From the NCBI RefSeq assembly GCF_000002075.1, contig NW_004797368.1, positions 663,428-727,427 on the forward strand: a stretch of 64,000 bases of DNA. Direction: 5' to 3'. The position numbers were made by a program, and so were the translations under genes. The notes under the pieces were generated by a model, which was not told the origin of the DNA, did not search any database, and saw nothing but the letters and a program-made list of their open reading frames with translations. The DNA is from Aplysia californica (Eukaryota). This document shows, in pieces, positions 1 to 64,000 of this stretch. Positions within the stretch are counted from its first letter, which is position 1; each line of letters starts with the position of its first letter.

Positions 1-124
1 TTTTGTCTAAAATTAAAACAAGACTCTCCCTCCTACCCTGCTTATCAAAAAATGATGATGATGATGGTGATGATGATGTGGACAATGATAACAACAGCTG
101 ACAACACTTTCTCTGTGTCTTCAG

Positions 125-3100
125 GTACATTTCATCTTTAACCAGTACACGTCGGTGACCGCAGTCCGACAGGCCATCGCCAACATCCAGCCCAAGCTGG
201 GCAATACGGACACCCACCTGGCCCTCAAATACGCCACGGACACACTCTTCACTGTCCAGGTCACTTTCTCACTTCTGTGTGGTCGCTTACTCACTTCTGT
301 GTGGTCGTTTACTCACTTCTGTGTGGTCGTTTACTCACTTCTGTGTGGTCGCTAACTGTTGTCTAGTCGTTTACTCTCTTCTCTGTGGTCGCTTACTAAC
401 TGTTGTCTAGTCGTTTACTCTCTTCTGTGAGGTCGCTTACTAACTGTTGTCTAGTCGTTTACTCTTTTCTGTGTGGTCGTTTACTCACTTCTGTGTGGTC
501 GTTTACCCACTTCTGTGAGGTCGCTTACTAACTGTTGTCTAGTCGTTTACTCTTTTCTGTGTGGTCGTTTAACTCACTTCTGTGTGGTCGTTTACCCACT
601 TCTGTGTGGTCGTTTACTAACTGTTGTCTAGTCGTTTACTCTCTTCTATGTGGTCGATTACTGACTGTTAAAATTGTCTAGTCGCTTACTCACTTCTGTG
701 TGGTCGTTTACTCACTTCTGTGTGGTCGTTTACTCACTTCTGTGAGGTCGTTTACTCACTTCTGTGTGATCGCTTACTGACTGTTGTCTAGTCGTTATTT
801 AATTCTGTCTGGTCATTATGACGTATCATTATAATATGCCATGTGTAGTTGGGTGATAGCTGATAGTCATAAACAAATTGTTTTGTTATATTTCGTCCTG
901 TTTCTTCCTCACCCCACCTTCTCCAGTCCGGATCCCGTTCTGATGCGGCCCGTATCGCTATTGTCTTGACCGATGGTCAGTCCGACGACAGCCTGGCCTC
1001 CAAGAGGAACGCGGCCGCACTCAGGCAAAAAGGCGTCACCGTGTTTGTCATTGGTGAGAAATAATGTTTATCTTTGTCTCGTCCGTATACTCCTTGGCTC
1101 TTTATTACTCACTCGTTAATACGCCAATGTGTACTTAACTTTGCATGGCACTCCTCAAGGACAGCCACCAAACTTTTTTTTAAAAATCTAGGTACAGTGT
1201 TATAAAAACGTTTTTTAAAAAACCTGGACCCTATATTAAACACCGCCCTTTCGGCGCAGTCTGAGGACAGCTACAATAATAACTGTTTTACTGTTATTTT
1301 GCCTTCAAATTGCCCACTTTGAGACAGCCCCAACGGCCTGCACACAGTCCCAAAGTCCAAGGCCGGACGCACAAAAAATCAAGCTATGTCTGATTTTTGT
1401 TGCGGCCGACCGGTTGGATAGTCTGTCATGTCTGCAGCCCGCTGATGATGAAATTGTCGTTTTCAACCTATTAAAAACTACGTCTTAACGTAAAAAATAA
1501 TATCAAATTCAGAACCAGCATATATTGAAATCAGCATAATGACTTTCAGATGACTCTTTTTTCTGGATTTTAAAGATCCCCCCCCCCCCCTCCAAAAAAC
1601 AAAAGCCATCATATATCATTTTTTAATCACATAGAAGACGGACAACTGTCAGTTTTAACTGAACGTGTAATAGACAAGCGAACAGTGACTAGTTCACGCG
1701 CTGTCTCCTGCTCCCAAGTGGCGTCGGCGGACTCATGTTGCGGGTTCCGGGTTCCGGGTTCGAGCCTCAGCTCTGTCCGATGTTGTGTCCTTGGGAAATG
1801 CACTTTACTCGAAAATTTTCATTACGCTCGGTCCTTTCGGAGATGAACGTTAAACTCGGAGGTCCCGCCTCTTAAATAACCTAATAGTGTTGATTGAGGA
1901 GTTAAACCTATACTATTTCACTACTTTCTGCTCCCAACTGGCATGTTTCCCTGTACCTCCAGGTGTGGGCACGGACACAGACGTGACAGAGCTCAACGCC
2001 CTGGCCTCTGAGCCCACGTGCACACACGTGCAGAACCTGGACCAGTACTCTGAGCTAGACTCTCTCAAGACAGAGATCCGACAGGTCTCTTGTGAAAGTG
2101 AGTACATATTATCGTATGCCAAGCGCAAGGCATTTAATTAATTGAAGACGTGCATTGGGGGAGGGGGGGTGTTTAGGAAAAAAACGAAGAAAAAAAACAA
2201 CAAAGCTGGCGACTAAGAGACGTCTCTTTCTTCCTGCGACACCCAAAAGGGTATAAGCGGAGGATAAAAGTAAAGTAAAGTAAAGGAGACGTGCACTCAG
2301 GTCATAGGACAACGCTTGTAGACCTCCTGTTTGGGGCACTTTTCTAAAGCTTCATTATTCATCATATAGATTTTTCATTTCTGTTTTCTTAATTTGAAAC
2401 GTAAAAAGCGAGATAACAACATGCGTACGAAAAATATGCAAATTCGTATATGTTTTGCGCATGATGGTTCGAAATTATACATGTATGCCTTAAAGTTGTC
2501 TTTCGTGTATGTCCCCTACATCCTCAGTGAGTTAATGGGCTGCTTGACCCAGTTTGTGTTACCGCTTCACTACTGTTTAGTTTGACAATGCTTTTCAAGT
2601 ACTCATTGGTCAGAGTGCAGAAGAAAAAAACTTAAGAATAGTACACGCTTGACTCATCAATGGGAGATGAAAGACTGGGTTTGAGAAAAAACTTTCCGCC
2701 CTTTTCAGATTATAATATTGACCAACTGGGGTTGAAAGGAAAACCAGTTACCTCCGGAGTGGTATAAAATACGTAAGATTTTCTGCCTCGTCCAAGGAAT
2801 CATCCTTCGCTGTCGTTGCTATTATTATCATGCTGCAGCCACGTTTTTAGATTAAAAAGAAGAAAATGGGAGAATTGAATTTTTTTCATGCTGGCCATCC
2901 ATTGAACGTGTCGTCTGTGGATTATTTGTTATGCGAGGTGCCCATTAAGTCTGGATCAGGCTGATCGCCCGACTCGGTCGCTTGAAACTGAAAACAAACA
3001 CATTTGTTCGTTCTTGAGGCAACCGCGTCGGGCGATCGGCCTGATCCGCCAATCCCATCCGTAGTGGGCACCCCGTAGTAGACTCTCGGACTTGCAACCG

Positions 3101-3875
3101 TCACCCCATCTTCTCCCTCCCCTCACCCTTTTTCCTCCTCCCCCTACTCCCATCTTCTCCCTCCTCCTACTCCCATCTTCTCCTTCCCCCTCACCCTATT
3201 TCCTCCTCCCCCTACTTCCATCTTCTCCATCCCCTCACTCTATTTCCTCCTCCCCCTAACCCCATCATCTCCCTCCCCTTCCCCCATCTCCCCATCCCCT
3301 CTTCCCCCATTTCTCACCTCCCACCTCTGTAGGACCAGGAAACAGTCCATGATCGTTCGTCCCTTCATGATTGACGAGTGGGGGCGATGACTTTTGGTCC
3401 GGGGCTCGGCCCTTTGACAAGGCCTTTGGTCTTCCTCTTGTTGTCTGTCCTTTAATTACGCACTCATCATAGTCACACGGGCAGCGAGTGGTTGGAACTG
3501 GGAGGTTTTAGTGGGTGGTTGGAGGGTGCCACTGGTTGGTTTTGAGGGTGTGCCACTAGTAGGTTCTATAGCGGGTGGTTGGAGGGTGCCACTGGTAGGT
3601 TTTAGAGTGAGTGGCTGAAGGGTGCCACTGGCAGGTTTTAGTGGGTAGTTGGAGAGTGCCACTGGTAAGTTTTGTGGGTGGTTAGTGGGTGCCTCTTGTA
3701 GGTTCTACAGCGGGTGGTTGGAGGATGCCTATGGTAGATCAAATTTTTTTCTTTCCCTCTGTTGTTTCTGTCTTTCTTTTTTTCCCCTTCTAAGCAATAC
3801 ATGGCGGCCATTGGGTATCTATTATGTGTCTCTCTTTACTCAAACAAACGAACTCATAAAGGCGCAGCTCAAGTG

Positions 3876-3947
<72 letters not shown>

Positions 3948-5287
3948 ATGCCTTTCACCTTTCACACCTGGCAGGGTATAGGTTACATATACGCTCTTTC
4001 CATTTTATCTCTGTCCTGGGCCATCCTTCAAAGTGAGCTTCATCTCTCTCATGTCCCTTTCCACACATCTCCTCCATGTTTCCCTTGGCCTAACCCTGCC
4101 TCGTGCTCCCGGTTCAAGTGTCATGCCTGGCTATGATGCGAATGACCCTGGTTCAAATCCCCACTAGGTCGTTCTTGGAATGGGGAGAGGGGGGTATCTC
4201 TCCGTGAGTTTTTCAAAGGTTTGGGGTTTCAGGTGGTGATAAAATTCGGGGTTAAGGGTTGGGGTTAGATTAGGGCTAGGGTTAGAGTTATGGTTGGGGT
4301 TAGGGTGAGGGTGAGAGTTAAGGTTAGGGTTAGGCGTAGGGTTAAGGTTAGGGTGAAGGGTAAGGGTTCGTTTAGGGTTAGGGTTGGGGTTTGGATTAAG
4401 GTTGGGGTTATGGGTTTTGAATAATGAGTTTGGGGATAGGAGTTGGGGGTTAGGGGTTAGAGGTTAGGGGTTATGGGTTAGGGGTTAGGGATTAGGGGTT
4501 ATGGGTTAGGGGTTATGGGTTATGGGTTATGGGTGTTGGGTTAGGGATTAGGGGTTAGGGATTAGGGGTTAGGGGTTGTGGATTAGGAGTTAGAGGTTGC
4601 TCTTTATGGTTTAGGGGTGAGGGTTTAGTGTTTAGGGTTTAGGGGTATGGGTTTAGTGTTTATGGTTTAGGGGTTATGGGTTAGGAGTTAGGGCTAAGGT
4701 TTGGCAGAGAGTAGAAGTAGAAGAATTATTCTGTGTCTTGTTTTGTCGGTCGTGTTTTTGATGTCAGCTGCTTCGCCTGTGTTTGTTTGCCTTTGCCTTT
4801 TCCGTGTTTTGCTCGGTTTTTATCTCGGTTTCAGTTCGTTGTCTTTTCAGATTGGATCACCCCGACGAAATAAATGTTCAATAGGGAGTTGCTAAACTTG
4901 GCTTGTTTGGTTCAATCTTCACGATCATTTTTTCTCCACACAGCAAGGTTCTTGTGGCGATGGACATTAATTTCGTAGATATTGCCTGTTCAGTATTTTG
5001 TGGTGGTCAAAGGAGCTAAAATTGGCGATTGAATGAACCAATGAAAATGAAAAAACCCAGTTTATTACGTGATGAATATTTTTTTCTTATTTTTTTTTGN
5101 NNNNNNNNNNNNNNNNNNNNNNNNNNNNNNNNNNNNNNNNNNNNNNNNNNNNNNNNNNNNNNNNNNNNNNNNNNNNNNNNNNNNNNNNNNNNNNNNNNNN
5201 NNNNNNNNNNNNNNNNNNNNNNNNNNNNNNNNNNNNNNNNNNNNNNNNNNNNNNNNNNNNNNNNNNNNNNNNNNNNNNNNNNNNNNN

Positions 5288-5342
<55 letters not shown>

Positions 5343-7177
5343 ACATTAGTTTGTGAAATCAACGTGCTTTCATTATTGCTTTATTCTACCTGCCAACTTA
5401 TGTATAATTTAATGTGTTTGTCCGCCGGTGTGTCTTTCCTCAGTTAGCGAGAACGTGTGCCTGGAGCGAGGAAAGGTGCGACTCTGCACGCCTCTCGATC
5501 TGCTGAAGGCACTGTATACTGTTGTGCAGTTGAATCCTGTCAGTAAGTTGTGAGGGGGAGGGGGGCAGGAGGGGAAGAGGAGGAGTGAGGGAAGGAATTG
5601 GGTGGAGGAGGAGTGAGGTGTGGGAAGAGAAGGGAAAAGGGGGAGAGGGGAAAGGAGGAGAAGTGAAGGATGAAGAAGTGAAAGGAGGAGACGGGGGTAA
5701 AAAGGGGGAGGGGAGGGTAAAGGAGGGACGGAGAGAGGTGAGATGAGAAGATGGACGGATGGGGAGAGGGTTGGGTGAGGTGGGGAGGAGGGGGGAGGGA
5801 AAATACGGTCGTAGATAGATAGATAGATAGTTAGATATAATATGTGTGTACATGGGTATGTGTGCATTGTGTATGTGTTTGTGTGCGTGTGCGTGCGTGC
5901 GGGTNNNNNNNNNNNNNNNNNNNNNNNNNNNNNNNNNNNNNNNNNNNNNNNNNNNNNNNNNNNNNNNNNNNNNNNNNNNNNNNNNNNNNNNNNNNNNNNN
6001 NNNNNNNNNNNNNNNNNNNNNNNNNNNNNNNNNNNNNNNNNNNNNNNNNNNNNNNNNNNNNNNNNNNNNNNNNNNNNNNNNNNNNNNNNNNNNNNNNNNN
6101 NNNNNNNNNNNNNNNNNNNNNNNNNNNNNNNNNNNNNNNNNNNNNNNNNNNNNNNNNNNNNNNNNNNNNNNNNNNNNNNNNNNNNNNNNNNNNNNNNNNN
6201 NNNNNNNNNNNNNNNNNNNNNNNNNNNNNNNNNNNNNNNNNNNNNNNNNNNNNNNNNNNNNNNNNNNNNNNNNNNNNNNNNNNNNNNNNNNNNNNNNNNN
6301 NNNNNNNNNNNNNNNNNNNNNNNNNNNNNNNNNNNNNNNNNNNNNNNNNNNNNNNNNNNNNNNNNNNNNNNNNNNNNNNNNNNNNNNNNNNNNNNNNNNN
6401 NNNNNNNNNNNNNNNNNNNNNNNNNNNNNNNNNNNNNNNNNNNNNNNNNNNNNNNNNNNNNNNNNNNNNNNNNNNNNNNNNNNNNNNNNNNNNNNNNNNN
6501 NNNNNNNNNNNNNNNNNNNNNNNNNNNNNNNNNNNNNNNNNNNNNNNNNNNNNNNNNNNNNNNNNNNNNNNNNCTGATTGTCTTGCTTGGGTGGCCGTTT
6601 GTACAACTGATTGTCTTGCTCAGGTGGCCGTTTGTACAACTGATTGTCTTGCTTGGGTGGCCGTTTGTACAACTGATTGTCTTGCTTGGGTGGCCGTTTG
6701 TACAACTGATTGTCTTGCTCAGGTGGCCGCTTGTACAACTGATTGTCTTGCTTGGATGGCCGTTTGTACAACTGATTGTCTTGCTCATGTGGCCGTTTGT
6801 ACAACTGATTGTCTTGCTCATGGGGCCGTTTGTACAATTGATTGTCTTGCTCAGGTGGCCGTCAGAGCAGGTCCTACTGTACTGTCAGTCACAGAAACCT
6901 TCGGTATCATTATGCTCATTTCCCAGCAGCTCGAGCATGCCACATTGCGCATTCCCAATTCTTGGTAGAGGTGCTGTATTATAAGTGTCACGACATGGTG
7001 GAATCAGGCGTCGTCAATTTTTGGATTATAGAGTTGTTTAGTATCATCTTAAAGCTTTTGTTCATTTGTCTTGCATTTGGCGAAAAAAATACATATATCT
7101 TTTATTTAATAGAAGTCGAGATATTCTCGATTGAAAGAGGTGGAGTGCGCCTGGTATCAGAGATAAAATTAGCGAGA

Positions 7178-7260
<83 letters not shown>

Positions 7261-8449
7261 ACGAGTGTGGGGGAGGGAGGGAGAAACAGAGTAAGAGAAT
7301 GAGAATGAGAGAGAGAGAGAGAGCGAGAGAGGTGGGCAGGCCTTATTTCCCCAATCCTGATTCTAACAATAATAACAACAATAACGATAACAACAACGAA
7401 AACAACAACATCCTACTGACAATGACAATGGCGACGACAACAATTCAAATCTAAGTTTTATCGAACCAAGCTTTAAAATTTGGTTTACAATTCCATACAT
7501 ACAAACATACAGACTTACTTACTTACTAATCCCTTAGTCTTAGATGGCCGTTAGCCCACGAAGGATAATCGGGCAACCATTTTTCTCTGTCCTCCATTTT
7601 CAGCCTTTCGAAGGGTTTCACTCAACTTTAAACGTATCCATTCCTTGGTGTTGTCTTCCCTTCTCTTTTTCTGTCTGCCTCTCCTTCTCCCTCCTAGTAC
7701 AGTGCCCTATAGGATCATCTTTGCAAGGCTTTTGATCTTTTTATGAACCCATCCCATCTCAATTTCCATTTTTTTTTCATAGTGATGAGAAGATCTTCAT
7801 AGTATGTCTGATTTTGTTCCTCACTTCCGTATTATATACAATATCACACTAACACCGACAATTAATGGCAGCAATTCGCTACCTTAGAATTACACAGTTT
7901 TATATCTGCTCGGTACCTAGTTTTGAGAAATTTAACGATAAAAATATTGAGTTTCACAACATGATTTTTCGAAAGCAGTTCTTTAAATATCTTGATAACG
8001 AATCCAAATAATCTTACTATTTTGATAGAGCAAATAGAACATTTGGTTTCTAATCTCATGGTCTTAGTAACTTAAAACGGCCAAAAATGTTAGAATTTAT
8101 CAATATTACATTATACACACTATCACACCAACGCCGCAATCATGGCAGCATTTTTAAAAATTGATGCCCTGACGTCACTTCCCCCCAGCTGGTGACTGTG
8201 GCTTCCGGGTCGTTGTGTGCGAACTGTACCAATGGCAACTGGAACCAAGGCAAACGCTTCTTCGCCTACCCAGGAAACGACACGATGTACATCATGTGTA
8301 CGGAGTACGTGGGCGTCTGCAATGTCAAACAGTGTGCCATTTACCACAAGTGGAATCAGGTACACTATCCCAAACAAAGAAACGTGGTGCGAGAAAAATA
8401 CTTTGTTCGTCATCTTTGTAGTTTTCTCTACTACTACTACTACTACTTT

Positions 8450-8503
<54 letters not shown>

Positions 8504-10518
8504 GAAGAAGAAGAAGAAGAAGAAGAAGAATCTTGAATGTGGGCTGTTACTTACATTTTTTAGACCCTCAGCTCGCTTAGTTTGAACATCTTAGAGACAC
8601 AACAATTTAAATTTGGAGGTTAGCCTCTTAAACACATTTGCAATGAACTTACGTATATCCAGAACCGAAACAAGGGATTTAGGGAGGAGGGGGATGTTTT
8701 ATTTGTTTAAGTAAACAGAAGCACATTAACACAATAACGGCCATTTACATGTGTGGCAATGGGAAAAATAATGATAGACAGGCAGAAACAATAGACGGAA
8801 GAAAAAAACTAGGACCTGAAAGTGGAGTCCCGCTCCCACCCCCACCCCTCAAGCATCCACAGAGGGATTTTTTAGTCTTTTCTTTCCGTGAATGAAGTAA
8901 TAGCACCCCTCCCCCCTCAACCCTCCCCCACACACTTCAAACCACCCCCTTCAAACCAACCTCTTCAACCACCCCCCCCCCCCCCACCATGTACCCCCAG
9001 GTGGACCAAGCATGTACCTACGAGAACATCGTGCTGGACTGGACCAAAGACCAGTACCAGACTTCCCCCCACCCCATCGACTACCTGTGCAAGCAGGGAC
9101 AGGGCGACAACGACATGTACTTCCACCCCCACCCCGTGGATCAGACCAAGTACATTCAGGTCAGTAAACGATTTTTAGTAAGAGTTTTACGGCACTTACA
9201 ACAGTGAACGTTTTTATTTTTAGTAAGAGTTTTACGGCACCTACAACAGTGAACGTTTTTAGTAAGAGTTTTAGATCACTTACCACAGGTCAGTGAACAG
9301 GCGTACAAAACTAGAAGAGAAAGACTTTTCGACATATTATGATGTGAAAAATGTGGAAATGTGTAATTCTCTTTGAAATAAAAATGTACTTTCACCCCCA
9401 CCCCATGGACTAAACCGTGAACGTTTCAAGTAAGAGTTTTATGGCACTTACAAAAAGGTCAGTAAACAAGCCCACAAAACAAAAAACATTAAATTTCAAC
9501 TGTTCGATCGTTTGTTAGTTGTTTCTGTGGACTCTGTTTAAAAAATCCAAAGGGAATAACTGAGGGGGTTCATGTTGGGGTAATAAGGTTTAAGCTTACA
9601 AAGAGTTCACAAAACCTTTCTCATGGCCATGTACGGCCTCGGATCCCTCCCTCCGATACCCGTTGCCCCAAAACTTTCTCAGCACGGTGTGATATCCTTT
9701 CAATGTGACAGTCGTGGTTTTACCGTTCTCGTCCTAAAACTAGAACGGGCCTATCACGCCCTTGTAGTTAAAAGATTTTTAGACGTTATGTTTTAAGGTT
9801 TACTCACTATTTATTGAAATCTTTAAAAGTTGCAATTTCTCAAGCATATGCAAATTGATTTTCTTCATATCGATAAATTTGGCGTCCGCTTGGTCGAAAT
9901 TATATGTGTTTGAAGTTTTGTTGAAACAAACTGCTGCAGAGATGACAGAGCTATTGCTTTTAACATGGGTTCTCTTTTTTTAGACACCCTGTTCATCCAC
10001 TGTCAGCAATTCTTTCTCAAAACATTCCATACCAGAGAATCGCCCCTCAGCACATAGTCCTACTATACACTTTATCGGAGCACACATTTTGTCACAGCAC
10101 GCCTCACCATAGCGCACATCTAACCCTACAATATTATATAATAAAATTTTGCGTCGGTGGCCCAGTGGTTAGACTACCGGATCCGTAATCGTAAGATTGC
10201 AGGTTCGGGTTCTAGACATAGTCTAGTGTTGTGTCCTTGGGAAAGCAGACACTTTACACAAACTTCCCACTTGGCTCGGTCCTTTCGGGGATGGATGTAA
10301 ACACCTCGGAGGTCCCACCTATTAAATAGCCTAATAGTATTAATAGAGGTTTTAAACCTATACCATTTCACCATTTTTGACTCCATTTTCTCTGCTCTGT
10401 GTCTGTCCTACAGTGTGACGAGTTCGGAGACGCCTTCGTCAAGGAGTGCCAGAACGGCGAGATCTGGAGCCAGCAGCTCATGACCTGTGTGCCTGGGCAG
10501 CCCAGAGTCATCGGATAG
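125..10518 (+). CDS. VWA-domain protein with two C-terminal chitin-binding (peritrophin-A/ChtBD2-like) modules; 5'-partial, 7 exons: 125-259, 927-1053, 1963-2097, 5444-5538, 8189-8359, 9001-9159, 10414-10518
   Basis: All exons are flanked by AG/GT and their phases join. Translation gives VWA motifs (GNTDTHLALKYA, ARIAIVLTDGQSDD, LRQKGVTVFVIGVG, ELNALASEP) and then Cys modules (FFAYPGNDTMYIMC..CAIYHKWNQVDQAC; YFHPHPVDQTKYIQCDEFGDAFVKECQNGEIWSQQLMTCV). TAG stop at 10516-10518. Extra exons could be hidden in the N gaps. Confidence 0.85.
262..815. repeat. Intronic minisatellite, ~22-bp unit TTTACTCACTTCTGTGTGGTCG interspersed with a CTAACTGTTGTCTAGTCG variant
   Basis: Directly visible tandem units. 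Confidence 0.9.
927..1053 (+). CDS. VWA gene exon (IVLTDGQS motif), absent from the ORF track
   Basis: ctccag acceptor and gtgag donor; translates SGSRSDAARIAIVLTDGQSDDSLASKRNAAALRQKGVTVFVI-G. Confidence 0.92.
1717..1925 (+). mobile_element. tRNA-derived SINE, family 1
   Basis: B-box-like GGTTCGAG; body GTTGTGTCCTTGGGAAA...CTCGGTCCTTTCGG...CTCGGAGGTCCC; homologous to 10151-10375. Confidence 0.75.
1963..2097 (+). CDS. VWA gene exon (C-terminal end of the VWA domain)
   Basis: ctccag acceptor and gtgagt donor; (G)VGTDTDVTELNALASEPTCTHVQNLDQYSELDSLKTEIRQVSCE. Confidence 0.9.
3100..3325. repeat. Polypyrimidine degenerate tandem repeat (CCCATCTTCTCCCTCCCCTCACCC...)
   Basis: Visible C/T-rich repeat units. 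Confidence 0.8.
3485..3790. repeat. ~30-bp degenerate tandem repeat (GGGTGGTTGGAGGGTGCCACTGGTAGGTTTTA) with dispersed relatives near 24025 and 51425
   Basis: Visible units; the same motif followed by CCCTCTGTTGTTTCTGTCT recurs elsewhere in the window. Confidence 0.75.
3876..4115 (-). mobile_element. RTE-like LINE 3' fragment with (TGA)n tail
   Basis: Minus strand reads GRVRPRETWRRCVERDMREMKLT, typical of an RTE ORF C-terminus; the adjacent (CAT)n run is the tail. Confidence 0.65.
4215..4700 (+). repeat. Degenerate interstitial telomere-like repeat (TTAGGG/TTAGGGG/TTATGGG)
   Basis: About 480 bp of GGGTTA variants. Confidence 0.85.
5444..5538 (+). CDS. VWA gene linker exon
   Basis: ttcctcag acceptor; SENVCLERGKVRLCTPLDLLKALYTVVQLNP; the GTCAGT donor gives the phase needed to join exon 8189. 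Confidence 0.7.
6574..6862. repeat. 33-bp minisatellite CTGATTGTCTTGCTTGGGTGGCCGTTTGTACAA (8-9 visible units, runs into a gap)
   Basis: Near-perfect tandem units with no spacers. Confidence 0.95.
7182..7260. repeat. (GA)n microsatellite
   Basis: Direct. Similar runs at 10815-10922, 13610-13706 and 13921-13971. Confidence 0.95.
7512..7830 (-). mobile_element. RTE-clade LINE 3' fragment with (TAAG)n tail
   Basis: Minus strand reads KSLAKMIL*GTVLGGRRRGRQKKRREDNTKEWIRLKLSETLRKAE, the RTE C-terminal signature; ACTTACTTACTT tail on the plus strand. Confidence 0.8.
8189..8359 (+). CDS. VWA gene exon, first chitin-binding-like module
   Basis: ccccag acceptor and gtacac donor; LVTVASGSLCANCTNGNWNQGKRFFAYPGNDTMYIMCTEYVGVCNVKQCAIYHKWNQ. 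Confidence 0.85.
8428..8530. repeat. Compound (TAC)n(GAA)n microsatellite
   Basis: Direct. Confidence 0.95.
9001..9159 (+). CDS. VWA gene exon, between and into the second chitin-binding-like module
   Basis: ccccag acceptor and gtcagt donor; VDQACTYENI...YFHPHPVDQTKYIQ. Confidence 0.85.
10151..10375 (+). mobile_element. tRNA-derived SINE, family 1
   Basis: A-box GGTGGCCCAGTGGTTAG, B-box-like GGTTCG, body shared with 1717-1925. Confidence 0.8.
10414..10518 (+). CDS. VWA gene terminal coding exon
   Basis: ctacag acceptor; CDEFGDAFVKECQNGEIWSQQLMTCVPGQPRVIG*. Confidence 0.88.
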   Translation, partial: CDEFGDAFVKECQNGEIWSQQLMTCVPGQPRVIG

Positions 10519-10704
10519 AAGGCGTTTATTTTGACAAATTTAAAAGAAACCTCGTCTAAGGATTTCTGAAGATGCAACAGTTGTTATTTGTCGACCCTGG
10601 TTCTACATGTAGATATGAGGAAAATTTGCTAAGACGCCATCATTAAGTGCCAGTTCGTCGATCATGGCCCCCCATTCATTTTGCCTCTTGGATGCTATGC
10701 TCTG

Positions 10705-10710
10705 AATAAA
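10705..10710 (+). terminator. Candidate polyadenylation signal AATAAA of the VWA gene
   Basis: AATAAA about 190 nt after the stop codon. Confidence 0.5.
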
Positions 10711-10833
10711 CTTATACTATTATCCTGGTGTTCCCCGTCACCCATCTGTTCAAGTTTTCCAGATAAAATTGCACTGGGTCTAAGCCTGCTTCGTTTGCCT
10801 TCTCTTTTTCCAAAGAGAGAGAGGGGGGGGGAG

Positions 10834-10895
<62 letters not shown>

Positions 10896-12779
10896 GGGGG
10901 AGAGGGAGAGAGAGAGGAGAGAGATGTTCAAAGCCTTCATGTCGATCAAAGTTTCCTAAAAGCTGCATGTTATGCTGTTGTTTCCTTAAGAGGCCTACTT
11001 TCTCGTTTGATTACTTTTTCTTTCGTGGAATTTACTAAAGTCCGCTAAAAAACGAAATAAGATTTCTGTTTCTATTTTATTTTAAATATCTGTGGTAATT
11101 GCGCAACATTCACAACGTATAAAAGAGTTGACCACACGTAGCATTTTGAAACGCATATTTAATAGTCATTGAGAAGTTTCTATTTTTCAAAATTCGACTC
11201 ATTTTGTTGAACCTGCGTTTAGCTATTTCTATTCTTCGTTTTATCTGTAAAACAATTGGCATCTATTCAAGATGGTTAAACTGTTGAACATGTGAGATCT
11301 TCTCACTTTGATGACTTTGATCTTGCCTTTTTTTTCGAAAATTACCAATTTTCTTCGCGCATCGGTTTCTAAGAAGATGTAACCTTGAGACTGGTTTAAA
11401 ACCATTTAACTACGATAATTTCTGGAAATCTTCACCCATGTCTGCTTGCTTTTTTAAAAAGACAACACGCTTAATTTTTGTTTTGACGATTGTTGTTACT
11501 GCTGTTGCTGCTGTGGTTGTTGTTGCTGTTGTTTTTACTGCTCTGGGTGTGAGTTGAAGCTTTTTTTTTTTCAATTTCCCTCATAATTTCTAACCGCGAC
11601 CATCGGGGTTTAATTAAATTCAGAGGACCTTGTAGGCTACAAACAGCAATCTACAAAGAAACTTTTATAATTAGATCTACAAAGACTGCAAAATAAAATT
11701 GACGATATCACAAGACATAACTACTCAAGCAAGGAATCCAGCAACAAACTCTCTACTTGTTCATGTGTAAGCTCAGTGTGTTTTACCTGACTGCTTCAGC
11801 TGTCATGTCTTCTTCAAGTCTATAATCGTGAAGAAACCAGATTTCTCTGCGATAATCGGTCTCATCGGACACAGCAGAATTCTGAAGCCACAAGTCGTTG
11901 TAAACTTTAATTCTTCAAATCCTTCTATTTCGCTGGAGAAATATTCTTCTCTGCGTATGTTTTGGTCATCGTCAGACATTGATGGACGAGCTGTTATTAT
12001 ATATTATTACGTCCCTATCAACACTAAAGGTGAGGTTATTTTAGAACGAATTTAAGTCATTTCCATCTCCGACAGGAACACCCCCCCTCCCCCCCGGACA
12101 ACGCGACTTTATCAAGAAATCGTCAGTGGGGAATCCAACTATAGTGCGGTCAAATATGTGTGGCACAACTTAATCTCAATTAATATTTCTTTTAACGGGT
12201 GAATCAATGTCTTTCATACTTTGCACAGTGGTTTGTATCAGCTTGTCCTAACTTGATTATATTTTTCCGCAACAATTGAGGCTACATTTCAAAATAGTTT
12301 CTTCACAAGTTCATAATGATAAAATACTATAAATCTCCGGCATGCGGAAAATGGGATTGTTCACAGCACTTCCAGCTTCTCACACACATTTTGAATATGC
12401 ATACATCACAGATCAAAAATGACACTTTTTAATGGCAAAAGTTGTTACAAGAAATTCATTTTATAGAGAACACATTTTGTACGCTAAAGGTTCTCCTTTA
12501 ATCTTGAGTGTCACAAGTTTTCTCCAATTATTACTCTCTATTATCTTGACTTTTAAAAAATAGAACAGTTAAAAATAAGTCGAAGTGTTGTTTTCTAAAT
12601 CACTCTAATAGATATATTTGAGCACAGATTTCTTCCAAATTTTCACACAAGATAAATAGAAAGGCTACCCCTGCATGCAATAATGAGTCAAAAAAACTGG
12701 TCAAGGTAACCTTGAGAGTGAGCATTATTGACCTGATAACGAAATAAACTCGCATTGTCCATGGTCGATGAGCAAGGTC

Positions 12780-12965
12780 AATTGTCATATTTTTGTTGTA
12801 TTCCTCAACACAGAGTCCCTTGTTGCAAGCAGGGCAGTAGGTTGTTTGCACTGGTTTGCCTGACTTTGCGCTATATCCTTGCTTCTTACACTGGGAGCAG
12901 TCAAATGTGGCTAAACCCTTATCAAGACGTTCGTGTTTCTTTTTCAAGCGTACAAACTGATTTGG
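12780..12965 (-). mobile_element. Decayed piggyBac (PGBD4-like) transposase C-terminal Cys-rich remnant
   Basis: Minus-strand peptide HERLDKG...CSQCKKQGYSAKSGKPVQTTYCPACNKGLC has the CxxC...T..C..C...LC pattern of piggyBac C-terminal domains. Pattern recognition only. Confidence 0.5.
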
Positions 12966-13628
12966 ATAGCTAGTGCAACAAACAATTCTGTAGAAAATAT
13001 TCAATAGGTTCTGAGTCTAGGTCTACTATTGTGATAATCCAGGTTTGGCCCCAACTATGATCTATGGAGAGTGGATTTTGGCCAAAGATCGTATAATACC
13101 TATAAATAAATTATTTATGGTCAAGGTTTTGAATCTCCTTTTCGTTTCTCCAGAAGAAGAATACGTAGGAAAAGCACGTCTATTAGTTTCACCTAAGACT
13201 GAAGAATACCAAGACGGGACAAAAGGCCTCATTTCCTGTCTAACTGGCTCCCCTTAGTGACAGCGATAACGTTAGTATACAGCATAAACAAACGACAGGA
13301 AGAAAGAGCACGCTGTTCAACTCGAGTGTTGTTACACACTGTGATTTCCATATATATGTTAGTGGCTGTTTTGCCTTATCTTTTTCCATGTAGACTGATT
13401 AGAAATTATTTTGACTGTTTTTTGTTCACGTTTTGAATGTCGTGAGTTGAGAATTAAAATAATCATGGATGGAAAGCGGCAGTGAGGTGAACATGGTGGA
13501 GAGAGATATGCGCCGGGGGGGGGGGGGGGAGAGGGAGAAGGGGGAGGGTTTATGAGCAGAAAGCAGGGGTGTCTTTTCTGGAGAGGGAACGGGGAGGGAG
13601 AAATAAACTAGGGAGATAGAGAGGGGGT

Positions 13629-13710
<82 letters not shown>

Positions 13711-13917
13711 GATTCGGGAGAGAGTGAGGGGGTATCGAGAGAGAAGAGAAAGAGAAGGAGTGGGGAAGGGATCAGGAGAGAGAGAAAGACGTAATAATAT
13801 GATATGATAGCAAGACAAAAATGAAACGACTGACAGGAAAGTGAAGTAAGATTTAATAAGGAAAGTATGTTACAGGACACGTATCATGTTATCTCAATCT
13901 GGAATGGACCATTTTTT

Positions 13918-13974
<57 letters not shown>

Positions 13975-15049
13975 CCTTCTTCCTGATGTAGCTTTATTAT
14001 CACTCCTCCGTTAAAAATAAAACCCAGTCATTTTAGTCTTTTCCAAATTTAGAGGCATTCTCCATTACATTACTCCTCCAAACAATAAAATACTTTTTCT
14101 GTTGCGTGCTTATGATACATCTTATTTGGACAATAACAAATTTTAATACGCGGCAGTTGTGTATAATAACGTGCAGTGGCGGTTGGTAGTGAAAGGCTCA
14201 CGGGCTTGACCCCCCCCCCCCCCCCAACTCTATCCCAAAGCAAATGAAAATAACGAAATATGCAGTTGAAGCTGTTATGATCGCACGCAATGAACACAGA
14301 GTGATCAACTTGGCGGCCTGCTCGTTTATCCAACCCCTGTAGTGACCGCTTACAATTATAGTAACCTAACCGCCAATCAAAATGTCTAAAGTCTTCAGCA
14401 AAGGACGAGCCCGTTCCCACGGCCCCTTCTTAATGAAACTCCTCATGTCAAATGGCAGACGACTTGAAAAAAAAAAAAACACTGCTCAAAGGGCTCACGC
14501 TCTCCTAGCCCCGACAATGGGGTGAAAGTTTGCGACACACTATCCCCCAGTGACACAGTTACCTACGCACCCATTGGACCTGTGTAAGATGCACTCTCTT
14601 TCCGCGACTACACGACCCAATCCAGCTCATAGACGGTACGTGTGTTTGAAGTGCTGCGTGTGCACGTTTGTGTGTGTCCCGCTGAGATTTAACAGTTATT
14701 AGTTACATCAAACCACTTTTGGGGCAACTTTTTCTTCAGATGAAAATTTATTAGAGAAATTTGGAGGTGAAACGGCTTTGTCCCCACCTTCCAGAAGAAT
14801 TTAACGTGGAACAAAGAGATGATGACAAAGGTGACTCTTCTCGTTTGAATGCTTCTCAAAATGCCGTGGCTCACCGTGATTATAGACTACATATATATAA
14901 TCACTGTTTTGTTCTTATTGCTTGTTGATGGTTTAAAAAAGGGGGGGGGGGGGGAGCAACCTAAGCCCCACCCAAATTTTGGTTCACCCACCGCCATTAG
15001 TGTGTTTGTTCATCTTTGTTTAAGAGCTCAATTAATAATGGATATTTCT

Positions 15050-15560
15050 CGGGGGCTTTGATTGTGGCCTAGAGGTTAAGGTTTTGGCCTCTCTTTCAAG
15101 AAGTCCCGGGTTCGAACCCGGATAACGACGGAAATTTTTATTCTCTAAATTGTCTCTTTTCACCTCCTTTCCCGCTCTCTGGCAATGATCTGTCGTCTGC
15201 TTTCGTCTTCTCTTTCTGCCCCCATCACCTCACATATCCTTTGCCCTCCCTCTGGGCTCCTAACTCTTTTTGCAACCTTTTTACTTCTACTCCTGGGCTC
15301 CTTCTTACTATCGTCTTTCAGCCACACACCTGATCTTATGGCAGGAAAGATCTACCCCACACTTTGCGTTCTCGAACAGGAGCGAAAAATCTCGGAGGTC
15401 CCGTGTGCAAGTTGCACACATTAAAGATCCCTTATTGGGGATGCAAAATCGTAGGCTTCGACCGCCACCCAGACAAAATTCAAAATTTCCTACATACCGA
15501 AAATATGTTCCGCATTCATACCTCATGAAGGTGCGAGCGCCATAAAACACTCACAAAAAA
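15050..15560 (+). mobile_element. tRNA-derived SINE, family 2
   Basis: GTGGCCTAGAGGTTAAGG...GGGTTCGAACCC head, TTAAAGATCCC body and A-rich tail; homologous to 41009-41490. Confidence 0.8.
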
Positions 15561-16039
15561 GCAACAACAACAACTACAACAATTAACACTAAAACAAAAG
15601 CTTGAAAAGACAGAAACTTGAAAAGGCTTGAAAAAGTATCAAAATAAAATGATGATGGCTCATATTAGTGAACGCTCTTTATTCAGAGTGCTNNNNNNNN
15701 NNNNNNNNNNNNNNNNNNNNNNNNNNNNNNNNNNNNNNNNNNNNNNNNNNNNNNNNNNNNNNNNNNNNNNNNNNNNNNNNNNNNNNNNNNNNNNNNNNNN
15801 NNNNNNNNNNNNNNNNNNNNNNNNNTAATTCCCTCCAAGACCGTCCACGAATGTTTATTCAAATCTTAATCGTCTTCCCGGTGTAGAATATATGATTACA
15901 AAGTATAAATGTTGTCCTAAAACAGAAGGCCGACAGATCAACTCTGACAGAATTAGACTTATTTTAAGATACATCTCGGCTTATCCACCATCTGAGAACA
16001 GAGAACCACCGCGTTGCTCTCAAGGAGAACTCCTTGGTT

Positions 16040-16291
16040 GCTCTTCATCAGCTGGTTCTTGCAGTCAACGGGGATTGCCTGTCGCTATTTTTAGAATCAA
16101 GGGAAGTAAGTTGCGCGAAAGCGTTGAGACTTCCGGGGCTTGCTTCTCTCACTCCGAAAATGTAAACACAACCGATAGAAAATCACATTTTATACAAAAA
16201 TATTGGGTTAAATTCTTGTAAAAGCTTGTTGTGTTCTTGATGAATGGAAATAAAATCCTTTTAATGTGATACAACTGGAGTCCTGGGAAGC
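16040..16291 (+). promoter_or_regulatory. Conserved upstream module of IAP copy A (E-box, kappaB-like, E2F, ETS and forkhead motifs; uORF 16240-16269)
   Basis: Alignable by eye to 36183-36434 and 61342-61583. CAGCTG 16049, GGGGATTGCC 16070, GCGCGAAA 16113, ACTTCCGG 16129, TGTAAACA 16161. Confidence 0.7.
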
Positions 16292-17231
16292 ATGGCGTCA
16301 AATTCTTTTATGGAAAGGCTTCGTACCTTTCATCCTCCTCTGCCGACAAACTTCACTTCACTCTCCAACTCCTACACTCCGATGAAGTTTGCAGAAGCCG
16401 GCTGGGAACGTGAAGAGAATGTCTTTCCCTGGTCAGATGAGTTAATATGTCACTCTTGTAGTGTTAGGCACAGTGGATGGTCAGGAGAATCTCCATTTGC
16501 TGCTCACCGAACCAAAAGTCCCAACTGTCGATTTTTAAACACGACACCCAATGCAACAACATTAACAAGCATCCCATCCACTTCGATCAATGAGACAAAC
16601 AGAGGAGCAGGTATACAAGAACCAGAAACAATATCGTCCATCTGTAACTTATGTGTCTCAAACTCAAGTGATATAGACACTTTGAGAAGAAAGTTATTCT
16701 TGAGTAGACTGAACAATGATGACTCTCGGACATCATACAGTAGACGTCAACTTATTGTTCACCCTTTCAAACCTCTTGCTGGTGGGTATCTCATGTTGTT
16801 TGAAAGTCTCCGACTGACTACTTACAATTCACCAATCTCAGTTGAGGCAGCAAAATGGTCAAGGGATGGCTTCATCATGATCTCTAACCTCCGAGCCCAG
16901 TGTGTTTTTTGTGGACTCCAGTTGGAGTTTGACGTGTGTGTTGACATTGGACCTGTTCACAAGGAAAAGACACCTGAGTGTCCTTTTGTGTGCCACTTAG
17001 ATGTGGGAAATATTACTAGTGAAGTACAAAGGAGTATTCTGGAGAAGGAGCGTTCAAAGCATTTTGTGGACATTAGTGAGCGGGATTCTTCCGTGGTAAA
17101 ACAGTACAGTATCATGTACCCAGAGTTTGAGAGTTCAGCAGACCGATTTGGTACCTTTAGTTTGTGGCCAAAGATCCTGAAAGGAATGTTTCCTCCTGAT
17201 GTTATGGCTGATGCAGGTTTTTACTATACAG
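16292..17231 (+). CDS. IAP copy A exon 1: BIR1, BIR2 and the first half of BIR3
   Basis: ORF from ATG; ERLRTF..AEAG..CHSC..H..SPNC; CVFC..H..PEC; DAGFYYTG|gtaagt. Confidence 0.92.
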
Positions 17232-20200
17232 GTAAGTGGGGATTTTTGTGTTTTTGTAATTATACAATGATTTATTTCCTCAAGTTTAGTTTAGAACTTA
17301 GCATCATATCAGGGTCATAATTTCTCCAGCGGTTACAAAAGTTAAAATCATTAGCTGCAGATATCCAACTCATATAGTTGAAGCTGTAAGTTGGCCATCC
17401 ATTGTCAGCAGAGAAGTGGCCATATATTTAAAGACAGGTGGCTGTCTTAGGCAGGACTGATCAAGAGGAAGAAAACAAACTACTTTTCCCTTTGCTGAGG
17501 TCCCAACCGAAGGTAGCCGCATTGTTGCTTTTGTTGTTTTCATTGGTTTGTTTTTTTGTTTGCTTTTTTATTTTGATGCTGATTTTGTGCAAGGGTGACA
17601 ATAAAACGAAATGTATGAGCCAAGTAAGACCAAATGCCATGGTAAAAAACAAACACATGGGTCGCCACCACTCAGAGAGCAACAACGCTTCGCTGTGACC
17701 AGTTCATGTTTACATCCATTGTTAAAGACTTGGTAAACAGTGACTGGTCACCTTACTTATAATTTGTGTATATATATGAGTTGTGGGTGGGAATTTTATG
17801 ATGAGGAATCACATGCTCACCTCACCAGCAGCTGAAAATTTAAACCTCTCTATACTATTGGTCAACAGTGGGAGGGGCCTGCGCGACATGATCAGTTGAA
17901 GGGACTCTAACAACAACGACAGGTGATTGGATTTAAATGACGGTTCGCCCACAACGCCAGGGGCCAATTCATAATTTATGACAAAACGTAACATTATAAT
18001 GGAATCGCTAAGGTCGCCATCTAAGTGCTATTGTTCAGTGTGATAGTACTGATAGGGGTTGAGTGTTAAAATATGGTGGCCGCAGCCGAGTTGGACAGGT
18101 AGCTGCTTTACACAGTGAAATTACTTTTAGAAAAAATGCTATGGGGGGAAATGGAAAGTGGTCGTCATGACAAATTCGACTGTATATTTTTTTTGGTAAG
18201 AAGTTGCGGATATATTTTATTTTATTACTGTGCAGTTTAGTACTTTAAGTACGAGCTCATATGATTTTAATCTTGTTTTATAATTCCTGCTCTCTAAAAC
18301 AAACAATGTTATAATGATGTTTTAAGCTGTTTGAAACGTTCTAGGCTGCTTTTATAGAAAAAGTCAAATGAACAATTTTAATTGATAGTTTAATCTAGTT
18401 AACCGGCAAAGTCCATTAATTTTTTGTTTTGTTTTAAACTAAAGTACTAAAAATTAGAGATTTTCAGTGCAGCAAACATTCTTACTGTGTGTAGCTATAT
18501 TAGAGTGAGCTTTTTTGTAATAGGGAGGGGATGGGTACAAGAAAAATGTTCCTCTTTGACAACCCATAAAATCTCCTCCCTTTCTTTTTTCAGTTTTAAA
18601 GGCCATTTACAGAATTTGTTATTAATTCAGTATCCACTAAAAATTTTAATTTTATTGTGTTGATTCCTTAATATTAACATTCATCTTAATTGCCAAGGAG
18701 ACAAAATATAGTGACGTGCATTTGTCGGCAAGCTGTTAAAATGCACCAAGAATGGAAAGCAAAATTTTACAGGAGGAGAGTGAAAAAGAAAGACTATCAT
18801 TGTTTTAACAATTTTACCTTCTTTTAAAATTAATTTTTCTTGCTTTTTTTAACATTTTTATTTAGAATTTAACTTTTGCCATAATATTTCTTGAGCATAT
18901 TATGTGTCCCTACCAATTCTTATTTTTATTTTTTTAAAATATATTTTAAATTTTGGGGCGCTGCTCCTGCGTCGACAAGGTTGTGTTTACATCGGCTCTC
19001 CTTACTGTACTTTCTGAGGAAACTTAGGTCTTTCAATCTGAATCCGTCCATCTTACAGATATTCTACACCACCAAAATAGAAACTTTGATAAATTTTGGT
19101 ATAGCTATTGTAGCAATTTGGGAAGACAGCACATCTTAAAAATAAACAAGTTTATATTAAATCAGAAAGGCATCTAGAACAATTGGTACGGACCTAAGTA
19201 ACTTTGAATATCTGCACAAAACGCATGTTCTAAAAAAGGAGGAACTAATGCTGAGTGACCTTGCCACTCACTGACATTGGAATTTCAATTATCGACTCGC
19301 AGTAAACGATACATTTCCAAAACAGACAGATATAAAAGTTCTTTTGTACCAACTGCAGTGAGGTTAATGAACACACAGAGCTACAGATGAAACAGAGAGA
19401 GAGGGAGAGGGAGAGAGAGAAAGAAAGAGAGAGAGAGAGTTTTATGGAATGTATTGTTTCAGCATGTGAGACATATATGTATTTAATTAACTTAATGTCT
19501 TGTCTTGTTGTGTGTGTGCGTGGGTGCACCTCTAAGCTTTGTAACATCTACTGCCATTGTGCACGACCAACAAAAATTTCTCCCATCGAGATGAATGAAG
19601 ATTGTCATTGTCATCGTCATTAAAAACAACCGCATATTTTTTTCAACATTTTGAGCTACGTACATTTTAAAAGCTAGCAGAAGATATCATATATTTCAAA
19701 CTCCTTGTTTTAGATCCTACATGAACTGTCTTCTGTCTCTTTTTCATATAACTCATTATGTTTGCAACCTGAAACATACACTTGTGCAGGAGTTCCATAT
19801 TTTCTTGTTTTTTATTGACAAGAAAAGAGCAAAAGGAATTGTTTAACATTATTTTCAACCTCAGGAAAGAAAATCTAGTATGATTTTACGATACAATATG
19901 TTTCACCATTTTACTTTTTTCCTCAGGCCATAATGACATGGTTCGTTGTTTCTCCTGTGGTGTTGAACTCTTTGACTGGATACCAGGTGCTGACCCACTG
20001 ACCCAGCATGCCTGTGCCTCTCCAGTCTGTTGCTTCATGCTGCACAGCAAAGGTCAAGAGTGGTAAAGTGGTGTGATGACTTCTTTTAAAGGAATAATNN
20101 NNNNNNNNNNNNNNNNNNNNNNNNNNNNNNNNNNNNNNNNNNNNNNNNNNNNNNNNNNNNNNNNNNNNNNNNNNNNNNNNNNNNNNNNNNNNNNNNNNNN

Positions 20201-20794
20201 NNNNNNNNNNNNNNNNNNNNNNNNNNNNNNNNNNNNNNTGAACACAGAACAAAGTGAGCAGTGCATGCTAGAATTACTGACTCTCTCCCTGGTGGGCAGT
20301 GGCATGTTGTTATGAGTGTTGTAGTTTTGGTAAATATTTTTGGGAATTAAAATTTGTGACTGTTACATTCTGTTCTGAAGTGGAAAAATTTGCTTCAAGC
20401 AGACTCTCTCAGTACTGGCTTTACAGTCTGAGACATAGAGTGTTGAGTACTCAGAGAGGAAATGCGTAGTATTTCTATTGGTTTGCTACTTTTGTAAAAT
20501 CTTTCTTCGTCTCATTCTAATGAAAAGATGTAATAGGTACAATGTTATGCTCTAAACGTGTAACTTGAAGAAATAGAGGTGTACCCACTTTTTGTTCTAA
20601 AACCAATGTCGAGATCAATTTGCCCATCTTCATTTTTATAAAAGTGGGGAGTCAATGGGCTGTATTGATGGTGTAAAAGTACTGTGGGCTAACGTTTTTG
20701 TGACTTCTCTGATTGTTTGAATTAAGAAATTTCTTAGGGGGTGGGAGGCTCCTGAAAAATTTTGAAGAAGCTAATTACACAGTTAGGACATATA

Positions 20795-20863
<69 letters not shown>

Positions 20864-23800
20864 TATATATCGATATAGTTTATTATATTATCTGTATAGT
20901 TTATTATATGAACTCTCTCTTTCATAGATTTTATTCATACTTACTTGAGTTACAGATTTTTACAGGATGGTCACGTTTCTTCTTCTCATAGAGAGGCAGT
21001 GAACTTTTCTTTCTTGTGTTTCTTTTTAGAGCTTTTTCTCACAACTCTTTTCTTTTCTCTCTTTGTTGCAGCTTGTGGTTGGAGTAAACCAAGAAAGTCA
21101 AAGACAAGGTAAATATGGTACAAGAACCCATGTCATATCACCTTGTTTGTGTGTTGACTTTGTTTCAGAGGCTGTCATGTAAAATAATGTGCCCCCTCCC
21201 CCCGGGGCAGTGCCACTGATTGTAGTGTCTTTAGGCCATTCCCAAAGGGGGGACATTTTTCGTTCAAGCACAGTAGAATTGTAAATGGGCTGATTCATCA
21301 TGTCACGCTCATAACTGTGCCTGATCTGCAACAGGGAATTGCTGCTTTTTCTTTCCTAATCCTTACTATTGTCATTTTCCTCTACTTCTTTTGTATGTTT
21401 GTCACTTCTTGTGACCTGCTATTTCCGGGGTGCCTTGATAGTCAAAGCAGACCTTGTGCTGTTGAAGCTAGAGAGGTGAGCAGAGTAAGTTTGATTTTCT
21501 GTAAGGACTTTTCTGTTGACACCCACTCCTTGGCGCTCATATGACCTTATGCAGTTGCGAGCACAGTAAAACCCTCTACTAAAAAAAAATAAAAAAATAA
21601 TGTGTTATGATTTGAAAGTTTAAATGCATTATTACTCTTCCTTTGTAAATGGTGCTTTTAATTTATTTGATTTTGGGCAAAGCTTTTAGTACTCAGCGAT
21701 AGATTAGTGAACACTCTGGTGTGCCTGTGATCCTTGTATGAAAAAAAGTTTAGTACAGTAATGGAAGGAAGGAGTTGGACAATATTTGCACAGTTTTGAA
21801 GTTATGCCACAAGAATCAATATTGTTTCTTTTTATTTCATCTTCAGGTAATGATTGATTTTCATTTAAGCCTACCTTTCATAAGAAATTTTAAGAATTGT
21901 TTTGATTATTTCAGTAATGTTTAAGGGTCAACTGACTGACAGCAACTTTAAAAAAAGACGGTTAACTGATGTTCTTTTCTTTTACTTGCTATGTCTGTTA
22001 CAGAGTTTGTATTTTTTCATAATTCAGTTGTAGTTCTTATATTGACTGTTTATTTATCTTGTTAGCTTTGATTTAAAAAAAAGAATTAACTGAGACATTT
22101 TTCTCATCTCCAATTTTACTGAGAAAGTGTAAGTTACATTGTATTACTTATCATCAATGTGGCATATAAGTTAATTCCTGTGTTATTTCTGTCAGGTCTT
22201 GAGGCAGCTACTTCGTCCACCACACTGTCAACAGCAGCAGTGACATCAGCAACATCAACATCGTCATCCACATCATCATCATCGCCGCCACCAGCTGGTC
22301 CCAGACCGTACCTGGACCTGGACTTGTTCTCCTCAGCTCGTGCACGTGGGTACAGCACAGAGCAAATCTCTGATGCCATCATCACCTTCTTTTACCTGAC
22401 TTGTGAGTCACTCCTCTATACAGAGCAAATCTCTGATGGCATCTCACCTTCCTTTATCTTTTATATCTTCTCTTCACCCATGAGATAATCTTTCCTCACA
22501 TATGTTATAAGGCTGGTTGGGAAAAGGGTTATTTTCTGAAAATGTCTTGTAATCTAAACTGGCATTCAAGCAATTTAGTGCTAGGGATGAGTTGTTTCAT
22601 GAACAACATTGTTGTTTTCACTTGTAATGAAATATGTATAGAGAAAGGATTTTTTTAAAATCTTTGCCTGATTGAGCAGATATTGTTGTTGCAAGAAAAA
22701 TTAGGAACTCTGTTTGATACTGCTTTAAGTGGTGAGTAAAAATAATCAGAGTTTCTAATTTTTCTTCCAACAACAAATCAACCTCTCAGAGTAAGACTCA
22801 GTCATACATCACTCTTCAAAACAGCATATGGTGGAGTCTTACACTTAGCGACCAAAATGTCATGCAGTTTTCTTTTATAATTAAAAATCTATCATGTAAA
22901 TGTACTGATGTTGTCCAACAGCTGACTTTGCCTGTTCACTTTTTTGTAGCCGTTATTTTTCTAAAGTTAGAAGCTGTCAGTGAACAATGTGGTGTAGTTG
23001 GTAGAGTGTTTACTATATGTGTGTGTTTGTGTCTTCAGGTGGCCAGTTCCCCGACTCTCCCCTCCTGCTGGGTCTGCTCAAGGCTGGCACTGACAACCAC
23101 AAGACACTCTGTGACAAGACACAGGAAAACCTGGACATCAGGTCGGAGAACCAGGTCATTAAGTCAGAGGTCCGGGTCATTAAGTCAGAGGTGAAGGCCA
23201 AGGACACAGAGATCCAGGCCAAGGACACAGAGATCCAGGCCAAGGACACAGAGATCCAGGCCAAGGACACAGAGATCCAGGCCAAGGAGAGAGAACTCCA
23301 GCGTCAGAGGTTTGAGCGTCACTGGCGGGAGCTGGCCATGAATCAGGTGAGCTACAACCTTTGACCTTTGTGACTTCACCCCATTGGTGTTATAATATGT
23401 TCAGATTACTTGACCATCTCACCTTTGACCTCTGTGCAACTGTATTGTGTGTTGTGTCATTGATGGCAGACCAGACTGTAGGCAAAGACTTGGGATAAAT
23501 AAGAACAGCCACATTCTGTGTTTCTCTGTGCTAGAGCTCCTCTCAGTGTTAACACATCTCTCTCTCCTTGCCAGTTACTCTGGTAGTGTTGATGAAAGGT
23601 TGAGGTTCAAAGCTGAGTGGGTTATGAATCTTTCTCTTCCTTTCTTGAAGCTTTCTTTTGGGACAAGTGCACTGACTTTAAAATTATGGGTGGTTAGTGT
23701 GTGTTTTTATGTGGCCCTCTCTTTCTACTTCTTGTCACTATTACATGTATGTCATTTTATTTTTTCTCTCTCTCCTTGCCCATTACTGTGGCAGTGGTGA

Positions 23801-26800
23801 TGAAAGGTTGAGGTTCAAACCTGAATAGGTTATGAATTTTTCTCTTCCTTTTTTGAAGCTTACTTTTAGAACCAAGAGTTGAAGAGTTATGGGTGATAAG
23901 TGAGTGCTTTTGTGTGGTCTGCTCCTCCTACTTCTTGTTGCTGTTATAATTCTGTCAGTCTGTGTTTTGCTTTAGGTGACTGTTGTTGTACTGACTCACT
24001 GTAATAATAACCAAAGTGGTATTGTGGGTAGTTGGAGGGTGTCACTGGTGGTAGTTCTTACTTCTTTTCCATGCCCCTGTTGTTTTTGTCTCTGTTTAAT
24101 TTAATCTTTCTTTTTTTCCTTCTTCCCATTATTGTGTTGATATAATGCTTTTCTTTACTGGAAAAAGTGATGACTAGTAGGTTGTTATAGTCCCATCGAG
24201 AATAGATGGGTATAAAAATGGAAGAATTTTGTGGCATTGTTTTTCTCTTCTTTTGCTCTTTTTAGCTTAGATGAAATGGTTGATTGCTTATTAGGGAGTG
24301 TGTTTACAAAGTCTTTTTTTTTTTGGAGGGGGAGGGTGAAATGAGAAGTCAGGAGTGTAGGCAGAAAGTTCAGAAAAATGATTCTGTTAAGCTCAACTTT
24401 TTCCCCCTTTTTTATTGTCAAGTGGTGATCCACCCAATGATTTGGTTTTACAGGGATCTTTGTTGTTTTGCGCAGTATCCAGTCATGTGACAATCTTTTG
24501 TTAATTTAAGCTAGATTTTGTTCATGCTGGGTTGCTTTTTTTCTTTTAAGGTATCATCCATTTATTAATGTGTCTGTGCTTTTGTTAGTAATATATGGGG
24601 GTTGTTGGCGGGCTCTCTGGTCTGGTTTGCTCCTTCTTTGTTATCAAACATCTATCGTCCTTATCTTTGCTTCTTTTTTTCTTTATATAAATGTGTTACT
24701 CTCTAGTACCACTTCTAATATTTGGCATTTATGTGACCTATTTGTGTTGCAATTGCCTTAAAACTCCTACTCAAATTAATAGACTAATGATGCATAATGA
24801 ATGGTAAGAGTGTTGTAATGATAATGATAGAATGCAGTTGTACTAGGTTTTTTCCATGCTTTAAAGAGTAATTTCTAGATTTTGCCATCTATTGTTACAT
24901 TGACAAACCGCCTTATTTGCATTCTGAAATAGTTTCAGTCTTTTTAGAAACATTCAATGCTGGAACATAAACGTACTGAATAGATCTTTCACTGTCTTTT
25001 CTGGATACCCATTCTCACCTTTATGAAGTGAAGAAAATTTGTGGAATGTGTCTTTCCCAAGAACGCATTAATGGTTTTGGACTGAAATCCAAACTAGCAA
25101 CCTTTTAGCTGCAAGTTGAGCAGACTAACTACTTGACTATCAACACCATCATTGCCATGATAATTGTGTTGTTGAGCTGATCTTTGTTTCGGGTCTTTTG
25201 GTACAGGGGGGTGGCTGGAGGGGGGATGTAAGAGAGTGAGTGGGGAATTGATTGATAGGTTGTGTCAACCAGATCTGTTTATTGAATAACTTGTGAGGTG
25301 TCTGTACATTAATGGGGTGTTCACTTGATGAAGTTAATAAAACTGGAACGTTGTGACATAATCACGTCTTTCTACTTTGATTTTTCTTGAGAACTGTAGT
25401 CGTAATTAGTACTTATTGGAATTTGAATTTGATTAATGTTCTGGCTTGCAAGGTGAACCTTTTGATATGGGCATAATGTCATTGTCTGAGCATCCCGTTA
25501 TCAGCTGTAGATTTGTTACATTCTCATGAGATTTGAGCCACTGCATTAGAGCAAGGTTTGACATAATGATGTAGTGTTGAAAAATTGTAATCTTGAATGT
25601 GAGGTCTTTCATTTTTATTTCTTTTCAGAAAAGTGTGTAATTGTTTGGTTGGTGGTTGGGGGGTGCTCTGGTGTGGTTTGCTCCTTCTTTCCAATGAAAC
25701 AACTGTCGTCTTTATCTCTCCTTCTTTTTTATGTTGTTTTTTTTGTCTCTTGTAACACCTCTAATCTTCGGCACTTATATGACCTAATTGTGTTGCCAGT
25801 GCTGTAAAACTCTTACTAAAACAAAAATAATTGTTAAGTTTTTTTTTATACAGATTTTTTCTATTTGTGTACAATCTTTGTCTTCAGGTCATAGAGGAGT
25901 TGGAAGAAAAAGACCAGGTGATAGAAGAGAAAGACCTGGTGATAGAAGAGAAAGACAGGCATTAGAAGAGAAAGACCAGGCATTAGAAGAGAAAAACCAG
26001 GCACTCTTCACCAAAGATCTACAGCTGTCTATGCTGAGACAAGAGTTACAAGAAATGCGTGAACGTCAAAGACCTCGGTCAGCTCCCCTGGACAGACTGG
26101 ACTTTGAGACAGAAGGTCAGTTTGTTGACACCTGTTTTGTTTTATGTGTAGGAACTGTGTTGTGTTAAGACCTTGTCATCTTTGTGTTTTTTGTCCATGG
26201 TATTAAGACATCAGTAGGATATTCAGTTCCCAAAGATTTGCTTCAGTGTTATGAGGTCTTTGGTCTCATCATTGACCCTCTGAGGATGCACTTTTGTTTT
26301 TGGTTGCTTGTACATGGACAATGTCTTTACATCATTACATCATAGGGGGTGTTATTCTTTATTTTGTTTCAGATCAGTATCAGTATTCTTCTTCAAGGCA
26401 TTAGTATTTTATGCTAACGGTTTGGAATGGTTGTAGAACAGTGAGCTTCACCTGTTATGTTGTTCATGTAGCCTGGACTAATGACATTTTTCTTTTTGAA
26501 ACGTAAACTTCTAGAGATGACCCAAGAAAGCTTTAATCCTTTATTTTCAACAAAACTCCAGTTAGTCCTTGTTCAGTGTGCAACTATAGTTCAGCATGTC
26601 TTTGCTATACATTTTTTTTAAAAAATCAATTTTTCAACAGTTTTTGCAACTGATATTGATACATTTCAAAGTGTCATGTTGATGGTAGTCAATCTAATGT
26701 TGATAGAAATGCAACAGCCACTATTGTATACTTTTCTGTTTTGAGAGAATTGATAGAGAGCCTCTCTTACTTCCCATTTCTCGAGTATGTTTGCTTGGCT

Positions 26801-27144
26801 CCTCTTCTTTTTTTTTTTTGCGACATTAATGTTTTGATTATCATTATTTATGTTGATATGGGTAGACCTCTATTGCCTACTTCTCTGTTTTCTCAAACCA
26901 CTTAACATACTGCTCATCCACAGACCAATCTGACGACCCGGATGTGAGAGAGGGTCAGAACAGTAGTCATATTGAAGATGTAAATCTGATGTCTTGCCCA
27001 ATGTGTCATGATGCGCCCATCCAAGTTTTGCTGCGTCCATGTAAACATCTGTGTGGCTGTGCTCTGTGTGTCTCCAAACTGGACGGACGATGTCCTTATT
27101 GTAGACGCTTCACCACTGGGATGGAGAAAGTTTTTGTCCCATGA
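16292..27144 (+). CDS. IAP/BIRC-like gene copy A (3xBIR-UBA-coiled coil-RING), possibly disrupted; exons 16292-17231, 19927-~20060, 21072-21108, 22196-22402, 23039-23346, 25888-26115, 26924-27144
   Basis: Three BIR zinc motifs and the C3HC4 RING CPMC..PCKH..C..C..CPYCR; exons match copy B one to one. The 3' end of exon 2 is aberrant and exon 6 has a 1-nt deletion. Confidence 0.85.
17375..18182 (-). mobile_element. MITE / non-autonomous DNA transposon (CAGTC termini, TA flank) in intron 1 of copy A
   Basis: Reverse-complement homolog of 60079-60882; ends TTCGACTG-TA. The left end is degenerate. Confidence 0.75.
19927..20060 (+). CDS. IAP copy A exon 2: second half of BIR3 (3' boundary uncertain)
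   Basis: cctcag acceptor; HNDMVRCFSCGVELFDWIPGADPLTQHACASPVCCFMLHSKGQE, then TGG TAA. Confidence 0.85.
20790..20878. repeat. (AT)n microsatellite
   Basis: Direct. Confidence 0.95.
21190..21600 (+). mobile_element. Dispersed retroposon, family 3 (SINE or LINE 3' UTR) with A-rich tail
   Basis: Homologous to 50898-51315; tail GCTCATATGACCTTATGCAGTTGCGAGC. Confidence 0.75.
22196..22402 (+). CDS. IAP copy A exon 4: Ser/Thr-rich linker and start of UBA-like domain
   Basis: gtcag acceptor and gtgagt donor; ARARGYSTEQISDAIITFFYLT. Confidence 0.85.
23039..23346 (+). CDS. IAP copy A exon 5: end of UBA-like domain and heptad coiled coil (AKDTEIQ x4)
   Basis: ttcag acceptor and gtgagc donor; 21-nt repeats. 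Confidence 0.88.
25888..26115 (+). CDS. IAP copy A exon 6: second heptad block, frameshifted by a 1-nt deletion near 25957
   Basis: GAAGAGAAAGAC(C)AGGCATTA unit lacks one C; the exon is 228 nt (3n) whereas the paralogous exon is 220 nt (3n+1). Confidence 0.8.
26924..27144 (+). CDS. IAP copy A exon 7: RING finger and stop
   Basis: ccacag acceptor; IAP-type C-terminal RING ending KVFVP*. Confidence 0.92.
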
Positions 27145-29491
27145 GGATAAATATTGATACTTTTTTTTATACGTGTTACATGATAGATTCTCTTGAAATG
27201 AGAGACTTTGCATTTTAAATTGCTCTTTTATAAATTATTTAAATTTGGGTTGTTTCGTCTGGTTGTAAATTATGACTATTTTACCCAACCTAACATGACT
27301 TAAGGCTCTGTTGTGATAGATAATCCCCTTACCTTAGAAAAGAGACATGTCTCCTCGAAATATTAATTAAACAGGATAAAAATTTCTTTTGTAATAAATT
27401 ACAAGTAAATCTAGATTTGGGCCAATTGCGAAGGGGAAACTGCCAGATGATTTTGTGGAAGATAGCTACGCAGTCGAGTGTTTTGAAGACAGGTGATGGT
27501 GGGCAAATTGATGGGATTGGTTTTAAAGATTAAAAACTGTTTAAATGGCTTCTACATAAATGGTACCGTACTTTGTACACCAGATTTCTCAAAATTAACT
27601 TTTGGTGAGACATTGTTCATACTGAGAGAATAGTCTCATGCTCATAGTGTGTGAACTGTTGATGTCTATTCTAAGTAACCTGTCATGTTTCAAATTCAGG
27701 ATGATAATGATTTAGGAACCATATTTGACACTTTTTCTAGATAAACACCACTTGTCCAAGTCACAGGCATCTCTAGTGTCCTTGTTAGGCTCTTTGTCAT
27801 AGGACGCAAATAACCTGAGTCAGAGCGCACATGGAATCTTTTTTGTCAAGTATCTCCTTTCTCTCTGCCGAGATGCTGTAGGCCTACCACTCTCAGCCTG
27901 GGTTGGTCCTCACAGTAGGATTAGAAAGCCAGCTTCATTAATGCTCTAAATTGTATTGATGGGGTCATAAAACAGTTTGGTTTTTTAAAAGTAAGTCGTT
28001 TGTAGCTGACTGTCTTAAATTTGGGGTTTTTCGACAAGGATATTCTGATCTCATACAAGAGGGCAAAAACACAAATATGCTGTTTTTTGTTTTTTTTCTC
28101 ATTTTGTCTTGTCCTCGTTACAAAAACACACAGGTCTAAACTATTGTTTCTGTCATACTTTTGATCTATTTTTTTCTTCAATTAATTCATTACCATGTTG
28201 ACCCTCGCATGTTTTTTTTAAAGTCATTGCTAAAGTTGTTGTGTAAAGTCTTGATATAAAATTGCGAATTTCTTCCAATGCAGATACATTGCATCCTGAA
28301 CAAAAGGTCTCTTCATTTGTCAAGTCTTACTTCATTTTACAATTGTTGCAAGCTTATTTCAAGCAGACAGTGTTTACTTTATTTGTAATATATTTTTTGT
28401 TTCAACGTGGTGTCTTGTTTATAGTACATAATATGCTCTACACATGTTGCAAACCATAGTTTTACTGATAAAATACAAATGCACTGCCCAAAAAGGCTAT
28501 TGATATGATTCTTTATATATATGACGCAAATAAATTTAGAATGTTAGGCATGATATGGTCCATCCTATGAATTCGCAAAAGTTGGCAGCAGATATTTTCA
28601 TTAGTCATTTAGGAACATGCCCATTGTCACATTACTCACATCATTGTTTCAGATCATACAAGAGGACTTTAACAGAAAATCTTTAAGTGCTCATGATTTA
28701 TTTGCAGTCATAATAATTGGTTGGGAAAACGCACTTACTCGTACGATATAAAGTGAGACAATGCAGTGCATAGCAAAAATTAACTCTGTACACACAAACT
28801 TTGCCAGGGAACATGATGTTCATTAATGTTCTTGAATATTTTTATGAGACTGTTATGATTCTCCTGATTTGTCCCTCTGTGAAAAAGAGTAAGAAATGTA
28901 CACCTGTTACATTTGTCTATAAAATGGAACTAACTATCCTTTTGCATTTTGTGGCCCTAGTTATCCGGCATTTTTTGTAGGCCTATTTATAAAATGAGAA
29001 CAACCCTTCAGTTTTTTTCTTTTTCCCTTCTAAGCATCACATTTATTGGCACTGTAGAAATACCAACTGAAAATGTCTTTTAAGTGAAATTTTTACACAA
29101 ATTTTTATCAATTTAATTTCTTTTTCCTTCTACATTTCTTTTACCTTGGTACGGTACTCCAAGCAAACAGACCACACCTTTGATAGTTTTATTTATGAGA
29201 ATTATTGATTTTGAATGGCAGCTGTGCATCTTTTTAAAATTTTTACCATCAAGGACATTTTTGTAGATTTAAAGGACTCGAAAGATTAGTTTGATGTGGA
29301 GATTCCTGTGCCACAGGAGTGATGGCCCATGTTAGTGTATGGCATTTACTGTTATTTGGAAGGAGAAGTAATCATCTCAGCATAAAAAAGGTAGTTTGTC
29401 TAGAAACTCCTGCACAAGCTTTTTTATATACTCTTTTTGTTATCTGCAGTATTGTTTTAAGGATTGTATTTGTATTTGTTGGATTGAAGTA

Positions 29492-30184
29492 CAGTTGTCT
29501 CCGCCTAAGATCCCAGTGCTCAGGAGCAAGGAAAATGCTGGATCTTAGGCGAATGGAATCTTCGCTGACGAACCCAGGAAGGAACCTACGGAGACCCATG
29601 TTAAGGCTCACAATCGGTAAAATGGTCTCCCTTCACTCTGAAATTAACTGATGTGACCCTTGAGTGGGTTTATGACATGGTGAGCAAAGAGTTGTCAATT
29701 TTGATGACCAATGACAGTGGCATGAGGCATGCCATTTATACTTATTATCCTATCGTGAGTTTCGAGATCTAGTGAAATGGAGAGCTCAGATGCGAGTGCG
29801 ATGTTTGAGGATAACAAATGCGATGGTCAGTTCACACCTCGGTGTGATCCCGTCTGGGGCAAACATTGTACTGTTTTATCAAGTTTTACAACGCTTATGT
29901 GATCACATTCCAGGGAGTGACTGACCTTTGACGCGAGGGGCAGTTCATTGATCTCAACTTTTCACTCTTGGTTGATCAGCTGTGCCCGCCTGGGATTTTG
30001 TTCCATAAATTATGATCTGAAATGCAGGGTCTTACCCGAATGTAGTATGTAGACCTTCAGAGTGAATAAGAGCAGGATCTTAAGGGTGACTTTTGTATAG
30101 TAAAAATTTTGTTTTCTTAAAACAGCGGGATCTTATTAAGCGAAACAGGATCGTAAGCAGTGGGATCTTAGGCGGAGACTACCG
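29492..30184. mobile_element. MITE with ~23-bp TIRs and TA target-site duplication (Tc1/mariner-pogo-like)
   Basis: TA-CAGTTGTCTCCGCCTAAGATCCC ... GGGATCTTAGGCGGAGACTACCG-TA. Confidence 0.85.
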
Positions 30185-30818
30185 TATATTGTTACTACTA
30201 TATTTACTTATGGCTGATTTATTAATTATTTAATTATTATTATTTCACTTCTCACATGGTTTGTTTTGATTTGGGGGGGGGGGTGGATTTGAATTGTACA
30301 TTACTGTAGAAACTTTTGAAACTGTCTTTTACATTACTGCCCATGTTACAAAACATTTGAACCAAGTATTTATACTTAATTTTTACCGGTCCTGTGACCA
30401 TTTTGTTTTGGTTTCATGACTAAAATTGTGTCAATTTGTTCACATGAAATGCTCTATTGTAAAAATTTTCATAAGTTCATTTATCACAGATCATCATGGC
30501 ATTTCAGTGCTGAGTTATTATTATGCAATTTCTCATACTTTCCGGAGTTTGGTGATACTGTATAATCAGTCTTGGATTTGTGTTTGTTTTTATCAGTTAA
30601 TGGTATTAGTCACATGGCATGAAGTTTGTTTCTGATATGTTATAGCAATAATTTGTCACAATTTGTGATCTTTTGTTGATAAAGAATTTGTTGTTGCTTA
30701 TTCTGGAAAAAGCAACAACTTCTATTTGTTTCTCTTCCAGACGTTTTTTTCTTTTTTAAAACACGATTTATTTCTGGTCTCCATTGCATGATTGGCAGCT
30801 GTATGTTTGGTCAGTCTG

Positions 30819-30850
<32 letters not shown>

Positions 30851-30939
30851 CCAAATTGTACATGGTTAATATAAATCTGACTCTCTGTGTGTGGTTCTAT
30901 GTGCTTGCACTTGCATCTGTGTATGAGAGTAGATTCAAT

Positions 30940-31970
30940 AGTGGCAGCATCTGTGATGTAATGGTTAAGTGCATCGCCTTGCTGTCAAGGGACTCAAGTT
31001 TGATTTCTATATGGGGAAAGCGTTTCCATCTTTTATCTATGATATATATATATATATATCCCACTCTGTCTATGTTAACCCTGACAGATAGGGCTAAAGT
31101 TGCCTATTTCTAAATGAACTATATAGGGGGGGGGGGAAGGGTTGTAATATTCTATCACATATTACTATAAAAGAGGAATATAATGGAGAAAGATGGATGG
31201 AATAGAAAGACATATTGGGAAAGGGGTATAGTATACTTATCGCATATTACTCTATAAAAATGGAATACAACAGAGAAAGATGGTAACATAGGAAGAGAAT
31301 GATAAAGTGGTTGGACTGGAAGGCATGAGAGGATGCGGATCATGCCTCCATAGACACAATTCAGTTAATCTAAAAGGTAGGCTACCTTGACCCTTCCTGT
31401 CAGAGCCAACCTGTGAATAGTGGGGTACAGCATCCCAGTACACAGGTGGAGGTATTCTGTTAAATATACTATCCCTCTTTGAATCAAACCCAAGGCTTCT
31501 ATGTGCAAGGCAAAGAGCTTTACCCTTACACCAGAGACAGCAATAAAAGAGAGAAAGGTGTGAGACAGTACAGACCAAATAAAAGAAACAGACAAATTCA
31601 AGAGAAAAAGAATGAATATATTGAATCATACGACATGTTATGTACATACTGTAAAATAGTGTTTTCATATATACATAACTATGGGGACCGGAAATGCATA
31701 ACATATATAAATACTTATGATTTTCGTTTTTGGATATGCATAGTTGTTAATTTTAATTTATTTTTTTTGGCAACATCTGTGTTGTAGCAGTTTGCCTTTG
31801 CTTGCAGCAAATGTGAGTTTGATTCCCGCTTGGGGATGGGTTTTTTTCAAGTATTTCCGTCTGTCTGCAATGACGTTGTATCCCTCTCAGCCCTGGCTGA
31901 CCCTAACAGGCAGGGTCAAAGCTACCCATCTCCTAAATGATCTAAATAGTGTTGATTGTAAGAAAACTTA
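30940..31970. mobile_element. Cluster of three old tRNA-SINE copies (+ ~30940-31120, - ~31345-31530, + ~31780-31970)
   Basis: Shared core ACCCTRACAGRYAGGG(T/C)(C/T)AAAG(C/T)T(A/G)CC in alternating orientation, with degenerate tRNA-like heads. Confidence 0.6.
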
Positions 31971-34900
31971 CAATTACAATACATCGCAATAACAGATGCG
32001 GTTGAAGTGTTCATTATTAATTTTACTTGTACTTGACGCACTTCTCTTAATTTGTCCTTTTGCTATTTCCCATCTTGTGTAAAACTTGTACTTGACGCAC
32101 TTCTCTTAATTTGTCCTTTTGCTATTCCCCATCTTGTGTAGGTTCATTTGCCCTCATGTTAAACCAGAACAAACATTTTTGCTTCCATTGACTGTTTGTA
32201 GGAGCAGAGAAAGGTTAACAGGAGAGACTTGTAGAGAACGCACTCTTTGTTTCATCTATTTTACCATCTTTAGGTTCTGGCTTTACTCTTTTCATTTTGA
32301 TGTTCTTGTTTTAGATAAGTCACAGGTACTCTTCTTCACTGTTTCTCCCTCACTGTTACTTTCTTTGATAATGTTTCTTTCTCACTGCTGGTTTTTGTCT
32401 TGTTTCTCCTCTCCTCCTGTTACTGTTGTTATTCCTCTACACCAGATGTTTTTGTTGATAAAATGTATATACGGACATCATACATGATTGCATTTGTATA
32501 TAAAGCATTATACAGTATTCTTGTTTGATCTGATGTTGAGGGGGGTGGGGGTTGTTGGGGGTTTTTTTGGAAGGGGGGGGGGCAACACAAGAAGGGTAGA
32601 AGTACCGACGATTAGAGACGGTAAAAGACACAAAACAGGATGCAAATTTTTAATCTTTAGTTTTTCCGTCTGAACTTTTAAAAAAATGGACTCTTTAAAA
32701 AAGTATGTGCGCCTTACTTGCTGTATGAGTAGGAACCTTAGAAGTCATTTTCCAGGAATGTTAGGAGTTATTTGGCACCTTTTAGTAAGTTTTCTTTAGT
32801 GGGCATGCCATATTATGCACTTTTGCAGCTCCCTTCCCCATTTTATGACATTTTCAAGACGAGCTTTTTGGGCGGTCATATTGATCCTCTTTATTGTGAA
32901 CTGTATTCTGTCTGTGTTATTTGACGTTGCTTGTAGAAAAAGCTCTGAATGGGTTAAGTTTAGAAAAAATGTAGATGAAATTTTAATAAACAGACTGCTC
33001 ATTGTGCAGCAAGAATAGATATCATAATTAGTAAAGATCCTACGCAGGATAGGAGGTGCTGAAAGCAGATGTGTCTCAGTTTTCATAAGATAATGGAACA
33101 GATAATATCAGATCACGGATAGGATTTTAGTTTGGTTTGTTTACCTTCCAGTACATGTAGATAGATGCTGGCTCCCGATTCTATATACTGTAAGGATTCC
33201 TTAAACTGTTTATATTTTTCCATCTTTCAAAGATTTTTTTGCTTTTTAAAAAAAGTGTGTGTGAGGGGGGGGGGGGTTGAAATTGTGAGGCAGCCTTGTG
33301 AAATCATGCGCTCGTCAAAATAATGAAAGTGAAGAAACTGGCATTTTTCCGCAGATTTGGTAATTTTCATTGAATTTTTATTTTTTGGCTCAACATCTTT
33401 GATGTCCATTAACTCATTCGGGACGCAGGTTTGGACCAGTTTTGCACCCTGGGACGCACGATTTTGGGTCGACTTTTAAAGTCTCCCATTTTCTTCCCTT
33501 TTGATATTTTTAAAGTCTGTTTTCACTGTCTACCCATTCAACATTTCAACATTTGGAGTTTGCCTTAGATCTAACCCAGTTTGCCTGGATATATTCCTTA
33601 ACTTGCCAGGACCCCTACAAATATGGTGTATGAGATCCCCCCAAAAAAATTTCCCTCTAAGTTGACAGTGAAAAAATGCAGAAACAAACAAGAGATAAAG
33701 TTACAACACAACTATAATGCAGTTAAAAACACATCACAGCACAATTTACAGTCCAAATACTGTGAAGAAATAGTTCCAGTCACTGTGAATAGTCCTTCAA
33801 AAATCACCTCAGAAAATTACAAAAATGACGCTATACGGCCAAAGATAAATAGATACAAAATAGAAATGTCTTCTATAGCGGCCATTTTCCACTAAATTTA
33901 CCTCTGAAACCAGGGGACCCTTACCTCCTTCAATCGCAAATATCACAATGTATATTCAAGATAACTGGATATTTTTTTCATCCAAAGCAAGACAAACAAA
34001 CAACCTTTTAAGATGATACCAATAACTTCACATGACCAAAAATTGACGAGTTCCTGATTCCACCACGTTGTGACACAATTGATCTTTTCTTTGAGGAAAG
34101 ATTATTGATTTGAAAAGCAAGAAGTGTACTGACCGACACAGTACTGGAGTACTTTTAATGTGGTCCTAGAATTGTCTCACAAATGTAAAGAAGTTGTTGG
34201 TGTCAGCTTATTTTTTCTTCATCTGATCTGTGCTTAACATGCTTTATTTTTCATTTTATGTGTTATGGTCACATTTTTGGGGCAATAATGTGTTAATGTG
34301 GCAGTCTTTTTTGTAACTGAAAGTTTGTTCTTCAAGTGGAAAGTGACAACTCTGTGACAGGCAGCTAGACATTCTCATACAAACTGACCATCACTTGGAG
34401 CCCTGATCTGAAGCCAATTCCTCTCTCTTCTACTAGTTCTACTTCTACAACATGAATAAGGCAGCCAATTTTATTTTGTTTTTTGAAAACTTTTTCTGAA
34501 CAAATGAAATATAATATTTACATGATGTTCTATTGTGGCATGAAAAGGGGCAGCGTTTTTTGTTTTCCCTTTAAATATGCACTTCACTGTCATTTATTAT
34601 CATTCATTAACCGTTTGGACCTGATCACATTTTGTGCACCAAACATAAGCTTTATGGTGCAATGGTGCAAAATTTACAGCTGGCGAAAGGGATTTCAAGT
34701 GCACAGGTCCTATTTATAAGTGAGGGGAGAGGAGGGTGGGGGGGGGGGGGGGGACGTCTTAAAGGGTTATGTTGATTTTCTGTTTTGTTCAAATATAGAC
34801 GATATTCAAGCTGAAACAGTTTCTTAAATTTAAAGAATTTGTTATTTTTCTGTAATTTTTTTCAATACGAATTATCTTGAATGAAAATTTGAAACATCAG

Positions 34901-36182
34901 TTTGTATCAAGAGTTTTATGTGAGGCTTCGCAGAAGAACAATCTTGTTTTCCATCTGTTTGGCATAGACATAGGATTAGTATCCTTTAGACTATCTTGAA
35001 AGGTTCCACCTTAGTCTGCATTTCCAACACTGCTTGCTGTTTGACATCCTTTCCATTTTTACTTGGTATCGAGAAGTTGATGTTCTTAGCTACATGCACT
35101 ACAGGAGAGTGAAGGCATTCAGGGAGAAAAAAAGCATTAATAACTTTCTTCTTTTGGGGCTGGGCTGTACAGGTTGCAAAGTTCCCACAGTGGAAAGAAG
35201 TTATTTTAGAAGATTTTGTTTTGTGTTCCAAGCGCATTATATGTTCAGTGTTCCAAGACCTGATACTATCATAATAGTACCTAGAAGTGTTCGCATAAAA
35301 AAATTTTTAGCACTTTTTTTTCTTTTTGCTTTTTTGTATGATATGCCACTTTTTTTCTTGCGATGAATCTTTATGAATAACAATTTTATTAGAAATAGTG
35401 CCCGGCTGTTGTTTTTTTGAAAGGTATACAATAAAAAGTGTTTAATATAATTCTTGAATGTGTTGCTCAAATAATGTCATTGTGCTTTGTGATATTCAGT
35501 CTCATGTTTAGTATTCGCCGAGATATGTGAGGAAAAGACAGTTGAGACATAATATATATATTAAAAAAAGGTGAAGTGTTGAATGAGGTGGGTGGAGAAG
35601 TTGTGGGGGCGGAGAAGTTGGGGGTGGGTGAGACAGAGGAGATGGGTAGAAAAGTGAAACAGTTGGGAATTAGGAAGACAAGGCAGTTGAAAAACGGTTT
35701 GTGAAGCAGAAACGGGTGAAAAAGGTGATGTGACTGAGAAAAGTTTTTTCTATTTTATTTAATAGAGTTTAACATTTCAGTATAAGGAAAAGATGGGGAA
35801 GTTGAGAAAGTCAAAGAGGGGAGACCATGAGAAAAGGAGGAGCAGTGCACCAGGTTTGTCGAAAAAAAAGTCCAAGACAAATGTGAGGCAGATTGGAAAA
35901 GGGTGGCACAATTTAGAACAGTACGTTCGAGCCTAATATTAAGAAGAAAAAAAAAACCATGAACAAATTTGGCATGAGAAAAGAAAAGCTGAGATCAGAA
36001 GAAGAAAAGTGATGTGATCTCGAGAAAAGAGATGAGGATGAAGTACGGGTAGGAAATGAGCTGAAAAAAGCTGATGAGGTCAGAATAAGAGTTCATAGTA
36101 TGTATCTACAGTAAGATCATAGCTCCTAAGGTCAGGGTAGATACATCTGTACTCGGTGACTTCCACCAACGTTGAACGTTTT

Positions 36183-36434
36183 GCTCTTCATCAGCTGGTC
36201 TGGACAGTCAATGGGGATTACCTGTCGCTATTTTTAGAACCAAGGGAAGTAAGTTGCGCGAAAACGTTTGTACTTCCGGGGCTTGCAGCTATCACTCTGG
36301 AAATTATAAACAACTGGTGAAAACCACATTATTATAACAAAAATATTTGTTTAAATTCTTGGGAAAGCTTGTTAGTTTCTTGATGAATGAGAATATAGTT
36401 CTTTTATTGTGATACAACTGGAGTCCTGGGAAGC
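36183..36434 (+). promoter_or_regulatory. Conserved upstream module of IAP copy B (uORF 36383-36412)
   Basis: GGGGATTACC 36213, GCGCGAAA 36256, ACTTCCGG 36272; homologous to copies A and C. Confidence 0.7.
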
Positions 36435-37374
36435 ATGGCGTCAAATTCATACATGGAAAGACTTCGCACCTTTCATCCTCCACTGCCGCAAAACTTTGTC
36501 AGTTCACTCTCCAACACTCCAGTGAAGTTTGCTGAAGCTGGCTGGGAACGTGCAGGCAATGTTCCAATCTCATCAGATGAGTTAGTATGTCGTTCTTGCA
36601 GTATTAAACACAGTGGTTGGTCAGGGGAATCGCCCCTTGCTGTCCACAGAACCAGAAGTCCAAACTGTCCATTTCTAAACTCGGAACCCAGCACCCCTTC
36701 TCATTTTGTCAATGTTGTTGGCGATAGTGAAACAATATCACCCTCTGTTTTCAATGAAACAATTGAGAAAGCACACATACAGGAGGCAGGAACTATATTT
36801 TCAATATGTAACTCATGTGACACAAGCAATAGAGAAACTCTGAAAAGGAAATTGTTTTCGAATCAATCCAACAGATTAGCCAAATATGGCAGACGTCAAC
36901 CTATTTTACATCCCTTTAAACCCCTTGCTGGTGGGTATCCAATGTTGTTTGAAAGTCTTCGACTGACTACTTACAGTTTACCAAGCTCAGTTGAGGCGGC
37001 AAAATGGTCAAGGGATGGCTTCATCATGATCTCTATCCTCCGAGCCCAGTGTGTTTTCTGTGGACTCCAGTTGGAGTTTGACGTGTGTGTTGACATTGGA
37101 TATGTGCACAAGGAAAAGTCACCTGAGTGTCCTTTTGTGTGTCACTTTGACATGGGAAATATTGCGAGTGAAGAGCAGAGGAGTATTCTGGAGAAAGAAC
37201 GTTCGAAACATTTTGTGGACATTAATGAATGTTTTTCTTCAACTAAGTATAGTGTCATGTACCCTGAATTTGAGAGTTCATCAGACAGATCCGGTACATT
37301 TAGTTTGTGGCCAAAGGTTCTGAAAGGAATGTTTCCCCCTGATGTGATGGCAGATGCAGGTTTCTTCTACTCAG
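36435..37374 (+). CDS. IAP copy B exon 1: BIR1, BIR2 and half of BIR3
   Basis: ORF from ATG; DAGFFYSG|gtgggt. Confidence 0.92.
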
Positions 37375-40300
37375 GTGGGTCTCATCTTCATTAGTTATTG
37401 ATGTAAAGAGCTCTGAATCGTTGCTGTCGTGCTCCAAACCCCCTAAGCGCGACCGACATTTTTTTATAGGAGAGCTTTTTTTGCCAAAAGGTGGGGTTGT
37501 TTGCATGAGGACTTTTTAAATCAACCACTACTCATGGAAAAATATGTTTTCTTCTGAAAACTTTATGCATATGGCAGGGAAATAAGTTGGTCAAGCTGCA
37601 TGAGCAAGTAGATTGATGTGTGCATCTTATATATCTCTTCATAGAAAGATAATAATACTAAAAATAGGGCATTTTTTACTCACCCTGAGTGCACACGTAN
37701 NNNNNNNNNNNNNNNNNNNNNNNNNNNNNNNNNNNNNNNNNNNNNNNNNNNNNNNNNNNNNNNNNNNNNNNNNNNNNNNNNNNNNNNNNNNNNNNNNNNT
37801 CTCTCTCTCTCTCTTTCTTGTCTCTTTAATCACAATTATTTCAACACCCTTCTCAAGAACATTTCATCCTTCAAGTGTCGACAGGCTATTAAATTGGCCA
37901 TAAGTTTCATTTTGTGGTGTCGTGACCACTTTTATTGGCCGTAATTTGAGTCACTAATTTGATTTGTTAATTATGTTTTACGGCATGTGTGTAAAAAAAA
38001 CTGTAAAATTATTCAGTCCTCCTCAGTCAATTTCCTTCATTATTTTTTTATGAAACATTTATTCAAATTGAGATTAAGTCCCTAAAATTTTATTATAGAT
38101 TTCGAAATTATTTATATGAGGTTCCACTCGTTACTGTCATTGGTCATTCATCATTGTCGTATGTCAAAATACAAAATTTACAAAAGAAAAAAACATAGTG
38201 TTGATATGATACTGACTAATATTATCAACTCAAATTTTAGCAAAGAGAAGCTATATATATATTATAAACCTATCTGTCTGCCCCGATCAATATCAGTCGT
38301 AAGATGCACTGTGGTATAATCAGCACGAGGCTCGAAAGGCAAAAAAGTGACTTTTCATGACATTTTTTTGTGGTATATATTGAACATTTGATGTCTTCTT
38401 CTTCATAAGATAAAAATGAACAACTATAATCGACTCTATAAATATTTTATTTTGGAGGTGTGTGTTTATAAAAATTCGTTTTTATTGTGTTTTAGAGCTT
38501 TTAAAAGATTAATTAACCTTCCTCTAGATCTCTCAGAGCGGACTCCTTACCATGAGGTNNNNNNNNNNNNNNNNNNNNNNNNNNNNNNNNNNNNNNNNNN
38601 NNNNNNNNNNNNNNNNNNNNNNNNNNNNNNNNNNNNNNNNNNNNNNNNNNNNNNNNNNNNNNNNNNNNNNNNNNNNNNNNNNNNNNNTATTGCAAACGTA
38701 CAAACGTATAATCAGGTTGCGTAAACATGACAGTAAGCCGACTTGCGGCCTTCCGAGCGCGTGGTTTCGGTGAAATGGGGTAGTTCAGATCTCTCTTTCT
38801 TTGCTCTTTTGCTATAAAACACCAAATGCTCAACACTTTGAAAATTTTCCGGTTTTCTTTGTTATAATAATATTAATAATGTAAGTTGTTTGTATATCGG
38901 GGTAGTTGGGGCTGGAGAATCGCTGTAGAAAGGGAAGCCCCTCGCTGTCAGAATGTGAGGCCCCCCGGTTCAAAATTGACACCCATGCATATGAATGCTT
39001 GGCGGAGAACTATACAGATTTGAGCGTGGTTTCCCGTGCTTTTTATTTTTTGGCCTTTGGCGTTTAGATAGAAAACCTTGAAAAAAGGTCTTGAGTTTTC
39101 AAATATCATTTTTAACACGAAATGCGTAAAATTACGGCTAAAAAAAGGTACCAGTAGAAAGAACAGTTCTTTTTCTTTTAGTTTTAGAATAAAGTCATCA
39201 GCTTGGAATTATTTTGCATGAATCCTTTTGCGAAACTACTGGTAGCACTCCGTATACTACGGTATTTAGCCGGCTCGCTCGCCGCGAAGGCTGGTGCGAG
39301 GCCGGGCGAGACAACGCTCGATGTTTTTATTGAAATAATGACAGATCATTGTGTTTGAGGCAATAAAATACTGATTTGTAATGATCTCACCGTCTTGAAA
39401 AATATTAGGCTTCATCTCTATGTTATAGAGATTGTACTCTTAAAATGTAGAGATGTTTGGTGCACTCGGTACTCTTTTAGTATCTGTCAAACATGCGGTT
39501 GCAGCCAGTTAACGACTTCAGCAGTGAAGTCCATTCTCGTAAAAATTTTGTTTGGTCAATAAGTTTTTTTTTCTCTGTAAATGAATAGTTTTCTACTTCT
39601 GTATGTTACCTTCTAATGGCATATAGCCAAGATAACTGCTAAGTTACAAGTCTCTATTTCAATTCTAAGACCCCATTGCTATGGAAACATGTTGCTCAAT
39701 TTCGGAGGCCATTTTTTCCTTTTCGTGTTTCCTCACATTGCACAATTAAAAGTTCTGTATTTTCGTCAAATATGGTTTTATTTACTTCATTCTTGTTTAA
39801 AATTGTAGGGAAAAGGTGATAGTTTTTAAAAATAATATTAACTCAGTTTTGATATTTCTTCATATGATATTGACCGGCAGGGACACATATATATGCTTCC
39901 CTCAGGTCACAATGACATGGTACGTTGTTTCTCCTGTGGTGTTGAACTCTTTGACTGGATACCTGGTGCTGACCCCCTGACCCAGCATGCCTGTGCCTCT
40001 CCTTTCTGTTACTTCTTGCAGCAGAACAAAGGTCAAGAGTTTATCAATGGCGCTCAACATCAAGAGGTGAGTTGCACAACTTTTTATTGTTGTCTTCCAT
40101 ATTTTGTAACAGTAACTGACATTTTTAACTTGAAATTAGTATTCAGCTTGATAATGTAATGATGCATATTTTTATAGATTTTCCTCAGTCAGGATTTTCC
40201 TCGGTCTAAAGTTGAAACATTGGGTTGTCCCGTTTAATGTTTTACTTACTTTTGTGATTGTGGCCTTTTTAAAATGTACCTCTCAGATTATTCTAAACAA

Positions 40301-42387
40301 TTACTCCTTTTCGTCTGTATGCGCTGGATCCTTCTACTGGAATTTACCGTCCCGTCATCTTATTAGTAAGCCTCCCTTTAAGTGATGTAGAAGACTACCC
40401 TTCTATTAAGACCGGTATTTTGATATTTGAAGGGTTAAACTTTTCACTCAGAGGATCATGGACATTGATTGTTCAAAGTGAACGTAAAATGAGCTTTTAG
40501 AATCTTTTTCTCTTTTTTTTAAACAGTGTTTCTCTCATTATTAACTTGTTTTGTTTTTCTTATATTCTTTACTGCAGCTTGTGGTTGGCATTAAACAAGA
40601 CAGTCAAGCTCAAGGTAGAGTTTACTCTCTAATTGTTGTATGGAGCATACATGGATGTTTTTGTGTTTTTTTTCTTTCTCTCTGTTACTGTATCAATAAC
40701 AAAGTTTTGAAGTTTTTATCCTACTAATTTCTATTTGTTTTGCTTTGTGAGCTTTTTTTTCTTACCAAAGGATTGAATTATTAGAACAGCTACCTTTATC
40801 TTGCACATGATAATTCCCTCTTTTGGGATTGTAACAACAACACTATCTGGCGACAGTAAACAATGGCTGATCATTACATAATGAGCCAGAAATGACACCT
40901 CCAGGTATTCCAGGTATCTGGATAGTTCTGTTTGGTGGAAAGTTTTCATGTATAAATAAATGAAAAAAGTCTGTGTTGTAAATTTTGTAAATATTGTTTT
41001 GTAAAAACGGGGGCTCTCGTGGCCTAGAGATTAAGGTGTTCGCCTCTCATTCAATAGGTCCCAGGTTCGAATCCGGATAGTGACGCAAATTTTTCTTATC
41101 TAAAATTGTCTCCTTTCACCTCCTTTCCTGCTTTCTAGCAATGTTCTGTCATCTGCTTTCGTTTCCACTTTCTGCCCCCACCCTTTCTCCCCCTTCTCCC
41201 CCTCCACTGGGCTACTGACTCTTTTGAGTCCCTCATCCTTTGGTAGGAAAGATCTACACCTAGCCATATCGGACATGGGCGAAAAATCTCAGTGGTCCCA
41301 TATGCAAGTTGCGCACGTTAAAGATCCATTGGTGGTCCAAAATCGATAAGAGCGATAAGAGTAGGCCTCAGCCGCCACCCGGGCAAAATTCAAAATTTCC
41401 TACCAACAAAAAATGTTTAATGTGTCCGGTGTGCTCATATGACCTTATGCAGTTGCAAAGCGCTATAAGACACAAGTTACCCAAAAAAAATTTAACGGAA
41501 AAAATAGTAACAACTCAGTTCTCAGACTGGGGTATTTGTAGAGAATGTAAGTTACTGTCTCAGTAAAAAGATTGGTGAATGTTGTGTTGTTTTTATGTTA
41601 TCCTATTGTTAATGGTCTGCTTTATCTTTTAGTTTTATTGCCAAACCTTTTATAATTGTTTGATGCAATCAACACCTGTCTACCTAGTATAACAGCTATT
41701 TCAATGGACAGATGTTTTTTTCTTCAGTAATTTCATTCAAGTCATGCAAAATATACCATGCTGTATATAATAATCTTTATCACTGAGTCACTGAGTTGAC
41801 CTATTTTTTTTCTTCATTCTGATCAGATCTGGAGGCTGCTACATTATCCACCACACCAACTACCGCAGCAACATCAAACCCATCATCATCGCCACCACCA
41901 GCTGGCCCCAGACCGTACCTGGACCTGGAGTCTATCTCTGCAGCTCGTGCACGTGGGTACAGCACAGAGCAAATCTCTGATGCCATCATCACCTTCTTTT
42001 ACCTGACTTGTGAGTCACTATTCAACAAAAGAAGTAGTTGCTTTTATACAGAATGTCAAGTGACTCTTACAGGGAGTGGGTTGGAGTTGACTTCAGATCT
42101 TCTGAGGTTTAAGGATACAGAGTAAATTTGTATAAATTGTATGTTGTTATTTAAGCTGCTGAGAACGGAATAATTGTTTTTCTGTAAAGTTTAAATCATT
42201 CGTGGCTCCAAACAAGATAATTGAGAGGCCTAGTGAGATGATGTTGATATTCATTTGTCATCATTATCATCATCATGATCATGATGATGATGATGATCAT
42301 CATCATCATCATCATCATCATTTTCATCATCATCATTTTCATCATTGCCATCAACAAGCATCATCATCCTCATCTTCATCGTCGTCG

Positions 42388-42439
<52 letters not shown>

Positions 42440-42505
42440 TGTCATTGTCATCATCATCATTTTCATCATTGCTATCAACAAGCATCATCATCATCATCGT
42501 CATTG

Positions 42506-42572
<67 letters not shown>

Positions 42573-45500
42573 TGTCATCATTGCCATCAACACGAATGCT
42601 CACAGCTGACAAGAGTGATCATGGTGCTCTTTCTCTCCCTGTCAGTGTTCCGACACTGTTAGTTCAGCGGTTCCCTCCATGCTCTCATCTGGCTGTTTAA
42701 TGCTCTATTGTCGTATATATCAGCTTTGTGAAACAAGTGAGGATTATAACATCCAAAACAACATCAAAAGTATTTTACTAAATCAGAGCATCTTTCAACC
42801 ACCAACTTAGAGATCTTGCAACTCGTGTTTCTCTGAGACTGTCTGCTGATTGAAAATAATACCTCGCATACATGTTGAAATTTGTTAGGAGTGACAAGTG
42901 CATGTGTGTGGTTTGTTTGGTTCTTTTTTATACATGATGCTTTTATTTCCCTAGTTTGCTTCCTACAACCTAACATGATTTTGTGGCACTGATTGAACTT
43001 AAACCCCCAAACTGAAATTCATCTCCATGCGGAGAGAGAGAACTGACCTTGATAGGTTTATATCACAAAAACTCTTTCATGTTTTAACTAAGATAGTTTT
43101 TTTCAAGAGGCTTGAATGTTTTGAATCTGAGAAATATGTCATAATATCCCGCACTTTGTGTTTATCATGTTTTTGAATGGTGTTTTCTCTTCTCATCAAT
43201 TTATACAAGTGGGCTATACTATGTAGATTACTTGTGTGTTGTAGTGAATAAAGTTTTTTACCCTGTGTGTGTTTGTGTGTCCAGGTGGCCAGTTCCCCGA
43301 CTCTCCCCTCCTGCTGGGTCTGCTCAAGGCCGGCACTGACCACCACAAAACACTCTGTGACAAAACACAGGAAAACCTGGACATCAGGTCGGAGAACCAG
43401 GTCATTAAGTCTGAGGTTGAGGTCATTAAGTCAGAGAACCAGGTCATTAAGTCAGAGGTGAAGGCCAAGGACACAGAGATCCAGGCCAAGGAGAGAGAAC
43501 TCCAGCGTCAGAGGTTTGAGCGTCACTGGCGTGAGCTGGCCATGAAGACAGAACTGGAACAGGTGAGCTACAACCTTTAACCTGTTTGACCTTTTCACAC
43601 TCCTGCTAAAATAAAAAATATCTGAACCTGTCCTTGTTGACCGTTGTAACCTCATAACCTTACTAACCAGTCCAAAATGTAACCCCTCACTTTTCATATT
43701 TGGGACGGCCTCACACAGCTAGTTATATAATGTATATATAACCATCTGATCCTCCCCTGTGCCCTTTTGTTTTTGGACAATATTGTTTAAATGGATGGTT
43801 TTGATCTTATGAAGGCAAAGCACTTGTTCCGTACTACTACCAGAAAGAAAGAAGACCGAGACAACACACCATAGCTGATATTACATGGCTCCATTCTGAT
43901 GCATACATTGAGAAGTGTGTTATTTTACTACTGGAGAAGTTGCTCCTCCAGGTGGTGTGCAGTGGGCTTATATGTTTCTCCATAACCTTCTGGTTAGAGC
44001 TATTTATGACTGTATTGTGACTGAGCAGACAATAATTTTTGTCTTCTCAGCTGTTATCGAACATTTGAGATGACCAGGCTGTGTAGGCTATCTCTTTGCT
44101 AAGGGTCATCTCAGTGTTAAGTTACCTCTCTGCCAGATGCTGTGTCATTGCATTGGTTTAGAACTTGACATTGTTTAGAATGAGGAAAGAGAAGCACATC
44201 AGTATGATAACATTCATTAAGTTTTTGAAAAGATCAAGGCTGATGGATTGACAGAAACTAGAGGAGGAATGAAAAAGGACCTCATAGTGACAGCTATAGA
44301 ATTTGACTCAAATATTCTAGGTGAAAGTTTGAGCTAGAATGAGGTATGAGTTTTCTTTGACCATCTTTCTGGAAAGGAGAGTCCACAGTTTGATGCACTT
44401 ANNNNNNNNNNNNNNNNNNNNNNNNNNNNNNNNNNNNNNNNNNNNNNNNNNNNNNNNNNNNNNNNNNNNNNNNNNNNNNNNNNNNNNNNNNNNNNNNNNN
44501 NNNNNNNNNNNNNNNNNNNNNNNNNNNNNNNNNNNNNNNNNNNNNNNNNNNNNNNNNNNNNGTGCGTGTGCGTATTTATGGGTGTGTTTGTATGTTTGTG
44601 TGTGTTTTGTATGTTTGTGTGAGTGGGTGTTTGTGTGTCCGTAGGTGTGTACATATGTAAGTACTTCACCATGGTGCAACAGTTACAGGCTGGAGAAACA
44701 CACAGAAATGACAGTAAGAGCGGGCATAATATAAGCTATGCTCGACGAAAGGTCTAAATTGCTAACATCTCATCTCGCGAGATCTCATAAGACGCAGTCT
44801 GCTGAACTGTTACATCTTTTCTATATCAACGTACAACCAGAAGTTTGGTCTACAAGCAGAGATCTTCAGAATAAGATTAATGTTTTTTAAATGTAGTGTT
44901 ATGTGAAAATGAGCAACATCAGGTGGAAAGACTCCCGAAAACCAACGAAGAAGTATGCCATATAACAAGAACATCACCCTGGCTTCCAAACAAAATGAAC
45001 ATATTAAACTGCAAAATTGTTCTCCTCCTATAGAGGCATAATGCACTTTTAAAAGAAGTACTAGGAGGCAAGCGAGAAGGAATGAGGGCAGTAGGAAGGC
45101 ATGGTCTACTTTGAGCTGGCTCGTAAAGTCATGGGCAGCGCTATCGTTAGAACAGTGCACCAGAGCAGCTGACAAACGGAGTGAATAGCGTACGTCGTGT
45201 TTTACTAACGTATCCATCCGACGTGGGGAACTCTGTGCCACCACTTTCCAAAGAGGAAATTTACTCGTTAATCCGATCCGTATACTTTGCATAACAGTCT
45301 ATCAAAATGATTTTTTGAGAAACACTGAATGTTTCAAAGAGATCCTCGCAATAGAAGCATTCTAAAATGTGAAGAATACTACCCCGGGGGTGCAAAATGA
45401 CCCCAGGGCATACGGATAGAGTTATGTGTCAACCTCAGAGGCCTCCAAAGAGAGGACTCCTCCAACCTATCAAAGTATATTTGTTCGTTTGTGTATGTGT

Positions 45501-46402
45501 GAGTGTTTGTTTGTTTGTGTATGTGTNNNNNNNNNNNNNNNNNNNNNNNNNNNNNNNNNNNNNNNNNNNNNNNNNNNNNNNNNNNNNNNNNNNNNNNNNN
45601 NNNNNNNNNNNNNNNNNNNNNNNNNNNNNNNNNNNNNNNNNNNNNNNNNNNNNNNNNNNNNNNNNNNNNNNNNNNNNNNNNNNNNNNNNNNNNNNNNTGC
45701 AGTTGCAAATGGCTATAAAACACAAGTTACCCAAAAAAATGTTACGGAAAAAATAGTAAAAATTCAGTTCTCAGACTGGGGTATCTGTTTCATTCAAGTC
45801 ATGCAAAATATACCATGCTGTATATTATAATCTTTATCACTGAGTCACTGAGTTGACCTATTTTTTTTCTTCATTCTGATCAGATCTGGAGGCAGCTACA
45901 TTATCCACCACACCAACTACCGCAGCAACATCAAACCCATCATCATCATCGCCACCCCCAGCTGGTCCCAGACCGTACCTGGATCTGGAGTCTATCTCTG
46001 CAGCTCGTGCACGTGGGTACAGCATAGAGCAAATCTCTGATGCCATCATCACCTTCTTTTACCTGACTTGTGAGTCACTACTCAACAAAAGAAGTAGTTG
46101 CTTTTATACAGAATGTCAAGTGACTCTTACAGGGAGCGGGTGGGAGTAGACTTCAGATCTTCTGAGGTTTAAGGATACAGAGTAAATTTGTATAAATTGT
46201 ATGTTGTTATTTAAGCTGCTGAGAACTGAATAATTGTTTTTCTGTAAAGTTTAAATCATTCGTGGCTCCAAACAAGATAATTGAGAGGCTTAGTGAGATG
46301 ATGTTGATATTCATTTGTCATCATTATCATCATCATTTTCATCATCATCATTTTCATCATTGCCATCAACAAGCATCATCATCATCATCTTCATCGTCGT
46401 CG

Positions 46403-46442
<40 letters not shown>

Positions 46443-49400
46443 TGTCATCATCATCATTTTCATCANNNNNNNNNNNNNNNNNNNNNNNNNNNNNNNNNNN
46501 NNNNNNNNNNNNNNNNNNNNNNNNNNNNNNNNNNNNNNNNNNNNNNNNNNNNNNNNNNNNNNNNNNNNNNNNNNNNNNNNNNNNNNNNNNNNNNNNNNNT
46601 CACAGCTGGCAAGAGTGATCATGGTGCTCTTTCTCTCCCTGTCAGTTTTCCGACACTGTTAGTTCAGTGGTTCCGTCCATGCTCTCTTTGGGCTGTTGAA
46701 TGCTCTATTGTCATATATATATCAGCTTTGTGAAACAAGAGAGGATTATAACATCCAAGTATCTTACTAAACCAGAGCATCTTTCAACCACCAGCTCAAA
46801 GATCTTGCAACTCGTGTTTCTCTGAGACTGTCTGCTGATAGAAAATAATAACTTAACGGGTTGAAATTTGTTAGGAGTAGACAAGTGCATGTGTGTGGTT
46901 TGTTTAGTTCTTTTTTATAAGATGCTTTTATTTCCCTAGTTTGCTTCCTGCAACCTACTTGATTTTGTGGCACTGATTAAACTTGAACCCCCAAACTGAA
47001 ATTCATATCCATTTGGAGAGAGAAAACTGACCTTGATAGGTTTATATCTCAAAAACTTTTTCATGTTTTAACTGAGATAGCTTTGTTCAAGAGGCTTGAA
47101 TGTTTTGAATCTGAGAAATATGTCATAATATCCCGTACTTTGTATTTATCATGTTTTTGTGTTTTTGAGTGGTGTTTTCTCTTCTCATCAATTTATATAA
47201 GTGATGCCATGTAGATTACTTGTGTGGTGTAGTAAATAGAGTTGTTTACCATGTGAGTGTTTGTGTGTACAGGTGGTCAGTTCCCCGACTCTCCCCTCCT
47301 GCTGGGTCTGCTCAAGGCCGGCACTGACAACCACAAGACGCTCTGTGACAAGACTCAGGAAAACCTGGACATCAAGTCGGAGAACCAGGTCATTAAGTCA
47401 GAGAACCAGGTCATTAAGTCAGAGGTGAAGGCCAAGGACACAGAGATCCAGGCCAAGGACACAGAGATCCAGGCCAAGGAGAGAGAACTCCAGCGTCAGA
47501 GGTTTGAGCGTCACTGGCGTGAGCTGGCCATGAAGACAGAACTGGAGCAGGTGAGCTAGAACCTTTGACCTGTTTGACCTTTTCACACTCCTGCTAAAAT
47601 AAACAATATCTGAACCTGTCCTTGTTGACCTTTGTAACCTCATCACCTTACTAACCTATGTAGTAACCCCTCACCATTCATCTTTGGGACGGCATCACAC
47701 AGCTAGTTATACATACATATAAAACCGTCTGTTCCTCCCTAGTGGCCTTTTGTTTTTTGACCATATTGTTTAGATAGATGGTTTTGATCTTATGAAGGTA
47801 AAGCACTTGTACCGTACCAGGAAACAGAGAAGATGGAAACAATACCCCGTAGCTGATATTACTTGGCTTCATTCTCATGCATACATTGTGAAGTGTGTTA
47901 TTTCAGTCTTGAAGAGGTTGCTCCTCCAGGTGGTGTGCAGTTGGTTTATATGTTTCTCCATAACCTTCTGGTTAGAGCTATTTATGACTGTATTGTGACA
48001 GAGCAGACAATAATTTTTGTCTTCTCAGCTATTATCGAACATTTGAGATGACCAGGCTGTGTTTCTCTTTGCTAAGGGTCATCTCAGTGTTAAGTTACCT
48101 CTCTGCCAGATGCTGTGTCATTGCATTGGTTTAGAACTTGACATTGTTTAGAATGAGGAAAGAGAAGCACATCAGTATGATAACATTCATTAAGTTTTTG
48201 AAAAGATCAAGGCTGATGGATTGACAGAAACTAGAGGAGGAATGAAAAAGGACCTCATAGTGACAGCTATAGAATTTGACTCAAATATTCTAGGTGAAAG
48301 TTTGAGCTAGAATGAGGTATGAGTTTTCTTTGACCATCTTTCTGGAAAGGAGAGTCCACAGTTTGATGCACTTANNNNNNNNNNNNNNNNNNNNNNNNNN
48401 NNNNNNNNNNNNNNNNNNNNNNNNNNNNNNNNNNNNNNNNNNNNNNNNNNNNNNNNNNNNNNNNNNNNNNNNNNNNNNNNNNNNNNNNNNNNNNNNNNNN
48501 NNNNNNNNNNNNNNNNNNNNNNNNNNNNNNNNNNNNNNNNNNNNNNNNNNNNNNNNNNNNNNNNNNNNNNNNNNNNNNNNNNNNNNNNNNNNNNNNNNNN
48601 NNNNNNNNNNNNNNNNNNNTAGAAATAATGCTTTTAAAATAAATAAAGAAATTGCCTGCACGCACCTTCACTCCTTTACCAGATTTATGAGCAAGCTTGA
48701 AAATAAAGGATACATTCGTGTGAGCCAGTATAAAATTAGGATACTGTTAATTATTGCTTTACTTCACTTGTCTGTAAAGATTTATTTTAGGTTAGTTTAT
48801 TAGGATTTAAATTCGTTAAAAGTACATTTCATGGCTCTCAGTGGCCTCAGCAGTGTCTGTAAAATGTCCTGTCTTAAAAAGAGGTATGATGGAAGAAAAC
48901 CGTGTTGTAAAATAACTATTTACCTTCTCAGCCTTTATTTGCTTCTCTTATACTTCTTAATCATGTAACTGTAATAGAACTGTATAATCTGCCCCTCTCC
49001 CCCCCCCCGCCCCGTTCAACACATACAGAACTGGTAGACTGTTTTTTACTATTTTATCAAGATTTTTTCATTAGGCCAGAGACTGCTCGTTTGGTAGGTG
49101 TTGATTACCCCTCCTCACCTAAATATCCTGTAATGAGGGTTTTCACTTCAGGGGGTCTCTCATAGGGTACCTTTAATTTAACTTTTTCCTTTTTCCTTTA
49201 ACTGGTACCAGTGTGTGTAGCGGGGAGAAACAAATGTCTGACAGCAACAAGTCAACTGGCTTAGAGGAGGGTCAAGTTGTGGGTGTTCTGACGATATCCT
49301 TAACAGAGTCGATCCAGCAATGTCTTGGTCTCCCTCTGTTTCTCCAGCTAGAGTACCACTCAAGGAAATAATGTCTTTGTTCCTGTATTGTGAGGCCTTG

Positions 49401-52400
49401 GCTGAGCTTTCCTGGGCATGCTTTCTTACTCAACAAGTCCTCACCACTAGAATAGACTGTTTGAAATTAAGACTACACTCTAAACAAGTCAGATGGGAAA
49501 CTAGAGTGACTTGTTCACCTGGTAGCCTACTCTATGGTAATATTTACACTGCCATGAATTGCGAGCCTGTAGTCTTCATTTTTTGTCCAATCATATAAAA
49601 TGCAAATGGCTAAATAGTCTGTCTTTATTGATAAGCAGTTAGCTCACTTTACTTACATGAATAGAGGACCGAGGTTCAGCGGAAATTGGGATATATACAC
49701 GTAAGATTATCACTTCTCCATCTTGCAGCCTTAGCATGCAGAGTCCCCTAAGAAAATACACTTCTTGATCCTACATCATTTGCTTGCAGGTTGATCCTGA
49801 TNNNNNNNNNNNNNNNNNNNNNNNNNNNNNNNNNNNNNNNNNNNNNNNNNNNNNNNNNNNNNNNNNNNNNNNNNNNNNNNNNNNNNNNNNNNNNNNNNNN
49901 NNNNNNNNNNNNNNNNNNNNNNNNNNNNNNNNNNNNNNNNNNNNNNNNNNNNNNNNNNNNNNNNNNNNNNNNNNNNNNNNNNNNNNNNNNNNNNNNNNNN
50001 NNNNNNNNNNNNNNNNNNNNNNNNNNNNNNNNNNNNNNNNNNNNNNNNNNNNNNNNNNNNNNNNNNNNNNNNNNNNNNNNNNNNNNNNNNNATATATCTG
50101 ACCAGAGAAAGCTGGGGCTTGAGCCTACATGTTTGGATGGGAATTGGGTAATTGAACAGGCAGATAAAGTGGATTTACTGAGAGTGTGATATACATACTC
50201 AACACCCACTGGATAAGTGAGTAGTGAGCTGAGAACTTTTCTCCTCCTTTCTCAAAGATTGCTTGTCAGTTTGAAGACGTTATTCGATCTCTATTTATAT
50301 TTTGTGACTTTTGCAGGTGATAGAAGAGAAAGACCAAGTGATAGAAAAGAATCTACAGGTGATAGAAAAGAAAGACCAGGTGATAGAAAAGAATCTACAG
50401 GTGATAGAAAAGAAAGACGAAGCACTCCACAGCAAAGACCTACAACTGTCCATGCTGAGACAAGAGCTAGAGGAAATACGTGAACGACTCAGACCTCAGT
50501 CAGCTCCCTTGGACAGACTGGACACTGATGCTGAAGGTCAGTTTGTGGACACATTGCTCTCTCTCCTGTGGATTTCCTATCTTTATAAATTTGTTCTGTG
50601 TGCGTTTGCTGCCATGAGAACTGAGAATGGTATAATATATTAAAAATGTTAGTGCCTCCTTTAGTTCAGTGAGAGTGAAAGCCTATCCGATGCAGTATAA
50701 ATAGCAACAGCAATAGCTCTGCAAGGCTATTTAAGAGGTGGGACCTCCAATATTTACATTTATCTGGATCTTTGACAATCCAAAGCCAAGCAGATGGAGA
50801 GCCTTGAAGACTGTTGTTACAACCTACGCTTAATAATGCCTCACTAAGCGGAATCAGCTACCCTGTTGTTCAACATGTCACGAACTGCGTTAGAGATCCC
50901 CCCCCCGCCCCCCCTCCAGGGCAGTGCTATTGACTGAAGTTGCCTTCAGGCCATTCCCAAAGGGGGGATATTAACATGTTCTTATGCACAGTAGAATTGT
51001 AAATAGGCTGATTTATCAACGTCATGTTCATACTGTGCTGGACAATATGGGGGGGAACTGCTGCTTTTTCTTTCCTCATCCTTACTATCGTCATTTTTCC
51101 TCCATATCTTTTGTATGTTTGTCACTATCTTGTGAACTGCTATTTCCGGGGTGCCTTGGTAGTCGAAGCAGACTTTTTGCTGTTGAGGCTAGAGAGGTTA
51201 GCAGAGAAAGCCTTATTCCCCGTTTGGACTTCTCTGTTGACATCCACCCCTTCGCACTCATATGACCTTATGCAGTTGCGAGCGCCGTAAAACCTTACTA
51301 AAACTAAAAAACTAAAGAGATGTGCCCATCTGTAACAGGCATAGCTGTTTGTAGATTCTGTGGTGATAATATCAGTATTGATCTGAGTTTATGCATGATC
51401 TGTCTTTTTTTGAAAATGGTAAAGGTAGGTTGTCGGAGGCCCGACACTGGTAGGTTCTACAGACCTGCCACTCATTTCGATTTAATCAAGATATCCCGAT
51501 TTTTTTAACCTCAAATCTCAAGCATCCCGATTTTCCCGATTTCGATCGCGTGTATTTCAATTTTTTGTACCGTCTGTTGTACCAGATTTTTCTAAAAACT
51601 TACTCTGCCTTCTTCTCTGTCGCGGGGAGCACCCATTAAACTTTTTGTCAGCAGGAACTCGGGACACTATTTACGGAAGTATCGATGCCATATTTTGTAG
51701 TCGACTGGCCCCAAGTTGTGTTGGATCATACTTGCACATGTTATTTCAACTATACCTAATGGAAGTAGTATCGATTTGGCATTCTGGCTTGGGACATTCT
51801 CAATATCTACTTTCGCTTTCGTTTCCACCCAGAATTCTCTGATGATGGCCTGATAGCAGTTTCAATTGCAACATACAATAATCAATACCATTCATAGTTC
51901 TACTGTTACTTTCAAACCTTGCTTTGTACAAGTTCTGGTTAGTCGGGCCGGTCATCAAGACCCATCAGTATATCTGTTGCAGTCACATCACATGACTTGA
52001 GCGTGCGAGTTTCGCATGTGTTGGGGACAGTTCATCGACAATGTCAACTTAAGTTCATGCACACTGGGGGAAGCATAGCATCTTTCCAGACTTGCCGCAC
52101 TCTGACTAGGACTAGGAGTCCTTTACGTGATACTTCAGGATTTTAAAAAAAATTATAAAACACACATACACACACACACGCACGTACACACACACACACA
52201 CACATTGCACATGCATGGATATATTTATAGACAACCCTGGACAATTTTGGCAGCCGCCTTAGTGATTTGTCGTTGGTCCTGATTTTTTTCACCAAATCCC
52301 GATTTTTTCCCTCCTGAGATCCTGATTTTTAGATTTCATACTGTGGCAAGTCTGGTTCTACTCCTTTTCTTCCCCTCTGTTGTTTCTGTCTGTCTTTCCC

Positions 52401-52715
52401 TGCATTAAATGACCGTTAATAAGTCGATGTGCGTCTCATTACTTAAACTCAAAAGAAGTAAACTGTATCTTATTATGATCGCTCTTATCCCCAGACCAAT
52501 CTGGTGACCCCGATGTGAGAGAAAGTCAGAACACCAGTCGCAACGAGGATGTAAATCTGGTGACTTGCCAGATGTGTCTTGACGCACCCATGCAGGTCTT
52601 GCTGCGTCCGTGTAACCATCTGTGCTGCTGTGCTCTGTGTGTTTCCAAACTGGACGGACGATGCCCCATTTGTCGACAAATTACCACAGACATGGAGAAA
52701 GTCTATGTGTCTTGA
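36435..52715 (+). CDS. IAP/BIRC-like gene copy B, apparently intact; exons 36435-37374, 39906-40066, 40578-40614, [41827-42009, 43285-43562] or [45884-46069, 47273-47550], 50317-50536, 52495-52715
   Basis: All junctions are AG/GT and in phase when one exon 4 and one exon 5 are used; 3 BIR, UBA-like, coiled coil, RING CQMC..PCNH..C..C..CPICR. Confidence 0.9.
39906..40066 (+). CDS. IAP copy B exon 2: second half of BIR3
   Basis: cctcag acceptor and gtgagt donor; 161 nt. Confidence 0.92.
40578..40614 (+). CDS. IAP copy B 37-nt micro-exon 3 (LVVGIKQDSQAQ)
   Basis: tgcag acceptor and gtagag donor; homolog at 21072-21108; bridges phase 0 to phase 1. Confidence 0.8.
41009..41490 (+). mobile_element. 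tRNA-derived SINE, family 2
   Basis: GTGGCCTAGAGATTAAGG...GGTTCGAATCC; homolog of 15050-15560. Confidence 0.8.
41827..42009 (+). CDS. IAP copy B exon 4a
   Basis: atcag acceptor and gtgagt donor; homolog of 22196-22402. Confidence 0.85.
42258..42590. repeat. Complex (CAT)n microsatellite; second copy at 46317-46465
   Basis: Direct. Confidence 0.95.
43285..43562 (+). CDS. IAP copy B exon 5a
   Basis: tccag acceptor and gtgagc donor; 278 nt. Confidence 0.85.
45884..46069 (+). CDS. IAP copy B exon 4b (duplicate)
   Basis: atcag acceptor and gtgagt donor; 186 nt, open frame. Confidence 0.75.
47273..47550 (+). CDS. IAP copy B exon 5b (duplicate)
   Basis: tacag acceptor and gtgagc donor; 278 nt, open frame. 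Confidence 0.75.
50317..50536 (+). CDS. IAP copy B exon 6: VIEK(K/N)(D/L)Q heptads
   Basis: ttgcag acceptor and gtcagt donor; 220 nt. Confidence 0.88.
50898..51315 (+). mobile_element. Dispersed retroposon, family 3
   Basis: Homolog of 21190-21600. Confidence 0.75.
51461..52353. mobile_element. Non-autonomous DNA transposon with 11-bp TIRs and an 8-bp TSD GGTTCTAC
   Basis: GGTTCTAC-AGACCTGCCAC ... GTGGCAAGTCT-GGTTCTAC; subterminal ATCCCGATTTT repeats near both ends. Confidence 0.85.
52495..52715 (+). CDS. IAP copy B exon 7: RING finger and stop
   Basis: ccccag acceptor; ends KVYVS*. Confidence 0.92.
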
Positions 52716-55700
52716 ATTAGGACATGTTCATATTCATTCTATCACTTTAGTTTAAGGTATTATACATATTTACTGGTACGAACTGTATCATGGAAGTCTG
52801 TACATTTTATTGTTGCAACATGGCTTAATAGATAGAGCTACCTCCAGCAAGTTATTATGTTTGGAATTGAGTAAAAATAAGTCATTCTCAAATAATTTGA
52901 TCCTGTGTGACGGTAAAGATGTGACTGACCTGAGAGCATGAGTCATAATTTCATTGTGTTCTGTAGTTCATGTTATTTGCATAGCCCTCTTAGGTAGTAT
53001 GTGAAATGTAGTTTTTTTCACATGATTGAGTAATGATGCAATGATGTACATACATTTGGTTGTCAGTGGCTGTCAAAGTCCACATGTTGTAGCATAGCTG
53101 CAAATTGTTCATTCTTACACAACAGTAAAATATTCAGGACAGGATATAACTATACATTACGTATTCCATTTAATGGTTTGGGGCTATTGAGTACTGTTTG
53201 TGGGGCAATTTTTTTTTTGGAAACCACATTTAGACTGTCCTGATTGGAATAAAGCGATATCACCTGAAAGCAATATAAGCCTTGCTCTACCAAGGGTGGT
53301 TTGTGTACTTTACTATTTTATCTCCTCTCTATTCCTCGTTGCCATTTCAATGTTTATTACTGTCATGTCATAGGCCCTACTGTCCTATATCTGATCCATT
53401 GTGGTTACTGTCTTGATTGGGAGCCCTGTTAACTGTCATGATTTATGAGATAAATACATTTTCTTAGCTGAAGACATATTGTGAATAACTGACTGTATGT
53501 CCCAGTTTACAATTAAATTATGTCATCTAAGGTGCAGCTATGATGTCTTTGGTCATGAGTGAAGTCTTAAAGTCACATTTCATTCTAGCTTCGTGAAACT
53601 TGAGTCAAATTGGGAGTATGTAAAAGTTATATATAACAGTGTTACACTGCTGGAAATTGAACTGTGTTCTTAATTAACATAATGAAATTTACATGATAAC
53701 ATTATTATATATACACACATTTCTTAGTTCAATGTAACTAGCTTGCACAGTGAAGGTTTTATTTTTCTGCGTGTATGTTTACTGCTATCATTTTTTATAA
53801 AGCATATTATTCACTTTGTTTTGTATGTTATCAATGTTCAAATTATGAATACATGCTTAGAAGATTTACAATGTTTAGCTTTTAACTAGATAGTAATACA
53901 CTGACACGCTATTGTATTAACCATTTTATCTCCAAATGACATAAATATCTTAGAATTTTTATGGCAATTAAGTTTAGGACATATATACATTTTCACCAAA
54001 ATTGGGGACTTGGCTAGATACACAGCAGTTAGACATGCCTATTTTTTTTACTATTGTTCAAAACAGCTACAGATGATTGATAAGAAAATAAAAATTTTAA
54101 CGGATTTAATCGATTTTATTCCAAAGTTGACTTTTAAAAGGAAAGGGATGTACTCATTTTTTTAAAGACTCTAACTTTTTATAGATGTAAATCATGTGGA
54201 TTTTAGTTGTGCAGTGAATCGCAGCGGTCCATAGTGACAAATCTTTACTCCTCATTCTATTGTGAATGAGCTAATAAGTTTTAAGGACTGTATCAAGGAT
54301 GTTTTGCTTACAGGTCTGCATAGTTTTGACAATGTACAGAATATTTGCATGGGCTCCTTAGAAATTTCAAAGGTATTGAAAACAATTTTTTGAGGCTTAA
54401 GATTCTTGGCCTACTTGATTTCTAGTCTGTATGGGAAAACTATGAAAGTTGTAGTGAACAGATCAAATGAAATTCATGAACTAAAAATCTGATCAACGTA
54501 ATCTTATTCCTTTTATTATTAAAATGTATAGCTCTTTTACTTTTTCCCTTAGGATTTTAAGATCACACTTTCTAGCTTATGATTTTTATTGTAGCAGTTT
54601 ATGCAACTATGCAGTCCATTCTGATGCAGTGTGACAGTCATTACAAGAATTGATATTATTTATTCAGACATTTTTTAAATTCTAAACAAAAAACATAATA
54701 ATTATCATTCTAACACAAACATGTGTGCACTGAAAGTGAATAATCTTTTTGCAGCTGAAAACATCAAATTTTTAAGGTTTTTTTTCCTATCTGTTCCTGG
54801 TAATTGATGTTAAGCTTCATTAGCAACTTTGTAGGTGAATCATACATTTGTTGAACATTTTTTAAAAGCAGCACCTACTTTTCTTGTATGTTATGGTATT
54901 CCAATATTTATGTTCTTGCCCAAAATTTTTCTTCATGTACACTGGTTTTCATGAATATATAGTGTCTTTCCTGTGATCATTGAGTGTTTTACTTTGCACT
55001 TTTGAAGGTCAGCTGTGAGCTTTGCCATCCGGAATTCATTTGTATAAAAATTATCCCATAGCTATATACTGGTACATGTAAAATTCCTTGCTATTTTACG
55101 TCTCACAACAATATTGTACTAATCTGATCTTCATCTGCTTTTTAAAATTATTTTATGTTTTTTAAATTTTCAAAAATGTAAAAAATAATGTTTGGACAGA
55201 AGAACTCTCTAATACTTGAAGCTTGGTCTGTGCTGTTGCTGAGTAACTGATAGCTCTTTCTTTCTAGTACAGTGGTATGGTATACATGAAACATTTTCAG
55301 TCTCAATAAACTACAGTCAAATCTCAATACCACCCTCAACAACCTGCCAGAGGTACACGCAGTCCACAGCACCCACTCTGATAATCTCTCGTTCTTGTCC
55401 TATGCAGGAAACCTGAAAGCCATCACAACATGGTTTAGACGAAGGGAAATAACTCATCATAATATTGTCTTTCATCTGGTGATGACAGGATAAATTTCCT
55501 TGACATGGGGAAGTGGATGCTATTTTATCAGAGGACAGCAGTAAAACACTGTTATACTACCAGTCCTGCTATACCTCCTACTTCATGCCCGTCCCAGGGT
55601 TTGTGGTATAATGGGGTTTGATTGTAGTTTAAAAATCTTTCAGTATTTTATGTTTTGATATCTGTGATTTTTTTTAAAATGTCACTTGTGGTCTCTGTGT

Positions 55701-58700
55701 TAATGAGTGGCAGCTGTTCATGAATCTGTGTGTGTTTTCTAGGTGGTGTACACTATGATTACTGACTAGCTTTTCACATAGACGTGTTTTTCTGTTTTGT
55801 GCTGGTATGAGAATTGTTTTGTTTGACTTACATACACATAGTGCTTGCTTTCATTTTTTTTATTCAAGGAGGTAAGTATGGTCGTATGAAGCACCACTGA
55901 TATGTGTCAATATTTCCATTCTAATTTTCGAGTCTTCGAGATCATGTCTGATTTCTTGTGATCACCTGGGCATGTTGTATATCACAATTACCTGTTATAT
56001 ATCACAACCTATAGGAATCAACATACTTCACTTAAGAATAAGTAAAATTTGTTAACAGTCTTTGGTTTTATTATTAGCTTTGTTTAAATTTTTTTATGGC
56101 CTTTTTGTTTTTCACCACATTTCTCTTGTGCTGCTAGTTCTAGTTCATGTGTTAGTTCTTTTATCTTGTGGTTACAAAGCTAATAGCAATAATTGTCATT
56201 GTTGTTTCTTTTTTACAGTTGTTGGTGGTATTTTTGCAGATGTCACTATTTTTTCATTTTTCTTAAAAAACCTTTTCTGTTCAACTCGGAGTGCCAGTCT
56301 TCAACATCACCAAAACGGGCTGATAAAAAATGTTCCGCTAAAGTTCTTCCATGCCGCTTCAATGGTGTAGGATTTACAGTGATAAAAATGGATCTCTGAC
56401 ATTAACCTGTAGCTTAGTTTTCGTTTTTACTGAGGAAAGTGTGTTAGAGTTAGCATCAGCTGTCAAAATTTACTTTTTTTTCCCCCAAAGTGCGAAAGAA
56501 TGCGAACACATTGTGGCTTTTAAGTGCACAGAAAGTTGGAGCATTATGGCCATTGTTGGTGAAGAATGTGAACATTAAAGGGTTACATGACAATTTCTTT
56601 TGTTTCCAAGAGAAGTTTGATGAAAAAGTATTGTACATCATATACCCATTTCTTCATTTAATTCCTGTCTTTTCTTCTGACGTTAATTTTATATTATATT
56701 TTCCTCTGTGTTGCAGTAGAGGTTTCTTTTTTTCATTTTGTGTTACTTTCTCCCTCAGGATCAACTTTTCTCCCTTTTTACTTTCCCACATCTCTCCTAA
56801 TTTAGTTATTTTCTCTCAACGCCACTCTTTTTCATAGTATTTTTTTCTAATTGTATGTTCCCACTGTGTATAGTGCTTTGTGTCAACATGTGATACTTTC
56901 ACTCAGTACGTTTACTGTCTTAATCTTTCTTTCACTGTGGGCTTTTTCCCCTCCCAATAATTTGTTTACCGGTCCGCAAATTTAATTTCCACACTTCTGA
57001 CTTTTGTTTCATCTCTCCACTTTCTGCTGTTATTGTTATTATCCTCCTGAAGTTTGTAAATACCATGTACAAAACATTTGTGAATATAATATGTCCGTTG
57101 TACATAATATTATTAATTTAATGGAAATGTGCAAAATTTCATAATAATAAATCATGATGATGTAGTTTGACTCTCTGACTGGGATGTTGGTTTACATTTC
57201 ATATAATCCTGGTTAGTCATCACTTTTCTTGAATTACAGTTATTGAAATACAACTGTTGCACACTACTGTTTTGTTGACGTTGCAAATGCACTCTCTTGC
57301 AGCTTCTTCCCTTGTCTATTATTCAATCTTAATGTTGTATGTAATAGGCCAGAGCATATTTAAGGCAGCCATAATGAACACATGTAATGGCAGATACTTC
57401 AATCTGGTTTGCTTCTCTTTTACTATTCATTTTTCTTTTGTGTATGGAGAGACATGAATGAAAAGATAGAAAAGAGAAATTGATGTTTTGACCTGCAACA
57501 ACCACCCTTAATTTTATTAGGAATTGAGTTTTATTTATTCCTTAATAGTAATAGTCAACATGAACACCTGAATTTAGCCTTCAAATCTAAATTGGGTACC
57601 ATTTTTCTTGTTCTTCAAAGAATATTTTTTTCTTTTACACTTCCCAGGATTCCCCAAAAGCTTGCCTCCAACTTCTAAATGGCGGAAACAAATGCTTAGT
57701 CATTACTTTAAAAATTTGGTTTGCGAATAGTTCTGAAAAACAAGCAAAAACTAGCTCTAAATAAAACGAAAATGTTATCACTAGTATCAAACGCTCCCTT
57801 GGGGAACAGGGTTATTGCCACCGGACTTTCCAGCGTCGGATGGGGTTTAAAGAGTTAAAAGCAATTTCATGTCTTTACAGGCTTCTGCTCTATGGGTATT
57901 TTACTTCAGATTGCTCCAATATTGCTCTTTTAATATGTGAATTTTTACATTTTAAAAAAATGACATTGGAGTGTTTTGTAATTTAAATTTTGACCCAATT
58001 TGTAGAAGTTATGAAATTATCTTGTGAAACTATATGAATTCAAAGTAGGTTTAAGAGTTTGTGATGAAGACTATTTTCAAATGATTTTATAAAAAACATT
58101 TTCTTGAAAAGTAAATTTTACCCTGAGGGAAGCGATACTTGTTCAGTAAACTTTCACATGTTGTAAAGATGTACAGATGGCTGACTGGTCTCAGCCAAAA
58201 TTTCTTTTTCTGAGGGATGTTAAAGCACTCTTATTTTACTTTGAACACCTAAGTTTAGTTGTTTTATAATGGTCACATTATTCTGGCAACAAATTGTTCA
58301 TCAAGTGGTCACACTGTGGAATATTTGTCTACCACGTGTCAGTGATATCCCAGTGATAGGCAGCTGGTCATTCTTACACAAACTGACCCTCACTTGAAGG
58401 TTTTGATCTTAAGCTAGTGGATCTCTTTTCTTTAGTATGAACGAGGCAGCGAAGTTTTATGCATATTTTTTTTATTACCTTCTCTGAACAACTGAATTAT
58501 TTACCAAATGTTTTTTGGTGGCATAAAGGAAGGCAGCTTTTTTTTCTACCTTTACTTGTGCACTTTATTGTCCTTTATTCTTTGATTTTCTTGTTGAACA
58601 AAGCAGTTGAGTCTGTGTTGACATATTTGTCAGATACCCAGAATGGACTAATGGATATAAATAGTCTACTACTACCCCACCAGCAAGAGATGCAGCTTCT

Positions 58701-60078
58701 CCACTCACACACCACAATCTCTCTGGCTAAAGAATTCTGCCTTTTGATTTTATCTGTACTTACTATTGTTAAATACTGTTGTCCTCTGTCTTTTTTTTTT
58801 TTTATGCCGACCTGTTGATCAAAGGTGTAACATATGAAATCGCTTCATTTAGTTGTGTCAGGGAGAACAAAACCAAAACAATACCTTTGTCAGAATTCTT
58901 TTTTTTTCCCCCTCTGGAAATCTCTCTCTGTCAGCTTTTTATCTGAGTTTTTTATCCTTGTGATTTCATGCGGTAAGACATGCTGTTATGTTGTACCTGA
59001 AGCTCCCTTACTTTTTACATGCTCTGGATTCCTTTGGTTGAACTAAAAAAAGAATACATTTTTGTTGCATCTGTTTATTTGAAGAGGTCTCATTGATAAC
59101 CAACTAAACCTTATGAATTAGAAAAAGGAAGATTTCTCCAGTTTTGATGCTTGGGCCACTCAGGCTCTAAAGTTGGCAGTTTAGCTAAGTCTTGTTACCT
59201 TGAGTCAAGATACTTGCTTCTTGTGCCACGGTACAAACATCTGTAATGCTTGGTTTGATCCTGTTGTCATGAGGACGTAGTTTGTGGGTGAGTTTAGGTT
59301 TTCACAGGGTTTTTCTGTCCATGCGCCATTCTAAGTTAAGTGGCGTTGAGTACAATATAATGTTGGAAAACTTGGAAGTCCTGTGCTTGTTGAGGATCAG
59401 TTAAAGCACCTCCGAATATGTCACTTGTTGCCTGAAAGGTAAGGGACAGGATTGGACACTCTGTTAACGAAAGAATAGGAAAACAGAAAAAAAGGATATT
59501 CATTATATGATCGATGAAGATATGTTCAGCATTTCACCATCCTTTCAAAGTAATATCAGTACAAAGTCCTGTTTAAGTTTAGCAACCTGATGTGTTCTTT
59601 TGTTACGTGTATATGTTGTCTTGTTTAGTGTTCTGTTGCTGTAATTCTTTATGCCCTGTTTATAGATAGCAGACTGACTTTTTGACAACGTATACAATAA
59701 TAAAAATATGTATATAATCCGAAGCATGAATTTTTTCCTCATTCATTTTGAATGTTTAGTCAAATCAATATGGGATGAGATGAGTAGAAGAGTACGGTGT
59801 GCTGTTAGACGGTTTTCCAAGTTAATTTTCCTTAGATGTTATGATTGAGGAGAAAAAGTGGTTTGTTTAATATCAATTGCCCTTTCTAGTTGACTAAAGT
59901 AAAATGTTCAAAGTAGGATATTAAATTTATCCCGTGGGTTAAGTGGCTGGAAAATATGGACCCAACTTCAATTTGGACTCAAGAAGTTGCTGCACTTCAA
60001 ACTGAAGCCTCCAATAAATATAAGAATAAGAATAAAAAGTGAACTGAGCGAATATGGAACCAACTATATATATATATA

Positions 60079-60882
60079 GTCAAGTCAAACCTGCCCTGAC
60101 GGCCACCTCTATAAGATGGCCACCTGTACAAACGGCCACTTTCCATTTCCCCCCTTGCGTTTTTTCTATATAATTTAACTGTTTAAAACGGGCACCTGTC
60201 TAACGCGGCCCTGGCCACCATATTTTAACACATAACCCCTATCACTCTAATCAATAACACCTGTCTTAGACGGCCACCTTAGTGACTCCATTACGTTTTT
60301 TCATAAATTGTGCATTGACCCCTGGCGTTGTGGGCGAGCCGTCATAATTCAATCACCTGTTGTTATTGTTAAGTTGTCCCTCCAACCAATCATGTTGTGT
60401 TGGCCCCTCCCACTGTTGACCAATAGCTATCAATTTTCAACTGCTAGTGAGGTTAGCGTGTTATCCCTCATTACCCATAAGCCCCACCCAGAACTCATAC
60501 ACAAATCGTAAGTGAGATGAGTGGTGACTGTTTACCCAGTCTGTAACAAAGTAGCAATGGACGTCAACATGAACTTGTGACAGAAGCGTCCCTCCTTCTC
60601 CGAGTAGTGGCGACCCATGTGTTTGTTTTAACATGGCACTCAGTCTTCCTCGTCTGATACATTTCGTTTTATTGTCACCCTTGTGCAAAATCAGCATCAA
60701 AATAAAAATAACAAACAAAATAAAAACACACCACCACCAACAACAACAACAAAAACAACAATGCGGCTACTTTCAATTGGGACCTCAGATGGGAATAGCT
60801 TGTCTTCTTCATCTTGATCAGTCCTGCGTAAGACGGCCACCTGTCTTACACGGCCACTTTTGTCCTTACACAGGTTTGACTG
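60079..60882 (+). mobile_element. MITE with AGTCAAACCTG / CAGGTTTGACTG TIRs, TA flanks and GGCCACC subterminal repeats
   Basis: Visible TIRs; second copy at 17375-18182. Confidence 0.85.
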
Positions 60883-61341
60883 TATAATATTATATACTGC
60901 ATCGATTGTTGTAGAAGGGTAAGATCTCAAGATGGTCCAGCTCAGAATTAGATTAAGATATGAAGCAGTAAGAACGATGAAATGGTAAAAATATCAGGAA
61001 ATAAAAAGAATTGTTCTGAAAGTGCAGAGGGCAGAAAATGAAACACTTAATTATACTAATCAACATTAAATTATTATACTCTGATTTGAAACATGAATTC
61101 AATTACATTAGTATTATTAGTATTAGTGCTACCTCAACGGAGTATAAGAATGATATGATATATATGTTAGAAGGTAAGTTAGTGAAATTGTTTAGAAAGA
61201 GTAAGGGGTGAAAGAAGAGCAGAAGTAATAGCTCTAGAATTGATGTACGTGAAGATGTGAAACAAAGTTGGCGACGAACAGAACATTCCCTCACGTCCAT
61301 CAAATTCTAGGGTCCACCCTATCACTACCAGCCCACCAGCC

Positions 61342-61583
61342 CATCAGCTGGTTCCAACATAACGGGAATTGCCCTTAGCTAATTTTAGTATCAAGGGAGG
61401 TAAGTCGCGCGAACGCATCCGTATTTCCGGGGCTTGCTGCTATCACTCTGGAAATTATAAACAATCGACTGAATACTACAAAAATACAAAAATATTCTGC
61501 TAAATTCAGGAGGAGTCTGTATTTATTCTTAATGAATGGAAACTTGGTTCGTTTAATGTGTTACAACTGAAAGCCAACGCAAT
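61342..61583 (+). promoter_or_regulatory. Conserved upstream module of IAP copy C (uORF 61532-61570)
   Basis: CAGCTG, GGGAATTGCC 61364, CGCGCGAA, ATTTCCGG 61423, ATAAACAA. Confidence 0.65.
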
Positions 61584-62508
61584 ATGGCATCGGCATCTTT
61601 CATGGAAAGACTCCGCACCTTTCATTCTCCTCTCCCGCAAAACTTTGTGAGTTTGCTCTCCAACACTCCAATAAAATTTGCTGAAGCCGGCTGGGAACGC
61701 GCAGACAATATTCCAAATGCTTCAGATGAGTTGGTATGTCGTTCTTGCAGTGTCAGACACAGTGGATGGTCAGGAGAACCCCCCCTTGCTGTCCACAGAA
61801 CTAGAAGCCCAAACTGTCCATTTCTGAACACACCACCCACTGTTCCGCTTCATTTTGTTGCTACTTCTTCATCATCAGAGGTCAATGTAGAAGATGTGCA
61901 GGAACCAGAAACAATATTTTCCATTTGCAGCTCATGTGATGCTAACAATGAAGAAACTCTAAAAAGAAAATTGTTTCCCAATAGATTAAATAATAATCAC
62001 AGTTTTGCCAAATATGGCAGACGTCAAGCTATTGTACACCCTTTCAAACCTCTGGCTGGTGACTATCCCATGTTGTTTGAAAGTCTTCGGCGAACAACTT
62101 ATGATATACCAAGCTCAACTGAGGCAGCAAAATGGTCAAAGGAGGGCTTTATTATGATCTCTAGCTTGTGCGCAAAGTGTGTGTTTTGTGGACTCCAGAT
62201 AGAATTTAACGTGTGTATTGACATTGGAGATGTGCACAAGGAAAAGTCACCTGAGTGTCCTTTTGTGTGCCACTTTGATGTGGGAAATATTACAAGTGAA
62301 GAACAAAGGAGTATTCTGGAGAAAGAACGTTCGAAGCATTTTGCAGACATGAATGAGGGGAATTCTTCTGTTGTAAAACAGTACAGTATCATGTATCCGG
62401 AGTTCGAAAGTCCAACAGACAGATCTGGTACCTTTGATTTGTGGCCAAAGATCCTGAAAACAATGTTTTCTCTGGATGTTATGGTTGATGCAGGTTTCTA
62501 TTGCACAG
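61584..62508 (+). CDS. IAP/BIRC-like gene copy C exon 1: BIR1, BIR2 and half of BIR3 (gene continues past the window)
   Basis: Paralog of A and B; DAGFYCTG|gtaggc. Confidence 0.92.
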
Positions 62509-63031
62509 GTAGGCCAGGTCTCTTCACTGATAAAAATTTTTTGTAGAGTTTGGTCTTTGAAAATTTTCCCATTTTAAGGCCTTTTACTTTTAGCCTAAAT
62601 CATGAAACTAAGTTTCTTTTCCTTTCCTTTTGTAATTGATTTAACATTATTTGAGTTTCCTTGATCTAATTTAGATGGATAGGCCTAATTATACATTTTT
62701 ATTTTTCAAACTTGTAGAAAAATAATGTTAGCTTTTTTAGGTGCACAAACTAGATTAGTTTAACTGATTTTTTCCTTTCCAAAATATTTGTAATTTATGC
62801 AGTCCATTGTTTTTATTTTGAGAGAAGCTCTCTCTCTTTTCGTCTTTTTCTTTAACTTTCATATACTTCACATGCATTGTCTTTTCATTTAGTTGTCTTT
62901 ACTGAAATATAATTTCAATAAAATATAATGGCTCTTAATTATCCTAGACCATCCTACAAAGCTATGAAATTTACTGTGATTAAGAAAATGGAACCTTTAT
63001 TTATTATTATTGCAATAAAAATTTCCCACAG

Positions 63032-63192
63032 GTCATAATGACATGGTACGCTGTTTCTCTTGTGGTGTTGAACTCTTTGACTGGATGCCTGGTGCTGATC
63101 CACTGACCCAGCACGCCCGTGCCTCTCCATCCTGTTTTTTCCTGCAGCACAACAAAGGTCAAGAGTTCATCAACAACGCTCAGCAACAAGAG
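63032..63192 (+). CDS. IAP copy C exon 2: second half of BIR3
   Basis: ccacag acceptor and gtgaat donor; HNDMVRCFSCGVELFDWMPGADPLTQHARASPSCFFLQHNKGQEFINNAQQQE. Confidence 0.92.
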
Positions 63193-63688
63193 GTGAATTC
63201 ATGATTACTTTTATTGTAACATGTGTATAGAGGCCTACCTATTATAGCTTCCTGTATGATGAAAGTTGAAGTTGTGAAGAAAGAAATAAACTATTCTACT
63301 CAGAGGTGTATTAAAATTGCTTTCAAATCTTTAAAGTGCTCTATTTATTTTTCTTGATCTTTTGAATCTTATAATGATTTATCTTCAGAATTTTTGTTTC
63401 TTGTTCTCACAATAATTAACAGAACCGTACTTGAACTCTCTATGTATTTTCAAAATAAATTACTTCCCGTTCACATCTGCTTTTCTGTTGAAACCATATT
63501 GATGTGCAGAAATCAAAGCATCAGCATGGAATGACCATGGGTAAAAGCATTCTTTTTTACTCTTAAACTAGCATCTGCGTTTGTCGCGGCCGTGACCCGC
63601 GAATCGTGGCCGCGATTTTTGGCATTTTTTGGTCCACGAATCGCGGCCGCGATTTTTGCATTAAAAAAAACAAACCACTGTTGGGGAA

Positions 63689-64000
63689 TCATCATCATCA
63701 TCCAGTGCCAGATCTGTGACAGACATCGGCAATCATGGTTCTCCACTCATTCCTCTGCCCGGAAGCTCTCAAAAAAGCTACATTTCCCTGATCTTTTCCT
63801 GTTACCCATTTTTTTAGGTTCCCTAAGTATGTTGTTCTGGGCCTTCCCTTGTCTGGCTTGCCCTCAATTTTGCCAGTGAGAGCTAGATGTTCAAGACCCT
63901 ATAATGTCTATTTATGTGTCCCAAAAACTGCAATTGTTGTTTCCTGATTGTTTTTAACATTGAGCGTCCCACATGGGCTTCATCAAGCATCATTTGATTT
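63689..64000 (-). mobile_element. RTE-clade LINE 3' fragment with (TGA)n tail in intron 2 of copy C
   Basis: Minus strand reads MLKTIRKQQLQFLGHINR..LEHLALTGKIEGKPDKGRPRTTYL..EWRTMIADVC, with frameshifts. Confidence 0.85.

Follow-up and report, generated by a model that had tools for sequence, protein, structure and literature searches.

The 21-nt coding repeats found in tandem IAP genes of Aplysia californica probably encode whole heptads of a helix of about 130 residues, predicted to pair in parallel as a dimer and likely to space the RING from the BIR/UBA end in a gastropod IAP subfamily. On this reading, slippage and gene conversion let the number and make-up of the repeat units wander within a loose range, and activity is not tuned by them. 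The window, i.e., the whole stretch of 64,000 nt that was analysed, contains three of these genes, whose products are ordered as three BIRs, a UBA-like unit, the rod and a RING:

16292..27143, + strand: IAP copy A, exons 16292-17231, 19927-20062, 21072-21108, 22196-22402, 23039-23346, 25888-26115 and 26924-27143
36435..52715, + strand: IAP copy B, exons 36435-37374, 39906-40066, 40578-40614, 4a 41827-42009, 5a 43285-43562, 4b 45884-46069, 5b 47273-47550, 50317-50536 and 52495-52715
61584..63192, + strand: IAP copy C, exons 1-2 only within the window, the rest lying beyond it

Pfam detects PF00653 (BIR) in three stretches of the database model P0008, with 93.1 bits against a cut-off of 22.9, and BIR was also matched in exons of the window. 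RING PF13920 is present in exon 7 of both window genes (E 2e-11 and 7e-11), and its nearest folds include, among the Foldseek matches listed, the RINGs of cIAP2, BIRC7 and XIAP (E about 0.004). The family profile aligns to cIAP1 (BIRC2, PDB 3T6P) through BIR3 and UBA, and the rod sits in the place of the CARD. Both proteins share three BIRs and a C-terminal IAP-type RING, and a three-helix unit directly after BIR3 in the Aplysia protein is putatively homologous to the UBA. In contrast to cIAP1, the Aplysia protein lacks a CARD and has a continuous heptad-repeat helix of 130-140 residues, through which it is predicted to dimerise. In the UBA-like unit, which the profile aligns with the cIAP1 UBA and for which AlphaFold2 predicts three helices, the MGF motif reads RGY; no UBA was matched by Pfam in P0008 or appeared among the Foldseek matches listed. 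Likewise, Pfam matched no CARD between UBA and RING, where a single unbroken helix is predicted. Two database models, P0002 and P0008, join copy A exon 1 to exons of copy B, and as such chimeras neither counts as evidence of splicing.

The first array of repeats is located in exon 5:

23128..23301, + strand: copy A exon-5 array, 9 residues and 7 heptads (VIKSEVR, VIKSEVK, four AKDTEIQ, AKERELQ)
43374..43505, + strand: B-5a array, 9 residues and 5 heptads (VIKSEVE, VIKSENQ, VIKSEVK, AKDTEIQ, AKERELQ)
47362..47493, + strand: B-5b array, 9 residues and 5 heptads (VIKSENQ, VIKSEVK, two AKDTEIQ, AKERELQ)

The original prediction had counted two SExxVI-type and four AKDTEIQ units in copy A exon 5 (23039-23346, 308 nt), 3+1 in B-5a (43285-43562) and 2+2 in B-5b (47273-47550), the two B exons being equally long at 278 nt, and all these figures were right. 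In the 11 complete genome copies the exon-5 spacer always has 9+7n residues, with n = 5-7 (one of 12 matches, cut by N, was left out). The repeats exceed chance, since one perfect 21-nt array of 4.5 copies has a TRF score of 188 and one 21-mer recurs, letter for letter, 19 times across 11 exon-5 copies. The units are arranged head to tail and their number varies among copies, as defines a coding minisatellite. B-type exon 5 measures 278 nt in five of five cases, each with exactly five units in a different string, and A-type exons vary (266, 287 and 308 nt). The proposal that equally long 5a and 5b exons hint at a constraint is strengthened by the extension of this equality to all five B-type exons and weakened by the variable A-type exons, by the homogenisation of exon 5 among copies, and by the possibility that 5a and 5b are alleles.

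A second 21-nt series had been predicted in exon 6:

25888..26000, + strand: copy A exon-6 array, VIE and 5 units, the third of 20 nt (25939-25958) with a frameshift
50317..50421, + strand: copy B exon-6 array, 5 heptads, alternating VIEKKDQ and VIEKNLQ types

This series is present in both genes, but the 20-nt unit breaks the frame in copy A. The complete exon-6 copies contain 3-6 units, and frameshifts affect two of the ten, including copy A (one of 11 matches, with its acceptor in N, was left out). Both non-21 changes in exon 6 disrupt the frame, and one belongs to a gene with a second lesion. Copies D and I, 5.6% apart and possibly alleles, carry 5 versus 6 units in exon 6. The claim that 21-nt steps keep frame and register holds inside the arrays for 11/11 complete exon-5 copies, 8/10 complete exon-6 copies and 10/12 related proteins, but fails at the exon 5/6 junction, where A-type and B-type genes differ by one residue (-12 nt where exon 5 ends, +9 nt where exon 6 starts, for a non-heptad net change of -1 residue).

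Copy A carries a further lesion:

19927..20062, + strand: copy A exon 2, 136 nt versus 161 nt in paralogs (compared with the G000:C2320 copy)

A deletion of 25 nt lies directly before the donor, and the spliced frame runs into a stop in exon 3. Judged by its sequence, copy A is likely a pseudogene in this assembly because of this deletion and the exon-6 frameshift. No contig bridging the frameshift was present among the X1 and X5 contigs listed, and copy A exon 6 drew 0 and 1 read from the raw RNA runs, too few to judge expression.

In copy B the frame is open with either exon 4-5 pair (4a-5a or 4b-5b), and the rod has 131 aa whichever of 5a and 5b is used. The second pair belongs to a repeated block:

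45698..48374, + strand: second exon 4-5 block of copy B, homologous to 41448-44401, with N runs on both sides

This block is either a second haplotype or a true duplicate, and 5a and 5b may be two haplotypes placed in tandem. The 4b-5b exons are not those missing from copy D, as their introns match only those of B, and serial splicing of 4a-5a-4b-5b is ruled out by the phases, exon 5 ending in phase 0 and exon 4 starting in phase 1.

The rod itself is modelled as a helix. AlphaFold2 gives a single helix at residues 79-218 of P0011 (pLDDT 96-98, tails below 50), and a helix is predicted at 449-592 of P0008. Two chains of P0008 residues 405-680, all derived from copy B, were folded together and scored 0.56, against 0.01 for the best of three controls. 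The mark for this score was reached by 20/30 proteins solved as pairs and 1/23 solved as single chains (17/29 for eukaryotes, 7/16 for animals, and 0/30), although coiled coils may reach it through likeness to solved ones. At least 76% of contacts recur between the homodimer runs, pLDDT is at least 74, and in-register contacts span residues 461-588. The model supports a parallel homodimer over this span, in the slot of the cIAP1 CARD; a trimer may form instead, as two chains alone were folded. The pLDDT falls below 50 at residues 375-412 and 592-640 of P0008 and 221-256 of P0011, and the linkers at both rod ends are predicted to be disordered.

Non-repeat exon 5 differs among copies by 3.5% on average, exon 6 by 12.2% and exon 1 by 17.3%, with third-position differences of 8.8%, 18.9% and 22.9%, respectively. 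The split between A-type and B-type is visible in exons 6-7, and exon 5 does not follow it. Gene conversion is invoked because exon 5 differs least among copies and ignores this split; purifying selection could account for part of the low divergence. Slippage and conversion would thereby change unit number and make-up, while selection would rid functional genes of changes that are not whole heptads. Likely dimerising and keeping the RING at a distance from the BIR/UBA end, the rod may pre-pair the RINGs for E3 activity in the slot that an inhibitory CARD occupies in cIAP1.

A comparable rod occurs in related IAPs of gastropods ranging from limpet to land snail, many of which have heptad repeats of their own. 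Of the related proteins compared, 10/12 follow the 9+7n rule (n = 4-7). For Elysia, Batillaria, Babylonia, Haliotis and Gigantopelta the analysis covered protein sequences. These relatives bear on the doubt that the count differences arose when short repeats were collapsed or expanded during assembly. The region is gappy (11 N runs in the window), several tandem near-duplicates adjoin N runs, and the 94-nt perfect array of copy A is known from the assembly alone. However, most arrays mix distinct units that are unable to collapse into each other, and proteins of Elysia, Plakobranchus and Bulinus have n = 4-6. In addition, exon 6 is in frame on a 241-nt contig of run X5, whose sample and study differ from those of X1; the array there, of 72 nt, is equal in length to that of copy J and 41 nt shorter than that of copy A. 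A protein search found no short exon-5 proteins from other individuals, and a search for longer ones returned four Aplysia models only. An artefact is thus the least credible explanation of the counts, and is likely only where 4a-5a and 4b-5b are placed in tandem.

The length of the rod could also be the object of tight stabilising selection for a spacer of about 19-20 nm, in which exon-5 gains are offset by exon-6 losses and units are swapped at a constant sum. Intact rods have 124-138 aa in eight Aplysia exon 5+6 pairs (copies D, G, K and F6b, without a usable pair, were left out), with sums of 9-11 heptads, the only 12 being that of broken copy A. The distance from motif to RING is 173-206 aa in 13/16 family proteins despite different units, and a class of coiled coils that keep their length while their sequence diverges is known, as described in PMC5082667. 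The exon-5 and exon-6 counts lean negatively (rho -0.5 to -0.89), but permutation p is 0.07-0.15 with n = 5-8, and the copies are not independent, sharing descent and in some cases perhaps being alleles. For the five different B-type exon-5 strings, a constant unit sum results in 2 of 120 pairings. Units can be exchanged by conversion at constant length even if selection plays no part, the family extremes lie at 135 and 275 aa, the flanking linkers are predicted to be disordered, and copies differ in the length of the exon-4 Ser/Thr linker. Tight selection therefore seems unlikely. A loose bound is possible, as is one tighter than plain drift, to which the five units of every B-type exon, the negative lean and the clustering of family proteins point.

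The original prediction of a tunable molecular ruler, in which paralogs or alternative exons set the BIR-to-RING distance by heptad number and thus select different substrates or activities, found no support and is highly improbable. Intact paralogs do differ in whole heptads, and ROCK2 and WbdD, in which a catalytic domain likewise ends a long coiled coil, are precedents described in PMC5082667. In those rulers length was shown to set function, whereas the Aplysia rods vary among copies and are loosely linked at both ends; rigid coupling of working domains to the rod ends, which characterises a ruler, is absent from the predictions. One heptad adds about 1 nm, small next to the low-confidence linker of about 35-50 residues at either end; the sole within-gene choice (5a or 5b) leaves the rod at the same length, the long copy A carries two lesions, and the motif-to-RING distance ranges over 135-275 aa in 16 proteins. 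A bolder version of the spacer reading is doubtful. It envisages a gastropod-wide undescribed subfamily in which a dimeric coiled coil of about 19 nm replaces the CARD to give a pre-dimerised E3, the rod being repeatedly rebuilt from lineage-specific heptad minisatellites that gene conversion shuffles among paralogs while total length stays close to 130 residues, as well as an on/off switch, namely a splice choice shared from abalone to land snail that drops the middle UBA helix.

Coiled-coil length change of this kind has known parallels. In mouse LINE-1 ORF1p, gains and losses of 66, 42 and 21 bp in a length polymorphic region shift the coiled coil from 7 to 12 heptads among families, according to PMC3600994. 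ORF1p is a retrotransposon trimer, unlike the cellular multi-exon E3 family of Aplysia, in which two exons each carry an array. Plasmodium vivax MSP3-gamma, described in PMC7335089, is also a multigene family, with recombination-shaped predicted heptad arrays that vary in length with phase shifts, but it is a surface antigen in which the repeats at nucleotide level do not translate into tandem repeats of amino acids. The opposite case, depletion of indels in coiled coils, is reported in PMC8598163. Since heptad-step length change is already known from LINE-1 ORF1, the headline of the original prediction is no surprise to specialists. Nothing pertinent on a coiled-coil IAP or a heptad minisatellite in E3 paralogs was found in the literature searched, and the mollusc and metazoan IAP surveys compared nowhere mention a coiled coil.

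Stress and parasite resistance have made mollusc IAP expansions a frequent subject of study, in which the proteins are sorted by their BIR, UBA, CARD and RING domains. A long rod of heptad repeats would be an overlooked architecture with another way to switch on the RING. The Aplysia cluster, with 4-7 and 3-6 units plus frameshifted copies, offers a natural series for the length tolerance of a coiled-coil spacer.

IAP genes follow one another head to tail in the window. Pfam detects BIR domains in their exons 1 and 2 and a RING in exon 7, and the proteins closest to them in the database carry Aplysia californica IAP names. The members are:

16292-27143, forward strand, IAP copy A
36435-52715, forward strand, IAP copy B
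61584 onward, forward strand, IAP copy C (start only in the window)

Genome-wide, exon 1 gave 9 matches, exon 5 gave 12 and exon 6 gave 11, on contigs C98, C36, C358, C707, C2320 and C2544; the copies were labelled A-K. The annotation is chimeric in places: the database models XP_035824826 (P0002) and P0008 fuse copy A exon 1 (16292-17231) with copy B exons 2-7 (39906-52715), and P0008 additionally contains a stretch matching copy F on C36.

Exons 5 and 6 encode the rod, a predicted long coiled-coil helix between a UBA-like unit and the RING, built of 7-residue (21-nt) units. The original prediction, that coding minisatellites vary this rod in whole heptads between copies, was exact in its exon-5 unit counts (2+4 in copy A; 3+1 and 2+2 in 5a and 5b, the two exon-5 versions of copy B, each of 278 nt) and in naming a second heptad series in exon 6. 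The spacer from TQE to RQRFE measures 9+7n residues in 11/11 complete exon-5 copies genome-wide, n being 5 in six copies, 6 in two and 7 in three; one of the 12 matches, cut by N, was left out of the counts. A single exon-5 unit recurs in identical form 19 times. In exon 6 there are 3-6 units; in eight of the ten complete copies they follow a constant lead and add up to exact multiples of 21 nt. The other two are copy A, with a 20-nt unit, and the exon-6 copy F6b, with a broken unit and a stop.

Two types of copies were distinguished. The B-type (B, C, D, E, I) has an exon 5 ending in KTELEQ; in the A-type (A, F, G, H, J, K) exon 5 ends in MNQ and exon 6 begins with VIE. Between the types there is a net difference of -1 residue (-4 +3), giving rods of 0 and 6 mod 7, and the whole-heptad rule is therefore confined to the arrays and does not extend to the A/B pair. 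Besides its 20-nt unit, assembled copy A has lost 25 nt where exon 2 ends (136 nt vs 161 nt), so that a stop is met in exon 3; in this assembly the copy is likely a pseudogene or null allele. In copy A (22403-22460) and most paralogs, but not in copy B, intron 4 repeats the final ~40 nt of exon 4 near its start.

The equal length of 5a and 5b had been taken as a hint that rod length is constrained, for which there is evidence on both sides. All B-type exons 5 (5/5) measure 278 nt and are built from five different unit strings. Of 120 pairings, 2 yield a constant sum, and the unit counts of exons 5 and 6 tend to be inversely related (rho -0.5 to -0.89, p 0.07-0.15, n 5-8). Against a constraint count the 5-7 units of A-type exons 5, the range of intact rods (124-138 aa in 8 pairs) and the kinship of the copies, of which some are perhaps alleles. 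Divergence among copies is 3.5% in non-repeat exon 5 vs 12.2% in exon 6 and 17.3% in exon 1; the likeness of exon 5 holds at third positions too and does not follow the A-type/B-type split. This pattern in the sequences points to gene conversion, through which units could be swapped at constant length without selection.

Exons 4 and 5 of copy B are present twice, as 4a-5a and 4b-5b, in two blocks (41448-44401 and 45698-48374) flanked by N runs. Substitutions between the blocks amount to 2.3% and 7.3% and drop to 0-1% over the final ~370 nt leading up to the N run. A comparable drop occurs in H1/H2, a second tandem pair around an N run, and further single-exon tandem pairs adjoin N runs in copies F, G and H. 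Probably, 4a-5a and 4b-5b are two haplotypes placed in tandem; a genuine duplicate whose exon pairs are used either/or has a somewhat less than even chance, and the rod is 131 aa with either 5a or 5b. Splicing of 4a-5a-4b-5b in series was ruled out, as the frame would break. Elsewhere, copies D (C98:751902-754815) and I (C358:788571-791502) are 5.6% apart over introns and flank, with a one-heptad gap in exon 6 (5 vs 6 units), possibly an allelic difference in repeat number.

Other repeats accompany the cluster. A ~750-nt element in copy A intron 1 (17403-18165) recurs inverted upstream of copy C (60132-60870), 77% alike; by eye, its ends resemble the inverted repeats of a non-autonomous DNA transposon. 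Interspersed ~450-nt repeats with a common 3' end (15050-15509, 21194-21604, 41008-41490, 50908-51324) are presumably SINEs, and the duplicated exon 4-5 block starts where one of them ends. Non-coding minisatellites are also present:

268-814, 22-nt unit
3105-3322, 23-nt unit
4249-4701, 7-nt unit, telomere-like GGGTTAG
6574-6862, 33-nt unit

AlphaFold2 predicts three short helices, then a ~140-residue helix, and after it a tail of low confidence that leads to the RING. A model of residues 405-680, run for two copies only, scored 0.56 vs 0.01 for the best control, with contact agreement of at least 76%, pLDDT of at least 74, in-register contacts over 461-588 and a period shift near the exon 5/6 junction. 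The score mark was reached by 20/30 proteins solved as pairs and 1/23 single chains (17/29 and 0/30 in eukaryotes), and the score is perhaps helped by likeness to solved coiled coils. The model supports binding of the rod as a homodimer.

At the established rise per residue, one heptad spans ~1 nm. Next to the loose linkers that flank the rod this is a small step, so fine tuning by heptad number is unlikely, and the proposed tunable molecular ruler was not borne out. The rod would pre-pair the RINGs and hold them at a distance from the BIRs; 21-nt changes, preserving frame and core, would be tolerated, and other changes would kill the copy. The family profile aligns with cIAP1 (3T6P) through BIR3 and UBA, and the position of the cIAP1 CARD is taken by the rod; CARD can inhibit E3 activity through preventing RING dimerisation (PMC13159474).

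An internal donor, GTGGGT, lies in exon 4 (22346, 41953, 46013) in 10/10 exon-4 copies found, and its use would cost the UBA-like unit its middle helix (19 residues). Database models include isoform pairs without this helix (19-23 aa; 7 gene pairs in 9 comparisons) in Aplysia copy C, Elysia crispata, two Bradybaena genes, Babylonia, Gigantopelta and Haliotis. The literature search for this splice choice found no paper.

A profile search of 1.84 billion representatives collected proteins with the UBA-like motif, rod and RING in Elysia, Plakobranchus, Bulinus, Bradybaena, Babylonia, Batillaria, Haliotis, Gigantopelta and Patella. Of 12 heterobranch proteins, 10 have an exon-5 spacer of 9+7n (n = 4-7); a Bradybaena protein and another Aplysia locus do not. 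A degree of 7-residue periodicity comes with any coiled coil; self-identity peaked at a lag of 7 or 14 in 17/19 proteins examined, and one family protein has an 11-residue repeat. Near-identical repeats occur in 11/19 (at least 0.76 vs shuffled 95th percentiles of 0.33-0.48), with units that differ between proteins (QKDTELQ, KDTALQE, HQRDQQL, HEQGQQI and EEEKEQL among others), and this near-identity, compared at the protein level, suggests recent duplication. The distance from motif to RING is 135-275 aa in 16 proteins and 173-206 aa in 13 of them.

Heptad-step length change has been described in mouse LINE-1 ORF1 (PMC3600994) and variable heptad arrays in PvMSP3-gamma (PMC7335089), and coiled-coil rulers have been reviewed (PMC5082667). 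Neither 'coiled' nor 'heptad' appears even once in the main text of any of three IAP surveys (PMC13159474, PMC8917759, PMC7831173), whose supplements may list the orthogroup or a coil annotation, and the literature searched, subscription journals lying outside its coverage, gave no account of an IAP with a heptad rod. Overall, the repeat observation is partly confirmed and its interpretation partly supported. That these proteins form an undescribed class of pre-dimerised IAPs, in which rod length is maintained and a splice switch in the UBA is conserved, is rather doubtful; the case adds gastropod IAPs with a minisatellite-built rod to a kind of variation already known.
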